NCBI GenBank assembly: GCA_963737255.1
Contig: CAVTSB010000001.1
Coordinates: forward strand, 386,254-450,253
Source of the DNA: an uncultured Bacteroidales bacterium
Lineage (GTDB): Bacteria > Bacteroidota > Bacteroidia > Bacteroidales > VadinHA17
Direction of reading: 5' to 3'
Length of the DNA: 64,000 nucleotides
Shown here: positions 1 to 64,000 of the stretch, piece after piece
Numbering within the stretch: the first letter of the stretch is position 1
Layout of the letters: the number at the start of each line of letters is the position of its first letter
The notes under the pieces: generated by a model
The model's input: only the letters and a program-made list of their open reading frames with translations
The model's database searches: none
What the model was told of the DNA's origin: nothing
Program-made: the position numbers and the translations under genes

Positions 1-666
1 ATGTTTGATAAACCGCTTTACTGGACATCATTTGATCTTGTAAACAAGGTTAGGATTATGATAAAGAGCGCCACTGGCATCAAAAACATTAAAGTGGGTC
101 ATGCCGGCACACTTGATCCCCTTGCAACAGGCCTTATGATTATTTGCACAGGTAGAGCCACAAAGAAAATTGATGAGTTCCGGGATCTCGACAAGGAATA
201 TGTGGCAAACATTCATTTTGGGGAGACAACCGCATCCTATGACCTTGAAACGGAGATAAATGGCCACTACCCGGTTGATCATATTAGCGGGGAACTTATC
301 GGGAAAGTACTTGAGGGCTTTATCGGAGAACAGAAGCAGATTCCACCTGCCCATTCTGCAAAGCTGATAAAAGGCAGGAGAGCATATGAATTTGCCAGGA
401 AGGGAATAGGGATGGAACTTGCGCCTGTCACTGTTAACTTCAGGGAGCTTGAAATATTATCGTTTAATCCTCCGGATGTGATGATCAGGCTTCTTTGCAG
501 CAAGGGAACTTATGTAAGGTCATTTGTCAGGGATATTGGACTGGCACTTAACAGCGGAGGCTATTTATCCTCCCTGAAAAGGACTGCGATTGGTAATTTC
601 ACAGTTGGGAATGCATATTCTTTAGAAAAATTTGAAAATTATATCAAAGAATTGAAACAAATTTGA
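1..666 (+). CDS. truB: tRNA pseudouridine(55) synthase TruB (probably 5'-truncated by the window edge)
   Basis: Motifs DKPLYWTSFD, KVGHAGTLDPLATG (catalytic Asp), QIPPAHSA..IKGRRAYE.AR and CSKGTYVRS. The ORF starts at base 1 directly at the DKP motif, so a few residues may lie outside the window. Confidence 0.96.
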   Translation: MFDKPLYWTSFDLVNKVRIMIKSATGIKNIKVGHAGTLDPLATGLMIICTGRATKKIDEFRDLDKEYVANIHFGETTASYDLETEINGHYPVDHISGELIGKVLEGFIGEQKQIPPAHSAKLIKGRRAYEFARKGIGMELAPVTVNFRELEILSFNPPDVMIRLLCSKGTYVRSFVRDIGLALNSGGYLSSLKRTAIGNFTVGNAYSLEKFENYIKELKQI

Positions 667-717
667 AACTGCTCCGTATAAAGGACTTCGTAAAATACAG
701 TTTATAATAAAAATAAT

Positions 718-1767
718 ATGAAACTCTCACAATTCAGGTACAATTTACCGCAGGAACTGATTGCTCTTTACCCTACTCCAAATCGCGATGAGGCAAGGTT
801 GATGGTGGTGAATAGGAAGGACGGAACATTTGAACACAGGATCTTTAAGGAAATAACGGATTATTTTAAGGAGCATGATGTTCTGGTCTTTAACAATACC
901 AAAGTTTTTCCTGCAAGGTTATATGGGAACAAAGAGAAGACCGGTGCCGAAATTGAGGTGTTTCTGTTAAGGGAATTGAACAGGGAGCAGCGGCTCTGGG
1001 ATGTGCTGGTTGATCCTGCACGTAAAATAAGAATTGGGAACAAGCTGTATTTTGGTGAAGACGACCTTTTGGTTGCTGAAGTAATTGACAATACCACATC
1101 CCGCGGCCGGACCCTCAGGTTCTTGTTCGACGGGACCTATGAGGAGTTTAAGCAAACACTCTACAGCCTCGGGGAAACACCGCTTCCAAAGTTCATTAAC
1201 CGGCCTGTTGAACCTGAAGATAACGAGCGTTACCAGACGATCTTTGCAAAGCATGAGGGTGCCGTTGCAGCACCTACGGCAGGATTGCATTTCAGCCGTG
1301 AACTGCTGAAGAAACTTGAAATTATTGGAGCGGAATTTGCGGAGATCACTTTACATGTAGGATTGGGTAACTTCAGAAGTGTTGATGTTGAGGACCTTAC
1401 AAAGCATAAAGTCGATTCGGAACGGATAAGGATCACCGAGGAGGCAGCCGAGATTGTCAACAAGGCTAAGGATAATAAAAGCAAGATCTGCGCAGTCGGG
1501 ACAACCGTAGTGAGAACCCTTGAGAGCTCGGTATCGACAAGCGGATACCTGAAGCCTTTTGACGGGTGGACGAACAAGTTCATCTTCCCGCCTTACGACT
1601 TTAAGGTTCCCGATATGCTGATCAGCAATTTTCACCTCCCATATTCCACTTTGCTTATGATGGTTGCAGCATTTACCGGTTATGACCTGCTTTTCGATGC
1701 TTACAAGACCGCAGTAAAGGAAAAGTACAGGTTTGGAACCTACGGTGATGCCATGCTGATCATCTGA
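718..1767 (+). CDS. queA: S-adenosylmethionine:tRNA ribosyltransferase-isomerase QueA
   Basis: Motifs [63 protein letters not shown] and [10 protein letters not shown]. Confidence 0.98.
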
Positions 1768-1811
1768 AGCCCACAGAATGGAGAATCCTGCATAAAGAGA
1801 ATATCTGAAAT

Positions 1812-1850
1812 ACAAAAGCCGGATGAGGAAACTCATCCGGCATTTTTGTT
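1812..1850 (+). terminator. Intrinsic terminator after queA (possibly bidirectional)
   Basis: Perfect 10-bp stem GCCGGATGAG (1818-1827) / CTCATCCGGC (1832-1841) with a GAAA loop, followed by ATTTTTGTT and preceded by ACAAAA. Confidence 0.88.
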
Positions 1851-2111
1851 AATAAAAATTCCCGATAGTTAACTTCTTAGACAAGCATTCGGAATTAATA
1901 TTATGATTTTTGCGAATACCATATTTTCAGGTTTTCCTGATTAATAGCAGGCATATTTCCGAATTGTTAATAAAGTGTTAGCAACATATAAGAAAACCAG
2001 TCGGATACACGTTATTAAAGCTGACCTAAAAATAGAACAGGAGATTTCGGTTTCCACAGGAGATCCGGAAGCCGGTTTCTGTTTCTGTCTAGTAGAACCT
2101 AACCTGACAAA

Positions 2112-5100
2112 TTGAACATCTCAGTGGGACATAGGACTTTAGAATTCAAATCAATTGTAAAAAAACTGATAATCAGATATATATATAGATTATTAGTCCT
2201 TTTTGGTTACTGGGTTCTTGTTGCATGTCTGGCAGTCAACGCACAAACCGGGCCTGGAGGTGTCGGTAACAGTACCTCCAACAGGCTGTGGCTGGATGCG
2301 GTCAGGGGTGTTTACCTTGACGCAGGGATAACTCCTGCTGTAGATGGCGACCGTGTCAGGCAATGGAACGATTTTTCAGGTAATGGGAACAATGCAATTC
2401 AGGGAGCAGTCGGAAACAGACCTTTTTACCAGACTGGTGTTGTAAACGGTTGGCCGGCAATCCGGTTTACAGGCAATTCTTTTATCGACCCGGCTGCACT
2501 TGGGATTTCAGGGACTGAAGGATTTTCAATTATAACTGTTTTTAAAGTTGATCCGGGATATGATCCGGGTGGCATTTCGGATGGTGAGGGAGATTACATA
2601 ATTGACAGGGCGATATTATCAAATAATCTGACAAGTTTAAAGATTGTGACTGGAAACAAGTATTGTTTCCAGAAACGTGATAACAACAACAATGGGATTG
2701 GATCAAGTCTTGTCAGTACATCCTTAGTTTCAACAGCTCCCTTTACGGTAATAAATTATATGCGTGAATTACCGAGGGCTTTTTATAGACTTTTTGTAAA
2801 CGGTTCTCTTGAAAGATCTCAGGCAGATGGTGATGGCAACCTGACTCCTCCCCCGCCAAGAATAGGAAGACATTATGATTCAAATAATGGCGGACTCGAA
2901 GGATATATTGCTGAACTATTTGTTTATAACTACAGGATAAATAATGCACAGGTCAATATTGTCAATAGTTATCTTGCTGCGAAATACAATTTAACGATCT
3001 CAGCTGCTGCAAATAAGTATGCCTTTCGTTCAACACATAAATATGAAGTTGCGGGTATCGGAAGAGAAGATGGGGCAAATTTTCATAATGATGCAACCTC
3101 GGGTGGGATTCTTAATATTTCGGCTCCATCAGATTTAAATGATTACGAATACCTTCTGTTCGGCCATGAAAATGGTTTAATTACCGAATGGTCTCCGAAT
3201 GAAGCCCCGAACCAGTATCTGAAGCTGGGAAGGGAATGGAAAGTCGATAAGACCGGGGAACCCGGGTCTGTAACAATAAAATTTGATATATCCTCCCTGC
3301 AATCACCTCCGTGCGACAAATTTGTCCTTCTCAGGGATCCGGATGGCGATTTTACAGATGCAACTGTTACCGCTCTTACTTTTGTCTCGGGCACAACTTA
3401 TCAGGTTTCCGGCATCAGCCTTGACGATGGTGAGCATCTCACGATAGGTATGCATAGGCCTCCGGTTGCAGGCATCACTCCCGATCCTGCCAATGTTTGT
3501 GTTGGAGGGACTTTAAACATGGATGGCCATCCGACCTTTGGTACAGGTGTATACGTAAATCATGCCTGGACCGGCAGTACATCTCCTCTTTCAGCTACCA
3601 ATATTCCAAATCCTGTCTTTTCAACATCAAGTGCAGGTTCCTATAATCTGACCTACACAGTTACCGATGCCAATGGTTGTTCGGGAAGCGATAATATTAC
3701 GGTGCTGGTAGCTCCTCAGCCTGGTGGTCCTGTTCTCAATGCAAAGAATCCAAATGTGGGAACGGTATGTGCGGGTCAGGCAGTATCGGCCACTTTCACA
3801 CCCGGCAGCGGAGGTACCGGATGTTCGGATATTTACCAGTACCGTTTTGACGGCACCGGTGGATGGACACCATATACCCCCGGTACAAATTTAAATACAA
3901 CAGGTCATACCCAGGTAGAGATACAGGGTCAGCGATCGGGCTGCACGGCAGGAGCAGGGTGTACTGGTACAGCATGGGCCACACTGGCAACATGGAGTGT
4001 TAATCCGCAGCCCACGGGACCGGCTCTTCTGGCCAGGACACCCGATCTGGCAGCAGTATGTGCGGGTCAGGCAGTATCGGCCACTTTCACACCCGGCAGC
4101 GGAGGTACCGGCTGTTCGGATATTTACCAGTACCGATTTGACGGCGCCGGTGGATGGACACCATATACCCCCGGTACAAATTTAAATACAACAGGTCATA
4201 CCCAGGTAGAGATACAGGGTCAGCGATCGGGCTGCACGGCAGGAGCTGGGTGTACGGGTACAGCATGGGCCACACTGGCAACATGGAGTGTTAATCCGCA
4301 ACCAACGGGACCGGCTCTTCTGGCCAGGACACCCGATCTGGCAGCAGTATGTGCGGGTCAGGCAGTATCGGCCACTTTCACTCCCGGCAGCGGAGGTACC
4401 GGCTGTTCGGATATTTACCAGTACCGATTTGACGGCGCCGGTGGATGGACACCATATACCCCCGGTACAAATTTAAATACAACAGGTCATACCCAGGTAG
4501 AGATACAGGGTCAGCGATCGGGCTGCACGGCAGGAGCAGGGTGTACAGGTACAGCATGGGCCACACTGGCAACATGGAGTGTTAATCCGCAGCCAACGGG
4601 ACCGGCTCTTCTGGCCAGGACACCCGATCTGGCAGCAGTATGTGCGGGTCAGGCAGTATCGGCCACTTTCACACCGGGCAGCGGAGGTACCGGATGTTCG
4701 GATATTTACCAGTACCGTTTTGACGGCACCGGTGGATGGACACCATATACCCCCGGTACAAATTTAAATACAACAGGTCATACCCAGGTAGAGATACAGG
4801 GTCAGCGATCGGGCTGCACGGCAGGAGCAGGGTGTACGGGTACAGCATGGGCCACACTGGCAACATGGAGTGTTAATCCGCAGCCAACGGGACCGGCTCT
4901 TCTGGCCAGGACACCCGATCTGGCAGCAGTATGTGCGGGTCAGGCAGTATCGGCCACTTTCACACCCGGCAGCGGAGGTACCGGCTGTTCGGATATTTAC
5001 CAGTACCGATTTGACGGCGCCGGTGGATGGACACCATATACCCCCGGTACAAATTTAAATACAACAGGTCATACCCAGGTAGAGATACAGGGTCAGCGAT

Positions 5101-8100
5101 CGGGCTGCACGGCAGGAGCGGGCTGTACGGGTACAGCATGGGCCACACTGGCAACATGGAGTGTTAATCCGCAGCCAACGGGACCGGCTCTTCTGGCCAG
5201 GACACCCGATCTGGCAGCAGTATGTGCGGGTCAGGCAGTATCGGCCACTTTTACACCCGGCAGCGGAGGTACCGGGTGTTCGGATATTTACCAGTACCGT
5301 TTTGACGGCGCCGGTGGATGGACACCATATACCCCCGGTACAAATTTAAATACAACAGGTCATACCCAGGTAGAGATACAGGGTCAGCGATCGGGCTGCA
5401 CGGCAGGAGCGGGCTGTACGGGCACAGCATGGGCCACACTGGCAACATGGAGTGTTAATCCGCAGCCAACGGGACCGGCTCTTCTGGCCAGGACACCCGA
5501 TCTGGCAGCAGTATGTGCGGGTCAGGCAGTATCGGCCACTTTCACACCGGGCAGCGGAGGTACCGGATGTTCGGATATTTACCAGTACCGTTTTGACGGC
5601 GCCGGTGGATGGACACCATATACCCCCGGTACAAATTTAAATACAACAGGTCATACCCAGGTAGAGATACAGGGTCAGCGATCGGGCTGCACGGCAGGAG
5701 CAGGGTGTACTGGTACAGCATGGGCCACACTGGCAACATGGAGTGTTAATCCGCAGCCCACGGGACCGGCTCTTCTGGCCAGGACACCCGATCTGGCAGC
5801 AGTATGTGCGGGTCAGGCAGTATCGGCCACTTTCACACCCGGCAGCGGAGGTACCGGCTGTTCGGATAGTTACCAGTATCGATTTGACGGCGCCGGTGGA
5901 TGGACACCATATACCCCCGGTACAAATTTAAATACAACAGGTCATACCCAGGTAGAGATACAGGGTCAGCGATCGGGCTGCACGGCAGGAGCGGGCTGTA
6001 CGGGTACAGCATGGGCCACACTGGCAACATGGAGTGTTAATCCGCAGCCAACGGGACCGGCTCTTCTGGCCAGGACACCCGATCTGGCAGCAGTATGTGC
6101 GGGTCAGGCAGTATCGGCCACTTTCACACCCGGCAGCGGAGGTACCGGCTGTTCGGATATTTACCAGTACCGATTTGACGGCGCCGGTGGATGGACACCA
6201 TATACCCCCGGTACAAATTTAAATACAACAGGTCATACCCAGGTAGAGATACAGGGTCAGCGATCGGGCTGCACGGCAGGAGCTGGGTGTACGGGTACAG
6301 CATGGGCCACACTGGCAACATGGAGTGTTAATCCGCAACCAACGGGACCGGCTCTTCTGGCCAGGACACCCGATCTGGCAGCAGTATGTGCGGGTCAGGC
6401 AGTATCGGCCACTTTCACTCCCGGCAGCGGAGGTACCGGCTGTTCGGATATTTACCAGTACCGATTTGACGGCGCCGGTGGATGGACACCATATACCCCC
6501 GGTACAAATTTAAATACAACAGGTCATACCCAGGTAGAGATACAGGGTCAGCGATCGGGCTGCACGGCAGGAGCTGGGTGTACGGGTACAGCATGGGCCA
6601 CACTGGCAACATGGAGTGTTAATCCGCAACCAACGGGACCGGCTCTTCTGGCCAGGACACCCGATCTGGCAGCAGTATGTGCGGGTCAGGCAGTATCGGC
6701 CACTTTCACTCCCGGCAGCGGAGGTACCGGCTGTTCGGATATTTACCAGTACCGATTTGACGGCGCCGGTGGATGGACACCATATACCCCCGGTACAAAT
6801 TTAAATACAACAGGTCATACCCAGGTAGAGATACAGGGTCAGCGATCGGGCTGCACGGCAGGAGCGGGCTGTACGGGTACAGCATGGGCCACACTGGCAA
6901 CATGGAGTGTTAATCCGCAGCCCACGGGACCGGCTCTTCTGGCCAGGACACCCGATCTGGCAGCAGTATGTGCGGGTCAGGCAGTATCGGCCACTTTCAC
7001 TCCCGGCAGCGGAGGTACCGGCTGTTCGGATATTTACCAGTACCGATTTGACGGCGCCGGTGGATGGACACCATATACCCCCGGTACAAATTTAAATACA
7101 ACAGGTCATACCCAGGTAGAGATACAGGGTCAGCGATCGGGCTGCACGGCAGGAGCAGGGTGTACGGGTACAGCATGGGCCACACTGGCAACATGGAGTG
7201 TTAATCCGCAGCCAACGGGACCGGCTCTTCTGGCCAGGACACCCGATCTGGCAGCAGTATGTGCGGGTCAGGCAGTATCGGCCACTTTCACACCCGGCAG
7301 CGGAGGTACCGGATGTTCGGATATTTACCAGTACCGTTTTGACGGCACCGGTGGATGGACACCATATACCCCCGGTACAAATTTAAATACAACAGGTCAT
7401 ACCCAGGTAGAGATACAGGGTCAGCGATCGGGCTGCACGGCAGGAGCAGGGTGTACGGGTACAGCATGGGCCACACTGGCAACATGGAGTGTTAATCCGC
7501 AGCCCACGGGACCGGCTCTTCTGGCCAGGACACCCGATCTGGCAGCAGTATGTGCGGGTCAGGCAGTATCGGCCACTTTCACACCCGGCAGCGGAGGTAC
7601 CGGCTGTTCGGATATTTACCAGTACCGATTTGACGGCGCCGGTGGATGGACACCATATACCCCCGGTACAAATTTAAATACAACAGGTCATACCCAGGTA
7701 GAGATACAGGGTCAGCGATCGGGCTGCACGGCAGGAGCGGGCTGTACGGGTACAGCATGGGCCACACTGGCAACATGGAGTGTTAATCCGCAGCCAACGG
7801 GACCGGCTCTTCTGGCCAGGACACCCGATCTGGCAGCAGTATGTGCGGGTCAGGCAGTATCGGCCACTTTCACACCCGGCAGCGGAGGTACCGGCTGTTC
7901 GGATATTTACCAGTACCGTTTTGACGGCGCCGGTGGATGGACACCATATACCCCCGGTACAAATTTAAATACAACAGGTCATACCCAGGTAGAGATACAG
8001 GGTCAGCGATCGGGCTGCACGGCAGGAGCGGGCTGTACGGGTACAGCATGGGCCACACTGGCAACATGGAGTGTTAATCCGCAGCCAACGGGACCGGCTC

Positions 8101-10790
8101 TTCTGGCCAGGACACCCGATCTGGCAGCAGTATGTGCGGGTCAGGCAGTATCGGCCACTTTCACACCGGGCAGCGGAGGTACCGGATGTTCGGATATTTA
8201 CCAGTACCGATTTGACGGCGCCGGTGGATGGACACCATATACCCCCGGTACAAATTTAAATACAACAGGTCATACCCAGGTAGAGATACAGGGTCAGCGA
8301 TCGGGCTGCACGGCAGGAGCAGGGTGTACTGGTACAGCATGGGCCACACTGGCAACATGGAGTGTTAATCCGCAGCCCACGGGACCGGCTCTTCTGGCCA
8401 GGACACCCGATCTGGCAGCAGTATGTGCGGGTCAGGCAGTATCGGCCACTTTCACTCCCGGCAGCGGAGGTACCGGCTGTTCGGATATTTACCAGTACCG
8501 ATTTGACGGCGCCGGTGGATGGACACCATATACCCCCGGTACAAATTTAAATACAACAGGTCATACCCAGGTAGAGATACAGGGTCAGCGATCGGGCTGC
8601 ACGGCAGGAGCAGGGTGTACGGGTACAGCATGGGCCACACTGGCAACATGGAGTGTTAATCCGCAGCCCACGGGACCGGCTCTTCTGGCCAGGACACCCG
8701 ATCTGGCAGCAGTATGTGCGGGTCAGGCAGTATCGGCCACTTTCACACCCGGCAGCGGAGGTACCGGGTGTTCGGATAGTTACCAGTACCGTTTTGACGG
8801 CGCCGGTGGATGGACACCATATACCCCCGGTACAAATTTAAATACAACAGGTCATACCCAGGTAGAGATACAGGGTCAGCGATCGGGCTGCACGGCAGGA
8901 GCTGGGTGTACGGGTACAGCATGGGCCACACTGGCAACATGGAGTGTTAATCCGCAACCAACGGGACCGGCTCTTCTGGCCAGGACACCCGATCTGGCAG
9001 CAGTATGTGCGGGTCAGGCAGTATCGGCCACTTTCACTCCCGGCAGCGGAGGTACCGGCTGTTCGGATATTTACCAGTACCGATTTGACGGCGCCGGTGG
9101 ATGGACACCATATACCCCCGGTACAAATTTAAATACAACAGGTCATACCCAGGTAGAGATACAGGGTCAGCGATCGGGCTGCACGGCAGGAGCTGGGTGT
9201 ACGGGTACAGCATGGGCCACACTGGCAACATGGAGTGTTAATCCGCAACCAACGGGACCGGCTCTTCTGGCCAGGACACCCGATCTGGCAGCAGTATGTG
9301 CGGGTCAGGCAGTATCGGCCACTTTCACTCCCGGCAGCGGAGGTACCGGCTGTTCGGATATTTACCAGTACCGATTTGACGGCGCCGGTGGATGGACACC
9401 ATATACCCCCGGTACAAATTTAAATACAACAGGTCATACCCAGGTAGAGATACAGGGTCAGCGATCGGGCTGCACGGCAGGAGCAGGCTGTACAGGTACA
9501 GAATGGGAGACACTCGCAGCGTGGATTGTAAATCAATTCCCGGAACTCACGAGCACCCTGACACCACCAGGAATGTGTAGCGGTATGCAATTCGATTATT
9601 CCCCGTTAAGCGGAATAGCAGGTACAACCTTTGCATGGAGCAGAGCTGTCGTGGCAGGTATCACTCCGGCCATTCCCGCATCAGGCACGGGAAATCCTCA
9701 AGAAGTCCTGACTAATACAACTCCGGATCCTTTGACAGTCCGGTATGTATATTCTCTTACCGCCAATGGTTGCACAAATTCTGTTACATACAATGTTGAT
9801 GTAGTTGTCTACCCGGTAGCGGTAATCACCAGTGGAAACACCGCAAACTGGTGCAATAATATGTCGAACACTTATACAGCAACCAGTTCCAGCGCTGCAG
9901 CGACTTTTGTCTGGACAAGGGCAGCGGTTGATGGGATCAGTAATCCGGCCGCGAGCGGCGTTGGCGGGACCATAACCGAAATCCTTATCAATTCTTCGAC
10001 CGGCCCAGTAGTAGTACACTACCTTATCGCACCCTCGGTGAACGGATGCCAGGGAACTCCTTTGGATCTTGCTGTGACAGTCAACCCTACAGCAGTCATC
10101 ACAAGCGAAGCAACAGCCAACTGGTGCAATAACACCGAGAACACATACACGGCGACAAGCTCAAGCACCACTGCGACTTTTGCCTGGACAAGGGCAGCGG
10201 TGGCAGGGATAAGCAATCCTGACGGGAGCGGAACTACTGCTGAGATAAAGGAAACACTCATCAATACCACAGCAGAACCTGTAACAGTTCATTATATCAT
10301 CACCCCGTCGGTTAATGGATGTGACGGCACGCCGTTCGATCTTTCGGTGACAGTCAACCCGCCAGCAGTCATCACAAGCGAAGCAACAGCCAACTGGTGC
10401 AATAACACCGAGAACACGTACACGGCGACAAGCTCAAGCACCACTGCGACCTTTGCCTGGACAAGGGCAGCGGTGGCAGGGATAAGCAATCCTGACGGAA
10501 GCGGAACTACGTCTGAGATAAAGGAAACACTCGTCAATACAACAGCAGAGCCTGTAATAGTTCATTATATCATCACCCCGTCGGTTAATGGATGTGACGG
10601 CACGCCGTTCGATCTTTCGGTGACAGTCAACCCGACAGCAGTCATCACAAGCGAAGCAACAGCCAACTGGTGCAATAACACCGAGAACACATACACGGCG
10701 ACAAGCTCAAGCACCACTGCGACTTTTGCCTGGACAAGGGCAGCGGTGGCAGGGATAAGCAATCCTGACGGAAGCGGAACTACGTGCTGA
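2112..10790 (+). CDS. Adhesin fragment 1 as assembled: signal peptide, LamG/ConA-like N-terminal region, 20 x 97-aa Cys-containing repeats, first PKD-like repeats
   Basis: 2892-aa ORF with QTGPGGVG..LWLDA..VRQWNDFSGNGNNA..AIRF and GYIAELFVYN..VNSYLAAKY. It ends at a TGA created by the frameshift at TACGTGCT (10781-10788). Confidence 0.85.
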   Translation: MNISVGHRTLEFKSIVKKLIIRYIYRLLVLFGYWVLVACLAVNAQTGPGGVGNSTSNRLWLDAVRGVYLDAGITPAVDGDRVRQWNDFSGNGNNAIQGAVGNRPFYQTGVVNGWPAIRFTGNSFIDPAALGISGTEGFSIITVFKVDPGYDPGGISDGEGDYIIDRAILSNNLTSLKIVTGNKYCFQKRDNNNNGIGSSLVSTSLVSTAPFTVINYMRELPRAFYRLFVNGSLERSQADGDGNLTPPPPRIGRHYDSNNGGLEGYIAELFVYNYRINNAQVNIVNSYLAAKYNLTISAAANKYAFRSTHKYEVAGIGREDGANFHNDATSGGILNISAPSDLNDYEYLLFGHENGLITEWSPNEAPNQYLKLGREWKVDKTGEPGSVTIKFDISSLQSPPCDKFVLLRDPDGDFTDATVTALTFVSGTTYQVSGISLDDGEHLTIGMHRPPVAGITPDPANVCVGGTLNMDGHPTFGTGVYVNHAWTGSTSPLSATNIPNPVFSTSSAGSYNLTYTVTDANGCSGSDNITVLVAPQPGGPVLNAKNPNVGTVCAGQAVSATFTPGSGGTGCSDIYQYRFDGTGGWTPYTPGTNLNTTGHTQVEIQGQRSGCTAGAGCTGTAWATLATWSVNPQPTGPALLARTPDLAAVCAGQAVSATFTPGSGGTGCSDIYQYRFDGAGGWTPYTPGTNLNTTGHTQVEIQGQRSGCTAGAGCTGTAWATLATWSVNPQPTGPALLARTPDLAAVCAGQAVSATFTPGSGGTGCSDIYQYRFDGAGGWTPYTPGTNLNTTGHTQVEIQGQRSGCTAGAGCTGTAWATLATWSVNPQPTGPALLARTPDLAAVCAGQAVSATFTPGSGGTGCSDIYQYRFDGTGGWTPYTPGTNLNTTGHTQVEIQGQRSGCTAGAGCTGTAWATLATWSVNPQPTGPALLARTPDLAAVCAGQAVSATFTPGSGGTGCSDIYQYRFDGAGGWTPYTPGTNLNTTGHTQVEIQGQRSGCTAGAGCTGTAWATLATWSVNPQPTGPALLARTPDLAAVCAGQAVSATFTPGSGGTGCSDIYQYRFDGAGGWTPYTPGTNLNTTGHTQVEIQGQRSGCTAGAGCTGTAWATLATWSVNPQPTGPALLARTPDLAAVCAGQAVSATFTPGSGGTGCSDIYQYRFDGAGGWTPYTPGTNLNTTGHTQVEIQGQRSGCTAGAGCTGTAWATLATWSVNPQPTGPALLARTPDLAAVCAGQAVSATFTPGSGGTGCSDSYQYRFDGAGGWTPYTPGTNLNTTGHTQVEIQGQRSGCTAGAGCTGTAWATLATWSVNPQPTGPALLARTPDLAAVCAGQAVSATFTPGSGGTGCSDIYQYRFDGAGGWTPYTPGTNLNTTGHTQVEIQGQRSGCTAGAGCTGTAWATLATWSVNPQPTGPALLARTPDLAAVCAGQAVSATFTPGSGGTGCSDIYQYRFDGAGGWTPYTPGTNLNTTGHTQVEIQGQRSGCTAGAGCTGTAWATLATWSVNPQPTGPALLARTPDLAAVCAGQAVSATFTPGSGGTGCSDIYQYRFDGAGGWTPYTPGTNLNTTGHTQVEIQGQRSGCTAGAGCTGTAWATLATWSVNPQPTGPALLARTPDLAAVCAGQAVSATFTPGSGGTGCSDIYQYRFDGAGGWTPYTPGTNLNTTGHTQVEIQGQRSGCTAGAGCTGTAWATLATWSVNPQPTGPALLARTPDLAAVCAGQAVSATFTPGSGGTGCSDIYQYRFDGTGGWTPYTPGTNLNTTGHTQVEIQGQRSGCTAGAGCTGTAWATLATWSVNPQPTGPALLARTPDLAAVCAGQAVSATFTPGSGGTGCSDIYQYRFDGAGGWTPYTPGTNLNTTGHTQVEIQGQRSGCTAGAGCTGTAWATLATWSVNPQPTGPALLARTPDLAAVCAGQAVSATFTPGSGGTGCSDIYQYRFDGAGGWTPYTPGTNLNTTGHTQVEIQGQRSGCTAGAGCTGTAWATLATWSVNPQPTGPALLARTPDLAAVCAGQAVSATFTPGSGGTGCSDIYQYRFDGAGGWTPYTPGTNLNTTGHTQVEIQGQRSGCTAGAGCTGTAWATLATWSVNPQPTGPALLARTPDLAAVCAGQAVSATFTPGSGGTGCSDIYQYRFDGAGGWTPYTPGTNLNTTGHTQVEIQGQRSGCTAGAGCTGTAWATLATWSVNPQPTGPALLARTPDLAAVCAGQAVSATFTPGSGGTGCSDSYQYRFDGAGGWTPYTPGTNLNTTGHTQVEIQGQRSGCTAGAGCTGTAWATLATWSVNPQPTGPALLARTPDLAAVCAGQAVSATFTPGSGGTGCSDIYQYRFDGAGGWTPYTPGTNLNTTGHTQVEIQGQRSGCTAGAGCTGTAWATLATWSVNPQPTGPALLARTPDLAAVCAGQAVSATFTPGSGGTGCSDIYQYRFDGAGGWTPYTPGTNLNTTGHTQVEIQGQRSGCTAGAGCTGTEWETLAAWIVNQFPELTSTLTPPGMCSGMQFDYSPLSGIAGTTFAWSRAVVAGITPAIPASGTGNPQEVLTNTTPDPLTVRYVYSLTANGCTNSVTYNVDVVVYPVAVITSGNTANWCNNMSNTYTATSSSAAATFVWTRAAVDGISNPAASGVGGTITEILINSSTGPVVVHYLIAPSVNGCQGTPLDLAVTVNPTAVITSEATANWCNNTENTYTATSSSTTATFAWTRAAVAGISNPDGSGTTAEIKETLINTTAEPVTVHYIITPSVNGCDGTPFDLSVTVNPPAVITSEATANWCNNTENTYTATSSSTTATFAWTRAAVAGISNPDGSGTTSEIKETLVNTTAEPVIVHYIITPSVNGCDGTPFDLSVTVNPTAVITSEATANWCNNTENTYTATSSSTTATFAWTRAAVAGISNPDGSGTTC

Positions 10791-13700
10791 GATAAAGGAA
10801 ACACTCAGCAATACAACGGCAGAACCTGTAATAGTTCATTATATCATCACCCCGTCGGTTAATGGATGTGACGGCACGCCGTTCGATCTTTCGGTGACAG
10901 TCAACCCGACAGCAGTCATCACAAGCGAAGCAACAGCCAACTGGTGCAATAACACCGAGAACACATACACGGCGACAAGCTCAAGCACCACTGCGACTTT
11001 TGCCTGGACAAGGGCAGCGGTGGCAGGGATAAGCAATCCTGACGGAAGCGGAACTACTGCTGAGATAAAGGAAACACTCATCAATACCACGGCAGAACCT
11101 GTAACAGTTCATTATATCATCACCCCGTCGGTTAATGGATGTGACGGCACGCCGTTCGATCTTGCCGTGACAGTCAACCCGACAGCAGTCATCACAAGCG
11201 AAGCAACAGCCAACTGGTGCAATAACACTGAGAACACATACACGGCGACAAGCTCAAGCACCACTGCGACTTTTGCCTGGACAAGGGCAGCGGTGGCAGG
11301 GATAAGCAATCCTGACGGAAGCGGAACTACGTCTGAGATAAAGGAAACACTCGTCAATACAACAGCAGAACCTGTAATAGTTCATTATATCATCACCCCG
11401 TCGGTTAATGGATGTGACGGCACGCCGTTCGATCTTGCCGTGACAGTCAACCCGACAGCAGTCATCACAAGCGAAGCAACAGCCAACTGGTGCAATAACA
11501 CTGAGAACACATACACGGCGACAAGCTCAAGCACCACTGCGACTTTTGCCTGGACAAGGGCAGCGGTGGCAGGGATAAGCAATCCTGACGGGAGCGGAAC
11601 TACTGCTGAGATAAAGGAAACACTCATCAATACCACAGCAGAACCTGTAACAGTTCATTATATCATCACCCCGTCGGTTAATGGATGTGACGGCACGCCG
11701 TTCGATCTTGCCGTGACAGTCAACCCGACAGCAGTCATCACAAGCGAAGCAACAGCCAACTGGTGCAATAACACTGAGAACACTTACACGGCGACAAGCT
11801 CAAGCACCACTGCGACCTTTGCCTGGACAAGGGCAGCGGTGGCAGGGATAAGCAATCCTGACGGGAGCGGAACTACGTGCTGAGATAAAGGAAACACTCG
11901 TCAATACAACGGCAGAACCTGTAATAGTTCATTATATCATCACCCCGTCGGTTAATGGATGTGACGGCACGCCGTTCGATCTTTCGGTGACAGTCAACCC
12001 GACAGCAGTCATCACAAGCGAAGCAACAGCCAACTGGTGCAATAACACCGAGAACACATACACGGCGACAAGCTCAAGCACCACTGCGACTTTTGCCTGG
12101 ACAAGGGCAGCGGTGGCAGGGATAAGCAATCCTGACGGAAGCGGAACTACGTCTGAGATAAAGGAAACACTCGTCAATACAACAGCAGAGCCTGTAATAG
12201 TTCATTATATCATCACCCCGTCGGTTAATGGATGTGACGGCACGCCGTTCGATCTTTCGGTGACAGTCAACCCGACAGCAGTCATCACAAGCGAAGCAAC
12301 AGCCAACTGGTGCAATAACACCGAGAACACTTACACGGCGACAAGCTCAAGCACCACTGCGACTTTTGCCTGGACAAGGGCAGCGGTGGCAGGGATAAGC
12401 AATCCTGACGGGAGCGGAACTACTGCTGAGATAAAGGAAACACTCATCAATACCACGGCAGAACCTGTAACAGTTCATTATATCATCACCCCGTCGGTTA
12501 ATGGATGTGACGGCACGCCGTTCGATCTTTCGGTGACAGTCAACCCGACAGCAGTCATCACAAGCGAAGCAACAGCCAACTGGTGCAATAACACTGAGAA
12601 CACATACACGGCGACAAGCTCAAGCACCACTGCGACTTTTGCCTGGACAAGGGCAGCGGTGGCAGGGATAAGCAATCCTGACGGGAGCGGAACTACGTCT
12701 GAGATAAAGGAAACACTCGTCAATACAACAGCAGAGCCTGTAATGGTTCATTATATCATCACCCCGTCGGTTAATGGATGTGACGGCACGCCGTTCGATC
12801 TTGCCGTGACAGTCAACCCGACAGCAGTCATCACAAGCGAAGCAACAGCCAACTGGTGCAATAACACTGAGAACACATACACGGCAACAAGCTCAAGCAC
12901 CACTGCGACTTTTGCCTGGACAAGGGCAGCGGTGGCAGGGATAAGCAATCCTGACGGAAGCGGAACTACGTCTGAGATAACGGAGACACTGATTAATATA
13001 ACAACGGGACCTGTTGTGGTTCATTATATTATAACAGCAAGTGTAGGCAGCTGTACCGGGACACCTTTTGATCTGGCAGTTACAATAAATCCTACACCGC
13101 AGGTTAATCCGGTTGAAAATCAGGTTGTTTGTAATGAAACCACCACGGAAGAGGTAATTTTCACAACCATTAATGAAGGAGGTACAACAACTTATACCTG
13201 GACGAATGATCAGGAATCAATCGGACTTGCAGCTCTGGGAGAAGGAAATATTCCTGAATTTATACCCTTAAACACAGGTACTGAGCCTGTCGTTGCAACG
13301 ATTGAGGTTACTCCGCATTTTGAGTACGGATCGGCAATCTGCGACGGCCCTCCCATTACCTTTACGATTACAGTCAATCCCACGGCACAGGTAGATCTGC
13401 CGGCTAATCAGGTAAAATGTAACGATACCCCCACAGAGGATATAGTTTTCAGTACAGTTAATACGGTTGGCATAACCACCTATACCTGGACAAATGACAC
13501 TGAATCAATCGGACTTGCCGCCGAAGGTATTGGTGATATTCCTTCCTTTACTGCTGTTAATCCGGGTGATTCCCCCGTTACTGCGACAATAATTGTAACT
13601 CCTCACTTCACTTTTGACGGACGTACCTGTGACGGGCCTTCCAAAATATTCACAATAATAGTTGACCCGACCCCTCAGGTGGTTCCCAGTGTTATGACCC

Positions 13701-16700
13701 AGACTATCTGTGATTACGGAACGACAAGTATTGTTATTGGCAGCCCGAGCACATATTCCAGCGGAGTGGTTACTTTTAATTATACTGTAACCGCGACCGG
13801 CGGAGTTACAGGATTTTCAACCCCTGTGACAGGACTTGAGAAGGATCATATAATAGCTGATCAGCTTCATAACCCTACTGATGAACCACAGACTGTAACC
13901 TATACAATTGAACCTGTCACATCAACAGGTTGCGGATCGGAGCCCGCCGTGGTTGTCGTTACTGTGATCCCGACGCCCCAGGTTAATCAACCTGAGAGTC
14001 AGGTCCTTTGCAATGGAGAAGATTCAGATCCTATTATATTAAGTACCCTTACAAGCGGAGGAATTGTATATTATACCTGGGTCAATGATACTCCATCCAT
14101 TGGATTGGCGCCAAGCGGTACAGGAGACATCCCGTTATTTAACGCAACCAACACCGGCGATAACTTTATTGTTGCAACTATAAGGGTAACTCCTCATTTC
14201 ACTTTTGGCGTATTGAATTGTGACGGACAGGAAAAAATACTTACCATAACAGTCAATCCCACGCCGCAGGTATTACCTGTAGTTGCAGAGGGAACCCTGT
14301 GCAATGACGGCACGACAGGCATCACGCTGACGAGCCCGAGCACGTTCAGCAACGGGGCCATCAGCTTCAGGTACACGGTTGTTGCCACAGGCGGGGTTAC
14401 AGGGTTCACGACCCCGGTGACAGGGCTGTCATTAAATCATGTAATAGATGATGTACTTCATAACCCGACCGATGCACCGCAGACGGTTACTTATACGATC
14501 TACCCGGTTAGTCCTTCGGGATGTGCCGAGGGTCCGTCGCAGGTTGTTGTAATAACAGTCAATCCCACGCCGCAGGTATTACCTGTAGTTGCAGAGGGAA
14601 CCCTGTGCAATGACGGCACGACAGGCATCACGCTGACGAGCCCGAGCACGTTCAGCAACGGGGCCATCAGCTTCAGGTACACGGTTGTTGCCACAGGCGG
14701 GGTTACAGGGTTCACGACCCCGGTGACAGGGCTGTCATTAAATCATGTAATAGATGATGTACTTCATAACCCGACCGATGCACCGCAGACGGTTACTTAT
14801 ACGATCTACCCGGTTAGTCCTTCGGGATGTGCCGAGGGTCCGTCGCAGGTTGTTGTAATAACAGTCAATCCCACGCCGCAGGTATTACCTGTAGTTGCAG
14901 AGGGAACCCTGTGCAATGACGGCACGACAGGCATCACGCTGACCAGCCCGAGCACGTTCAGCAACGGGGCCATCAGCTTCAGGTACACGGTTGTTGCCAC
15001 AGGCGGGGTTACAGGGTTCACGACCCCGGTGACAGGGCTGTCATTAAATCATGTAATAGATGATGTACTTCATAACCCGACCGATGCACCGCAGACGGTT
15101 ACTTATACGATCTACCCGGTTAGTCCTTCGGGATGTGCCGAGGGTCCGTCGCAGGTTGTTGTAATAACAGTCAATCCCACGCCGCAGGTATTACCTGTAG
15201 TTGCAGAGGGAACCCTGTGCAATGACGGCACGACAGGCATCACGCTGACCAGCCCGAGCACGTTCAGCAACGGGGCCATCAGCTTCAGGTACACGGTTGT
15301 TGCCACAGGCGGGGTTACAGGGTTCACGACCCCGGTGACAGGGCTGTCATTAAATCATGTAATAGATGATGTCCTTCATAACCCGACCGATGCACCGCAG
15401 ACGGTTACTTATACGATCTACCCGGTTAGTCCTTCGGGATGTGCCGAGGGTCCGTCGCAGGTTGTTGTAATAACAGTCAATCCCACGCCGCAGGTATTAC
15501 CTGTAGTTGCAGAGGGAACCCTGTGCAATGACGGCACGACAGGCATCACGCTGACGAGCCCGAGCACGTTCAGCAACGGGGCCATCAGCTTCAGGTACAC
15601 GGTTGTTGCCACAGGCGGGGTTACAGGGTTCACGACCCCGGTGACAGGGCTGTCATTAAATCATGTAATAGATGATGTACTTCATAACCCGACCGATGCA
15701 CCGCAGACGGTTACTTATACGATCTACCCGGTTAGTCCGTCGGGATGTGCCGAGGGTCCGTCGCAGGTTGTTGTAATAACAGTCAATCCCACGCCGCAGG
15801 TATTACCTGTAGTTGCAGAGGGAACCCTGTGCAATGACGGCACGACAGGCATCACGCTGACCAGCCCGAGCACGTTCAGCAACGGGGCCATCAGCTTCAG
15901 GTACACGGTTGTTGCCACAGGCGGGGTTACAGGGTTCACGACCCCGGTGACAGGGCTGTCATTAAATCATGTAATAGATGATGTACTTCATAACCCGACC
16001 GATGCACCGCAGACGGTTACTTATACGATCTACCCGGTTAGTCCTTCGGGATGTGCCGAGGGTCCGTCGCAGGTTGTTGTAATAACAGTCAATCCCACGC
16101 CGCAGGTATTACCTGTAGTTGCAGAGGGAACCCTGTGCAATGACGGCACGACAGGCATCACGCTGACGAGCCCGAGCACGTTCAGCAACGGGGCCATCAG
16201 CTTCAGGTACACGGTTGTTGCCACAGGCGGGGTTACAGGGTTCACGACCCCGGTGACAGGGCTGTCATTAAATCATGTAATAGATGATGTACTTCATAAC
16301 CCGACCGATGCACCGCAGACGGTTACTTATACGATCTACCCGGTTAGTCCTTCGGGATGTGCCGAGGGTCCGTCGCAGGTTGTTGTAATAACAGTCAATC
16401 CCACGCCGCAGGTATTACCTGTAGTTGCAGAGGGAACCCTGTGCAATGACGGCACGACAGGCATCACGCTGACGAGCCCGAGCACGTTCAGCAACGGGGC
16501 CATCAGCTTCAGGTACACGGTTGTTGCCACAGGCGGGGTTACAGGGTTCACGACCCCGGTGACAGGGCTGTCATTAAATCATGTAATAGATGATGTACTT
16601 CATAACCCGACCGATGCACCGCAGACGGTTACTTATACGATCTACCCGGTTAGTCCTTCGGGATGTGCCGAGGGTCCGTCGCAGGTTGTTGTAATAACAG

Positions 16701-19700
16701 TCAATCCCACGCCGCAGGTATTACCTGTAGTTGCAGAGGGAACCCTGTGCAATGACGGCACGACAGGCATCACGCTGACGAGCCCGAGCACGTTCAGCAA
16801 CGGGGCCATCAGCTTCAGGTACACGGTTGTTGCCACAGGCGGGGTTACAGGGTTCACGACCCCGGTGACAGGGCTGTCATTAAATCATGTAATAGATGAT
16901 GTACTTCATAACCCGACCGATGCACCGCAGACGGTTACTTATACGATCTACCCGGTTAGTCCTTCGGGATGTGCCGAGGGTCCGTCGCAGGTTGTTGTAA
17001 TAACAGTCAATCCCACGCCGCAGGTATTACCTGTAGTTGCAGAGGGAACCCTGTGCAATGACGGCACGACAGGCATCACGCTGACGAGCCCGAGCACGTT
17101 CAGCAACGGGGCCATCAGCTTCAGGTACACGGTTGTTGCCACAGGCGGGGTTACAGGGTTCACGACCCCGGTGACAGGGCTGTCATTAAATCATGTAATA
17201 GATGATGTCCTTCATAACCCGACCGATGCACCGCAGACGGTTACTTATACGATCTACCCGGTTAGTCCTTCGGGATGTGCCGAGGGTCCGTCGCAGGTTG
17301 TTGTAATAACAGTCAATCCCACGCCGCAGGTATTACCTGTAGTTGCAGAGGGAACCCTGTGCAATGACGGCACGACAGGCATCACGCTGACCAGCCCGAG
17401 CACGTTCAGCAACGGGGCCATCAGCTTCAGGTACACGGTTGTTGCCACAGGCGGGGTTACAGGGTTCACGACCCCGGTGACAGGGCTGTCATTAAATCAT
17501 GTAATAGATGATGTCCTTCATAACCCGACCGATGCACCGCAGACGGTTACTTATACGATCTACCCGGTTAGTCCTTCGGGATGTGCCGAGGGTCCGTCGC
17601 AGGTTGTTGTAATAACAGTCAATCCCACGCCGCAGGTATTACCTGTAGTTGCAGAGGGAACCCTGTGCAATGACGGCACGACAGGCATCACGCTGACCAG
17701 CCCGAGCACGTTCAGCAACGGGGCCATCAGCTTCAGGTACACGGTTGTTGCCACAGGCGGGGTTACAGGGTTCACGACCCCGGTGACAGGGCTGTCATTA
17801 AATCATGTAATAGATGATGTACTTCATAACCCGACCGATGCACCGCAGACGGTTACTTATACGATCTACCCGGTTAGTCCTTCGGGATGTGCCGAGGGTC
17901 CGTCGCAGGTTGTTGTAATAACAGTCAATCCCACGCCAAGGATCTTCCCGGTACCACCGGATGATATTCTTTGCGACAGCACAACAACAAATATTACGCT
18001 TCAGAGCCCGAGCGTTTTTACAACCGGTGTTGTCACGATCGACCTCACAGCCAGCTCACCTGCAGGATTGACAGGTTATACGGCCAGTGCTTCCGGATTA
18101 GGTGAAGGATATGTCCTCGCAGATAATCTTGTAAACTCTACAGATGCTCCCCTGACCGTAACCTACACACTTGTACCGTTAAGTGGTGCCGGCTGTGAAA
18201 GCGGACCTTCTGTGTCATTTAATATTACTGTCAATCCTACGCCAAGGGCGATCCCGGTAAATATCAGCCCCGCCATCTGTTTCGGGGATACTACTGAGAT
18301 ACATCTGGAGTCACCGACTGTGATGACTTCGGGTCAGATAAGATTTGACTATACGATCGATCTTCCTGCAGGGGTAAGGGGAAATGGAGATCCTGACACC
18401 GACAGGTTACCTGGTGATATTCTCTCCTTTATCTACAGGAACGACAATCAGGCAGTCACAACCGTCCGGTTCCTGATCACCCCAAAAGTTACGTCGCTGA
18501 ATTGCCCTGCAGGCAATATCAATACGCAGGAAGTAAGGGTTCACCCCGAACCGGCCAGGGGTATTAATATTGTCAAGCCGTTCACATGCGAGGCAAGTAC
18601 AGGACTGGCAAAGCTGGAGGCGATCATTTCAAGCGGTGCCGAACCTTATGATCTGCTATGGACCGGACCGGTAGGTTATGTAATGGAAGATTCAATTTTA
18701 ATTACCAATCTTTATGCCGGATATTATACCCTGGATGTAACAGACGACCTTGGATGCCAGGGTGATACAGCTATCAATATTGCCAATCTAAGTGCTTCAC
18801 CCAGGATTATACCATACCCCGTTCCGGAAGTTCCCGAAATAAATATATCATGCCCGGGGGGAAGCGATGGTACTGCCAGAATTTATGTCAGCAGCGGAAT
18901 AACACCTCCCTATGAATACTGGGTCGTACGCAATGATGCTGATACCCTGGACACCGGGATATTTACAGATAAATATGACCTTTCAGTTCCTTCCACTTTC
19001 AAGATCATTGAAGACCTGCCTGCAGGCATTTATAAACTGATAATCAGGGATGGAAATGGTTGTATTACATTCAGGACTGCAGAACTGAGAGAACCGGAAC
19101 CGATCGATGTGTCGTTTGAAAAGAGCGATTACAGCGGCTCAGATGTCTCTTGCCGTGGTTACGATGATGGTTTTATAATAGCGCATGTTACCGGCGGCAG
19201 CGGATATTACAGGTATTTCTGGTACCCCGAAACCGGATCGCTTACAGTGAGCAATAATCAGGCCCTTCTTGACAGTATCCCGGCAGGTAGATACTCCGTG
19301 GTGATAACTGATACCCTCGGCTGTACTCAGACCGGTACCTTTACCCTGCTTGATCCTCCCGGCATGATCCTCGAATCAAGTGAAGTATCCAGGAGCCTTG
19401 ATAGTAATTTCAACATCTCCTGTAACGGCAGTAACGACGGATTTATAAACCTTACAGTTTCTGGTGGCTCCGGCGTTTATACTTATCTGTGGGTGGGTCC
19501 TGATGGTTTTACATCAACCGAAGAAGATATATCAGAGCTTAAGGCTGGAAACTATGATTGCACAGTAACGGATATAAATGGCTGTATTCTTGTGCCCCGC
19601 CCTGACTTTGAGCTGGTAGAGCCTGAAATCCTTGATATAGCTTCGGTGAGTTCCCAGTCAACGGATGGATCCTTCCAGATAAACTGTTTTGGAGGCACCG

Positions 19701-21121
19701 GTGCAATAGATGTTACAGTTACTGGCGGCAGTGGAGGTTCTTACGCATATTTATGGAGTACAACAGGCGGATCCGGCGTACAGAACGGACTGGAGGATCA
19801 GAATGCCCTTACCGCCGGAATCTACCATCTGGAAGTTTCAGATGCAAACGGATGCATTACAGTGGAAGACGTCACCCTGACACAGCCTCCTGAACTGACA
19901 ATTGAGCTGGTACCGACACACATTACATGTCAGGGTCTGGGATTTGACAATGGTTCGGTGAATCTCACTGTTACAGGAGGTATAGGTCAGTTCAATTACA
20001 CCTGGTCGAATGGAGAGCACACACAGGATATTTCCGGACTGTCGGAAGGTAACTACAGCGTTACCGTGACCGATGCAAACGGTTGTGTGAAAACCGGTTC
20101 AACGAGAGTTGACCTGCCTCCGGATTTAACATTCAACAGTGTACTTTCTGAATTCAACACCTTCAATATAAGTTGTTTTGGCAGGGCCGACGGATCAATT
20201 GTGACAGAACCGACAAGCGGGACTCCTCCTTATATTTACAGCTGGACAGGGGCAGATGGATTTTCCAGGAATACAAAGGATATCAGCGGTTTACGGGCAG
20301 GAGAATACATCTTGCTGATCACAGACAGTAATTTATGCACTGCTATTGACACTATTACTTTAAGAGAGCCTGGCAGACTAACAATGAGCATCACGCCTTC
20401 CGAAAGCCAGGATGGGAATTTTAATATTAATTGTGCCGGGGCGAAAACAGGAACAATAACCGTCGCGGCTGTCAATAATGCCGGGCCGGTTGAATATCTG
20501 TGGGCCGATGGCGAAATTGGAAACACAAGGAATGAACTTAAGGCTGGTGACTATAGGATTATAATAAACGACTCTAATAATTGCCAGGCCGATTCGATAA
20601 TTACACTGACTGAACCTGATTCTATAAAACTGAGTTTTAACATTACACAGCCATTCTGCACTGATATGCCTGACGGGGAAATTGCTTTGACTGTTACCGG
20701 CGGAATAGGCCCGGCTTATACATACAGATGGTCGGATAATACAACGGCTCAGAATATATCAACAGCTATAAGCGGTATTTATGGAGTAACAGTCACCGAC
20801 CTGAACAGTTGTACGGCAAGTGACTCTGTGATGATCCAACCGTTGAATGAGGTGTGCCTGGTCATCCCCAATGCAATTTCTCCGAATGGCGACCTCATTA
20901 ATGATGTGTGGAATATCGGGCTCAGGGAGCTATACCCGGAAATCGAGGTAAAAATATATAACAGATGGGGTGAACTGATCTGGAAATCAGACAAGGGCTA
21001 TCCGGTTCCATGGGATGGAAGAAGTAAGGATGCTGTGCTTCCGGTCGACTCTTATCATTATACGATTGATCTGCATAACGGATCAAGGCTGATTATTGGT
21101 CATGTGACGATTGTGAAGTAA
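2112..21121 (+). CDS. Giant T9SS type-B-sorted surface adhesin (SprB-like architecture), ~6,335 aa if two +1 insertions (near 10784 and 11877) are removed
   Basis: Signal peptide ends AVNA|Q. The same 91-aa repeat runs uninterrupted across all three ORF fragments. 19010 nt minus 2 nt is 19008 nt, a multiple of 3. C-terminus LVIPNAISPNGD..ND.W..IYNRWG..WDG..YHYTI. Immediately followed by a PorP/SprF gene. Start codon uncertain (TTG 2112 or GTG 2124). Confidence 0.8.
3708..9527 (+). repeat. Intragenic tandem array 1: 20 x 291 bp (97 aa, 4 Cys per unit)
   Basis: Shadow ORFs recur exactly every 291 nt (3997, 4288 ... 9235). Unit VNPQPTGPALLARTPDLAAVCAGQ...TAWATLATWS. The first unit start and last unit end are diverged. 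Confidence 0.97.
10074..13078 (+). repeat. Intragenic tandem array 2: 11 x 273 bp (91 aa, PKD/Ig-like), with alternating A/B subtypes
   Basis: Units start at 10074, 10347, 10620, 10894, 11167, 11440, 11713, 11987, 12260, 12533 and 12806. Two spacings are 274 nt because of the +1 insertions. Confidence 0.95.
10894..11883 (+). CDS. Adhesin fragment 2 as assembled (91-aa PKD-like repeats only; not an independent gene)
   Basis: Consists only of 91-aa repeats and is bounded by the two identical +1 insertions. No signal peptide. Confidence 0.5.
   Translation: MTVNPTAVITSEATANWCNNTENTYTATSSSTTATFAWTRAAVAGISNPDGSGTTAEIKETLINTTAEPVTVHYIITPSVNGCDGTPFDLAVTVNPTAVITSEATANWCNNTENTYTATSSSTTATFAWTRAAVAGISNPDGSGTTSEIKETLVNTTAEPVIVHYIITPSVNGCDGTPFDLAVTVNPTAVITSEATANWCNNTENTYTATSSSTTATFAWTRAAVAGISNPDGSGTTAEIKETLINTTAEPVTVHYIITPSVNGCDGTPFDLAVTVNPTAVITSEATANWCNNTENTYTATSSSTTATFAWTRAAVAGISNPDGSGTTC
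11987..21121 (+). CDS. Adhesin fragment 3 as assembled: PKD-like repeats, 12 x 102-aa repeats, SprB-like repeats, gliding-motility-associated (T9SS type B) C-terminal domain
   Basis: 3044-aa ORF. SprB-type units (ISC.G..DG.I...GG...Y.Y.W......L.AG.Y.V.VTD.NGC) at about 18560-20830. Type-B CTD at about 20858-21118. Confidence 0.88.
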   Translation: MTVNPTAVITSEATANWCNNTENTYTATSSSTTATFAWTRAAVAGISNPDGSGTTSEIKETLVNTTAEPVIVHYIITPSVNGCDGTPFDLSVTVNPTAVITSEATANWCNNTENTYTATSSSTTATFAWTRAAVAGISNPDGSGTTAEIKETLINTTAEPVTVHYIITPSVNGCDGTPFDLSVTVNPTAVITSEATANWCNNTENTYTATSSSTTATFAWTRAAVAGISNPDGSGTTSEIKETLVNTTAEPVMVHYIITPSVNGCDGTPFDLAVTVNPTAVITSEATANWCNNTENTYTATSSSTTATFAWTRAAVAGISNPDGSGTTSEITETLINITTGPVVVHYIITASVGSCTGTPFDLAVTINPTPQVNPVENQVVCNETTTEEVIFTTINEGGTTTYTWTNDQESIGLAALGEGNIPEFIPLNTGTEPVVATIEVTPHFEYGSAICDGPPITFTITVNPTAQVDLPANQVKCNDTPTEDIVFSTVNTVGITTYTWTNDTESIGLAAEGIGDIPSFTAVNPGDSPVTATIIVTPHFTFDGRTCDGPSKIFTIIVDPTPQVVPSVMTQTICDYGTTSIVIGSPSTYSSGVVTFNYTVTATGGVTGFSTPVTGLEKDHIIADQLHNPTDEPQTVTYTIEPVTSTGCGSEPAVVVVTVIPTPQVNQPESQVLCNGEDSDPIILSTLTSGGIVYYTWVNDTPSIGLAPSGTGDIPLFNATNTGDNFIVATIRVTPHFTFGVLNCDGQEKILTITVNPTPQVLPVVAEGTLCNDGTTGITLTSPSTFSNGAISFRYTVVATGGVTGFTTPVTGLSLNHVIDDVLHNPTDAPQTVTYTIYPVSPSGCAEGPSQVVVITVNPTPQVLPVVAEGTLCNDGTTGITLTSPSTFSNGAISFRYTVVATGGVTGFTTPVTGLSLNHVIDDVLHNPTDAPQTVTYTIYPVSPSGCAEGPSQVVVITVNPTPQVLPVVAEGTLCNDGTTGITLTSPSTFSNGAISFRYTVVATGGVTGFTTPVTGLSLNHVIDDVLHNPTDAPQTVTYTIYPVSPSGCAEGPSQVVVITVNPTPQVLPVVAEGTLCNDGTTGITLTSPSTFSNGAISFRYTVVATGGVTGFTTPVTGLSLNHVIDDVLHNPTDAPQTVTYTIYPVSPSGCAEGPSQVVVITVNPTPQVLPVVAEGTLCNDGTTGITLTSPSTFSNGAISFRYTVVATGGVTGFTTPVTGLSLNHVIDDVLHNPTDAPQTVTYTIYPVSPSGCAEGPSQVVVITVNPTPQVLPVVAEGTLCNDGTTGITLTSPSTFSNGAISFRYTVVATGGVTGFTTPVTGLSLNHVIDDVLHNPTDAPQTVTYTIYPVSPSGCAEGPSQVVVITVNPTPQVLPVVAEGTLCNDGTTGITLTSPSTFSNGAISFRYTVVATGGVTGFTTPVTGLSLNHVIDDVLHNPTDAPQTVTYTIYPVSPSGCAEGPSQVVVITVNPTPQVLPVVAEGTLCNDGTTGITLTSPSTFSNGAISFRYTVVATGGVTGFTTPVTGLSLNHVIDDVLHNPTDAPQTVTYTIYPVSPSGCAEGPSQVVVITVNPTPQVLPVVAEGTLCNDGTTGITLTSPSTFSNGAISFRYTVVATGGVTGFTTPVTGLSLNHVIDDVLHNPTDAPQTVTYTIYPVSPSGCAEGPSQVVVITVNPTPQVLPVVAEGTLCNDGTTGITLTSPSTFSNGAISFRYTVVATGGVTGFTTPVTGLSLNHVIDDVLHNPTDAPQTVTYTIYPVSPSGCAEGPSQVVVITVNPTPQVLPVVAEGTLCNDGTTGITLTSPSTFSNGAISFRYTVVATGGVTGFTTPVTGLSLNHVIDDVLHNPTDAPQTVTYTIYPVSPSGCAEGPSQVVVITVNPTPQVLPVVAEGTLCNDGTTGITLTSPSTFSNGAISFRYTVVATGGVTGFTTPVTGLSLNHVIDDVLHNPTDAPQTVTYTIYPVSPSGCAEGPSQVVVITVNPTPRIFPVPPDDILCDSTTTNITLQSPSVFTTGVVTIDLTASSPAGLTGYTASASGLGEGYVLADNLVNSTDAPLTVTYTLVPLSGAGCESGPSVSFNITVNPTPRAIPVNISPAICFGDTTEIHLESPTVMTSGQIRFDYTIDLPAGVRGNGDPDTDRLPGDILSFIYRNDNQAVTTVRFLITPKVTSLNCPAGNINTQEVRVHPEPARGINIVKPFTCEASTGLAKLEAIISSGAEPYDLLWTGPVGYVMEDSILITNLYAGYYTLDVTDDLGCQGDTAINIANLSASPRIIPYPVPEVPEINISCPGGSDGTARIYVSSGITPPYEYWVVRNDADTLDTGIFTDKYDLSVPSTFKIIEDLPAGIYKLIIRDGNGCITFRTAELREPEPIDVSFEKSDYSGSDVSCRGYDDGFIIAHVTGGSGYYRYFWYPETGSLTVSNNQALLDSIPAGRYSVVITDTLGCTQTGTFTLLDPPGMILESSEVSRSLDSNFNISCNGSNDGFINLTVSGGSGVYTYLWVGPDGFTSTEEDISELKAGNYDCTVTDINGCILVPRPDFELVEPEILDIASVSSQSTDGSFQINCFGGTGAIDVTVTGGSGGSYAYLWSTTGGSGVQNGLEDQNALTAGIYHLEVSDANGCITVEDVTLTQPPELTIELVPTHITCQGLGFDNGSVNLTVTGGIGQFNYTWSNGEHTQDISGLSEGNYSVTVTDANGCVKTGSTRVDLPPDLTFNSVLSEFNTFNISCFGRADGSIVTEPTSGTPPYIYSWTGADGFSRNTKDISGLRAGEYILLITDSNLCTAIDTITLREPGRLTMSITPSESQDGNFNINCAGAKTGTITVAAVNNAGPVEYLWADGEIGNTRNELKAGDYRIIINDSNNCQADSIITLTEPDSIKLSFNITQPFCTDMPDGEIALTVTGGIGPAYTYRWSDNTTAQNISTAISGIYGVTVTDLNSCTASDSVMIQPLNEVCLVIPNAISPNGDLINDVWNIGLRELYPEIEVKIYNRWGELIWKSDKGYPVPWDGRSKDAVLPVDSYHYTIDLHNGSRLIIGHVTIVK
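14246..17937 (+). repeat. Intragenic tandem array 3: 12 x 306 bp (102 aa, PKD/Ig-like), identical at protein level
   Basis: Shadow ORFs recur every 306 nt (14194 ... 17560). Unit ITVNPTPQVLPVVAEGTLCNDG...GCAEGPSQVVV. Confidence 0.97.
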
Positions 21122-21140
21122 TTATATAAATTGAGTTATT

Positions 21141-22118
21141 GTGAGAAAGCTGGCATTCATTTCATTGTTAATACTCTTCACCGCAGCTGCAGAAGGGCAG
21201 CAGCTGCCTCTATATAGCCAGTATCTGTACAATAAGTATCTGATTAATCCCGCAGTAGCCGGAAGTGATGGTTATACAAGCTTTAGCCTTACAGCCAGGG
21301 AACAATGGATTGGATATGCCGGTGCCCCCAGGACTTTTTCCTTCAGCGGTCAGGGACGGGTGCTTAAGCGTGGTTATGTCCTGAAAGCCAGGAACTCGGA
21401 CAGGAATACATACCGGCCTAAGACTGACGGTAAGATCGGCGTGGGAGGCTATGTTTTCAGCGACAGGAACGGACTGGTCCAGCGAACTGGCTTTCAGGCC
21501 GCATACTCATATCATATGTGGGTACAGAGCAATACCCAGATTTCGATGGGTATTGCTTTTACCGGGTATCATTTCAAGATCAATGAGGATGAAATCAGGT
21601 TTGAGGATCCGAACGAACCCTGGATGAACAATGAGCTTCGGAGGGGGATCTTTGTACCGGATGCCGACTTCGGGATATATGTGCTGAATCCGAGGTATAA
21701 TTTCGGGTTTTCAACGCAGCAGATATTCGGTGCAGCCGCAAAAATTGGCGAAGACGCATACAATAATTACAGGATGGACAGGCATTATTACCTCTTCGGC
21801 TCTTACAGCCTTGTGGCGGGAAACAAAACCGAACTCCAGCCTTCAGCCCTTTTGTTGACATCGGAACAGATGAAACCCATGGCTGATCTGGGATTCACAT
21901 ATATTTACGATCAGAAACTATGGGCTGGGATTTCGTACAGAACAAGCAAAGCCATTATCGGAAACTTCGGGGTATCCTGGTCCAATATATTCTTCGGATA
22001 TGCATTCGATTTTACCCTCCAGGAAATACAAAGGGTGACATACGGTACACATGAACTAACGGTCGCAATCAGGTTTGGCGACAATGATCGTAAGTACAGG
22101 TGGCTCGACCGTTATTGA
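21141..22118 (+). CDS. PorP/SprF family T9SS outer-membrane beta-barrel protein
   Basis: Signal peptide, then QQLPLYSQYLYNKYLINPAVAG, REQWIG..GAPRT, GYAFD and GTHE. Lies 19 nt after a type-B CTD gene, the established arrangement for this family. GTG start. Confidence 0.93.
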   Translation: MRKLAFISLLILFTAAAEGQQLPLYSQYLYNKYLINPAVAGSDGYTSFSLTAREQWIGYAGAPRTFSFSGQGRVLKRGYVLKARNSDRNTYRPKTDGKIGVGGYVFSDRNGLVQRTGFQAAYSYHMWVQSNTQISMGIAFTGYHFKINEDEIRFEDPNEPWMNNELRRGIFVPDADFGIYVLNPRYNFGFSTQQIFGAAAKIGEDAYNNYRMDRHYYLFGSYSLVAGNKTELQPSALLLTSEQMKPMADLGFTYIYDQKLWAGISYRTSKAIIGNFGVSWSNIFFGYAFDFTLQEIQRVTYGTHELTVAIRFGDNDRKYRWLDRY

Positions 22119-23011
22119 AAACCAGATCTTTTAAGGATATAAATCAGGGAACTGCTCCTGCTTTTATTGAAGGCTGACTCCAGGGCAAACCATAAACCCT
22201 TTGTGGCTCCCCACAAGAACGGTATCGGGGAAGATAGATTTTTTTCACTCAGGATTGAAATGTAGAAAACATCCAGGGAAAGCCTTTTAATGCCGGTGAT
22301 CTTAAATCCTTCCTTTTCCCAGAATAGCTTCACGGTTGCAGGATTAAAATGCCACAGATGTCTCGGGACATCATAGGCTGCCCAATCCCGGCCATAATGA
22401 GCAGCATCGGAGGAGCTGCAGTTAGGCAGGGCGATAATGCAATAACCATCCTGCTTCAGCAGACGTCTTATTTCTTTTGAATAATTGAACGGATCGTGCA
22501 GATGTTCAAGAACATGCCACATGGTTATGAAATCCAGGCTGCTATTGGCCAGTTCCGGAAGATGAACCGGATCCTTCACATCCAATCCAAATCTGGCAAC
22601 CGCAAATTCGCGGGCTTTGCTGTTTGGCTCAATCCCGGTGGCCTCCCAGCCCGATTTCTTCATTATAGCGGCAAAATATCCGGTCCCGCATCCAATATCA
22701 AGTATTTTCGACTTTTTGTTCCCCGCGTAAGATTCCACAAGCCTCTTTTTCTTCTTCAGCATAATATTCCTCGCAACAAGATAGAGGCGGTTCAGAAATC
22801 CTTCTGCGCTGTCATCATGCGGGATGTAGTCATCCGATTCATAATAAGGGCCTATTTCCTCCCCATCCGGATAGCCCTGAGTGAAAACAAATCCACATTC
22901 CGGGCACCGGTAAAGCTCAAATTCTTTCCTGCTCACAAGATGATCAGTACATCTGAGATGAAAGGCTGTTTTGCCGGAAGAACATAGCGGACACTTACTA
23001 TGAATTACCAT
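22112..23011 (-). CDS. Class I SAM-dependent methyltransferase with N-terminal CxxC...CxxC zinc-ribbon
   Basis: Motifs CPLC..CPECG, ILDIGCGTG, ITMWHVLEH and YDVPRHLWHF. Start placed at ATG 23011 (MVIHSKC), overlapping the upstream gene end. Confidence 0.9.
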   Translation of the reverse strand: MVIHSKCPLCSSGKTAFHLRCTDHLVSRKEFELYRCPECGFVFTQGYPDGEEIGPYYESDDYIPHDDSAEGFLNRLYLVARNIMLKKKKRLVESYAGNKKSKILDIGCGTGYFAAIMKKSGWEATGIEPNSKAREFAVARFGLDVKDPVHLPELANSSLDFITMWHVLEHLHDPFNYSKEIRRLLKQDGYCIIALPNCSSSDAAHYGRDWAAYDVPRHLWHFNPATVKLFWEKEGFKITGIKRLSLDVFYISILSEKNLSSPIPFLWGATKGLWFALESAFNKSRSSSLIYILKRSGFQ

Positions 23012-25478
23012 TCTTTCCCACCTTTGTCTTTTTGATGATACCTGATGCAAAATACCCGGCAATGAGCACGATTAGTAAGATTGAACTTGCCAGGGAAACC
23101 TTGTTTCCGCTATAATAGGAGGAAGGTTTGAACACAAATTTAATTTCATGTTCGCCCTCCGGGACAACCATACTGCGAAGAACATAGTTTGCCCTGAAAT
23201 ATTCACTCTCCCTGCCATCTATGAAGCATTTCCAGCCAGCCGGATAATAGATCTCTGAAAAAACGGCGAGCTTTTCGCCTTCTGCCGAATATTTATAAAC
23301 CAGTTCATTTGGCTGATATGAGACAAGCCAGATGCTATCATTCGTTCCTGCAGGATAGGCCGGAGCCTTAACCTGATCCCTGAACCGAACGTCAATAGCT
23401 GCTTCTCCTGACACATCCAGCGAATTGACTGCGGACAGTTCATTGTTGGCGTTCTCAACGAACAATGGTTTTTCGACAAACCAGGCATTTCCCATGGCAA
23501 AGCGGTTGATCAATGGAGGTGCCTCCGGGTTATAGATCAGGTATTTTGTGTTAAGCATGTTGAGAGCATTAGTACCGCTGAAGACAGGGAGAAGTTCATC
23601 AATGGTCTTCGCCTTATCAGCCGAAGCGCTGAAAAGATTAAGTTCCCTGAATATTGATGAATCGATCAGTTCCTTATACCTTTTCAGCTTTGCTCCATGA
23701 TAACCGCCTATCGATTTATGGAAATACGAAGTCGGTGTGTTGTCATTGAAAGTGGAAGCTGTAAGATTCAACACCCTGTAATATGACGGATCCTTCAGGA
23801 TAAATTCATCGGCCGGGGTTGGTGTAAACAATTTCTGAACAGCAGCCGGCCTTTCAAACCGGTCAGCATTCAGATACCTTCTGTCAACACTCCACAGGTC
23901 GATAAAAATCAGCAATCCAAGTATCGCAATCGAATATTCCTTTTTCAGTTTACCGGAAATGAATCCCAGGATCGCAGCTGCTCCCAGGAGGACGAATATC
24001 AGTGACCTGAATGTATCCATCCGTAAAAGATTTCTTCTGTCATCAGCCAGTGCTGCTGTCAGCCAGTCGGGCAATTGCGCCTGAGTTTCCAGAGGACTTA
24101 TGAATGAGCCGGCAATCCCGGGTATCAATAAAACCAGCAGCAGTACTCCTCCAGTTATACCGGCAGCTATTTTGATTCCTTTCAATACATCCCTTTTTGC
24201 CAATGTGCCGAAATAAAGCTCCCTGAGAGCCAGAATTCCAAGAAGCGGTATGCAGAATTGTGAAATTACAAGCGTCATTGTCACAGCCCTGAACTTGTTG
24301 TACCCGGGAAAATAATCGATGAAAAGGTTGGTTAATGGCATGAAATTCTTACCCCAGGCAAGCAGAATTGAAAGAAGTGCTGCAATCAGCAGCCACCACT
24401 TTTCCCTCCCTTTCACGACAATAAGACCAAGGATGAAAAGTAAGATAATTATCGCACCAACATAATGAGGACCATCAGTAACTGATTGGGGTCCCCAGTA
24501 TTTCACTAATTGGTTTACCAGCTGTCCGGCATTGTTTTGTCTTAAAGCCCTGACGGTTTCCGAATTCCTGTCGAATGGCCTGCTCGAGCCGCCCTTGTAG
24601 TTGGGAATGAGAAGGTTCATGGTTTCATCAACACCATAACTCCAGTCTGTTATATAATCCCTGTCAAGCCCCTTCGAAACATTCTTATTATCAAGGGTAA
24701 GGTCTGACTTACCTCTTATAGAGTATTTCCCATATTCGTTTATAGTGTAAAGATTGCCGAAATTGACTCCAACCGCAATCACCACGGGAACTATCATCAG
24801 GACAGATGTCTTCAGAAATTTCGGAACACTCTTCTCCCTGACTGAATATACAAATTCGGTAATAATAAAAACGAGAAGGCAAAGCATTGCGTAATAGGTT
24901 ATCTGCGGATGATTTGCAAGGATCTCGAGCGACAGGATAAAGGCAGTGAAGAGCGCTCCTCTGAGCGCATCCTTCCTGTAAGCATACCAGATCCCCCCTA
25001 TCACCGGAGCCATATAGGCAAGCGCGATCGCCTGAGTGTTATGCCCGGCCGCGAGGATCTGGAAGAAGAAGGATGATAATCCATAACCAATTGCTCCGGC
25101 AATCGAAAGCCAGGGATTGACTCCGAGCATTAAAAGCAAAAGATAGAAACCGGCCATTGAAAGGAAAAGGACTGAAACCGGCATTTTGAAGACCCTTAAA
25201 ACGGTATCTGCATGCTTCAGAAGATTTCCCGGAAATTTTACCGAAATCAAATATGCCGGCATCCCGCTGAAAATTGAATTTGTCCATAAAGGTTCCTCAT
25301 GGAATTTATCACGGTAATCCCTTATTTCTTTCGAATTGATAGTTGATACTGTTGAATCATTCGCTTTCAGAACCTTCCCTTCAAGAACGGGATAAAAATA
25401 TGCAAATGAGATGGCTATGAATGCCACAATCGCAATGATATGCGGTAATGCCGGCCTGAACTTCTTTTTGATATCCAT
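22998..25478 (-). CDS. YfhO family polytopic membrane protein (GT-C-type glycosyltransferase candidate)
   Basis: PLWTNSIFSGMPAY, NHPQITYY, YNKFRA, SIGGYHGAKL and FSEIYYPAGW..RANYVLR. Many hydrophobic segments. Start placed at MDIKKKF (ATG 25478), downstream of a TAnnTTTG element. Confidence 0.85.
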   Translation of the reverse strand: MDIKKKFRPALPHIIAIVAFIAISFAYFYPVLEGKVLKANDSTVSTINSKEIRDYRDKFHEEPLWTNSIFSGMPAYLISVKFPGNLLKHADTVLRVFKMPVSVLFLSMAGFYLLLLMLGVNPWLSIAGAIGYGLSSFFFQILAAGHNTQAIALAYMAPVIGGIWYAYRKDALRGALFTAFILSLEILANHPQITYYAMLCLLVFIITEFVYSVREKSVPKFLKTSVLMIVPVVIAVGVNFGNLYTINEYGKYSIRGKSDLTLDNKNVSKGLDRDYITDWSYGVDETMNLLIPNYKGGSSRPFDRNSETVRALRQNNAGQLVNQLVKYWGPQSVTDGPHYVGAIIILLFILGLIVVKGREKWWLLIAALLSILLAWGKNFMPLTNLFIDYFPGYNKFRAVTMTLVISQFCIPLLGILALRELYFGTLAKRDVLKGIKIAAGITGGVLLLVLLIPGIAGSFISPLETQAQLPDWLTAALADDRRNLLRMDTFRSLIFVLLGAAAILGFISGKLKKEYSIAILGLLIFIDLWSVDRRYLNADRFERPAAVQKLFTPTPADEFILKDPSYYRVLNLTASTFNDNTPTSYFHKSIGGYHGAKLKRYKELIDSSIFRELNLFSASADKAKTIDELLPVFSGTNALNMLNTKYLIYNPEAPPLINRFAMGNAWFVEKPLFVENANNELSAVNSLDVSGEAAIDVRFRDQVKAPAYPAGTNDSIWLVSYQPNELVYKYSAEGEKLAVFSEIYYPAGWKCFIDGRESEYFRANYVLRSMVVPEGEHEIKFVFKPSSYYSGNKVSLASSILLIVLIAGYFASGIIKKTKVGKNGNS

Positions 25479-25508
25479 AAACCTGACTTTTTGGAATACG
25501 ATGAAAGG

Positions 25509-25516
25509 CAAAAGTA
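25509..25516 (-). promoter_or_regulatory. Bacteroidota sigma-A -7 element for the YfhO-family gene
   Basis: Minus strand TACTTTTG matches TAnnTTTG about 30 nt upstream of the ATG. No clear -33 element. Confidence 0.5.
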
Positions 25517-25560
25517 TCTATTTACGTGAAATTATTCTAATTGCAGGTAATTATAGCCCG

Positions 25561-27075
25561 TTAATTTTTTTCGCGGGAATGGATCGATTTAAGATTCGTC
25601 CTGAAATTCCTGAGGCTGGACCATCTGATAATAAATTTTTTTATCGTCTGCAGCTCAACGGCTTCATAGAAATTAAACAAATATAAAAGGAAAGGGAAGC
25701 TTAATACACAAATGACCTTTATTATCAGCCGCGGAACTATGTTCATCTCATTTATGAACAGGCCGGTGAAGGAAAGTATTGCACCGGTCAGGAACATAAT
25801 TATTATCTTCCTTTTTTCGTAGGGAATGAAATACTCTTTTTGCGAGAAATAATAGTTCAGTCCCCAGTAGGTCAATTGTGTAACGAGCGTTGCAATAGCC
25901 GCCCCGATCATATTCCAGAGCGGGATCAGCAGAATGTTGAGCACAATATTCAGTACACTTGAGATTACAACATTCATCCCGACAATCCCTGTCTTTTTAT
26001 TAATCAGTAATCCGTAGCTTGAGGTCTCCCGCATATTCGTAAAGAACACCGACAATGAAAGGACCGGAACCACTACAAAAGCACCCCAGAATTCAGTCGA
26101 TTTCGAGATGACTTTTATGACTTCATAGGAAAAAAGGGAGATAGTAATAATCCCAAGCATAAGTACGAAAGAAGAGTATAACAGCGTTTTGGAGTAAAAT
26201 CTCTGGTTATCGGGTGTATCTATTTTTTGCAGGACCATAGGTGTTATCGCCATTTTCACGGAGTCGACAATTACAAGCTTCAATACAGAAGAGAGCTTAT
26301 ATGCCATTGTATATATTGCAACATATTTCATCAGTGCCAGCGAATTGAGCGAATACCTGTCGATAGCGGTCAGCGATGCGGCAGCAAAATTCGCAAGCAG
26401 CAACGGGAAGCCGTAACTGCTCATCGACCTGAACAGAGTCATTTTAAAAAAGGGAGTGCAGTTCTTCAGCGTATAGCCTGAAAGGATGAGAATGAAAAGA
26501 AGGTTTCCGGTAACCTGGGCCAGGTATATTCCCTCTATCCCCATATGTTTAAAAACAATGAAATAAATTGTCAGGAACAGGACAGCCGCAAGCTTCAATG
26601 TATTGGCCACCGTGAAAAGCATAGATTTCGACTGGACCCGCATCAGGGTGTTTACAAGGTTATTGATTGCCTGCAATGCCGATGACAATATCACCAGTTT
26701 AATAGCCCGGCTCCAGTCATCCGTCCTCAGGATTACTGTGGATAGCTGGTCGGACAAAGGGATAAAAACCAGGCAGAACGACAGGCCTATCAGTATCTGA
26801 AATACGAGCGACATGAAGAAGATCCCTTTCTGGTTACCGGAATAATCCTTGTCCCAGTACCACCGCATCATGCTCTGCGGAAGCCCCGATGCCATAAGGG
26901 AGATAAGGATCATCCCGGAGATATCGAGAAGAGCAATGACCCCGAAATCATCAACTGAAAAGTACTTCGGATCAGTATACAAAGGGATCAGCAGGAATCC
27001 GATGACCTTTACGGCGACATTCCCGAGACCATAAACAACGGAATCCCTTGAGCCTTTTTTTATTGATTCTAACAT
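25561..27075 (-). CDS. Wzx-like oligosaccharide flippase (polysaccharide biosynthesis protein)
   Basis: 504 aa with many TM segments. YGLGNV..K.IGFLLIPLYT..DFGV, YGFPL..AIDRY and NILLIP..GAAIAT patterns of MOP-superfamily flippases. Context among glycosyltransferases. Confidence 0.9.
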   Translation of the reverse strand: MLESIKKGSRDSVVYGLGNVAVKVIGFLLIPLYTDPKYFSVDDFGVIALLDISGMILISLMASGLPQSMMRWYWDKDYSGNQKGIFFMSLVFQILIGLSFCLVFIPLSDQLSTVILRTDDWSRAIKLVILSSALQAINNLVNTLMRVQSKSMLFTVANTLKLAAVLFLTIYFIVFKHMGIEGIYLAQVTGNLLFILILSGYTLKNCTPFFKMTLFRSMSSYGFPLLLANFAAASLTAIDRYSLNSLALMKYVAIYTMAYKLSSVLKLVIVDSVKMAITPMVLQKIDTPDNQRFYSKTLLYSSFVLMLGIITISLFSYEVIKVISKSTEFWGAFVVVPVLSLSVFFTNMRETSSYGLLINKKTGIVGMNVVISSVLNIVLNILLIPLWNMIGAAIATLVTQLTYWGLNYYFSQKEYFIPYEKRKIIIMFLTGAILSFTGLFINEMNIVPRLIIKVICVLSFPFLLYLFNFYEAVELQTIKKFIIRWSSLRNFRTNLKSIHSREKN

Positions 27076-27078
27076 ATG

Positions 27079-28125
27079 CTACTTTACAATTTCTTCAGGA
27101 TAGCCAAGTAATACTACTTCCGAATGACAAAGGTTATTTTTTATCCCCGTTGCCAGTTTCCTGACCATGAATTTATAATCCGGGAGGAGATCCTCAAGTA
27201 TTGGCTTAATCTCGAAAAATTCACGGGGATTATGGTAAACCGCTATCGACAACACAGGCCTGTACCTGATCAGGGTTTTCCGCGCACCTTCCACAAATTC
27301 AAGCCCGTTACCTTCGATATCGACCTTTATGAAACGGGGTGAAATCCTGTATTTGTCAACCAGGAAATCAAGGGATTTTTTCTCAACCGAAATTTCATCA
27401 TATTTGCCTGATCTCCTCAGGAAAGATAGTCCGGATGAACCTGTGTCGTGAAGTTTTACCGGCGGTTCATTATCATTTGATGCTATTCCATTGTTTATTA
27501 TTTCATATTTATCATTGTTTATGCCGTTGTTTGCCAGGTTGACCCTGTATCTCTCAATGGATTTCAGTGACATCTCTATTGAATAGATTTTCCGGTACTG
27601 ATATTCCGCCAGGGCAATTGCTGAATCACCGATAAATGCACCTGCATCAATAAAATCCTGGTCAGTCACATATTTTCTGATTTCAGGTGGAAGCAAAAGC
27701 AATCCGTGATAAAAATAGAAAACAGATTCTTCAAAATGTTTTGAGGGGAACTTCAGATTTCTTTTACTGATCTTCATTTTCTTATTAATTGTGGCCCTCG
27801 ATTGCTCCGTTTCAACAGGCAGCAATCCCCCAACGACCTCCCTTCGTTTCGGGAACCGGTGTTTGTACCTTTCGTCAGGGTAGTTCAATAGTCTTTGGAT
27901 AATTAAATCTATTGTATCAGAAGATTCCTTGTCAAGGTTTTTCTTAAGGGCTGAAATCCTGGCAGTCATGTCCGAAGTGATGAAATAATCCTTAAAACTG
28001 CCCCCAAGACTGTCGGTGATGTAGATCGAATAAGGCTGCGCGATCTTTTTTGAAGCATTTATCAGCGAAACAAGCGAAAAATATATTTTCGGATAATTTT
28101 CCCTTAAATATTTTCCCTCCTTCAT
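27079..28125 (-). CDS. FkbM family methyltransferase
   Basis: Motifs FIDAGAFIGDSA, FIKVDIEG and RPVLSIAVYH. Confidence 0.88.
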   Translation of the reverse strand: MKEGKYLRENYPKIYFSLVSLINASKKIAQPYSIYITDSLGGSFKDYFITSDMTARISALKKNLDKESSDTIDLIIQRLLNYPDERYKHRFPKRREVVGGLLPVETEQSRATINKKMKISKRNLKFPSKHFEESVFYFYHGLLLLPPEIRKYVTDQDFIDAGAFIGDSAIALAEYQYRKIYSIEMSLKSIERYRVNLANNGINNDKYEIINNGIASNDNEPPVKLHDTGSSGLSFLRRSGKYDEISVEKKSLDFLVDKYRISPRFIKVDIEGNGLEFVEGARKTLIRYRPVLSIAVYHNPREFFEIKPILEDLLPDYKFMVRKLATGIKNNLCHSEVVLLGYPEEIVK

Positions 28126-28129
28126 TTTT

Positions 28130-28993
28130 CTATTTGTTAAGGACTATTTTGACTATCAAGCTTTTAAGATATCTTTTCCAGGTAACGTAGCTGCAATACC
28201 TGCCAATAACTTTAACCGGCAGCGGATTGGTTGGAAAACGGATTGAGTAGTCACTCAGGTCTCTTTTTTTCAGAACAGGGAATCCCCTGTAAAAACTGTT
28301 GCTCACATTTTCACCATGAACGGTTTGCACCCACATCGGCTTTTTAAGAATAAACCTCGATTTCCTGGCCTTTTTGTTGAACCAGTCGAGCCAGATCTCC
28401 CTGATTACAAACAGGCGGAGCGTGTCCCATCTTGTATGGATTCTTTCGAACACTCCCGAAGCCCCGGCTCCCCGGGATTCTATAAGACTTATAAACGGCG
28501 ACATGGGATAGAAATAATGCGAAAGCGTTCTGTCGGTGGTGTTAAGTATATATCCCGATGCGAGTGATATCAGGAATTTGTGCCTTGGAGTAAAATTATC
28601 CTGGATGCACCTGACAGCATCTTTATGCAAACAATCATCGTTGTCAATCCTCGTTGTAATTATCCATTCAGTCTCTTCTCCTGTCCTCTCCATAACTTCC
28701 CGGAAATAGTCCGTGTTGAAATCCCCGGCGCCTTTGCAGTAACAGATGTTTATAAAGCGATGGGATGTTAACTTCTTTATAAATTCATTGAATTCACCGG
28801 GCGTATCAGAGTCGAAATAAAGGAGCCAGGTAAATCTCATATTGCTTTGATTTAAAACCGAGGGTAAGCAGTACTCCTCGAACAACGAAATCCTGTTTCT
28901 TGTCCAGATAAGCCAGCGTTCGTACTCCTTGTTATTTGAAAGCGGGAAATTCCTGAGATTGAACTGCGTGATTATAAAATGAGAAAACTCCAT
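28130..28993 (-). CDS. Putative glycosyltransferase (putative rhamnosyltransferase-like family)
   Basis: HFIITQFN, R..LFE.YCLPSV.NQ...F.WLL, ITTRIDNDD, PFISL.E and HGENVSN match this family's pattern. Confidence 0.75.
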   Translation of the reverse strand: MEFSHFIITQFNLRNFPLSNNKEYERWLIWTRNRISLFEEYCLPSVLNQSNMRFTWLLYFDSDTPGEFNEFIKKLTSHRFINICYCKGAGDFNTDYFREVMERTGEETEWIITTRIDNDDCLHKDAVRCIQDNFTPRHKFLISLASGYILNTTDRTLSHYFYPMSPFISLIESRGAGASGVFERIHTRWDTLRLFVIREIWLDWFNKKARKSRFILKKPMWVQTVHGENVSNSFYRGFPVLKKRDLSDYSIRFPTNPLPVKVIGRYCSYVTWKRYLKSLIVKIVLNK

Positions 28994-29032
28994 TTATTGC
29001 TCCGTTCCGTTTTTCAAATTTAACTGATTGTT

Positions 29033-30253
29033 TTAAGATAAGCCTGATTGCTGAGCATCTGGCAGCTGGCTGTACAAAGATAACAGTCTCCCTTTGTTCA
29101 ATCCCATATTATGTTCATTCACGATTGCGTTGAATCCATTCTTCCCCATTTCGAGCCTGAGGGCGCGATCGGAAGAGAGTTTTATTATTGCTTCTTTCAA
29201 TTCTATACTGTTGGTATAGATAATTCCGCATTTGTATTTCTCAATAAGGTTCATTTGAGGCTTGCAGTCCGATGCAATGACTGGTTTCCTGCCAAGCATG
29301 TAATCATAAATTTTGTTTGCCACACCTGATTCATGCTGGGGATTCCTGTGGAAAGGAGCAAGGCAGATGTCGGCAATCTCAAGATAAGCATGCAATTCCG
29401 AATTATCGATCCAGGGGATATAAAAAACCTTATCTCTGAGCTCTTTCATGTTTATCATGTGAAAGAACCTGCTCCTGTCTTTCCTGTCGATGGGGCCAAT
29501 AACGAGAAATACGGAAGGATGACCCTCATCCGCAAGTTCAATAAGGGTATCAAGTGCATCAAATATTCCCCTTCTTTCAGCAACAACTCCATAATACAAC
29601 AGTGTAATTGTATCTTTCCTTATATTGACTTTAAGGGTCACAGGCTCTTTGCTGCCCATTTGCGCAAGGTCGGGAACATTTGGAAGGGGTAAAAATCTTG
29701 TTGCAGGGATTCCGGGATAACACTCGATCAGAGTATCCCTGAATTCTTCACTCAGAACAATTATTCTGTCAGCATATCCAAGATACTCCTTCTCCTTTAG
29801 CTGCCATTTAAGCGGCTGCGATATCAGGCTTCTTAAAGTGCCTTTTGTCCAGTTATAGGTTGTAACGGCATAGGGATAATTCTCATGAAGGTCGAGTATC
29901 ATCGGAATCTGCCTTCCTGATTTTCGTATTCCCGACGCGGCTGCTTTCGACATGTAAAGATCGTGCACATGTAAAGCTTCAATACTATTTTTAAGGATGA
30001 ACTTTTTTATTGCCGATGACCAGAGAAACTCGTATAAAGGTATGAGGTTCAGGAAGAAGAATAGTGCATCCTTTATTTTTTTGTTTATCCTGATCCTCGT
30101 TATATTAATTCCACCTATATCTTTATATGCCGTTTTGCCGAATCCAAAGCAGAGTACTTTGATCTCATGGCCGGCTTCCTTCAGGATCTCTGTTTCCCTG
30201 AGGACCCGTTTATCGTTGTTAAGTTCATTGTCGACAACAACTCCGATCTTCAT
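29033..30253 (-). CDS. Glycosyltransferase family 4 (GT-B)
   Basis: DKRV.RE, HVHDL, DLHE.YP, YYG....RG and NKIYDYM..KPVIASD. Confidence 0.9.
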   Translation of the reverse strand: MKIGVVVDNELNNDKRVLRETEILKEAGHEIKVLCFGFGKTAYKDIGGINITRIRINKKIKDALFFFLNLIPLYEFLWSSAIKKFILKNSIEALHVHDLYMSKAAASGIRKSGRQIPMILDLHENYPYAVTTYNWTKGTLRSLISQPLKWQLKEKEYLGYADRIIVLSEEFRDTLIECYPGIPATRFLPLPNVPDLAQMGSKEPVTLKVNIRKDTITLLYYGVVAERRGIFDALDTLIELADEGHPSVFLVIGPIDRKDRSRFFHMINMKELRDKVFYIPWIDNSELHAYLEIADICLAPFHRNPQHESGVANKIYDYMLGRKPVIASDCKPQMNLIEKYKCGIIYTNSIELKEAIIKLSSDRALRLEMGKNGFNAIVNEHNMGLNKGRLLSLYSQLPDAQQSGLS

Positions 30254-30439
30254 ATTCCGCTGCGGATCAGTAATAATGATGTGAATATACTAACAATAAA
30301 ATTATAAATAATTTGCAGGACATAAAGTGTTTTATCCACAGTCCCGCTTATGCGGGATCGCAGAGTCTAAAAGAAGTAACACTGTTAATTCAGTTATAAA
30401 ATCAATCTGTGATTTCGCCGTGTACTGTAGTTATTGGAT

Positions 30440-31714
30440 TTATAAAGGCTGCTCCAATATTGCTGCCACCTTCTTAACAAGGTTTTTCCTGCTGTAAATT
30501 TCGGGTGATGAATTTTCGATTATTTCCGACCTGGAAACCAGGTTTGCGAGATATTCAGCAATTCCATCTGAATCTGAATATTCAAATGTCTTCCCGTGTC
30601 CGCATTCATCTATTATCCCTGCTGCATCCCCGTCAACCGGCCCTATGCATATTACAGGCTTCCCGGAAGCCAGGTACTCAAACAGCTTTCCCGTGATAAT
30701 GCTTCTGCTGCTCTGATGATCAGGTATAATGAGCAGCAATACCGAAGAATCCATAAGGTGTTTCAATGCTGAATTGTGACCTGTATACGGGATGAACTCT
30801 GCATTCGAACCACCCGCCGCCTTTAAGATTTTCCCCCTCTGTACCGGTGAGACCATCCCGGCAAATTTCAGCCTGAAATCTGTTCCTTTTTCCTTCAAAA
30901 TACCGAGCGCATTCAGAAATCCTTCAACAGGATATGAATCGGAAAGAGTCCCGATATATGAGATTGTAAATATTTCAGGAGTGGAGGAAGTCAGTCCCGT
31001 GAAATCTTCAGGGTCATATCCGTTGGTAATGACATCGACACTTTCGGGATTCCTGTTGAACTTTGATATAAACAATTTCCTCAATGAATTACCTACAGTT
31101 ATGATCCGGTCAGCAGATTCCAGCACCGCTTTTTCATACTTAATATCGATCCGTCTTGAGAGCAAGGTCGGATGGAAATGGTTGTAATAATAAATATCAG
31201 TCCAGGGATCACGCAGGTCGGCTGTCCATTTTAAGCCGGGATATTTCTTCTTCAGTTTCAGACCGATAAGCTGTGTTGAATGCGGCGGGCTGGTAGTTAC
31301 TATATTGACAATGTTTTCAGCATCGATAATTTCACAGGCCTTTCTGAAGGCATGCCTGTTCCATCCTTTCCTGGGATCGGGAATGAAAAAGTTGCCTCTG
31401 ATAAATTTTGTCAGCCAGCCGGAGAGACCTCTTTTTTCATCAACTGCAAATCCCGCCGTGGGGATCCTTGATTTATCACTGCTGTAAAACCTGAAATAGT
31501 CTGTTGCTCTGGTTTTAAAGACTTTTAAGCCGGCCGGGATTTCGTTTTCAAGCGAATTATCAATAGCAGGATAGGTTGCAAATTCCGGATCAACTGTGAG
31601 AATGACCGGTTCCCAGCCGGTTTGGGGAAGGTACTTTGAAAATTTCAGCCATCTCTGAACTCCCGCACCCGAACCAGGGGGCCAGTAGTAGGTGATTATG
31701 AGTACCTTTTTCAT
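30440..31714 (-). CDS. Glycosyltransferase family 4 (GT-B)
   Basis: ITYYWPPGSGAGVQRWLKF, FFIPDPRKGW, TSPPHS, DLRDPW and GKLFEYLASGKP. Confidence 0.9.
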   Translation of the reverse strand: MKKVLIITYYWPPGSGAGVQRWLKFSKYLPQTGWEPVILTVDPEFATYPAIDNSLENEIPAGLKVFKTRATDYFRFYSSDKSRIPTAGFAVDEKRGLSGWLTKFIRGNFFIPDPRKGWNRHAFRKACEIIDAENIVNIVTTSPPHSTQLIGLKLKKKYPGLKWTADLRDPWTDIYYYNHFHPTLLSRRIDIKYEKAVLESADRIITVGNSLRKLFISKFNRNPESVDVITNGYDPEDFTGLTSSTPEIFTISYIGTLSDSYPVEGFLNALGILKEKGTDFRLKFAGMVSPVQRGKILKAAGGSNAEFIPYTGHNSALKHLMDSSVLLLIIPDHQSSRSIITGKLFEYLASGKPVICIGPVDGDAAGIIDECGHGKTFEYSDSDGIAEYLANLVSRSEIIENSSPEIYSRKNLVKKVAAILEQPL

Positions 31715-31715
31715 C

Positions 31716-33266
31716 CTATGGCATTTTCAGGAGTGTACCGATATTTACTTTCTCTGCTATTGTTTCCTTAAGGCCTGAAATGCTCACGCGTTCCTGAAGC
31801 ATTGAATCCCTGTATCTGATAGTTACAGTTAGATCTTCAAGCGTCTGATGATCAATTGTAATGCAGTATGGTGTGCCGATCGCATCCTGCCGTCGGTACC
31901 GCCTTCCGATAGAGTCCTTGTCGTCGTACTGGCAATTGAATACAAACTTCAGGTCATGAACGATTTTTTCCGCGATATCGGGAAGTCCGTCCTTTTTGAC
32001 GAGAGGCATTACTGCAAGCTTGACAGGTGCAAGGAATGATGGTAATCGGAGAACGACCCTTGAATCGAGGCTGCCATCCTCCTTTTTGATCTCTTCTTCG
32101 GCATATGCCGCTGAAATCACCTGAAGGAACATCCTGTCGACACCTATTGATGTCTCAATTACGAACGGGATGTATGATTCACCTTTCTCGGGATCGAAAT
32201 ATTGCATCTTTTTCCCGCTGTATTGCTGATGCTGCTTCAGATCATAATCAGTCCTTGAATGGATACCCTCCACTTCCTTAAATCCAAACGGGAACCGGAA
32301 TTCAATATCAGTAGCTGCATTGGCATAATGGGCAAGCTTGGTATGATCGTGGAACCGGTAGTTCTCATCGCCGAAACCAAGGGCTTTATGCCACTTCATT
32401 CTTACTTCCTTCCAATGCCTGAACCAGTCAAGCTCCGAACCAGGCTGTACAAAGAACTGCATTTCCATCTGCTCAAATTCCCTCATCCTGAAAATGAACT
32501 GCCTGGCCACTATCTCATTCCTGAAAGCTTTCCCTATCTGTGCAATCCCGAACGGGACTTTCATTCTACCTGTCTTCTGAACATTAAGGAAGTTGACGAA
32601 TATTCCCTGCGCAGTTTCTGGACGAAGGTAGATTTTGCTCGAGCCTTCCAGGGTCGAGCCCATCTCGGTCGAGAACATAAGGTTGAATTGTCTCACTTCA
32701 GTCCAGTTGCGGCTTCCTGAAATGGGGCATACAATTTCATTGTCGATTATGATTTGCCTCAGTTCGGCAAGGTTCGTCTCGTTCATCGCTTTCGAAAACC
32801 GGGCATTCAACTCATCCAGCTTTGCCTGGTTAGCCATAACCCTGGGATTTGTTTCCCTGAACTTTTTCTCGTCAAAGGCAGCGCCAAATCTCTCTCCTGC
32901 CTTGTCAACTTCCTTTGTTATTTTATCCTCGATCTTTGCAATGTGTTCCTCGATAAGGACATCAGCCCTGTATCTTTTTTTTGAATCCTTGTTGTCAATA
33001 AGGGGATCATTGAACGCATCCACATGTCCCGATGCCTTCCAGATTGTCGGGTGCATGAATATTGCTGAGTCGAGCCCAACGATATTATCATTAAGAAGGA
33101 CCATACTGTCCCACCAGTACTTTTTAATGTTGTTCTTGAGTTCCACCCCGTACTGACCATAATCATATACGGCGCTTAATCCGTCATATATCTCGCTTGA
33201 CGGAAAGACATAACCATATTCCTTGCAATGAGCAACCAGCTTTTTAAAAACATCATCCTGAGCCAT
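31716..33266 (-). CDS. glyQS: Glycine--tRNA ligase (alpha2 type)
   Basis: VFPSSEIYDG..YDYG, RQFNLMF, YLRPETAQGIFVNF, FRNEI..FIFRMREFEQMEMQFF and SIGRRYRRQDAIGTP. Start placed at MAQDDVF. Confidence 0.97.
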   Translation of the reverse strand: MAQDDVFKKLVAHCKEYGYVFPSSEIYDGLSAVYDYGQYGVELKNNIKKYWWDSMVLLNDNIVGLDSAIFMHPTIWKASGHVDAFNDPLIDNKDSKKRYRADVLIEEHIAKIEDKITKEVDKAGERFGAAFDEKKFRETNPRVMANQAKLDELNARFSKAMNETNLAELRQIIIDNEIVCPISGSRNWTEVRQFNLMFSTEMGSTLEGSSKIYLRPETAQGIFVNFLNVQKTGRMKVPFGIAQIGKAFRNEIVARQFIFRMREFEQMEMQFFVQPGSELDWFRHWKEVRMKWHKALGFGDENYRFHDHTKLAHYANAATDIEFRFPFGFKEVEGIHSRTDYDLKQHQQYSGKKMQYFDPEKGESYIPFVIETSIGVDRMFLQVISAAYAEEEIKKEDGSLDSRVVLRLPSFLAPVKLAVMPLVKKDGLPDIAEKIVHDLKFVFNCQYDDKDSIGRRYRRQDAIGTPYCITIDHQTLEDLTVTIRYRDSMLQERVSISGLKETIAEKVNIGTLLKMP

Positions 33267-33294
33267 AGCCAATTTTAGTTTGTTTCGCGGAGAG

Positions 33295-33326
33295 CAAATG
33301 TAAGGGAAATTGTTTTGTTTTACAAA
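33295..33326 (-). promoter_or_regulatory. Bacteroidota sigma-A promoter (-33 TTTG / -7 TAnnTTTG) for glyQS
   Basis: Minus strand TTTG-N20-TACATTTG, with the canonical spacer, ending 28 nt before the ATG. Confidence 0.8.
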
Positions 33327-33440
33327 GAGGCTCAGGGCACAGGGAGGAAGAAGCACCCCTTCTCCCCTTCTCCTTCCTCGTTCCCTTCATTTCCTCAAAT
33401 CTATTTGTATCTTTAATGGCTCTAATCAACGGAGAATTTA

Positions 33441-35018
33441 ATGAGAAAAGATACCGATTTTCTTGTTATCGGATCAGGCATCGGCGGACTGATGTTTGCT
33501 CTGAAGGCAGCGGCATTCGGGAAGGTCTCTGTCATAACAAAATCGACACTTGACGATTCGAACACCCGGTATGCCCAGGGAGGCATTGCCGCAGTGTTCA
33601 GCGAACCCGATAATTTTGAAAAACATATAAAAGACACTCTTGTTGCCGGCGACGGTTTCTGCAATGAGGAAGTTGTGCGCCTCGTTGTCCATGAAGCGCC
33701 GGCCAGGATCAAGGACCTTATCGACCTCGGCGTTCCTTTCGACAAGAAGGAGGATGCCACCTACGACCTGGCAAGGGAAGGCGGTCACACTGAGAAGAGG
33801 ATACTTCACGCTAAGGACAGGACGGGGGAGGCCATCCAGCACACTTTGATTGAGAAGGTGAAAAGCACCCCCAATATTGAGATATTTGAGCAGCATTTTG
33901 CGATTGAACTTCTGACCCAGCATCACCTGGGCATCGAGGTTAAAAGGAATTACCCCGGTCTGGCCTGCTATGGCGCTTACGTGGCCGACCTGGTAAATCA
34001 GAAAGTGATCACTTTCCTGTCGAAGGTGACAGTTGTCGCTACCGGGGGCCTGGGGAATGTTTATCTTACAACTACCAATCCCGGCATAGCTACCGGCGAC
34101 GGTGTGGCGATGGTTTACAGGGCAAAGGGCACTATCGAGAACATGGAGTTCATCCAGTTCCATCCGACTGCCCTTTATGATCCGGAAATCAGACCTAATT
34201 TTCTTATCACCGAGGCCCTGCGGGGATACGGAGCTGTACTGAAAAACCTCGCCGGAGAAAAGTTCATGAAGCGGTACGACAACCGCGAATCGCTGGCCCC
34301 GAGGGATATTGTTGCCAGAGCTATCGACAACGAGATGAAGATGTGGGGTGACGACCACGTATGGCTCGACTGCACCCACCTTGAATCCGAAGGGCTGAAA
34401 GATCATTTTCCAAACGTTTATGAGCATTGCCTCCAGCGCGGGATCGACATAACAAAGGACATGATCCCGGTGGTTCCCGCTGCCCATTATTCATGCGGGG
34501 GAATCAAGGTCGACACCGACGGGCAAAGTTCGATCGACAGGCTGTATGCACTGGGTGAAGCTTCGTCGACCGGGTTGCATGGAGCCAACAGGCTTGCTTC
34601 AAACTCGCTTATCGAAGCCGCCGTTTACGCTCACAGGGCGGCAATGCACTCGGGTTTACGGATCGGCGATCTCGGGTACGAGGAAAAGATCCCTGACTGG
34701 GATTACAAGGGCACGACACATCTCGAGGAAATGGTGCTTATAACACAGAGTCTCAAGGAGGTGCAGATGATAATGAGCTCCTATGTCGGCATCGTCCGTT
34801 CGGATCTCCGTCTGCAGCGGGCCCTGACAAGGCTTGAAATACTCTACAACGAAACTGAAAGCCTTTATAAAAGATCGCTTGTTTCTAAAAAGATATGTGA
34901 ACTCCGCAACCTTATAAACACCGGTTATCTCATAATTAAGATGGCGACAGTCAGGAAGGAAAGCATCGGGCTTCATTACTCGATCGACTACCCTAAAAGA
35001 GCTGTAACCGAATTCTGA
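33441..35018 (+). CDS. nadB: L-aspartate oxidase
   Basis: VIGSGIGG, SNTRYAQGGIA, REGGH..RILH, EFIQFHPT, LITEALRG, LAPRDIVARAI, PAAHYSCGG and GLHGANRLASNSL. Confidence 0.97.
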   Translation: MRKDTDFLVIGSGIGGLMFALKAAAFGKVSVITKSTLDDSNTRYAQGGIAAVFSEPDNFEKHIKDTLVAGDGFCNEEVVRLVVHEAPARIKDLIDLGVPFDKKEDATYDLAREGGHTEKRILHAKDRTGEAIQHTLIEKVKSTPNIEIFEQHFAIELLTQHHLGIEVKRNYPGLACYGAYVADLVNQKVITFLSKVTVVATGGLGNVYLTTTNPGIATGDGVAMVYRAKGTIENMEFIQFHPTALYDPEIRPNFLITEALRGYGAVLKNLAGEKFMKRYDNRESLAPRDIVARAIDNEMKMWGDDHVWLDCTHLESEGLKDHFPNVYEHCLQRGIDITKDMIPVVPAAHYSCGGIKVDTDGQSSIDRLYALGEASSTGLHGANRLASNSLIEAAVYAHRAAMHSGLRIGDLGYEEKIPDWDYKGTTHLEEMVLITQSLKEVQMIMSSYVGIVRSDLRLQRALTRLEILYNETESLYKRSLVSKKICELRNLINTGYLIIKMATVRKESIGLHYSIDYPKRAVTEF

Positions 35019-35029
35019 ATTTTACCAAA

Positions 35030-36010
35030 ATGAATCATCTCGAATCATCATTTACAGGCAAAAATGCCGTCTGGAGATACATTGTTATGCTGGCAGCGGT
35101 TCTTGTTGCATCAAATACGATCGGTGCAATCCCGCTGGTTCTGGCCTATGGGATAAAGGCAGCATCAGACCCGGCGGTTATTCAGGGAATAGCGGATAAT
35201 CCAAACGACCTTAGCATCCTTGGACTTGATCCGAATCTCTCGCTGTCAATGATGCTCTTTCCCTTTTTCGCAGGGCTGCTCGCATTTATCTTTATAGTTA
35301 AGCCATTGAATCATAGAACCTTTAAGATGACCATCAACGGGACCGGTACAATAAGATGGAACAGGATCTTTATCTCAGGACTGGTATGGCTGATATTGTC
35401 AGCTCTCTATTTTTTCATTTACCTGAAAGCCGATCCTTTAAATTTTACCCTGAACAATACTTCGGCAACGCTGGTTACCCTTGTCATCGTTTCAATCATT
35501 CTGATCCCGTTCCAGGCGGCATTTGAAGAAACTCTTTTCAGGGGTTACCTGATGCAGGGTTTTACTGTTCTTGCCAGGAACAGATGGATCCCCCTGCTTA
35601 TGACTTCACTTTTATTCGGACTTATGCACTCGTTCAATCCTGAGGTTGAAGAATTTGGTTTCCTGACCATGATGCCCCAATATGTACTTTTCGGAATGAT
35701 TTTCGGAATTATAACGGTTGTTGACGACGGTATCGAAGCAGCAGTTGGAGCCCATGCCGCCAACAATATTTTCCTGTGCATTATGGTCACGCACGACTCT
35801 TCGGCTTTGCAAACAGCGGCCGTATATGAGCAGCAGAATGTTTATCCATGGACTGAACTGGCAGCCCTTTTAATAACAGGCATACTGTTCATTTTGATTC
35901 TCAAACGGATATTCAATTGGAAAAGCTTCCTGGTCCTGCTCGGCAGGGTTGAGGAAAAACAGGAACCGGATCAGACGCCATACACCGATGTCCTGTCCTC
36001 ACTCCGGTAA
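35030..36010 (+). CDS. CPBP (Abi/CAAX) family intramembrane metalloprotease
   Basis: EETLFRG, FGLMH and HAANN motifs, with multiple TM segments. Confidence 0.92.
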   Translation: MNHLESSFTGKNAVWRYIVMLAAVLVASNTIGAIPLVLAYGIKAASDPAVIQGIADNPNDLSILGLDPNLSLSMMLFPFFAGLLAFIFIVKPLNHRTFKMTINGTGTIRWNRIFISGLVWLILSALYFFIYLKADPLNFTLNNTSATLVTLVIVSIILIPFQAAFEETLFRGYLMQGFTVLARNRWIPLLMTSLLFGLMHSFNPEVEEFGFLTMMPQYVLFGMIFGIITVVDDGIEAAVGAHAANNIFLCIMVTHDSSALQTAAVYEQQNVYPWTELAALLITGILFILILKRIFNWKSFLVLLGRVEEKQEPDQTPYTDVLSSLR

Positions 36011-36984
36011 TCGCCCCATCTTTTCTTTATCTCATTGATAATAAGCCGTATCTCATCAACTTCCAAGGTTGTCAGGAGTTTGAGCCTTGTCTCTTTAAAA
36101 TCGGGCAAACCCTTGAAATAGTTTGACAGGTGCCTTCGCATCTCATAGATTGCCCTTTTTCCCTCCTTGTACTCAAGCGATTTGTCGAGGTGGAGCAGGG
36201 CAAGGTCGGCCTTTTCGGCAACTGCAGGTTCGGGAAGAAGCTCACCGGTACTGATATAGTGCCTGATGCTGCGGAAAATCCAGGGCCGGCCAACGGTGGC
36301 CCGTCCTATCATTATCCCGTCGACACCGTATTTCGTAAACATTTCCTTAGCCCTTAAAGGGCCGTCAATATCTCCGTTACCAATAATGGGGATCTTCATC
36401 CTCTGATTGTTTTTGACCTCCCCTATAAGCGTCCAGTCGGCGGACCCCCTGTAGAGTTGTGCCCTTGTCCTGCCATGAATGGTCAGGGCGCTTATGCCCG
36501 TATCCTGCAGCCTTTCTGCAATCTCTACGATATTTTTGCTATTCTCGTCCCATCCCAGCCTGGTTTTAACAGTTACCGGCAGCTTTACAGCCTTTACGAT
36601 TGCTTCGGTCATTCTGATCATCATGGGGATATCCCTGAGCATACCCGCACCTGCTCCCCTGTTGGCTATCTTCTTTACAGGACAGCCAAAATTGATGTCA
36701 ATAAGTTCAGGCTTTGATTCCTCTGCCATAAGGGCAGCTTCTGTCATGGCGTCGATGAGATGGCCGTAGAGCTGGATCCCGATGGGCCTTTCGAAATCAT
36801 AGATCTCTAGTTTTTTAAGGCTCTTAGTACCTTCACGGATGAGTCCGTCGGAAGAGATAAATTCGGTGTACATCAGATCGGCACCGTTCATCTTACATAT
36901 CATGCGGAACGAAGGATCTGTTATATCCTCCATCGGTGCAAGCAGCAGAGGATATTCCCCTGTTTGTATATTCCCTATTGTCAA
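35971..36984 (-). CDS. dusB: tRNA dihydrouridine synthase DusB
   Basis: LAPMEDIT, YTEF, IDINFGCP, VTVKTRLGW, TIHGRT, GNGDI and MIGRA..PWIF. TTG start. Confidence 0.95.
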   Translation of the reverse strand: MTIGNIQTGEYPLLLAPMEDITDPSFRMICKMNGADLMYTEFISSDGLIREGTKSLKKLEIYDFERPIGIQLYGHLIDAMTEAALMAEESKPELIDINFGCPVKKIANRGAGAGMLRDIPMMIRMTEAIVKAVKLPVTVKTRLGWDENSKNIVEIAERLQDTGISALTIHGRTRAQLYRGSADWTLIGEVKNNQRMKIPIIGNGDIDGPLRAKEMFTKYGVDGIMIGRATVGRPWIFRSIRHYISTGELLPEPAVAEKADLALLHLDKSLEYKEGKRAIYEMRRHLSNYFKGLPDFKETRLKLLTTLEVDEIRLIINEIKKRWGDYRSEDRTSVYGV

Positions 36985-36995
36985 ATTGATTTTCC

Positions 36996-37727
36996 TTACG
37001 GCCAGATGCTGCTTTGTGCTTCGGAGGAAGCAGGCTTGTTCAGCTCATTTTTTCTGTAGAAATAGACAATGCCATAGTTTTCACTTTCAGACATCCGCCT
37101 GTCTTCGGGAAGTGTGCTGTGTGTATTTTCGACCTCATTCCAGACCTGGATGATAATATCATCTGCTTCTTTTCTGAGTTCATAGTTTTTCTGAGTGTAG
37201 TCGAGTGTCCGCTTGGCAATAGTCTTTTGATATTGCCAGGCATCAAGGAAATTCTCATACCTGACTTTTACCACGGCTATTGTGGGATTTGTGATCGGAC
37301 AGCCTCCCTTTCTGATCCGGTATTCCTCACCCTCAATAATTCTCTTGCCCCAGCTTATCAGTTCATTCTCGGTATTTAATGAAGGGACAGTCGATTCGTT
37401 TGTTGCCAATCCATAGAATGCCCTTGATTCGGCTGGCAGATCACCCCTGAAAATGGCCATGTTCATCACCCTGACAAAATGCGTCAGATATAACCTGGCT
37501 TTTCTTAACGTTTCTGCGTAATCCTTACTTTTGTTATTCTGCGAGGCATATGATTGACGCTGTAACTGGATCATGTTTTCAAACCTCGGAAGGAAACTCT
37601 GAAGTCGGACAATTGTCTTTGGTGAAAAAGCCATCTGGCTGGGGGGAACATCCCTCCCTTTTTCAAGTGCAATTTTCATTGCTCTGATACGGGCCGCATC
37701 AGTATTAGGCAATCTTCTGTAGGGCAT
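36996..37727 (-). CDS. Hypothetical protein (helical, no recognised domain)
   Basis: 243-aa ORF with ATG start, 11 nt upstream of dusB. The N-terminus MPYRRLPNTD resembles a conserved Bacteroidales hypothetical family. Confidence 0.8.
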   Translation of the reverse strand: MPYRRLPNTDAARIRAMKIALEKGRDVPPSQMAFSPKTIVRLQSFLPRFENMIQLQRQSYASQNNKSKDYAETLRKARLYLTHFVRVMNMAIFRGDLPAESRAFYGLATNESTVPSLNTENELISWGKRIIEGEEYRIRKGGCPITNPTIAVVKVRYENFLDAWQYQKTIAKRTLDYTQKNYELRKEADDIIIQVWNEVENTHSTLPEDRRMSESENYGIVYFYRKNELNKPASSEAQSSIWP

Positions 37728-38016
37728 GTCGTCAGGTTGGTGTTAATAATGTGTTGATAACTTACGTGCGAATATAACAAACTTTTATTAACAAAAAATT
37801 CTATTCGCAAATTAATTTAACTGATAATTAAAACGTTCTGAAATCAAATTTATTGGATAGAGCTGTTAATAAAATCTGTCTGATTCTTTTACGGAATATA
37901 CACGCAATGGTTTCAGTAAATGAACTATTTTTTGAAATTATATGCCAGACTTTAGGATTACTCCACTGTGAATCGTATTTTAGTAGGAATATAAAATCAT
38001 TTTAAAAGTCAGGATA

Positions 38017-39402
38017 ATGTTTAAGAGCGAAGTTTATTCAAAAAGAAGGAGTGACCTGCATCGTATCATGAAATCGGGATTGGGCCTGTTTATCGGTAAT
38101 ATTGAAGCGCCGATGAATTACCCTGCAAATACATATCATTTCAGGCAGGACAGCGATTTTCTCTATTTTTTCGGGCTTGATCTCCCCGGATTCGCCGGTC
38201 TGATGGATTTTGATTCGGGCAAGAACTGGATCTTCGGGAATGATACTGACATGGACGATATTATCTGGATGGGTCCGCAACCATCGGTCAGGGATCTTGC
38301 TGCAAAATGCGGGGTAACAAATACGGCTCCTCTTTCAAAGCTTGAGGAAGCCATCGGCGATGCCATTTCCAAAAAGAGGAAAATTCACTTTCTTCCACCC
38401 TACAGGGGTGAAACAAAGATGACACTGGGACGAATCCTGAAAGAAAATCCCTGCCAGATGAAATCATCCGCTTCCACCGGTCTTATAAAGGCAGTCGTTT
38501 CGATGCGTTCAATAAAGGACCAGATCGAGACTGATGAAATTGAGAAGGCCCTCAGAATTGCGTATGACATGCACGTTACGGCAATGAAAATGTGCAAGCC
38601 CGGTGTCAGGGAGCAGGATATTTTCGCGGCCATCGAAGGCATCGCCCTTGCTCAGGGTGCCGGAACAGCCTTCCCTGCGATCCTTAGCATAAACGGTCAG
38701 ACCCTTCACAATCATTATCATGGCAATATTCTTCAAAAGGGGAGGATGATGGTAAATGATGCCGGAGCCGAAACGAACCTTCACTATTCATCCGATATTA
38801 CCCGTACAACGCCTGTTGGAGGGAAATTCAGCCAGAAGCAAAAAGATATATATGAAATTGTGCTTGAAGCAAATACCGATTGTATAAAAGCTGCCAGGCC
38901 GGGGATGTCAAACCGTGATCTTCATTTCAGGGCCTGCAAAATAATCGCCTCATCAATGAAAGATCTCGGATTGATGAAAGGTGACGTGGAAGAGGCCGTT
39001 GAGACCGGGGCACATGCTCTCTTTATGCCTCACGGACTCGGACATATGATGGGCCTCGATGTTCATGACATGGAAGCCCTCGGAGAAGATTATGTAGGAT
39101 ATAATGACGGGTTAAAACGGAGCGATCAGTTCGGACTTGCTTTTTTACGTTTTGCCCTTCCTTATAAGCCGGGTCATGTTTTTACAGTGGAGCCTGGCTG
39201 CTACTTCATTCCCGAACTTATCGACCAGTGGAAATCGGAAGGGAAACATAAGGAGTTCATCAACTACACCAAGGTGGATAAGTGGAGAGATTTCGGTGGT
39301 GTCCGCATTGAGGATAATGTGCTGATCACCGAAAAAGGACATAAGCTGCTCGGAAAACCAATACCTAAAACCATTGAGGCCGTAGAGGCTGTCTGTTACT
39401 GA
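38017..39402 (+). CDS. pepP: Xaa-Pro aminopeptidase (peptidase M24B)
   Basis: FRQDSDFLYF, LHNH, DAGAE..YSSDITRT, PHGLGH..GLDVHD, TVEPG and GVRIED. Confidence 0.93.
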   Translation: MFKSEVYSKRRSDLHRIMKSGLGLFIGNIEAPMNYPANTYHFRQDSDFLYFFGLDLPGFAGLMDFDSGKNWIFGNDTDMDDIIWMGPQPSVRDLAAKCGVTNTAPLSKLEEAIGDAISKKRKIHFLPPYRGETKMTLGRILKENPCQMKSSASTGLIKAVVSMRSIKDQIETDEIEKALRIAYDMHVTAMKMCKPGVREQDIFAAIEGIALAQGAGTAFPAILSINGQTLHNHYHGNILQKGRMMVNDAGAETNLHYSSDITRTTPVGGKFSQKQKDIYEIVLEANTDCIKAARPGMSNRDLHFRACKIIASSMKDLGLMKGDVEEAVETGAHALFMPHGLGHMMGLDVHDMEALGEDYVGYNDGLKRSDQFGLAFLRFALPYKPGHVFTVEPGCYFIPELIDQWKSEGKHKEFINYTKVDKWRDFGGVRIEDNVLITEKGHKLLGKPIPKTIEAVEAVCY

Positions 39403-40754
39403 CGCCTGACCGGACCGGGGAAGACGGGTATGCTTTCGTGCCCGGCCACGTCGGCTGACTGGATACCGAAGAAATAATTATCCTTTGAATAGGGAAGCGT
39501 AATCTCATTTCCCGTAACAAATATCTTCCTTTCCCAGAGCGGCTGGTATGTTTCCCTCATAAGAACATAATATCCTGCAGGTTTAGAGCCTTCTAAAGGA
39601 ATCTCCCATCTCAGTGTCGTACTGTTTGTCAGTCTGCCTGTCACAATTTCGCAATTTACCGGTTCAGAGGGAGCAAGGGCCAGATTGGCCATTGTGGCAA
39701 GGTTCACTCCGGCGTTTTTCCTCACATATTCATAATCGACATATTCGGGCAGATCTCCTTCCTGTATTCCGTTTACAATGGACGGAATCTTGTGCGTCCT
39801 GTCATAATTCTCATTGAATTCACAAATCCTTACTGCCGGGTAGCCCTGCTGGCAAAATGGAGAATGATCGCCTCCTCTCCCGAACCTGTCATTCCGGAAG
39901 ACCAGGGTTACCTCAAGCTGGTCAACATACCTTTCCCCGATCTCTTTGATGTAACGGGCAAGCTGCCGTGCCCTGCCGTCGTTTTCGCCTGATGTGGCTT
40001 TCCTGCGGGCTGCCATCTCCCCGGTTTCGAATGCAGGAACCCCTTCGCTGAATACCCTGACCCTCATATTATCATTCAACAGCGTTTCACTCGACCCGCT
40101 GTTCCCTATCATATCATTATTGAGCATTGCTATTATATTCCACTCCTCCTCCTTTGCCTTCGCAGCCATATGCCTTGCACCATACAGGCCATGCTCTTCA
40201 CCCGATACTGCCATAAAAACCATTGTTGCAGGGAATTTTCTGACCGACATGATCCTGACAAGCTCGAGGATGGCCGCAACACCCGATCCGTCATCATTAG
40301 CTCCGGGAGCAAACCCCGTATTGTCGGCATCGAGCGCTGCCCTCGAATCGAGATGTGCGCTGATCAGAATCTTCCGGTTGTCGCCGGGATCAGTGCCTTT
40401 TAAAGTCGCAACAACATTTTTTAAATTGGTTTTCACTGGTATCCTCTGGCCTTCTCCCCCAACAGTGTACTCTTCAAATTTAACTTCGAGCCGCCCGTCT
40501 GAAGCAGGAATGCTTTTTTCCATTTCCGACTTTATCCAGTTCCACGCTGCCCCTATCCCCTTTGACGGATCATCCTGCAGGCTCATGTTATGACGGGTGT
40601 GAAAACTCACAAGCTTCCTGACATGCTGCTCTATCTTTTCCCTTGAGACCTCCTCAACCATTTTGCTTATTTCCGGATCACGGCTGATGATTGTCTGTGA
40701 TTGTACCGGCTGCAAAAACAAAAAACAAGTGAAAAGAAATGTTATTTTCCTCAT
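39396..40754 (-). CDS. M28 family secreted metallopeptidase
   Basis: Signal peptide, SAHLDS, PGANDDGSG, GEEHGL, NNDMIG and GGDH. Confidence 0.92.
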   Translation of the reverse strand: MRKITFLFTCFLFLQPVQSQTIISRDPEISKMVEEVSREKIEQHVRKLVSFHTRHNMSLQDDPSKGIGAAWNWIKSEMEKSIPASDGRLEVKFEEYTVGGEGQRIPVKTNLKNVVATLKGTDPGDNRKILISAHLDSRAALDADNTGFAPGANDDGSGVAAILELVRIMSVRKFPATMVFMAVSGEEHGLYGARHMAAKAKEEEWNIIAMLNNDMIGNSGSSETLLNDNMRVRVFSEGVPAFETGEMAARRKATSGENDGRARQLARYIKEIGERYVDQLEVTLVFRNDRFGRGGDHSPFCQQGYPAVRICEFNENYDRTHKIPSIVNGIQEGDLPEYVDYEYVRKNAGVNLATMANLALAPSEPVNCEIVTGRLTNSTTLRWEIPLEGSKPAGYYVLMRETYQPLWERKIFVTGNEITLPYSKDNYFFGIQSADVAGHESIPVFPGPVRRQ

Positions 40755-40799
40755 GACTGAATAATTATTTTGAGGCGGGAATTTAAGTAAAAAAACAAT

Positions 40800-40902
40800 C
40801 TCTGCGCATCTCTGTGCCTCCTCTGTGGATCTCTGTGCAATTATTGCTCATTATCATGAACATACATTAAGATCCATTGAGAAGACACAGATGGTTGCAG
40901 AG
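40800..40902. repeat. Short intergenic CTCTG(T/C)G repeat cluster with counter-oriented partial copies
   Basis: Four copies at 40800, 40810, 40821 and 40831. Inverted partial copies CACAGA (40886) and GCAGAG (40897). Confidence 0.6.
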
Positions 40903-40910
40903 GAATTATT

Positions 40911-41645
40911 TCAATATGCCTTATAGTACTCCCTGAAGAGCCGTGCAATATTTACCAGGGTAATCGACTTTGGGCATTCGGCTTCACATGCCCCGGTATT
41001 CGAGCAATTCCCGAATCCAAGTTCATCCATCTTTTCGACCATTGCCCTGACCCTCTCCTTCGCCTCTACCTTTCCCTGGGGCATCAACGCATATTGTGAG
41101 ATCCTGGCCGACACAAAGAGCATCGCGGAGGCATTTTTGCAGGCAGCCACACAGGCCCCGCATCCTATGCAGATGGCGGCATCGAAAGCTTTATCCGAAT
41201 TTATTTTCGACACAGGTATGCTGTTTGCTTCAGGCGCAGAACCGACATTTACGGAAATAAAGCCTCCTGCAATCTGGATCTTGTCGAAGCTGCTCCGGTC
41301 GACTATCAGGTCTTTGATGACCGGAAAGGGTTTTGCCCTCCATGGCTCGATCCATATTGTATCGCCATCCCTGAAAAATCTCATTGAAAGGAGGCAGGTG
41401 GTTATTGCAGGAACAGGTCCGTGCGGATGGCCGTTGATGTACATTCCGCACGATCCGCAGATACCTTCGTGGCAGTCGTGATCGAATGCAACGGGATCCT
41501 TGTCCTCTTCCACAAGCTTCTTGTTCAGGGCTTCGAGCATTTCAAGGAACGACATCTCCGGGGAGACATCATCCATCTGGTATGTGACAAAGGCACCCTT
41601 AGCCCCGGCATTTTTCTGCCGCCATATTTTAAGTGTAAGTTTCAT
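40911..41645 (-). CDS. sdhB: Succinate dehydrogenase/fumarate reductase iron-sulfur subunit
   Basis: [24 protein letters not shown] and [12 protein letters not shown] clusters. Start placed at [10 protein letters not shown]. Confidence 0.96.
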
Positions 41646-41771
41646 CCGGTTATAATTTATTTTTAAAGGTCGGATAGAACCGCACATGATTGAAACTGAA
41701 TTATATTCATCCGTGTTTGTGTTTTTGATCAATCATGTGGGTTTCATATTATGAAATATGTCTTTTAATAT

Positions 41772-41859
41772 GTATTATAATACGTATTATAATACGTATT
41801 TCTTATTCCTCTTTCTCCCCCTCTCCCTCTCTCCCTTTCTCCCCATCTCCCCCTCTCTA
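41772..41859. repeat. 24-bp perfect palindrome plus 5 x 8-bp pyrimidine repeat in the sdhA-sdhB spacer
   Basis: GTATTATAATACGTATTATAATAC (41772-41795) is self-complementary. NTCTCCCY x5 at 41813-41852. Confidence 0.85.
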
Positions 41860-43776
41860 CTTATAGCTCCTGACCTTCAGCTCGACGTTCTCGAACTTAA
41901 GCTCTTCCTTATGCATCACAGGAGGATTTCCGTCACCCTTGTATTCCCAGGCTGCCACATAGGCAAACTTTTCATCGTTCCGCTGCGCCTCCCCTTCAGG
42001 AGTCTGAAACTCTTCCCTGAAATGCGCGCCGCATGATTCCCTTCTTTCAAGAGCGTCATTTATGAAAAGCTCGGCAAGCTCAAAATAGTCTGCCACTCTT
42101 CCGGCCTTTTCAAGTTCAGGATTGAGCTCATATTTCGTGCCCGGTATTTTCAGATCGCTCCAGAATTCCGCCTTAAGCTCACGGACCAAACCAAGTGCTT
42201 TTTTCAGGCCTTCCTCGTTCCTGATCATTCCGCAATAATCCCACATGATTTTGCCCAGCCGCTTATGGAATGAAGTGGCAGTCTTTTTGCCCCTGATCGA
42301 GATCAGTTTGTCGAGGTGCTCCGCTACAGCTTTTTCAGCTTCTTCAAATTCAGGTCTGTCGGTTTTGAAGGAAGGAATCCTTATCTCATCGGCAAAGTAT
42401 CTGCTGATTGTTACCGGCAGAATGAAGTATCCGTCACCGGTTGACTGCATCAGCGAGCTGGCACCAAGCCGGTTTGCCCCATGGTCTGAAAAATTTGCCT
42501 CTCCGATCGCATATAGTCCCGGGATGGTTGTCATCAGCTCATAGTCGACCCAGAGCCCTCCCATTGTATAGTGGCCTGCAGGATAAATCCTCATTGGTTC
42601 TTCATACGAATCGATCCCCGTTATGGTCTTGTACATTTCAAACAGGTTGCCGTATTTGTCCTCAATGGCTTTCTTTCCCTGTTTCTTTATTGCATCCCTG
42701 AAATCGAGATTGACCGCCAGTCCCGTTTCACCAACACCGAAGCCTGCATCGCACCTTTCCTTTGCCGCTCTTGAAGCAACATCCCTTGGCACAAGGTTCC
42801 CGAAAGTCGGGTATCTCCGCTCGAGATAATAATCCCTTTCATCTTCCGGTATGGAATTTGCCGGCCTTTTATCTCCTTTTGTCTTTGGCACCCAGATGCG
42901 TCCGTCATTTCTCAGCGACTCCGACATTAGTGTAAGTTTTGACTGGAACTTGTTCAGCTGGGGAACGCTTGTGGGATGTATCTGAATGAAGCTCGGGTTG
43001 GCAAAAAAGGCTCCCTTTTTGTGCGCTTTCCAGGCAGCCGAAGCATTCGAATTGACCGCAAGCGTCGACATAAAGTAGATTGTCCCGTATCCCCCTGTTG
43101 CAAGCACCACGGCATGGGCTGCATGCCTTTCAATTTCACCGGATATGAGATTGCGGGCAATGATTCCCCTTGCCTTGCCGTCGATCATTACCAGGTCGAG
43201 CATTTCCCTCCTGGGATACATCACAACATTTCCCTTGCTGATCTGCCTGTTGAGGGTGGAGTAGCAACCAAGCAGACATTGCTGGCCGGTCTGTCCTTTG
43301 GCATAGAATGTCCGTGATACCTGGACACCGCCGAAGGAACGCGTGTCGAGTGTGCCCCCGTAATCGCGGGCAAACGGTACTCCGACCGCAGTATAATGGT
43401 CAATTACATTATTGCTGACCTCGGCTGCCCTGTAAACGTTAGCTTCACGCGACCTGAAATCACCGCCCTTGATCATATCGTAAAAGAGCCTGAAGACACT
43501 GTCGCCGTCATTCTGATAGTTCTTGGCAGCGTTGATTCCACCCTGGGCGGCCACTGAATGGGCTCTTCGCGGCGTATCCTGGTAACAGAAATTTTTGACC
43601 CTGTAACCAAGCTCACCAAGGGCTGAGGCCGCCGATGCACCTGATAATCCGGTACCGACAACTATTATGTCGAGCTTCTTCTTGTTTGCAGGATTGACGA
43701 GTTTAACGGAAGCTTTATATCTGGTCCATTTTTGTTCAAGAGGACCATCCGGTATCCTGGAGTTTAGTTTTTCCAT
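41857..43776 (-). CDS. sdhA: Succinate dehydrogenase/fumarate reductase flavoprotein subunit
   Basis: [58 protein letters not shown] and RESCGAHFR. Confidence 0.97.
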
Positions 43777-43791
43777 CTGAATAATGATTTT

Positions 43792-44436
43792 CTATCTGAA
43801 TTGCCAGAGAGTAATTGCGATTGTGGCGAAACCCAATGGGATCACAATTGCATAGACCCACGCCACAGCCTTGAGAACCGGGTTCCAGATTCTGTGGTTA
43901 AGGCCAAGGGTCTGAAACGCGGAGGTGAAGGCGTGAAACAGGTGCAGTCCTAGAAGACCGAAGCTTGCCAGGTAAATAATGTTATAAGCGGGAAGCTTGA
44001 AAAGATTGTGTGCCACTTCATAAAAGTTTTCAGGATCTCCCGGAACCAGTCCAAGCCTCATAAACCAGAAATTGAAAAAGTGAATTATAAAATATGTAAG
44101 GATGCAAGCCCCTGTCCAGATCATGAACCTTGAGAAGAACGATGTTTCCGACCTGTTGCGGGCTGAATACGTGACCGGACGGGCGATCCAGTTCTGGATC
44201 TGAAGCAATATACCCCATGAAATATGAATCAGTATTGCTAAAACAAGTACGATCTCTATTATTTTGATGACAGGGAATGTGGCCATAAAATGTGCTGCCT
44301 TATTGAACGGCTCAGGATCAGATTTCAGCAGCAGCAGGTTTATTGACAGGTGAACAGGCAGGAAAAGCAGCAGAAAGACTCCTGCCAGCGCCATCACTAA
44401 TTTCTTGGTCACGGATGAGAAAATTACTCTGTTCAT
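43792..44436 (-). CDS. sdhC: Succinate dehydrogenase/fumarate reductase cytochrome b subunit
   Basis: SSV.KK..MALAG..L..HL..N, with His ligands in TM helices (IHI, IHF, LHLFH) and SAFQTLG. First gene of the CAB operon. Confidence 0.93.
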   Translation of the reverse strand: MNRVIFSSVTKKLVMALAGVFLLLFLPVHLSINLLLLKSDPEPFNKAAHFMATFPVIKIIEIVLVLAILIHISWGILLQIQNWIARPVTYSARNRSETSFFSRFMIWTGACILTYFIIHFFNFWFMRLGLVPGDPENFYEVAHNLFKLPAYNIIYLASFGLLGLHLFHAFTSAFQTLGLNHRIWNPVLKAVAWVYAIVIPLGFATIAITLWQFR

Positions 44437-44605
44437 TGGCTATGCGATTTTAGGGTCCTGTATTTTTCCGGGAGCAATATTTTATAAAAATAAAACTAAA
44501 TAACCATATTAACAATTTATGTAAATGAGTATATTTATTATTGAAATGTTGTTTCAGGGTCAGATGTTGTTTATGCTTCGGTCTAACCATCAAATCAGAT
44601 GATGC

Positions 44606-45406
44606 ATGAAAAATTACATTCATTGCAAGGGGGGCAAGCTTTACTACTCCGATACCGGTGAAGGCAGCCCCGTTGTTCTCCTGCATGGCTATCTTGAATC
44701 ATCGGAGGTTTGGAATGCATTCGCAGAAAAACTTTCACGCAGGTATCGCGTCATTTCAATAGATCTACCGGGGCACGGCCATTCCACAATATTTGGAGAA
44801 AGCCATTCCATGGAGTTTATGGCCACAACGATAAAAGGCCTTCTCGATAGTCTCGACATCAAAAAGATATTCCTTACAGGTCATTCGCTGGGAGGTTATG
44901 TTGCCCTTGCCTTTCTTGAACAATTCCCTGAACAGCTGAAGGGTTATTGTCTTTTCCATTCCCATCCCCTGGCCGACACTCCTGATGTGATTTTGAAGCG
45001 TGAGAGGGAAATAAAAGTTGTAAGATCAGGAAGGAAATTCCTGATCTACCCTGAAAATATCTCAAAGATGTTCGCCGATGAGAACCTGGACAGGCTAAAA
45101 GCAGCCGTTCAGCATTTAAAAGATATTGCTTCGCGGCTTAGCGATGAGGGTATTATAGCGGTACTGAACGGTATGATGGCCAGGCCTTCCAGGGTTAAAA
45201 TCATGGAAAAGGCGACTGTCCCGTGCCTGTGGATACTGGGCAGGCATGACAAGTATATTTCCTGTGATTCCGTGCTTGAAAAGGTCAGGGTACCTTCAAA
45301 CGCACAGTTGTTTATCCTGGAGAAGTCAGGCCATCTTGGTTTTATTGAAGAAGAGGAAACCTCCCTTAAGATAATGACCGATTTTATTGAGAAGCTGAAA
45401 AGCTGA
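44606..45406 (+). CDS. Alpha/beta fold hydrolase
   Basis: LLHGYL, DLPGHG, GHSLGG nucleophile elbow, G.HD and SGH. Confidence 0.93.
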   Translation: MKNYIHCKGGKLYYSDTGEGSPVVLLHGYLESSEVWNAFAEKLSRRYRVISIDLPGHGHSTIFGESHSMEFMATTIKGLLDSLDIKKIFLTGHSLGGYVALAFLEQFPEQLKGYCLFHSHPLADTPDVILKREREIKVVRSGRKFLIYPENISKMFADENLDRLKAAVQHLKDIASRLSDEGIIAVLNGMMARPSRVKIMEKATVPCLWILGRHDKYISCDSVLEKVRVPSNAQLFILEKSGHLGFIEEEETSLKIMTDFIEKLKS

Positions 45407-45417
45407 ACAGTAAAAGC

Positions 45418-47016
45418 CTAGTTGTTCAGGTAATCTATTGCATATTTCAGGGTCGTATCAATCTCCTCCCAGATTGGATAGAAACCTCTGTTATCCAGTA
45501 TATTCCTGGCGATATACGCCTTTAGCTGGGTATGGATTATTTTTCCCGAGATCTTCAGCCCCTCAGGATCTTTTTTCACTCCGTTGCGGGCGGCGAAATC
45601 AGTGAATTTGCCCAGCAGATCCTGACTGTCGAAGTATTTTCCCATCTCCCTTACATCAGTGAATTTCTTCAGGATTTCCCTTTGCGTTTCAGTATAATTC
45701 AGGGCAAACCTGTAGATCAAAGGTCTGGAGGCCAGAAAATACGGGGAAATCCCCGTGGTATCGACAGGAACGAACTTGTCGGGCATTATCCCTCCGCCCC
45801 CGAATACCACTCTTCCTCCCGGAGTTGTGAACTTCAGAGAGTCAGCAAAATGGATGCTGTCGGGGACATAAAATTCACCATGTTCAACTCTTGCACTAAG
45901 ATCTTCGTAGTATTCGTCAAATCCGTTATTGTAGGGCTTCTGGATCGATCGGCCTGTAGGCGTATAGTAACGCGCAATAGTGAGCCTCATGCCCGATCCG
46001 TCGGCAAAAGTCATCGGTTCCTGCACGAGCCCTTTTCCGAATGAACGCCTTCCGATTATGGTCCCCCGGTCATTATCCTGGATAGCACCTGCAAGGATCT
46101 CGCTGGCTGATGCACTCCATTCATCAATAAGTACAACCAAACCTCCGGTTTCAAATTCGCCTTTGCCTGAGGCCCTTGCCTCATTTTTAGGCTGAGTACG
46201 ACCTTGTGTATATACAATCAGATCACCTTCCCTGAGGAACTGATCAGCAATCTTTATGGCAGATTCCATTACGCCTCCCGAATTCTGACGCAGGTCAAGT
46301 ATCAGGTCAGTCATGCCCTGATCCTTAAGTTCCCTCATACCTTTCATGAACTCATCAAAAGTGGTCATGGCAAAATTGTTAATCCTGATGAAACCGGTAT
46401 TATTATCAATCATATAACTGACATCAACACTGTTGATCGGGATCTTGCCGCGGGCAATATCGAAAGATATCAGGTCTTTGTAGCCTTTTCTGAGTACCCT
46501 GATCTTTACAACCGTTCCCCTCGGTCCTTTAAGCATCCCCATGACTTTCTCATCACTCAGTCTTTGACCTGCTACCAGGGAGTCATTTACATATATTATC
46601 TTATCACCTGCAAGCAGTCCGAGCTTTTCAGATGGTCCTCCCGGTATGGTACTTATAACCAATATTGTATCTGTAAGGAGGTTAAATGAAATACCTATGC
46701 CGTCAAAGTTGCCCTGCAAAGGTTCGTTGGCCCGGACCAGATCCTTGGCAGGAATATAAACAGAGTGCGGATCAAGTTTCTTAAGGATAGCCGGAATGGC
46801 TGCTTCAACCAGGTCGTTACGGTTTACCGAATCAACGTAATCAGATTCGATGACGTTGAGGACGCTGCTGAGCTTGTCATTTCTCACCCTGAAAGCTAAC
46901 TGCTGGGAAACAGGATTCTTCCTGGGAAGATAAACGCCTATAAGTATCCCTGTGGCAAGCGCCAAAGCGATCAGAACAGGTAGAAGTACACTCTTGCTTG
47001 AATTATTGTATTTCAT
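45418..47016 (-). CDS. S41 family carboxy-terminal processing protease (PDZ-containing)
   Basis: LDPHS.YI, GIGI, LDLRQNSGG, SASASEI.AGAIQD, RSFGKGLVQ and TIARYYTPTGRSIQ. N-terminal TM segment. Start placed at MKYNN. Confidence 0.95.
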   Translation of the reverse strand: MKYNNSSKSVLLPVLIALALATGILIGVYLPRKNPVSQQLAFRVRNDKLSSVLNVIESDYVDSVNRNDLVEAAIPAILKKLDPHSVYIPAKDLVRANEPLQGNFDGIGISFNLLTDTILVISTIPGGPSEKLGLLAGDKIIYVNDSLVAGQRLSDEKVMGMLKGPRGTVVKIRVLRKGYKDLISFDIARGKIPINSVDVSYMIDNNTGFIRINNFAMTTFDEFMKGMRELKDQGMTDLILDLRQNSGGVMESAIKIADQFLREGDLIVYTQGRTQPKNEARASGKGEFETGGLVVLIDEWSASASEILAGAIQDNDRGTIIGRRSFGKGLVQEPMTFADGSGMRLTIARYYTPTGRSIQKPYNNGFDEYYEDLSARVEHGEFYVPDSIHFADSLKFTTPGGRVVFGGGGIMPDKFVPVDTTGISPYFLASRPLIYRFALNYTETQREILKKFTDVREMGKYFDSQDLLGKFTDFAARNGVKKDPEGLKISGKIIHTQLKAYIARNILDNRGFYPIWEEIDTTLKYAIDYLNN

Positions 47017-47467
47017 AGATGTCGTTTTCAAGGTCTAAAAAAACCAGTTCAATTCCTGCTCTCCTTAACAGGTCAAGTCCGTCAGTTTTTGGATATCGGT
47101 TGCAATATACAACTCTTTTTATACCCGACTGGATTATAAGCTTGGAACACTCCATACAAGGAGAAGTTGTGACGTAAAGTGTTGAATTTTCGCTCGAATT
47201 ATGGGATTTGGCAACTTTTGTGATCGCATTTGCCTCAGCGTGAAGAACATAAGGTTTTGTGATATTGTTCTCATCCTCGCAAATATTTTCAAATCCGGCC
47301 GGGGTACCATTATAACCATCCGATATGATCATTTTCCCCTTTACGATCAGGGCTCCCACCTGCCGTCTGACACAATAAGAATTGCGTGCCCATATAAGTG
47401 CCATTTCAAGATACCTCTGATCGAAGGTTTTCTGTTTAGCTCCATATGGTTTCAGTTCATCAGTCAC
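47003..47467 (-). CDS. dCMP deaminase family protein (ComEB-like)
   Basis: S.C.RRQVGA, GYNGTP, HAEANAI and SPCMEC. Start tentatively GTG 47467, because a TAACTTTG -7 element lies at 47498-47505. Confidence 0.93.
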   Translation of the reverse strand: MTDELKPYGAKQKTFDQRYLEMALIWARNSYCVRRQVGALIVKGKMIISDGYNGTPAGFENICEDENNITKPYVLHAEANAITKVAKSHNSSENSTLYVTTSPCMECSKLIIQSGIKRVVYCNRYPKTDGLDLLRRAGIELVFLDLENDIYEIQ

Positions 47468-47497
47468 TTTTTTCCTTTTAACCAGGTTACAAGCGCC

Positions 47498-47515
47498 CAA
47501 AGTTAAATATTTTTG
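47498..47515. promoter_or_regulatory. Back-to-back -7 promoter elements for the divergent dCMP deaminase and DUF4918 genes
   Basis: Minus-strand TAACTTTG (47498-47505) and plus-strand TATTTTTG (47508-47515). Confidence 0.45.
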
Positions 47516-47577
47516 ATTTGTTTAAATACTTTGCAGGTGAAAAGGTTACTTTTACGCATACTCATATCATTATTAAA

Positions 47578-48273
47578 ATGTTAACATTCGCTGAAAAGGT
47601 TATTGATTTTAACAGGAAGCTCAATTTCAAGGGCTCCCTTCCCGAGGGTATCTCAGTTATGAATCCGTTTGCCGGCAACCCTGATGTAGTCGTTACTGCA
47701 TCGGAATTTTACTTAAAATTCTACTCCGACACCAGACCCAGGCACCTGATTCTGGGTATAAATCCCGGAAGATTCGGTGCTGGTGTGACCGGCATCCCGT
47801 TCACCGATTCCGTGAGGCTGAAAGAAAAATGCGGCCTTACGGTTACCGGCCTTAATACCTACGAAACCTCTTCAGTATTTATATATGAAATGATTGATGA
47901 ATATGGCGGACCGGCAAGGTTCTATTCTGATTTCTATATTAGTGCGGTATCTCCTCTTGGATTTACAATTAAGGGGAAAAATGGCAGGGAACTTAACTTT
48001 AATTACTATGATAATAAAAAACTCATGGATTCACTCCGTGGATTCATTGTCGAAAATCTTGAAAAACAACTTGAATTCGGGATTTTGACAGATGTTTGCT
48101 ATTGCCTGGGGACCGGAAAGAATTTTGCGTTCCTGTCAAAGCTGAATGAAGAAAATAACTATTTTGAAAGGATTGAGCCGCTTGAGCATCCGCGGTTTAT
48201 AATGCAATACAGGACAGGTACCAAAAAATCCTATATAGAAAAATATCTGGAAAAACTCAACGGGGTTAAGTAA
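47578..48273 (+). CDS. DUF4918 / SMUG2-like uracil-DNA glycosylase superfamily protein
   Basis: MNPF, LGINPGRFGAG.TGIPFTD, E.SS.FIY, SPLGF..N.NYYD and LEHPRFIMQY. Start placed at MLTFAEK. Confidence 0.85.
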   Translation: MLTFAEKVIDFNRKLNFKGSLPEGISVMNPFAGNPDVVVTASEFYLKFYSDTRPRHLILGINPGRFGAGVTGIPFTDSVRLKEKCGLTVTGLNTYETSSVFIYEMIDEYGGPARFYSDFYISAVSPLGFTIKGKNGRELNFNYYDNKKLMDSLRGFIVENLEKQLEFGILTDVCYCLGTGKNFAFLSKLNEENNYFERIEPLEHPRFIMQYRTGTKKSYIEKYLEKLNGVK

Positions 48274-48333
48274 CCGGTTTTACACAACGCTTAAATTGCC
48301 TATCTTAGCTTGAAATTAATAAATTATCATGTA

Positions 48334-48729
48334 ATGGGTGATCAGGGTTCAGAAAAGAGATTCTCTTCAGAGGCCAGGTTAAACAGCTTCAGATATGCCT
48401 TTCGGGGATTGTCGGCACTTTTCAGTGATGAGCCCAATGCTGTTATCGATGTCATCATACTTGCCATTGTAGTAATTGCCGGAATTCTACTGGGGATATC
48501 AAAATCCGACTGGATTGCCATTGCGGTTGTGAGCAGCCTGGTTATTACAACCGAAGCATTTAATTCGGCACTTGAAAACCTTTCCGATTTTGTTTGCCCG
48601 GAAAAAGATGAAAGGATAAAGAAAGTCAAGGATCTGGCCGCGGCAGGGGTGTTGGTTTCAGCTATCGGGGCGGCGGTTGCAGGACTGATCATATTTGTGC
48701 CTGAAATACTTGAACTGGTCAGAAGCTGA
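48334..48729 (+). CDS. Diacylglycerol/undecaprenol kinase family protein (DgkA-like)
   Basis: SFRYAFRG, EPN, EAFNSALE..D and KDLAAAGVL. Three TM segments. Confidence 0.9.
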   Translation: MGDQGSEKRFSSEARLNSFRYAFRGLSALFSDEPNAVIDVIILAIVVIAGILLGISKSDWIAIAVVSSLVITTEAFNSALENLSDFVCPEKDERIKKVKDLAAAGVLVSAIGAAVAGLIIFVPEILELVRS

Positions 48730-48768
48730 TGACGGACTTTCAGGATCAGGTAATAAGAAAATAAACTC

Positions 48769-49236
48769 ATGGATATGAATGGATCACTTAGTACGCCGGT
48801 TATTTTAATCGTACTGGCGGTTTTCGGCATTGCCATGGCACATCTCGAAGGTGTGGTGGTTGTTTATCTGCGAAATGTTCTTGGTTTGACTGATATGGAA
48901 TCGAATAAAGAATCGATCGAAAAGTTCCCAAAGAGATATTTGAATATTGAAATATCGAGGGAAGTATCAACAATTGTTATGCTTGTCGCAATTGCCTTTC
49001 TTGCCGGGACCACCTGGCCCGGGAGGGTGATCTTCTTCCTGTGGACCTTCGCCTTCTGGGACCTGTTTTACTATATCTCGCTTTATATTCTTATCAGGTG
49101 GCCCCCGACATTTAAGACGATTGATGTATTGTTTCTTATCCCGGTACCATGGATAGCACCGGTCTGGTTCCCTATCGGAGTTTCATCACTGACGATAATT
49201 GTCATCGCACTGCTCTGTATCTTTAGTATTATCTGA
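48769..49236 (+). CDS. Hypothetical integral membrane protein
   Basis: 155 aa, about 4 TM segments, with LE..VVYLR, E..RE..T..ML, WDLFYY and LFLIPVPW.APV. Confidence 0.8.
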   Translation: MDMNGSLSTPVILIVLAVFGIAMAHLEGVVVVYLRNVLGLTDMESNKESIEKFPKRYLNIEISREVSTIVMLVAIAFLAGTTWPGRVIFFLWTFAFWDLFYYISLYILIRWPPTFKTIDVLFLIPVPWIAPVWFPIGVSSLTIIVIALLCIFSII

Positions 49237-49249
49237 ATTTTAATAGGAT

Positions 49250-49257
49250 TATATTTG
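49250..49257 (+). promoter_or_regulatory. Bacteroidota -7 promoter element for the MFS gene
   Basis: TATATTTG 19 nt upstream of the GTG start. Confidence 0.5.
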
Positions 49258-49276
49258 TCCAAATATTTTCAGGACA

Positions 49277-50659
49277 GTGCGGGAGGGACATGTTAATACA
49301 TCCAGCTTATCGTCGAGAATAAACATCATATTCCGGTCACTTGGCTACAGGAATTACCGCCTCTTTTTTTCGGGACAAAGCATTTCTCTGATAGGCACAT
49401 GGATGCAGCGTATCGCACTTCCCTGGCTCGTTTATGATATAACAGGATCTGCATTCCTTCTTGGCATTGTTAGTTTTGCAGGCCAGATTCCCACTTTTCT
49501 GCTGGCCCCTTTTGCAGGTGTTATAACCGACAAGTTCAGCAAATACAGGGTTCTCCTTACAACCCAGATCCTGTCGCTGGTTCAGGCATCGCTTCTTGCC
49601 GTGCTTTCGCTTACGGGAGCAATTGAGATATGGCAGATAGTAGCCCTGAGCATTTTACTGGGTTGTATCAATGCCTTTGATGTCCCGTCGAGGCATTCAT
49701 TTGTAATTGAAATGGTGGAGAAGAAGGAGGACTTCGGGAATGCGATTGCCCTGAACTCAATGATGTTCAACGGAGCACGGCTGGTAGGTCCGTCAGTTGC
49801 AGGGCTTCTCCTGGCAGCGACAGGAGAGGGGGTATGTTTTCTCATAAATGCCATCAGTTATATATTCGTTATCAGTTCCCTTCTGTTGATGAAATTAAAG
49901 GATAATGATGAGAAGAAAAAACCGGGGAATATGTTCCGGGAAATGAAGGAAGGATTTAACTATACTTTTGGGTTTCCACCGATCAAACACCTGATCCTCT
50001 TACTGGGGATAGTGAGCCTGATGGGTTCATCTTATCAGGTTCTGATGCCAGTTTTTGCAAATGAGGTCCTGCACGGGACTTCGCGCACCTTCGGATTCCT
50101 GATGGGTGCGGCCGGTGCGGGCGCCTTGATCGGTGCACTCTTTCTGGCGTCGCGCGAATCGGTAATCAGACTCGGCAGGCTGATACCCATTGCTGCGGCA
50201 TTATTCGGTGCAGGACTTGTTTTTCTTTCATTTACGCGCTTTATTCCTGTTTCACTAATACTTATGGTAGTCACCGGAGTTGGGATGATGCTCCATACAG
50301 CGTCAAGCAATACGATCATCCAGACGATTACCGACGATGACAAACGGGGCAGGGTTATGAGCTTCTATACAATGGCTATTATGGGGACGGCTCCTTTCGG
50401 GAGCCTTTTGGCCGGCAGCCTGGCCAGGATGATCGGCACTCCCCTGACGATTATGACGGGAGGGATATGCTGCATGGCAGGAGCATTTTTCTTTTACAAG
50501 AGACTTCCCGAACTAAAAAAGATCGTCCGTCCGGTTTATATAAAGATGGGACTCATACCCGAAGTAATTTCCGGGATCCAGACAGCTTCCGAACCTGTCG
50601 TCAGCCACTCGGATATACCTGAATACCAATCATATGTGGAATCCGACCTCAAAGGTTGA
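49277..50659 (+). CDS. MFS transporter (EntS/MFS_3-like)
   Basis: RNYRLFFSGQ.ISL.GTWMQ, AGVITDK, FDVPSR, NAIALNS..FNGARL.GP and RGRVMSFY. About 12 TM segments. Confidence 0.93.
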   Translation: MREGHVNTSSLSSRINIIFRSLGYRNYRLFFSGQSISLIGTWMQRIALPWLVYDITGSAFLLGIVSFAGQIPTFLLAPFAGVITDKFSKYRVLLTTQILSLVQASLLAVLSLTGAIEIWQIVALSILLGCINAFDVPSRHSFVIEMVEKKEDFGNAIALNSMMFNGARLVGPSVAGLLLAATGEGVCFLINAISYIFVISSLLLMKLKDNDEKKKPGNMFREMKEGFNYTFGFPPIKHLILLLGIVSLMGSSYQVLMPVFANEVLHGTSRTFGFLMGAAGAGALIGALFLASRESVIRLGRLIPIAAALFGAGLVFLSFTRFIPVSLILMVVTGVGMMLHTASSNTIIQTITDDDKRGRVMSFYTMAIMGTAPFGSLLAGSLARMIGTPLTIMTGGICCMAGAFFFYKRLPELKKIVRPVYIKMGLIPEVISGIQTASEPVVSHSDIPEYQSYVESDLKG

Positions 50660-50852
50660 GAACATCAGGTGCAACATAATCAGATATTTTACGTTAAAAT
50701 TATTGCAATACTGTGTGTAATGTCTGATTTAAATAAAAGGAATAAACCGGCTCGAATCAGGATTTTACGATGTAACCAGTTTTACCAGCTGACGCTTATG
50801 CGAAGGCTGGCAACCAGCAACGATTTTAAAATAAACTAAAACTATTTGAAGT

Positions 50853-51722
50853 ATGAGGTATCTTAAAGCACTATTTTTTATCCTGCTTATGAGTTTAACA
50901 CCGGCCTGCACCAAGGATGACAACAATGATAACAACCCGGGAAACGGCGAAGGAATAATCATTGACCATCTGACAATGAAACTTGCTTCCATCCCTTCGG
51001 AATGGATAGAATCGGCAATAGCTGAACTTCATATAGCTTACAGCCACACTTCACACGGCAGCCAGCTGACAAGTGGCATGTCGGGCCTGGCATCAATAAA
51101 AGGCACCGGCTGGTCGTGGAACAACGGCGGTACAGGAGGCTCTCTCGACCTTCACGATTATGCGATTGAGGGTGATCTTGGGAGTCCTGACCGGACAACC
51201 TGGGCTTCCAGGACAAGGACCTACCTTGCATCAAATCCCAATGTGAATGTGGTTATGTGGTCCTGGTGCGGACAGGTTTCGAGTGCTACAGAGGCTAATA
51301 TAAACACTTACCTTGAACTGATGTCCGACCTTGAAACTGATTTCCCCGGGATACAGTTTGTTTATATGACGGGACATCTCGATGGGACAGGCTTAACAGG
51401 CAATCTGCACCTTAGGAACGAACAGATAAGGAATTACTGCCGACAAAACAAAAAGATACTTTACGATTTTGCAGATATCGAATGCTACAATCCCGATGGT
51501 ATATACTTCGGCAACAAAATACCCACTGACGGATGTGCATATGATACCAATGGTGATGGTTCTCGCGACGGAAACTGGGCAATTGAATGGCAAAACACCC
51601 ACGCCCAGGGGACCGACTGGTTCAACTGCAATGCCGCGCATACCGAGCCCCTGAATGCAAACCAGAAAGCCTTCGCTGCCTGGTGGCTATGGGCCAGGCT
51701 GGCCGGCTGGGACGGGGAATAG
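50853..51722 (+). CDS. Hypothetical lipoprotein (possible SGNH-like hydrolase fold)
   Basis: Lipobox-like LTPA|C followed by TKDD. Motifs YSHTSHGSQ, VMWSWCG, YMTGH, LYDFADIE and C-terminal AAHT. Confidence 0.75.
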   Translation: MRYLKALFFILLMSLTPACTKDDNNDNNPGNGEGIIIDHLTMKLASIPSEWIESAIAELHIAYSHTSHGSQLTSGMSGLASIKGTGWSWNNGGTGGSLDLHDYAIEGDLGSPDRTTWASRTRTYLASNPNVNVVMWSWCGQVSSATEANINTYLELMSDLETDFPGIQFVYMTGHLDGTGLTGNLHLRNEQIRNYCRQNKKILYDFADIECYNPDGIYFGNKIPTDGCAYDTNGDGSRDGNWAIEWQNTHAQGTDWFNCNAAHTEPLNANQKAFAAWWLWARLAGWDGE

Positions 51723-51725
51723 ACT

Positions 51726-53939
51726 CTATTCACTTATTTCATACACAACGCTCGTCAGAGGCTGTGCGGATCCGACATTAAGACCGGCCTTCATCAGGTA
51801 ATCTCCGGTGTAGGTTCTGCCGCTTTCTGACATCATCGGACGCCGTCCTTCGTTTGACACGTTTATCTCCTGCACCTTGTATGTTCTGGCAGGGTCGAGT
51901 CCCTGGAGCTTCACACGATTAAATGATTCGCCGTATCCTGAGTTAAGTGTGTAACCGAAAAGGAGTGCTTTGCTTTTTGAATCGTTCACATACATCAGCA
52001 CCGCCCTGTTCTCATCATAAGGTGAGACAAGCCTGAAAAGATCGCCATGCCAGATCACATCACTAAGCCTCTTATAACTGGCAACCGCATTCTGGCTGAA
52101 TTTCAATTCATTTTCCGTCATGCCGCTAACCTCAATATCATAACCCATTTTCCCCATCATGGCAACATCGGTCCTGAATTTAAGCGATTGTTTGCCCCAT
52201 GAGGTTACATGGTTGCAGACTGAAATGGCAGGGAAAAAATATGAGTAACCCCATTGCATATATATCCTTTCCACAGGATCGGTATTATCGCTGGCCCAGA
52301 ACTCAGTAAAATATCTCAGGGCACCGTAATCAACCCTCCCGCCTCCGCCCGAGCAAAGCATTACAGGAAGCCTGGGGTATTTCTGCCGCAATTTGTCAAG
52401 GACCCCATAGAGGCAGTTAACATAATCGATATATAAATGTGATTGCCTGTCTTTCAGATAAACGGAATAGGCGTTGGTCATCATCCTGTTGCAATCCCAT
52501 TTGATAAAGGCGATCCCCGGATTGGCAGTCAGCATTCCGTCGACGATATTGTAGACGAACTCCTGGACCTTCGGATTTGTAAGGTCAAGCACGAGCTGGT
52601 TTCTATAATAGTGCTCTGGCCTGTTCGGAAGCTTCAGTATCCAGTCGGGGTGGGTTTCATAGAGTTCGCTTTTCGGATTCACCATCTCGGGTTCTATCCA
52701 AATGCCGAATTTTACGCCCCTGGCATCAGCTTCCTTTACAAGATAGCCCAGACCGTTGGGCAGCTTTGCCCTGTTCTCCTGCCAGTCACCCAGCCCGGCC
52801 CGGTCGTTGCTTCTTGGATATTTGTTTGCAAACCAGCCATCGTCGAGCAGAAACAGATCGAGCCCCATCTTTTTGGTTTCATCAAGGATCCCTGTCAGCT
52901 TTTTTTCATCGAAATTGAAACCGGTCGACTCCCAGTTGTTAAGGAGTGTAAGCCTTGAACCGGTGCCGTCAAGCACTCCGTATTTCCTTGCCCAGAGGTG
53001 GAGGTTACGGCTTGCCTGGCCTTTCCCGGCTGCTGACCAGGTATAGATCATTGATGGGGTTTTAAATACTCTTCCGGGCTCAAGCGAATACTCCGATGCA
53101 AAAGGATTGATTCCCGAGATCACCCTGAGTGACCCTTTTTCATCAATTTCAAACAGAAACCTGAAGTTGCCTGACCATCCGAGTGTGCCAGCAATAACTT
53201 CTCCCTTGTTTTCGTCCGATTTTTCATTCAGCGACAGCAGAAATACCGGTGTCTGGTACATATGTGCCCTAGTACCCAGCTTTGAATCGAGTATCCTGAT
53301 GCCGGGAGTAAGCTCACTCTCCTTTATCTTCATCTCTTCCGCCCAATCGCCATGGAACTGTGTCAACCAGTATCTTTCCGCATCGAAATGGACCATGGAG
53401 GAGGCATAATTAAAAATTGTTACTGGCTTTTTTTCATCATGCCTGATTTCAGCCCATTGTTCGATTACATCTTCATTATAATAGGTTTTGAAGTTAAGTG
53501 TAACCTCAAACGGGTATACCGGATCCCTGAGCAGTATTTTGCTCAGGGTAACATTACTTTTTCCGTCACTCGTTTCAATAAACTGATCAACAAATTTCAA
53601 TTCAAGCGAAGGATTTCCGTCATTATGGGTAGCACGAACAGCAGGTTCAAAAAGGTTGTCGGTGCCGAATGTAGCATATACAAGGTGACCTGCATCCCTC
53701 GTCTGCATTAATTGATCGGTATTCTCAAGCCTGCTGCCGAAGTATGCCTGGTAAAGCCTTCCGTCCCTTGCGCTGACCCTGAAAACAAGGCTTATATTCT
53801 TAGTTCCGAATTCTATAATCCGGTCCTGTGCCTGTTGCGCTCCCGGTCTTCCCCCGGAGGGAGGTCCCTGCGGATCCTGGGAGGGTGAAACCTGATTTAA
53901 AGTAAAAAGAGTAATGATCAACAAGATAAGCTTCTTCAT
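51726..53939 (-). CDS. Alpha-galactosidase, glycoside hydrolase family 36
   Basis: LLNNWE, LDDGWF, FGIWIEPE, IKWDCNR, CSGGGGR and WASDNTD. Signal peptide. Confidence 0.95.
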   Translation of the reverse strand: MKKLILLIITLFTLNQVSPSQDPQGPPSGGRPGAQQAQDRIIEFGTKNISLVFRVSARDGRLYQAYFGSRLENTDQLMQTRDAGHLVYATFGTDNLFEPAVRATHNDGNPSLELKFVDQFIETSDGKSNVTLSKILLRDPVYPFEVTLNFKTYYNEDVIEQWAEIRHDEKKPVTIFNYASSMVHFDAERYWLTQFHGDWAEEMKIKESELTPGIRILDSKLGTRAHMYQTPVFLLSLNEKSDENKGEVIAGTLGWSGNFRFLFEIDEKGSLRVISGINPFASEYSLEPGRVFKTPSMIYTWSAAGKGQASRNLHLWARKYGVLDGTGSRLTLLNNWESTGFNFDEKKLTGILDETKKMGLDLFLLDDGWFANKYPRSNDRAGLGDWQENRAKLPNGLGYLVKEADARGVKFGIWIEPEMVNPKSELYETHPDWILKLPNRPEHYYRNQLVLDLTNPKVQEFVYNIVDGMLTANPGIAFIKWDCNRMMTNAYSVYLKDRQSHLYIDYVNCLYGVLDKLRQKYPRLPVMLCSGGGGRVDYGALRYFTEFWASDNTDPVERIYMQWGYSYFFPAISVCNHVTSWGKQSLKFRTDVAMMGKMGYDIEVSGMTENELKFSQNAVASYKRLSDVIWHGDLFRLVSPYDENRAVLMYVNDSKSKALLFGYTLNSGYGESFNRVKLQGLDPARTYKVQEINVSNEGRRPMMSESGRTYTGDYLMKAGLNVGSAQPLTSVVYEISE

Positions 53940-54147
53940 AGCGTTATATATAATTAATGGTAAAAATCCGCCGGAGTAGTTCAGGCCATAAAGATATTAC
54001 TCCAATCTGAAACATAAAAATAATTCAGGTCCAGGAAATACAGGCAGGCTTTTATCTTTAAAAAGCAAATGCTATTTTGTAATGGTTATTCTTAAGTTAT
54101 TCTCTTATTTTTGGGGAAATTTTTATTTCCCTAAACCTTCAACAATA

Positions 54148-56817
54148 ATGATCAGGAAAAACTTAAATCTCTGGATCCGGTTTGCCATTATCCTTTTCAT
54201 CCTGCTTCCGGTTAATTATCTGTCCATTTCCGCTTTTTGCCAGCAGGATACATTGCAGAAGCAGACTTCTGCCTTCAGACAGCCTGAATATACGACAACC
54301 CGTCTTGTGACACCAAAACCTGTGATTGACGGGAAACTTGATGACGAGTGCTGGAAGCAAGGGAACTGGGCCGGTGATTACCATCAATTTATACCCAACG
54401 AGGGTGCGAAACCAACGTATCCCACTGAAATGAATCTCCAGTATGATGATAAGAACATCTATATAGCTTTCCGTGCATTTGATCCCGAGCCGGGCAAGGT
54501 ACACAGATATGCCGGTTTAAGGGATGAGATTGTGGGCGATATGGTCGGTGTGAACTTCGACAGCTATCGTGATTACAGGACCGGATTTGAATTCACAATA
54601 ACAGCATGGGGACAAAAGGTTGACCTGGTTTTGTTCAATCCAAGTGACTGGGATTTTAACTGGAATGCAGTTTGGAAAGGAAAGGTGGGGCTTGAGGATT
54701 CTGCCTGGGTGGCCGAGATGGAGATCCCGTTAAACCAGTTGCGTTACAGCAAGGAGGATGAGCAGGTATGGGGCATGCACACCTGGAGATGGATAGACAG
54801 GTACCAGGAAGAAAGCAACTGGGAACGTCAGTCCAAAATCGGTCCGGGTATGCTTTATAACTACGGGGAGTTCAAGGGGATCAGGGGACTGAAAAAATCA
54901 CACAGGCTCGAGATCATGCCATTCGTTCTTGGTGATCTGAAAACAATTGAAGAGGTGCCGGGGGATCCCTATACAAAAAACGGAAGGATTTGGGGAGGAA
55001 ACCTTGGTCTGGATGCCAAGATAGGAGTATCAAGCAACTTTACGGTGGATCTTACGGTAAATCCCGATTTCGGACAGGTTGAATCGGACCCGTCAGTTAT
55101 GAATTTAACGGCATTTGAGACTTTCTACGAGGAAAAGCGGCCCTTCTTCCTTGAGGGGCTGACAATATTCGATTACAAATTCGGGCAGGAAAAGCTTTTC
55201 TATTCCAGGCGGATAGGGCATCAACCCTCTCTCGGCATCAACCCGGGGCCCGGAAATTATGTGAAATCACCCGATAAGACGACCATCATGAGTGCGGCAA
55301 AATTCAGCGGAACAACTTCAAAGGGTTTGTCGGTTGGATTGATACAGAGTGTGACAGCAAATGAGTTTGCCAGGATAACCGGTCCGGAAGGAGACGAAAC
55401 GAAACAATTAGTCGAGCCTCTTACCAACTACCTGGTTGCCCGTGTTCAGAAGGGATACAAGGCAGGAAATACAATGATAGGGGGAATGTTCACTTCAACA
55501 AACCGTTTCATTGAAAACGATGAGCTTGAGTTTCTCAGCAATAATGCATATACGGGAGGGATCGATCTGTTGCATCACTGGAACAATAAGGAGTTCTTTG
55601 TTGATGCAAAATTCGTCGGGAGTTATGTTGACGGCAGCCAGGAATCGATCAGATTGCTTCAGGAATCATCTGCCAGGTATTACCAGCGGCCCGGCGCCGA
55701 TTACCTCAACTACGATATTTCAAAAACCAGCCTGAGCGGTCTCGGAGGCAATATAAAGGTCGGAAAGGGTTCCGGGGGGCATTGGAGATATTCGACGGCT
55801 CTTTCATTTCTTACACCGGGTCTGGAGCTTAATGATATGGGATACCTGAGGACAGCTGATGAAATTGAAAATACCAATGAGATTTCATATCTGATTACGA
55901 AGCCTGTTTCAATCTTCAGGGCTTTCTATTTCGGTTTCGAACAAAGGAATTCCTGGAATTTCAATGGCACCTACCTTGGATCGGACGGAGAGGTGGCCTT
56001 GTCAACGGAGTTTAAGAACCAATGGAGTTTTTCAACTCAGGTTGCATACCACTCAAAAGACATTGACACGAAGATATTACGGGGTGGTTTTGATATGATG
56101 ATGCCGGCAAGCATGAATTTTTCCGCCAGGCTTAAAACTGATGCGTCGAAAAAGACGATAGCGTCACTTGCATACATATACCAGAAAGCCGGAAATAATT
56201 CTGCATCGTCATTTGCAATTGAGCCGGCGGTTTCAATCCGCCCGTTCAGCATGCTCAAAGTAGATGTAACTGCAACATATGAAAAGAACAAGGATGAACT
56301 TCAGTATGTTGATACAAAGGTTCTTACAGAACCTGGCAGACGGTATATCCTGGGCACTATCAACCAGGAAACTCTTGGCCTGACATTCAGGGCTGACCTT
56401 AATCTGACGCCGGAATTCTCCGTTCAATATTACGGGAGCCCTTTCATTTCGAAGGGAAGTTATTCGGAACTGAAGAGGGTGACAAATCCGGAAGCTTCGG
56501 TTTACAGCGACAGGTTCGAACTCTTTGATGACCCTCAGCTAGTTGATGGTCAATATCAGCTGTATGATCAGGACGGTGAATTTCCGGAATACTACACTGT
56601 CAGCAATCCGGATTTCAATTTCCACCAGTTCCGTTCCAACTTTGTTGCAAAATGGGAATACCGCCTCGGATCATTCATCTATTTTGTATGGTCGAGCGAC
56701 CGGACGGGAAGCAATCCTGACTCGGGTTCCTCTTTCGGTGAATCATACCGTTTTTTGGGAGATGCGTTTCCTGAAAATATCTTTCTTGTTAAACTAAACT
56801 ACTGGTTTTCATTGTGA
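54148..56817 (+). CDS. CBM9-like domain plus DUF5916-like outer-membrane protein
   Basis: Signal peptide, PVIDGKLDD..W, W.AEMEIP..QLRY, DLTVNPDFGQVESD, EKRPFFLEG and FYSRRIG. C-terminus VKLNYWFSL is typical of a barrel end. Start placed at MIRKN. Confidence 0.85.
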   Translation: MIRKNLNLWIRFAIILFILLPVNYLSISAFCQQDTLQKQTSAFRQPEYTTTRLVTPKPVIDGKLDDECWKQGNWAGDYHQFIPNEGAKPTYPTEMNLQYDDKNIYIAFRAFDPEPGKVHRYAGLRDEIVGDMVGVNFDSYRDYRTGFEFTITAWGQKVDLVLFNPSDWDFNWNAVWKGKVGLEDSAWVAEMEIPLNQLRYSKEDEQVWGMHTWRWIDRYQEESNWERQSKIGPGMLYNYGEFKGIRGLKKSHRLEIMPFVLGDLKTIEEVPGDPYTKNGRIWGGNLGLDAKIGVSSNFTVDLTVNPDFGQVESDPSVMNLTAFETFYEEKRPFFLEGLTIFDYKFGQEKLFYSRRIGHQPSLGINPGPGNYVKSPDKTTIMSAAKFSGTTSKGLSVGLIQSVTANEFARITGPEGDETKQLVEPLTNYLVARVQKGYKAGNTMIGGMFTSTNRFIENDELEFLSNNAYTGGIDLLHHWNNKEFFVDAKFVGSYVDGSQESIRLLQESSARYYQRPGADYLNYDISKTSLSGLGGNIKVGKGSGGHWRYSTALSFLTPGLELNDMGYLRTADEIENTNEISYLITKPVSIFRAFYFGFEQRNSWNFNGTYLGSDGEVALSTEFKNQWSFSTQVAYHSKDIDTKILRGGFDMMMPASMNFSARLKTDASKKTIASLAYIYQKAGNNSASSFAIEPAVSIRPFSMLKVDVTATYEKNKDELQYVDTKVLTEPGRRYILGTINQETLGLTFRADLNLTPEFSVQYYGSPFISKGSYSELKRVTNPEASVYSDRFELFDDPQLVDGQYQLYDQDGEFPEYYTVSNPDFNFHQFRSNFVAKWEYRLGSFIYFVWSSDRTGSNPDSGSSFGESYRFLGDAFPENIFLVKLNYWFSL

Positions 56818-56996
56818 CCGCAAAAAGTTAATCATATAAAACCGTAATGTTCATCTTTGAAATGGTTCAGGTTATCAAAATAATGGTCTTTTTCTTTGGT
56901 GGGATGATAAAATTCCCCAATTTTGAGAGATTGATTTGAACCCTGGCCTGAAAAGATCTTGTTTGAATTACATTCGTTACCGTAGAAGTTCAGATA

Positions 56997-57356
56997 ATGA
57001 AAATACTCATTTGTGAAGATAATCCGATGGCACTGAAGACTCTTGCGGTTGTTCTTGAACGGGAGGGGTATGAGGCGGACACAGCGGAAGACGGGAATAT
57101 TGCTCTGGAATCGCTTAAAAAGAATGATTATGATCTTCTGGTTATGGATATACATCTTCCATACAGGAGCGGACTTGAGCTGGTTAAATATGTCAGGTCC
57201 GACCAGGGTAAAGATACTCCTGCTCTCATACTGACAGCATTCAGCGATCCACAGATGCAGCGTCAGGCTGGTGAATTGGGGATCAGCGGTTATATTGTAA
57301 AACCATTTAATCCTGCAGAGCTGATTGCAAGGATCAAATCAATTCTCAACAAGTAA
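56997..57356 (+). CDS. Stand-alone response regulator receiver (CheY-like)
   Basis: ILICEDN, phosphoacceptor MDIHLP, LTA and KPF. 119 aa with no output domain. Confidence 0.95.
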   Translation: MKILICEDNPMALKTLAVVLEREGYEADTAEDGNIALESLKKNDYDLLVMDIHLPYRSGLELVKYVRSDQGKDTPALILTAFSDPQMQRQAGELGISGYIVKPFNPAELIARIKSILNK

Positions 57357-57357
57357 C

Positions 57358-58437
57358 ATGGGCAGACCGTTAATAATTTTGTTTGTTGGGCTTTTCATAA
57401 ACACCCTGTTGAATAACCCGCAGCTTTATTCACAGGAAAACTATAATCCCGAAACCGAATACCTAAGGATCAGAACAATGGCATTTGATGGGGATTATGC
57501 ATCTGCAGCCGCTGCCGCCCGCAAGCTTGTCAATGCCTATCCAACTTACGGTGATGCCCGCATCCTTCTCGGCAGGATCCTGGCCTGGCAGAAGGATTAC
57601 GAACAGGCCGCCGCGGTAATTGACACTCTTCTTATGACTGAACCTGATAATGCCGATGCTCTGTCGGCCAGAAAGGATATTTCACTTTGGTCAAAGGTAA
57701 ACACCCCAGTCGCCACTGATCTCAGAGCCGGGTATTATTTCGACACATTCTCCGAACCATATAATAGATTCTGGCAGGTTTTCAGCGCCGGGGCCGGACA
57801 CAGGTTCAAATGGGGACCGGCCGCTGCAGGAGTTAACATTGGAAACCTGCACATTAACGGCGATACAACCGTGACAGCTACCGAATATCAAATTGAAGCA
57901 GAGGCTTATCCGCGTCTTTCAAATAAGAATTACGCCTACCTGGCTTATGCCTACAGTCCCGGAACATACTTCCCGACGCACAGGGCCGCGGTTGAACTGT
58001 GGCAGGTATTGCCGGCCGGGTGGGCAGTTTCTGCAGGGTTGAATTATTATTATTTCGACAGGAATATTTTCATCGCACTGGCATCAGTTGAAAAATATTT
58101 TGGTAAGTACTGGCTTTCAGGCAAGTGCTATATTTATTTCAAGGATGATGGCCCGACAACTTCATTTTATTTCAATGCACGGCGTTATTTCAATGATATT
58201 GACTATCTTCAGTTAACACTGGGAACCGGTACCGCTCCTGATGAACCATTTGATATACAATCAGATATCATGCGCCTGAGTGCAAACAGCGTCAGGCTGA
58301 CCTATTATGGCAGGGTGTCACGCAGACTCTTTATCAGGGTAGGCGCAGGCTATTCCAGGGAGGAATATGAGGAATCGGTTCTCAGAAACAGGTTTGAAGG
58401 GAATCTTAACTTAATTTATGCTATCAAAATGAAGTGA
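57358..58437 (+). CDS. YaiO-family outer-membrane beta-barrel with N-terminal TPR
   Basis: Signal peptide. TPR-like AAARKLVNAYPTYGDARILLGRILAWQKDY..P.NADA. Barrel strands with EAEAYP, YAYLAY and FP.HR. C-terminal NLNLIY. Start placed at ATG 57358. Confidence 0.82.
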   Translation: MGRPLIILFVGLFINTLLNNPQLYSQENYNPETEYLRIRTMAFDGDYASAAAAARKLVNAYPTYGDARILLGRILAWQKDYEQAAAVIDTLLMTEPDNADALSARKDISLWSKVNTPVATDLRAGYYFDTFSEPYNRFWQVFSAGAGHRFKWGPAAAGVNIGNLHINGDTTVTATEYQIEAEAYPRLSNKNYAYLAYAYSPGTYFPTHRAAVELWQVLPAGWAVSAGLNYYYFDRNIFIALASVEKYFGKYWLSGKCYIYFKDDGPTTSFYFNARRYFNDIDYLQLTLGTGTAPDEPFDIQSDIMRLSANSVRLTYYGRVSRRLFIRVGAGYSREEYEESVLRNRFEGNLNLIYAIKMK

Positions 58438-60107
58438 TGAAATACAGGCTGCTAATCATATTATCACTTCTCTGTTTTACTGCTGCTAAGTCACATACTT
58501 TCCCTGTTAAATCCTCTTCTACCGCAGTCCGTCCGACTCCCGTATATTACAATGATGCCATCAGTCTTTTTACACGTGAATATAACAGTACTAAAATCGA
58601 TAATCTTTTAACTCTGACACAGGAGATTAAACCTATTCAGATAGGTGCGTTCAGGCAAAAGTCAAATGCCGACAAGATGTATTTCCAGATAGCTGAAGTA
58701 CTGGGTGAGGACGTGATGGTGGTTGAAGAGGACGGTTACTACAAGGTCAGGGTAACAACACTTGATAAGGAAAAAATCAGGGATTTCCTGGAACCTGAAG
58801 AGGTTGTAACAGACATTTCCCCGATGGATCAAACAGCTGTATTGTCTGATGATACGCTTGCATATACGGAACCGGCAAAGGATTCCATCCTTACCGAACC
58901 TGTTATTGACACTTTGCCTCAATCATTCGGCAGCCTGCCTGTATCATATACCGTTGGCGATACTTCGACGGCAGTGCAACAGTCCACAGTGACCAAGCGG
59001 AAATTTTTCCCTCTGAACAGCGAAAGTCCCTGGCTCAAGAGAATTAACTATTTCGGAAAATCATTTGCCCTGGTAAATGCCCTTATTATTACTATAATCC
59101 TGTCAATCGCAACGATGATCATAATGCTTATTGTGATCCTTCTCAACAGGGCTAAGATGGAAAGGGAGGAGCATTTAAGGCAATATCTTGCCGAGACCTA
59201 CCAGGGGATGATAATCGACTATCTTTTTACCGACAGCAGTCCGGACAGGTTCCGGCCGATTGCATCCGATACCTATAGAAGGCAGGCTCTGATCGACCAG
59301 ATGATCGATGTCAGTGTCAATCTGAAAGGCGATGCCGAGGAGAAACTTGGGGGCCTCTATCTTTATCTTGGTCTTGACGGCGATTCGATCAGGCGTGCAA
59401 ATGATTTCCGCTGGCATAAGAAGATCAAGGGATTCCGGGAACTTGCGTTTATGAATATCAAGGATGCAAATCATTTGATGTACAAAGCCCTGAATTCCAA
59501 GAATGAGATCCTCAGGATGGAAGCCCAGATTGCACTCGTGCGGCTTAGCGATGATGATCCGTTCGGTTTTTTATTTCACCTTATAAGGCCTTTTTCCCTG
59601 TGGGAACAGATCACCCTTCATGAGCTTATGATCCAGCATGACCTGCCGGTACCTGAATTCAAAAAATGGCTCAAGGCTTCTAATCCGACAGTTGTAATGT
59701 TTGCACTCAGGATGATCAGGGAGTTCAGACAAACAGGTGCGGAGGATGATGTCAGGGAAATTCTCGATCATACCTCGCCTGAGGTCAGGTGCCTTGCTGT
59801 GCAGGTTGCGGGAGATCTTGAAATGCGCTCCACGCTTGAGCCGATGAAGAAGATGTACAAGAATCAGGATTATCAAACCTGTGTTGAGATAATTAAATCG
59901 ATGGCCAAGATGCCCGATCCGTCACTGATGGGATTCCTTAAACTGGTCCTGGATAAGGAAGATGATGTCCAGTTGCAGATCGAAGCCACCAAGGCTATTG
60001 AAAACAATGGTGAAGAAGGGGTACGAACTCTTGTTAAATTGATGAAATCGGAATATAAGAACTATAATATTATTGTCAGACATGTACTTGACCGAAGAAT
60101 ATACTAA
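58437..60107 (+). CDS. Membrane protein: signal peptide, SPOR-like domain, low-complexity linker, single TM segment, cytoplasmic HEAT/ARM-like repeats
   Basis: IQIGAFRQKSNA..EEDGYYKVRV (SPOR signature). TM ALVNALIITIILSIATMIIMLIVILL. HEAT-like ILRMEAQIALV, PEVRCLAVQVAG and QLQIEATKAI. The ATG overlaps the upstream TGA (TGATG). Confidence 0.82.
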   Translation: MKYRLLIILSLLCFTAAKSHTFPVKSSSTAVRPTPVYYNDAISLFTREYNSTKIDNLLTLTQEIKPIQIGAFRQKSNADKMYFQIAEVLGEDVMVVEEDGYYKVRVTTLDKEKIRDFLEPEEVVTDISPMDQTAVLSDDTLAYTEPAKDSILTEPVIDTLPQSFGSLPVSYTVGDTSTAVQQSTVTKRKFFPLNSESPWLKRINYFGKSFALVNALIITIILSIATMIIMLIVILLNRAKMEREEHLRQYLAETYQGMIIDYLFTDSSPDRFRPIASDTYRRQALIDQMIDVSVNLKGDAEEKLGGLYLYLGLDGDSIRRANDFRWHKKIKGFRELAFMNIKDANHLMYKALNSKNEILRMEAQIALVRLSDDDPFGFLFHLIRPFSLWEQITLHELMIQHDLPVPEFKKWLKASNPTVVMFALRMIREFRQTGAEDDVREILDHTSPEVRCLAVQVAGDLEMRSTLEPMKKMYKNQDYQTCVEIIKSMAKMPDPSLMGFLKLVLDKEDDVQLQIEATKAIENNGEEGVRTLVKLMKSEYKNYNIIVRHVLDRRIY

Positions 60108-60112
60108 CTGAA

Positions 60113-61549
60113 ATGGGATTTATTTTTGGACATATTATCTTTTTCCTTACGCTGTTCCTGTTCGTATCATATCTTTTGCTTGGTATCTTTTCGGCCCTGG
60201 CGCTCCGTAAATACCTGCGGAAAAACAGCTACATAAACTACAATTCGCTGGTGCTTTCTCCGCTCAGCCCGAAGATTTCGATCATAGCTCCGGCTTTTAA
60301 CGAAAGTAAATCCATTATTGATAATATCCGGACCCTTCTTTCACTGTACTATAACAACTTTGAAGTGATCATCGTCAATGACGGATCGACTGACAATACG
60401 TTTGAACTGGTAAAGGAAGCCTATGACCTGATCAGGGTCAACTATTATTTCGATTACAGGATCCCATGTGAAAGAATTAAAGGAGTTTACAGGTCAAAGA
60501 ATCCTTCTTATAACAGGTTGACAGTAATTGACAAGAACAACGGAGGGAAAGCCGATTCGCTCAATGCAGGAATAAATATCTGTCACAGCGGGTTATTCGT
60601 TTCAATCGATGCCGACTCAATTATTGAAGCCGATTCAATACTGAAGCTCGTGAAACCATTCTTGGAAGAGAAAGAACGCAAGGTTATAGGAACGGGGGGG
60701 GTGATCAGGATTGTTAATTCATGCGATGTTGAAAGAGGACATATCAGGGAGATAAAAATCCCTTCCAAGATATTGCCGAGACTTCAGGTACTTGAATATA
60801 CACGGGCATTTTTACTTGGCAGAATGGCCTGGAGCCATCTTGACGGACTTATGCTGATCTCCGGTGCAATGGGTATATTTGACAGGGAAACGGTGATCAG
60901 GGCGGGGGGTTACAGTATCAACACGGTAGGGGAAGATATGGAGCTGGTACTGAGGATGCGCCGCTATATGACTGATAATAATCAGAAATATGAGGTTACG
61001 TACATTCCTGACCCTTTATGCTGGACGGAGGTACCTTCAGACCTCAAATCATTGCGTAAGCAGAGAACCCGCTGGACACGCGGTCTTGTGGAATCACTCC
61101 GAACACACCACCATATTTTCTTCAATGCCAAATATGGCAAACTTGGCATACTTGGCTATCCTTACTGGTTTTTCTTTGAGTGGATGTCCCCACTGATCGC
61201 TTTTGCCGGATTCATCTATACGATCTATCTTATAATTACAAATGCGCTCAACTGGCCTTTCTACCTTCTTCTTTTTGTTTTTGTCTACACTTTTGCAGTG
61301 AGCCTTTCAACATGGGCAGTTCTTTTTGAAGAGATCACATTCCATAAATACAAGAGGAAGAGAGATGTCCTGAAACTCCTCTCAATTGCCCTCTTTGAAC
61401 CCTTCTTCTATCCTGTGCATACCTACTTTGCAGTACGCGGTAACCTCGAAGCAATGAGAGGAAAAAAAGGATGGGGGAGTGCCGAGCGCAATGGCTTTGA
61501 CAAGAAAAAGAAGTCAAGAAGGAAATCAGGCGGAAACAACGATTTTTAA
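60113..61549 (+). CDS. Processive membrane glycosyltransferase family 2 (PgaC/IcaA-like polysaccharide synthase)
   Basis: IIAPAFNE, VNDGSTD, NGGKAD.LN, IDAD, SGA, GEDME and QRTRW (D,D,D,QxxRW). One N-terminal and several C-terminal TM segments. Confidence 0.94.
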   Translation: MGFIFGHIIFFLTLFLFVSYLLLGIFSALALRKYLRKNSYINYNSLVLSPLSPKISIIAPAFNESKSIIDNIRTLLSLYYNNFEVIIVNDGSTDNTFELVKEAYDLIRVNYYFDYRIPCERIKGVYRSKNPSYNRLTVIDKNNGGKADSLNAGINICHSGLFVSIDADSIIEADSILKLVKPFLEEKERKVIGTGGVIRIVNSCDVERGHIREIKIPSKILPRLQVLEYTRAFLLGRMAWSHLDGLMLISGAMGIFDRETVIRAGGYSINTVGEDMELVLRMRRYMTDNNQKYEVTYIPDPLCWTEVPSDLKSLRKQRTRWTRGLVESLRTHHHIFFNAKYGKLGILGYPYWFFFEWMSPLIAFAGFIYTIYLIITNALNWPFYLLLFVFVYTFAVSLSTWAVLFEEITFHKYKRKRDVLKLLSIALFEPFFYPVHTYFAVRGNLEAMRGKKGWGSAERNGFDKKKKSRRKSGGNNDF

Positions 61550-64000
61550 TCGGTGAAACCCGGGATAGCAGTCAATCCGGATCTTACAACCTGATACGAT
61601 TTTTTCTCGCTGGCAACTGTTGGTGGAACGATAAGCCATTTTGGCCATGTGTATCTGCTGTCAGATGAGGTCACAACACCGTCAAGATAGACTGAAACAG
61701 CAATACCATCGGAATTTGCTGTCGATATTTCATAATTGTAACCTCCGTCATAGGAAACCGCCCCGTCAATAACCTTCATCTGTGTCGGATCATAGAAATA
61801 AAGCAGTGTCCAGGGTATCCTGACCTTTATCTTATTCGCGTTCCATGCGACAGCTGTTTTTTGGCCAAAGCTGAAATCCGGTGAATTTTCAAATGGTAGC
61901 TTGCCAATTTCCTGTTTTTTCAGCGTGTTGCCATCATTTATCCACTCCATTAGTTTCCATGGGGCTCCATCGGTGACAGTGCTTTGAAATTTCTGGACCG
62001 AATGGTTAGTGAGATCAAAACGCGGCGTAAGTCCGTTCATATCGTAAGCTTCGGTAACATGGTACAAGGCTGTGTCTTCACCGAGGGTCATTGCAAGCAT
62101 GAATTCCGACCTGTTTGTAAGTTTCTTCCCGTTGGGAAGCTCCGATTCTCCCAAACCCCTCAGGTAGGTGTCGAAAGCGACAATTACCGTATCTCCATCT
62201 GATAATACCCCATTGGTGCTGATCTCAAGATAAAAATAGCTGTTGTCGTTCGTTGCACTTATTGTTTCAACACGACCCCCGGGGTTATCCGTATCAAACG
62301 ATACCAACGGAAGAGTGTTTTCCTGGTCGAAGGTCAGAAGCCCGAAGTTCTGCTCGGGTGATGTGAGGTTATGCCAGATCTGCCGTGTAGGTATCATGGT
62401 CCCTCCCGAGTAAAGTCCGTAAGCTTCAAGGTAGGTTACAATCCAGGTGGGTTTGAACCATTCATCCATCCATGCGAACATGAAGCCGCCCGCACATCCT
62501 GAACTGATTATATTGTGCATCATCCTCATGTTCTTTTCTCCCTGCTGCTGCTCGGAATAGCCTCCATGATGCATTTCACTGAACGACTGATGTGCGCTTC
62601 CCCAGCTCGACGGAACCCCGAATTCGGCTATTATCAGCGGCATTCCCGAATAATGTTCTTTTAAGGCATTCAGATAACCCAGGTAGCTGTTTGGTCCCTC
62701 AGCGTCGCTGTAATTCTGATATGACAATTCCTCGCTGATGAAGTTCGGGTAGTAGGGGTAAGCGTGGTAGCTTGCGAATATCCCGGCCTGCTGGCCTTTC
62801 ACCAGGATTTTTGTAATGTCATAATCTGCTTTGTCCTCATCTGTGAATATTTCAGTAGGGTGATTCAGCGGATCAAGTGTTGGCCAGCTTGAAACGCTGA
62901 CAGGCCGTTTGACAGAGTATTTTTGGAATTCATATGTTACTGTTTCGTCAAGCATCCGGGTGACAAAAACTTCTGATGCTGTGGCTCCGGAAATGTCAAA
63001 CTGATTGCCGGAGAACGCTGTTAATGAAGGATTTGAATTATTTGTTGAGTCCACCTCCTGGGGACTTATCTCCCTTGCTATAATATATCCGGCTGTCCAG
63101 CGCGAGATATCAGTCAGGTATCTTCCGTATGATTTTCCGTACCTGAAGGCAATATCGCCGTTACCGTTTATGCAATCGATCACCTCGCGGATCTCTTTCA
63201 CGAAAGGAGTGACCCGGTTTAAAAGATTATAGGCAGAAGGATTATGGCGGTCTTCAACTTCTTCAAGCCACATTCCCTGGAACAGGAGCAGAGGATTATC
63301 AGTATGCCTTTCGTTATAATCTGCCAGTTTTTCATAAAAAACAGGCGGATGCAAAGTATAGACACGAATGCTGTTGAACCCTGCTTCGCCCATGTTTTTT
63401 ATCCACTCCTCATACATTTCTGCCGTTATCGCGTAAGCAATCTCCCCGGGGAAGGTTCCAGGAGGAGAAGATCCGAGGTTGATGCCCTTAAGGAGGAGTG
63501 ACCTGTAATCAGTTCCGGTATGCATGGCGATATTGTCGGTTGTGGTCCTGAACGGCATATCCTGTTTAAGGGTTATCTCAAAATTGATGACTGTATCTCT
63601 GGCAATGCTTATATCGGTGAGCCTGAGCGAATAATAGCTCTGGCATGTCACAGCAGTCACTACCGGAAAACGCAGCCTGCCCGACTGGGGAGGGGTGACC
63701 GGCGGCATCATGACCGGCTGAAGGGCAGTACCGGCAGAATATGAGGTGATACCTGTTGCCTTTATCAGTTTGCCTGACCTGGTTTTTCCCTTGAAGGTGA
63801 CGGCATAAACATAGAATCCGTCCTGCAGAGGTGCTCCGCCCTGGTTACACCCATCCCACACTATCTGGTAACTGCCGGCTTCAACTGAATTAAAAAGGAC
63901 TTCATAAACCTTCTGTCCGGAAAAATTGTAGATGTTGAAACGGATATCACCCTGACTGTTAATTATAAACGGAATATTTACGGAATGGCTGAAAGGATTA
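61546..64000 (-). CDS. Clan GH-A-like TIM-barrel glycoside hydrolase with an upstream FlgD-Ig/T9SS-CTD-like domain (5' end beyond the window)
   Basis: The frame stays open from 63999 (NPFSHSVNIPF..FNIYNFSGQKV..AGSYQIVWDG..DGFYVY). Barrel motifs LKGINLG, GFNSIRVYT, SYHAYPYYP, IIAEFG, GGFMFAWMDEWFK and EQNFGL. Confidence 0.8.
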   Translation of the reverse strand, partial: NPFSHSVNIPFIINSQGDIRFNIYNFSGQKVYEVLFNSVEAGSYQIVWDGCNQGGAPLQDGFYVYAVTFKGKTRSGKLIKATGITSYSAGTALQPVMMPPVTPPQSGRLRFPVVTAVTCQSYYSLRLTDISIARDTVINFEITLKQDMPFRTTTDNIAMHTGTDYRSLLLKGINLGSSPPGTFPGEIAYAITAEMYEEWIKNMGEAGFNSIRVYTLHPPVFYEKLADYNERHTDNPLLLFQGMWLEEVEDRHNPSAYNLLNRVTPFVKEIREVIDCINGNGDIAFRYGKSYGRYLTDISRWTAGYIIAREISPQEVDSTNNSNPSLTAFSGNQFDISGATASEVFVTRMLDETVTYEFQKYSVKRPVSVSSWPTLDPLNHPTEIFTDEDKADYDITKILVKGQQAGIFASYHAYPYYPNFISEELSYQNYSDAEGPNSYLGYLNALKEHYSGMPLIIAEFGVPSSWGSAHQSFSEMHHGGYSEQQQGEKNMRMMHNIISSGCAGGFMFAWMDEWFKPTWIVTYLEAYGLYSGGTMIPTRQIWHNLTSPEQNFGLLTFDQENTLPLVSFDTDNPGGRVETISATNDNSYFYLEISTNGVLSDGDTVIVAFDTYLRGLGESELPNGKKLTNRSEFMLAMTLGEDTALYHVTEAYDMNGLTPRFDLTNHSVQKFQSTVTDGAPWKLMEWINDGNTLKKQEIGKLPFENSPDFSFGQKTAVAWNANKIKVRIPWTLLYFYDPTQMKVIDGAVSYDGGYNYEISTANSDGIAVSVYLDGVVTSSDSRYTWPKWLIVPPTVASEKKSYQVVRSGLTAIPGFTD

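Follow-up and report, generated by a model that had tools for sequence, protein, structure and literature searches.

The question raised by this locus is whether a giant repeat protein, encoded next to a PorP/SprF-family carrier and apparently exported by the T9SS, is a gliding adhesin or a surface stalk of another kind. The window analyzed here is the whole stretch of 64,000 nucleotides, which comes from a 5.1 Mb genome (12 contigs, 98.9% complete; hereafter G000) in a genus of uncultured Bacteroidales, in agreement with the Bacteroidales-like organism that a first-pass annotation had proposed. The features of the locus are as follows.

2040..2085, + strand: conserved hairpin in the leader with a T-rich tract behind it, some 30-70 nt upstream of the start codon.
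2112..2243, + strand: TTG start and probable Sec signal peptide of 44 aa ending in VNA, read from the sequence.
2244..3458, + strand: tip of 405 aa, a ConA/LamG-like jelly roll and a second beta domain (AF2, Foldseek).
3459..3713, + strand: single PKD-like Ig unit; orthologous units match K319L-like PKD weakly.
3714..9536, + strand: array 1, 20 units of 97 aa with 4 Cys; unnamed Ig/FN3-like beta-sandwich.
9537..10085, + strand: two spacers present once each, one of about 92 aa, which is amplified to 7-16 copies in other species, and a diverged 91-aa unit.
10086..13090, + strand: array 2, 11 PKD_5 units of 91 aa; contains both +1 frameshifts.
10784..10786, + strand: frameshift 1, GTG versus TG or GT in other copies; likely assembly error.
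11877..11879, + strand: frameshift 2, GTG at the same site in another array-2 unit; likely assembly error.
13091..14257, + strand: four single-copy Ig-like spacers, belonging to the D type (96 aa) or to a diverged type of 102 aa.
14258..17929, + strand: array 3, 12 PKD_5 units of 102 aa, identical in protein sequence with 3 synonymous variable sites.
17930..20848, + strand: conserved base that comprises two Ig-like units, each present once, and 768 aa of SprB repeats (PF13573, 6 stretches).
20849..21121, + strand: type-B T9SS C-terminal domain (CTD) and stop (PF13585, E 6.6e-19; TIGR04131, 59 bits).
21141..22118, + strand: PorP/SprF-family carrier, 325 aa, without cysteine, tail RWLDRY (PF11751, TIGR03519).

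Altogether, the cargo contains about 52 Ig-like units between the tip and the SprB region, and 167 cysteines. The three tandem arrays were called by Tandem Repeats Finder as 291 bp x 19.8 (3765-9534, 98% matches), 273 bp x 10.9 (10065-13029, 96% matches) and 306 bp x 12.1 (14246-17937, 99% matches), 12,427 bp in total, which confirms in the assembly the layout of 20 x 97, 11 x 91 and 12 x 102 aa over about 12.5 kb that the first-pass annotation had described. Most of the remaining plan that it set out also holds: diverged single-copy Ig-like units separate the blocks (at 9537..10085 and 13091..14257), and SprB-like repeats, a type-B CTD and a porP/sprF gene follow, as borne out by matches to PF13573, CHU_C/TIGR04131 and the PorP/SprF profiles. 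The CTD scores above the TIGR04131 cut-off of 35 bits and the carrier gene lies directly downstream, as expected of type-B cargo with an adjacent PorP-family gene. Given that arrays 2 and 3 both match PKD_5 (PF19406), the three blocks are not all unrelated as had been claimed, array 1 alone being unrelated to the others; furthermore, the two frameshifts, the presence of the locus throughout the genus and the swapped tips, all described below, had been missed.

No in-frame ATG was found at the start of the cargo gene, the TTG column is conserved among orthologues, and the N-terminus has a basic-hydrophobic-VNA pattern. Upstream, the CCGG..CCGG arms of the leader hairpin align in most of the 22 orthologous leaders of single-gene loci; the fold has a z of -1.85 (10 of 200 shuffles were equally good), and no block at 80% conservation was found when all 27 leaders were aligned globally.

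Neither the tip nor the array-1 unit matched a Pfam or NCBIfam family at E 0.001, the family scans yielding a sub-threshold match to DUF5597 (0.0016), and an ESM Atlas search returned only matches under 0.9, with low recognition. The AF2 model of the tip (pLDDT 93.9) matches jelly-roll lectin-type domains in Foldseek at 10-16% identity, over one domain only and for the most part with an rmsd of about 15 A. Kinship with the receptor-binding domains of clostridial neurotoxins was considered and rejected, the likeness consisting of the shared ConA-like jelly-roll fold at these same values. Of the 359 homologues of the tip, 120 were listed, and almost every one of these has PF26628; most homologues are type-A T9SS cargo, so that the module is a common one on such cargo in Bacteroidota. 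The array-1 unit is modeled (AF2 pLDDT 95) as a beta-sandwich resembling tandem FN3/Ig domains. Its profile matches 1,034 representatives; most of the 20 large proteins examined among them end in T9SS-type tails, and one is an intact type-B protein of 6,310 aa with about 48 array-1-like units. The array-1 unit is a widespread, unnamed extender domain.

The host encodes a complete T9SS, with the core components GldK/L/M/N, SprA and PorU all over cut-off, together with 9 PorP-family genes and 16 CHU_C matches, some of the latter weak. Two paralogous carriers whose tails also have RW lie on contigs C6 and C7. Type-B cargo are reported to stay on a dedicated carrier after export (PMC9143113; PMC12635249). 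In Flavobacterium johnsoniae, a CxC motif in the C-terminal tail of SprF bonds to GldK and is required for attachment to the track (PMC12635249). Not all type-B cargo of that species are sent to the gliding machinery: some are static, and the static ones have a linked PorE and the mobile ones do not (PMC12618676).

The carrier in the window has no cysteine and hence cannot form a SprF-type disulfide with GldK. Cysteine is lacking after residue 25 in 28 of its 31 orthologues, and a tail cysteine occurs in none of the intact ones among the 31 checked. A porE-like gene is likewise missing from the locus (0 of the 12 OmpA matches in the genome lie there), the gene after the carrier being a convergent methyltransferase. 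With neither a CxC nor a linked PorE, the locus fits neither known mode of anchoring cleanly, and the missing PorE tells against a simple static reading. A sample of 201 genomes from across the order contains this carrier subfamily in 30 cases; in eight of these loci, various layouts of type-B cargo precede the carrier, and no PorE-sized gene is apparent in the ORF lists of the eight. The subfamily fits neither known route of anchoring.

We consider the most probable reading, at roughly 0.62, to be that the locus encodes one giant T9SS type-B surface protein kept on the adjacent PorP-family carrier, serving as a long, adhesive stalk away from the gliding track, with a lectin-like tip at its distal end and three arrays that grow and shrink by recombination. 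The N-terminus suggests that the protein would first be exported by Sec; the type-B CTD found here, together with published work on the route, points to passage through SprA by the T9SS, and gene order and published pairs suggest retention on the adjacent carrier. The Ig-like units and the SprB region would form the stalk, whose length, if scaled from that of GhpA (5,898 aa, 240 nm), may be roughly 250 nm. Unequal crossover or gene conversion would be the cause of the homogenized arrays and their variable copy number. By analogy, the cargo is best read as periscope-like and not as the gliding SprB, the absence of cysteine from the carrier, set against the need of SprF for its CxC, favoring a non-gliding stalk over an SprB equivalent.

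Among the alternatives, the first to be weighed is that this protein is the gliding adhesin of the lineage, an SprB equivalent whose carrier couples to the track without a disulfide or through an adaptor. It accords with the presence of GldB, D, G, H, J, K, L, M and N, all over cut-off (GldB, D, H and J being among those that the first-pass annotation had proposed to look for), with a size near the 6,497 aa of SprB, with SprB repeats at the base, with the near-universal presence of the locus in the genus, and with the lack of a linked PorE, as in the mobile cargo of F. johnsoniae. Against it stand, apart from the carrier without cysteine, the GldI profile, which falls below cut-off in 8 of 8 genomes, and the GldH profile, which also matches the non-gliding control Bacteroides thetaiotaomicron. 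Furthermore, a better candidate pair for coupling to the track exists in the same genome: an orphan carrier with a single tail cysteine (…AIPCPEF), which is found in G000 and in 5 of 5 relatives, and SprB-repeat-rich cargo without a linked carrier on another contig (C12). The CxC tail itself occurs in 0 of the 9 carriers of the genome and in 0 of 40 tails in the five relatives (from 45 matches), which counts against the preferred reading, as the rule drawn from F. johnsoniae may not hold here. On balance, the gliding function suggested in the first-pass annotation is weakened, and we regard it as unlikely.

A rigid, oligomeric filament resembling GhpA, with its heptameric stem and terminal hook, that catches other cells, whether prey or metabolic partners, is improbable. 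The two proteins share a general plan and size (Ig-like repeats, a PorP homologue downstream), the present protein is rich in cysteine, and the top Foldseek match of a pair of array-1 units is the GhpA base (9FLY); however, this match is weak and generic (E 3.7e-5, TM 0.47), level with those to FN3 tandems. A PDB sequence search with the C-terminal 1,073 aa of the cargo gave no match, no GhpC/PorE gene adjoins the locus, and the tip has a lectin-like fold, with no hook in the model. Nor was a T6SS or CIS sheath found in the genome, as judged by the lack of matches to PF05943, PF17482 and PF17541 (the control of the last was silent). A second NusG paralogue on contig C8 shows no linkage to the locus.

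The remaining two alternatives concern the integrity of the gene. In the assembly, it is divided into three ORFs (2112-10790, 10894-11883 and 11987-21121) because 2 of the 11 array-2 units carry GTG at a variable site that reads TG or GT in the other 9; a GTG unit is a merge of both alleles and, each time, a +1 frameshift. The first of the two broken units was compared with contigs of four public freshwater-sediment runs, the best-matching of which may be the source sample whereas the others may represent other strains, and in which contigs drop rare variants. In 4 of 4 runs, all contig depth across the frameshift site is without one base (53.3/53.3, 101.7/101.7, 157.9/157.9 and 61.1/61.1), and the breaks are therefore probably consensus errors. 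Base 10808, which is unique to the first broken unit, is also found in no contig of these four runs. Given that the frameshifts merge two alleles and that the extra base is absent from the public contigs that cross the site, a single gene is likely: once X is placed at the breaks, the frame that starts at the TTG at 2112 meets no stop for about 6,335 codons. The earlier claim of one gene thus disagrees with the assembly as deposited, in which there are three ORFs, and is likely to be right for the organism. Other giant repeat cargo genes, on contigs C4, C7 and C12, are likewise broken in the same assembly, and blastn found no shared DNA repeats between the giant genes at the contig ends of C4 and C7. 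The locus is probably a clean example of how assembly error splits giant repeat genes.

Variation among the repeat units bears on the same question. The 18 inner copies of array 1 comprise 16 distinct units, and the 12 copies of array 3 comprise 5; synonymous differences account for 14 of 20 variable codons in array 1 and for 3 of 3 in array 3, a bias that random error would not be expected to give. In array 1, all four gametes are present at 10 of 28 site pairs and adjacent copies are no more alike than distant ones, a pattern that fits recombination among copies, although polishing across copies could mimic it. The public runs contain a tandem junction and several variant contigs for the array-2 unit, their contig depth giving no copy number. 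Genuine frameshifts, which would make the copy in this strain a pseudogene or a phase-off allele, appear quite improbable: although 18 of the 21 single-gene-type relatives are broken too, like the three ORFs assembled here, and the public runs may come from other strains, both insertions are exact allele merges at one site, the first broken unit carries a base that those runs lack, most or all of the variable codons in arrays 1 and 3 differ only synonymously, and further repeat-rich giant genes of the assembly are also broken. Inflation of the arrays during assembly, with a far shorter gene in reality, would suit the few distinct units of array 3 but is highly improbable in view of the diversity and synonymous bias of array 1, the variant contigs and tandem junction in the public runs, the similar size of the arrays in relatives (in one of them, with a one-contig genome, the ORF is intact), and the intact 6,310-aa protein noted above.

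The reading of the locus as a carrier-anchored adhesin stalk can be set against its relatives across the genus. A close PorP is present in 138 of 151 genomes of the genus, and the locus was fetched from 30 of these, picked for long contigs and not at random. The cargo base with the SprB region, the CTD, porP and the methyltransferase are present in 30 of 30 relatives, with porP in the same order as in the window, and the arrangement truB-queA-[cargo]-porP is found in 26, the other 4 ending at contig edges. Among 27 complete intervals, including that of G000, 22 hold one giant gene (7,484-24,873 bp, median 17,866). The gene is an intact single ORF in 3 of the 21 single-gene-type relatives, encoding 3,165, 4,291 and 8,159 aa (the longest is that of the one-contig genome); in the others, the breaks are assumed to be assembly errors as well.

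In the nearer clade, the order of modules is kept, and the single-copy spacers of G000 are arrays elsewhere: the B unit, present once here, occurs 7-16 times in four species, and the D unit, present 3 times here, up to about 20 times in other species. More distant species have HYR-like and other units in place of these modules. Within G000, unit identity is 98% in array 1 and 99.7% in array 3, versus between-species medians of 72% and 67%. As a point against the preferred reading, the units of some old arrays, in several relatives, are 65-68% identical to each other. Two relatives, G003 and G149, whose flanks are 87-89% identical, have 2 versus 13 copies of unit A, 10 versus 7 of B, 14 versus 8 of D and 4 versus 14 of E/F, so that the differences run in opposite directions; their tips differ too. 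The proposal that length changes separately in three segments is accordingly supported, with independent expansion and contraction of each block seen between species.

The tips of the 27 loci form 8 single-linkage groups; one of these reflects another arrangement of genes, and four have a single member, which in at least one case results from a frameshift. The types include DUF2341+LamG, G8-like and PF26628. On a PorP+YfhO tree, which is a quick tree only, the tip groups require 15 changes, a number as low in 44 of 200 shuffles, so there is no extra clustering. As a pattern in the sequences, then, tips appear to have been exchanged between lineages, which points to ligands that may change. One conserved slot whose stalks range in length between about 2,300 and more than 8,000 aa and differ in modules and tips is a natural comparative series, and makes it possible to test the evolution of reach and ligand in T9SS cargo.

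A broader reading can be offered tentatively, as a possibility that we judge doubtful on present evidence: a genus-wide, hypervariable surface-filament locus of sediment Bacteroidales, in which base and carrier are fixed, Ig-like modules from an ordered menu are amplified in a lineage-specific manner, tips are exchangeable, and a third class of type-B carrier would use neither a GldK disulfide nor a linked PorE. If this is the case, the locus would tune reach and the choice of partner or substrate in anoxic communities.

Neither giant type-B adhesins of the T9SS that come with a dedicated carrier nor repeat stalks that vary in length are new; the locus is a familiar adhesin design in a little-studied lineage, to which it adds an unusually clear comparative series. 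In the literature searched, which excluded most subscription journals, neither this locus nor T9SS cargo of a periscope type was found to be described. The SprB-SprF pair of F. johnsoniae is similar in combining a giant Ig-like repeat protein of comparable size, SprB repeats, a type-B CTD and a PorP/SprF gene directly downstream; in contrast to that pair, the carrier here has no CxC tail of the kind through which SprF is bonded to GldK, the SprB repeats are confined to the base of a stalk made of near-identical PKD_5 and unnamed units, and no sprC/sprD-like genes are found in the locus. The Fjoh_3952/Fjoh_3951/Fjoh_3950 set (static type-B cargo, shuttle and PorE homologue) and PG1035-PorP-PorE of Porphyromonas gingivalis share a dedicated carrier and, on the preferred reading, a location off the gliding track, but have a linked PorE and far smaller repeat stalks. 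The GhpA grappling hook of Aureispira is comparable in length (about 6,000 aa) and likewise has Ig-like domains in succession, a tip resembling an adhesin, a T9SS CTD and a PorP homologue downstream (5,898 aa and 240 nm for GhpA and 6,497 aa for SprB are the values given in bioRxiv 2024.01.29.577165); it differs in having a PorE (GhpC) gene and another tip, and neither a sequence match to it nor a sheath, in the three families searched, was found here. Periscope proteins (Rib, SHIRT and SasG), as described in PMC9704523, likewise form a stalk of tandem domains of high identity (96-99% here) with a distal binding domain, and RTX adhesins, as described in bioRxiv 2025.09.30.679566, have mix-and-match tips at fixed loci. 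Compared with both, length variation is seen here only between species, and the present protein stands apart in its predicted T9SS export, its predicted anchoring on a carrier, and its several separately homogenized arrays in a fixed order.

The chromosomal slot truB-queA-cargo-porP, which in the window holds the giant T9SS type-B cargo gene (the stalk) and its PorP/SprF carrier gene, is filled by a different layout in 6 of the 30 genus relatives whose locus was fetched (G063, G111, G045, G078, G135 and G047; stretches L052-L054, L058-L059, L062-L064 and L083). This layout comprises a fibre-like protein of 2,400-3,700 aa that lacks a C-terminal domain (CTD) and in some cases contains DUF5907 repeats, an FKBP-type isomerase of ~236 aa, and a shorter type-B cargo (1,500-1,850 aa) encoded upstream of the same porP as in the single-gene layout. 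A similar layout was found in G318, a genome from another family. The following features accompany the stalk gene in the window:

2040-2085: leader hairpin and T-rich tract, just 5' of the TTG start
22112-31714, minus strand, convergent to the carrier gene: surface-glycan cluster (methyltransferases, YfhO, Wzx-like flippase, glycosyltransferases)
57325-63999: gene for a secreted 926-aa protein, adjoined by genes for a YaiO barrel, a HEAT-repeat protein and a GT2 synthase

The leader element is conserved in most orthologues and is possibly an attenuator or stabiliser. The carrier gene and the surface-glycan cluster adjoin throughout the genus, with the first 2 genes of the cluster present in 29-30 of the 30 relatives, and the cluster may have a role in stalk glycosylation. 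The genes at 57325-63999 resemble a polysaccharide synthesis and export cluster.

Elsewhere in the source genome (G000), additional cargo, carrier and small secreted proteins were identified:

C4:24724-28288 (also L140-L150): small secreted PKD proteins sharing the tail P(V/E)TG(P/A)xYHI / TxxIxH
C2:760610-761602: orphan PorP-family gene, C-terminal end AIPCPEF
C4:1-22745 (L092/L094 pair with C7): giant HYR_4C-repeat cargo gene, at least 55 copies of 240 bp, running past the contig end
C7:1-14409 (the other member of that pair): giant HYR_4C-repeat cargo gene, 17 copies of 243 bp, running past the contig end
C12:273629-302966 (L090, L091): 2 giant SprB-repeat/PKD cargo genes in tandem, many frameshifts

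The small PKD proteins are encoded, in several families, upstream of short type-B cargo and RW-tail carriers, and their common tail looks like a C-terminal motif not yet described. The orphan PorP-family gene occurs once per genome in all six genomes checked (G000 and those represented by L103, L110, L118, L128 and L137), and no other carrier there has a conserved cysteine in its tail; the orphan is a candidate coupling partner of the gliding track. The C7 giant gene ends in a type-B CTD and faces a convergent PorP paralogue; the C4 and C7 genes could represent the two halves of a single gene of >12,000 aa, but a blastn comparison of the two gave no DNA match. The C12 genes encode closely similar type-B CTDs, have no linked carrier, and are better candidates for SprB than the window gene.

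Follow-up and report, generated by a model that had tools for sequence, protein, structure and literature searches.

A receiver, a YaiO-type barrel, a HEAT protein and a GT2 synthase in Bacteroidales: a probable exopolysaccharide machine and candidate output of the RgzA/RgzB circuit

The window analysed here, a stretch of 64,000 nucleotides from an uncultured Bacteroidales bacterium (GCA_963737255.1, contig CAVTSB010000001.1), ends in four co-directional genes and a fifth that runs towards them. The features are as follows:

56895..56925, + strand: likely Bacteroidota-type promoter, putative (TTTG, 19 nt spacer, CAATTTTG), 5' of the receiver gene
56997..57356, + strand: lone receiver, 119 aa (PF00072, 102 bits; E7, D8, D51, T80, K102)
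57358..58437, + strand: short TPR and YaiO-family outer-membrane barrel, 359 aa from ATG
58437..60107, + strand: bitopic HEAT protein, 556 aa (HEAT_2, 50.9 bits; GTG at 58434 is an alternative start)
58635..58763, + strand: SPOR-like stretch of the HEAT protein, residues 67-109 (PF05036, 20.9 bits, marginal against the cut-off of 21)
59082..59138, + strand: transmembrane helix of the HEAT protein, residues 216-234 (hydropathy scan; single segment, with basic residues after it)
60113..61549, + strand: processive-type GT2, 478 aa (D,D,D,QxxRW motifs, three strong hydrophobic segments)
61546..64000, - strand: predicted clan GH-A glycoside hydrolase, 926 aa in the genome, continuing to 64326 beyond the window

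Gaps of 1, -1 and 5 nt separate the receiver, barrel, HEAT and GT2 genes, and the hydrolase gene overlaps the GT2 stop by 4 nt; the ORF coordinates thus agree with the close packing and the tail-to-tail overlap described in an earlier sequence-only reading of this DNA. The order of all five genes is kept in 16/16 loci fetched from the source genus, a set that represents 16 of its 20 GT2-positive genomes, and the arrangement is therefore not a matter of chance. In 4 of these 16 loci the HEAT or the hydrolase gene is split into pieces. The receiver is present in 19/20 GT2-positive and 0/16 GT2-negative genomes of the genus, and the same counts apply to the hydrolase. Across many phyla, the HEAT gene lies within 2.5 kb of the GT2 gene in 71/73 loci. 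The genes of the window are passed on as one block that bears the catalytic and phospho-acceptor residues. Both promoter boxes occur 5' of the receiver gene in the window and in 10/16 genus loci, the second box alone in two further loci and neither box in four; we call them a promoter by reference to a -33/-7 consensus that we take to be typical of Bacteroidota.

Pfam and NCBIfam profiles, motifs and hydropathy uphold the earlier domain assignments (lone receiver, TPR plus barrel, bitopic HEAT protein, D,D,D,QxxRW GT2). The GT2, which is encoded by a single-copy gene in the source genome, carries the motifs DGSTD90, KADSLN146, DAD166, GED273 and QRTRW317; DGSTD, DAD, GED and QRTRW are invariant across 67 homologues. 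One homologue, at locus L133, is 957 aa long, and its N-terminal half has no assignment. A sequence search of solved structures returned no close relative of the GT2. Its nearest counterpart in E. coli is PgaC (25.5% over 329 columns, profile E 7e-44), databases name close homologues PgaC and the best NCBIfam match is PgaC/IcaA. The locus could accordingly be viewed as a divergent member of a described system, either PNAG synthesis (Pga/Ica) or the Xag cluster of Xanthomonas and the Sfz cluster of iron oxidisers, Xag being a biofilm operon with a GT2 as well. We consider this highly improbable. The match to TIGR03937 (PgaC/IcaA) reaches 135.9 bits against a cut-off of 422.3, and neither BLASTP nor profile searches matched any window protein to E. 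coli PgaA, PgaB or PgaD. Like the window set, PgaABCD includes a TPR-barrel exporter, a hydrolase activity and a membrane partner of small size, but this partner is PgaD and not a HEAT protein, whereas the window combines a YaiO-type barrel with a lone receiver in the operon and a genome without matches to c-di-GMP enzymes. A deacetylase was found near one locus (L134), and none appears to be conserved with the module. Xag and Sfz-Sfb are likewise GT2 operons, with links to biofilm or stalk matrix. Sfz2, which resembles XagB, has been described as having about 690 aa, IPR007831 at the N-terminus, a TED motif and a partner similar to BcsB, in contrast to the 478-aa GED enzyme of the window, which has no IPR007831. 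This separation is drawn from descriptions, and no Xanthomonas locus is among the 78 loci listed.

Other arrangements resemble parts of the window. In yaiS-yaiP-yaiX-yaiO of E. coli a YaiO barrel also adjoins a GT2 (profile E 2e-11 for YaiO, 1e-21 for YaiP), but this cluster has a deacetylase and an acyltransferase, lacks a HEAT protein and a receiver, and its YaiP has no QxxRW motif. The Bcs and Nfr (phage N4 glycan) systems also pair a GT2 with a TPR-barrel exporter, and Bcs includes an endoglucanase; their synthases are weakly similar to the window GT2 (profile E 5e-12 for BcsA, 8e-6 for NfrB), which scores 36 against 699 bits with the Bcs profile TIGR03030, and BcsB found no match among the window proteins. 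BcsA is activated by c-di-GMP through PilZ and NfrB is annotated as c-di-GMP activated, whereas the profile scan of the window GT2 detected neither PilZ nor MshEN.

The barrel protein matches TIGR04390 (YaiO) with 93.6 bits (cut-off 32), PF19413 with 119 bits and also TPR_19. Its predicted structure (pLDDT 90.8) consists of five N-terminal helices and 14 strands and aligns best with CymA (VIA-align Z 19.9), with Z values of 12.3 for PelB, 12.2 for the polysaccharide secretin 4y25 and 11.8 for BcsC. YaiO barrels are found in 41/47 diderm loci vs 0/12 monoderm loci, where diderm or monoderm status was assigned by hand from record titles. The barrel is likely to be the export pore. The proposal of a synthase-dependent exopolysaccharide system is backed by the motifs, by the gene order and by a barrel that is confined to diderms. 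Alternatively, the GT2 might make a short oligosaccharide, a glycolipid or a periplasmic glucan that is kept in the envelope, with the barrel employed otherwise. Several features would agree with such a product: the same scan counts five strong hydrophobic segments in PgaC and eight in BcsA against the three of the window GT2, the barrel protein has a short TPR and 14 predicted strands, and sulfatase/LTA-synthase-like genes lie near 17/59 loci, at times fused to the GT2. In addition, QxxRW is also found in GT2s that do not make polymers, such as NodC (TIGR04242 matches the window GT2 with 38 bits). We nevertheless regard this alternative as rather improbable, given that only in diderms does a TPR-barrel go with the GT2, that PgaC is the closest E. 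coli GT2 and that the linked hydrolase appears to resemble endo-glucanases.

The likeness to endo-glucanases comes from the predicted fold of the hydrolase. No Pfam GH family matched this protein and the sequence search of solved structures returned no close relative; its N-terminus holds carboxypeptidase-regulatory-like and Ig-like domains. The model (pLDDT 86.1) has a clan GH-A barrel fold that is matched best by a GH157 endo-beta-1,3-glucanase (PDB 9g4n; Z 23.5, rmsd 2.5, 314 aligned, 18% identity), a lead of only about 2.5 Z over GH2 (21.0), with GH2 and GH5 enzymes at Z 20-21. Glu419 and Glu568, both of catalytic type, are conserved in 24/25 and 25/25 rows, respectively. Fold and glutamates are in line with the predicted glycoside hydrolase character of the protein. 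The suggestion that it is a core member has to be revised: a linked hydrolase is present in 7/59 loci outside the source genus, which marks it as an accessory.

The HEAT protein has a likely topology with the N-terminal SPOR-like region in the periplasm and the HEAT repeats in the cytoplasm. SPOR was matched in 7/9 HEAT orthologues of the genus, in five of them above the cut-off. At locus L131 the HEAT protein is fused to the GT2; apparent fusions at L091, L103 and L118 turned out to be artefacts of ORF calling, and only L131 stands. Searches with the HEAT part among sequences of solved structures yielded no close relative, only designed and generic repeats, and an Atlas search with the protein returned generic HEAT clusters only. 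A literature search, mostly outside subscription journals, produced no account of a module of YaiO, HEAT and GT2.

In the well-studied systems of synthase-dependent secretion, c-di-GMP acts as the switch. In the source genome (98.9% complete) we detected neither GGDEF nor PilZ, with positive controls, and the profile scan of the operon proteins revealed no c-di-GMP-related domain; the earlier remark that such modules are missing at the locus thus extends to the whole genome. Related clusters in other Bacteroidota had been expected and are present, but the module is not confined to this phylum. At least 7,041 GT2 homologues exist and the module occurs in 187/401 Flavobacterium genomes. The order receiver-HEAT-GT2 recurs in haloarchaea, alphaproteobacteria and one actinobacterium, with examples in Mesorhizobium, Erythrobacter and Haloarcula plasmids. 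In 49/63 loci, some type of receiver domain lies within 5 kb of the GT2 gene. Upstream of three loci from Firmicutes or Mollicutes there are genes for GGDEF-receiver proteins. Given these three and the 14/63 loci without a receiver within 5 kb, the control input varies.

Asp51 is conserved in 66/67 operon receivers, and no kinase adjoins the operon in 16/16 loci of the source genus. A likely counterpart of the receiver is RgzB, a regulator required for mobile biofilm balls (zorbs) in Flavobacterium johnsoniae; an activated mutant depends on RgzB for aggregation and biofilm, and the target of RgzB was stated to be unknown (10.64898/2026.07.01.735801). The main text of this preprint does not mention a glycosyltransferase, YaiO, an operon or Fjoh_3921-3923, the latter went without mention in the literature searched, and supplements of a colonisation screen contain no HEAT, YaiO or Fjoh_392x entry. 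One Flavobacterium genome (G210) encodes a 662-aa GAF-HisKA-HATPase-REC-Hpt kinase that agrees with RgzA at 15/15 published residues. Behind the kinase come a D51 receiver, YaiO, HEAT and GT2, arranged as they are in the window. The order kinase-receiver-YaiO-HEAT-GT2 holds in 20/20 Flavobacterium loci fetched. The RgzA/RgzB circuit shares the block behind a kinase with the RgzA fingerprint; it differs in the adjacent GAF hybrid kinase, which the source genus does not have beside its operon, in a shorter HEAT protein (273 aa) without an extension of SPOR length, and in the lack of a linked hydrolase. The kinase of the source genome closest to RgzA (G000:C2:527093-529090) has a PAS-like input; we rejected it as a dedicated partner, as its presence (11/20 GT2-positive, 7/16 GT2-negative genomes) does not follow the operon.

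The window receiver is the best match of the RgzB-like Flavobacterium protein in the source genome (38% identity) and, in the orthology test, the top lone-receiver match in 3/3 Flavobacterium genomes. In a quick tree of 121 columns, both receivers belong to a single clade (SH-aLRT 97) that comprises 53 operon receivers and also has one long-branch non-operon row inside it. Judged by sequence, the window receiver is likely orthologous to RgzB, and since the two group together on the tree, the synthase block is a likely candidate for the RgzB target. In 9/9 genomes that have the kinase without an adjacent operon, no RgzB orthologue was detected (best 35-37% or no match; control 90%); the receiver was lost together with the synthase genes in all nine while the kinase was kept. 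The link to RgzAB gives independent support to the earlier suggestion that the receiver controls the synthase.

The activated allele RgzA* alters gliding-motor bias, reversal frequency and about 700 transcripts, about 15% (10.64898/2026.07.01.735801). A polysaccharide could thus be made and exported while the receiver acts elsewhere, i.e. on the gliding motor, in a further phosphorelay or on transcription, and is merely co-transcribed. The source genome encodes GldD and GldJ, and the loci without a nearby receiver would also fit. We think this unlikely, because the receiver vanishes with the synthase genes even where the kinase stays, and because the same gene order exists in haloarchaea, alphaproteobacteria and an actinobacterium. 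We know of no Bacteroidota gliding motor in these organisms.

Overall, we favour the view that the four co-directional genes probably form a synthase-dependent exopolysaccharide machine that is likely switched on by receiver phosphorylation and not by c-di-GMP. A hybrid histidine kinase, in Flavobacterium of the RgzA type, would phosphorylate Asp51, and the phosphorylated receiver would then bind the cytoplasmic HEAT repeats or a HEAT-GT2 complex. With the HEAT helix as its membrane partner, the GT2 would polymerise a beta-linked glycan into the periplasm, where the TPR would direct it towards export through the YaiO barrel. In the source lineage, SPOR may tether the complex to peptidoglycan and the hydrolase may trim or clear the chain. 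The likely outcome would be aggregation or a biofilm matrix. As for the polymer, a beta-glucan or beta-hexosamine unlike PNAG is the most likely product, and this is the least certain step. Zorb cores are stained by ConA and are WGA-negative (10.64898/2026.07.01.735801); ConA binds alpha-linked sugars, and the staining therefore fits the product of an inverting GT2 poorly.

More broadly, and only tentatively, the module could represent a widespread bacterial and haloarchaeal synthase family in which a CheY-like protein, once phosphorylated, binds a HEAT protein anchored in the membrane and directly activates the synthase, thereby replacing c-di-GMP, and which in Flavobacterium would be the missing RgzAB output that makes the zorb or biofilm matrix. 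The question of the RgzB target is directly testable, with three closely packed genes behind RgzB as obvious candidates, a non-pathogenic host amenable to genetics and a constitutively active allele. If true, a synthase gated by a phosphorelay would explain matrix switching in organisms without matches to c-di-GMP-making enzymes, and it would do so through a module that is very common.

Four genes in the window are packed on the forward strand with intergenic gaps of 1, -1 and 5 nt, and the last of them, a GT2 synthase gene, overlaps a convergent hydrolase gene tail to tail by 4 nt. Our reading of the open reading frames places all five where the sequence-only reading had them. These genes and their neighbours are as follows.

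56997-61549 (+), operon encoding a lone receiver, a TPR/YaiO barrel protein, a SPOR-TM-HEAT protein and the GT2
61546 onward (-), convergent hydrolase, 926 aa in the genome, with its gene start outside the window
63750-64000 (-) and beyond, T9SS-tail-like Ig domain of the hydrolase, internal (residues ~108-182) and not C-terminal
54082-56817 (+), DUF5916 protein (911 aa), the immediate 5' neighbour of the receiver gene in 12 of 16 loci from the organism's genus
51726-53939 (-), ordinary GH36 alpha-galactosidase with no link to the operon

Profile searches and a motif scan agree with the domain calls made earlier. The first product is a lone receiver, the second combines TPRs with a YaiO barrel (TIGR04390, 93.6 bits against a cut-off of 32), the third matches HEAT_2 and, marginally, SPOR, and the GT2 carries the full D,D,D,QxxRW set. 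Among NCBIfam models the GT2 scores highest with PgaC/IcaA, reaching 135.9 bits where the cut-off is 422.3. Since basic residues follow the single helix of the HEAT protein, the repeats likely lie on the cytoplasmic side. Some 70 nt 5' of the receiver gene lies a TTTG-N19-CAATTTTG element, shared by 10 of 16 genus loci, which we take to be a promoter from the Bacteroidota consensus. Because this likely promoter separates the two genes, the DUF5916 gene is probably not an operon member.

The predicted structure of the barrel protein (pLDDT 90.8) has five helices and 14 strands; its best structural match is CymA (Z 19.9), and PelB scores Z 12.3, entry 4y25 12.2 and BcsC 11.8. The hydrolase model (pLDDT 86.1) is closest to GH157 (Z 23.5, rmsd 2.5, 314 aligned residues), with GH2 and GH5 at Z 20-21, and retains a pair of glutamates in clan GH-A positions. 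The modelled fold points to a beta-linked substrate and weakly to beta-1,3-glucan; the enzyme may reside in the periplasm or at the surface.

The genes are inherited as a block. We found the GT2 in 20/36 genus genomes and in 4/24 other families of the order. In all 16 loci examined, from the 20 GT2-positive genus genomes, receiver, YaiO, HEAT, GT2 and convergent hydrolase stand in the window order, with the HEAT or hydrolase gene split in four, so that the co-occurrence on which the earlier proposal depended is indeed seen in other genomes. Receiver orthologue and hydrolase each occur in 19/20 GT2-positive and 0/16 GT2-negative genomes, the sole absentee being a 70% complete genome (G017); as kin are not independent, these figures are simple counts.

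The receiver offers a clue to how the module may be switched. Neither GGDEF nor PilZ had a match anywhere in the source genome (98.9% complete) while controls were positive, which extends the lack of both noted in the window to the whole genome. Operon receivers keep Asp51 in 66/67 and Lys102 in 67/67 cases. In Flavobacterium johnsoniae, the GAF hybrid kinase RgzA is encoded next to RgzB, a lone receiver with Asp51; deletion of rgzB in an activated mutant abolished biofilm and zorbs (mobile biofilm balls) and a plasmid copy restored them, and the accessible part of the preprint gives the target of RgzB as unknown (10.64898/2026.07.01.735801). The activated allele in that work is RgzA* (S158R), and its suppressors were sequenced in the rgzA region only. 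The GT2 is present in 187/401 Flavobacterium genomes. The order kinase, receiver, YaiO, HEAT, GT2 was found in all 20 loci that we chose as high-scoring and from large genomes; their kinases match 12-15 of 15 published RgzA residues. One of these genomes, G210, has all 15 at zero offset and gaps of -1, 1 and 6 nt 3' of the receiver.

The best match of the RgzB-like protein in the source genome is the window receiver. In the reverse search RgzB ranked top among lone receivers in 3/3 genomes, in G210 just after RgzA's own receiver domain. A quick tree of 132 receivers groups the window receiver and the RgzB-like protein within one clade (SH-aLRT 97), made up of 53 operon receivers and including one long-branch non-operon row; another 14 operon receivers, most of them from other phyla, lie outside it. 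A leave-out profile scored the window receiver at 120.2 bits against 119.0 for the next receiver in the genome, a narrow margin.

RgzA-like N-termini occur in 73/401 Flavobacterium genomes, and by hand count 67 of these have the GT2. We picked 14 kinase loci that seemed operon-less (ten best matches, four second copies), and in none of the 14 does the kinase have an RgzB-like receiver, YaiO or HEAT as a neighbour. Nine of the ten best-match genomes, whose completeness is unstated, were searched in full, and all nine lack an RgzB orthologue (35-37% at best, or no match); the control G118 gave 90%. As these operon-less kinase loci and genomes lack RgzB, its inheritance, judged from gene content, tracks the synthase genes and not the kinase.

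The earlier expectation of related clusters in other Bacteroidota holds in Flavobacterium, but the module reaches beyond this phylum to Mesorhizobium, Haloarcula and Firmicutes. Among the best 78 of 505 confirmed GTDB loci, a sample biased toward similarity with the window, and counting loci with enough flank, 71/73 have HEAT no more than 2.5 kb from the GT2, 49/63 a receiver domain (any type) at up to 5 kb, 41/59 YaiO at up to 6 kb, 11/59 a histidine kinase and 7/59 the hydrolase. By manual assignment from record titles, these seven hydrolase loci are all Firmicutes, and YaiO is present in 41/47 diderm versus 0/12 monoderm loci. Eight of 12 plasmid matches were examined, with receiver-barrel-HEAT-GT2 in Mesorhizobium, receiver-TPR-HEAT-GT2 in Erythrobacter and receiver-HEAT-GT2 in Haloarcula; Paenibacillus, Deinococcus and Planococcus show hydrolase-HEAT-GT2. 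From this proximity and the varying neighbours, the core of the module is, on gene-order evidence, HEAT plus GT2, with a barrel added where an outer membrane exists and variable accessories.

Within the same best 78 loci, a sulfatase/LTA-synthase-like protein, often with TPRs, occurs near the GT2 in 17/59, and at least two loci have the two as a fusion. BcsG decorates cellulose, and by analogy this protein may decorate the polymer. GGDEF-receiver proteins directly precede HEAT-GT2 in three Firmicutes/Mollicutes loci; given this adjacency, c-di-GMP may feed into the module in such lineages. A ~390-aa protein adjoins the operon in seven loci, with no Pfam match in three of four tested and a weak peptidoglycan-binding match in one. 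Examples of these, and of further variants, are:

L066:10423-12846, sulfatase/LTA-synthase-like protein
L067:2678-6211, sulfatase/LTA-synthase-like protein
L069:8992-12420, sulfatase/LTA-synthase-like protein
L109:6313-7914, GGDEF-receiver protein
L131:752-2773, GGDEF-receiver protein
L133:6549-7523, GGDEF-receiver protein
L072:12482-13663, ~390-aa protein
L075:7964-9130, ~390-aa protein
L120:10326-11543, ~390-aa protein
L059:102-1256, ~390-aa protein
L051:6307-9254, haloarchaeal receiver-HEAT-GT2 without barrel, flanked by histidine kinases; L105 has the same three genes without barrel
L090:3574-4995, Flavobacteriaceae HEAT type, in some with a C-terminal extension of up to ~500 aa (no Pfam match in the single one tested)

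Five further loci (L049, L077, L080, L086, L122) encode a long TPR-YaiO protein (~1,000 aa) and, after it, a DUF4838-type protein, and L077 and L080 carry GT2 genes as a tandem pair.

The module works like Pga and Bcs, as the analogy drawn earlier had it, and like Nfr, yet by their membership tests it lies outside all three families. It has only the barrel family in common with the E. coli yai cluster, and the XagB-like protein of Xag/Sfz, going by the accessible descriptions (PMC3609779, PMC4643136, PMC8250860, PMC3826837), is longer and has other partners. A targeted literature search, covering some sources in part, found no description of this module (PMC12419801 is unrelated). The module is real and widespread, apparently undescribed, and likely of the synthase-dependent kind, distinguished by its HEAT partner and by a phosphorelay control that is itself only likely.

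In our model, a hybrid kinase would phosphorylate Asp51 of the receiver, which would then bind HEAT or HEAT-GT2; the GT2, partnered in the membrane by the HEAT helix, would polymerise a beta-glycan, and the glycan would be exported via the TPR-barrel. In the window lineage, SPOR would tether the machine to the cell wall and the hydrolase would trim the chain. Gene order, co-inheritance, catalytic and phospho-acceptor residues, predicted folds and the absence of c-di-GMP domains form the observed basis. That the module is an exported polysaccharide machine we regard as highly probable; the whole model including phosphorelay control, as somewhat better than even. The three strong hydrophobic segments of the GT2 are few for a translocating synthase and count against it. 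ConA, but not WGA, bound to the cores of zorbs (PMC8481357); this speaks against exposed PNAG, and a beta-glucan is no obvious fit either. In the supplements of a colonisation screen (PMC10936215) none of the operon genes was found. A pathway that is silent by default would give this outcome, but it does not support the model.

The receiver may act on the gliding motor, since the activated allele RgzA* alters motor bias and ~700 transcripts according to the available preprint text (10.64898/2026.07.01.735801) and the source genome has GldD and GldJ above cut-offs (G000:C2:712459-713013; G000:C6:347000-348448), which suggests gliding motility. For the preferred link of RgzB to the synthase, the present analysis newly contributes the residue-level RgzA match, a tree that backs orthology with RgzB, and the finding that RgzB is lost together with the synthase.
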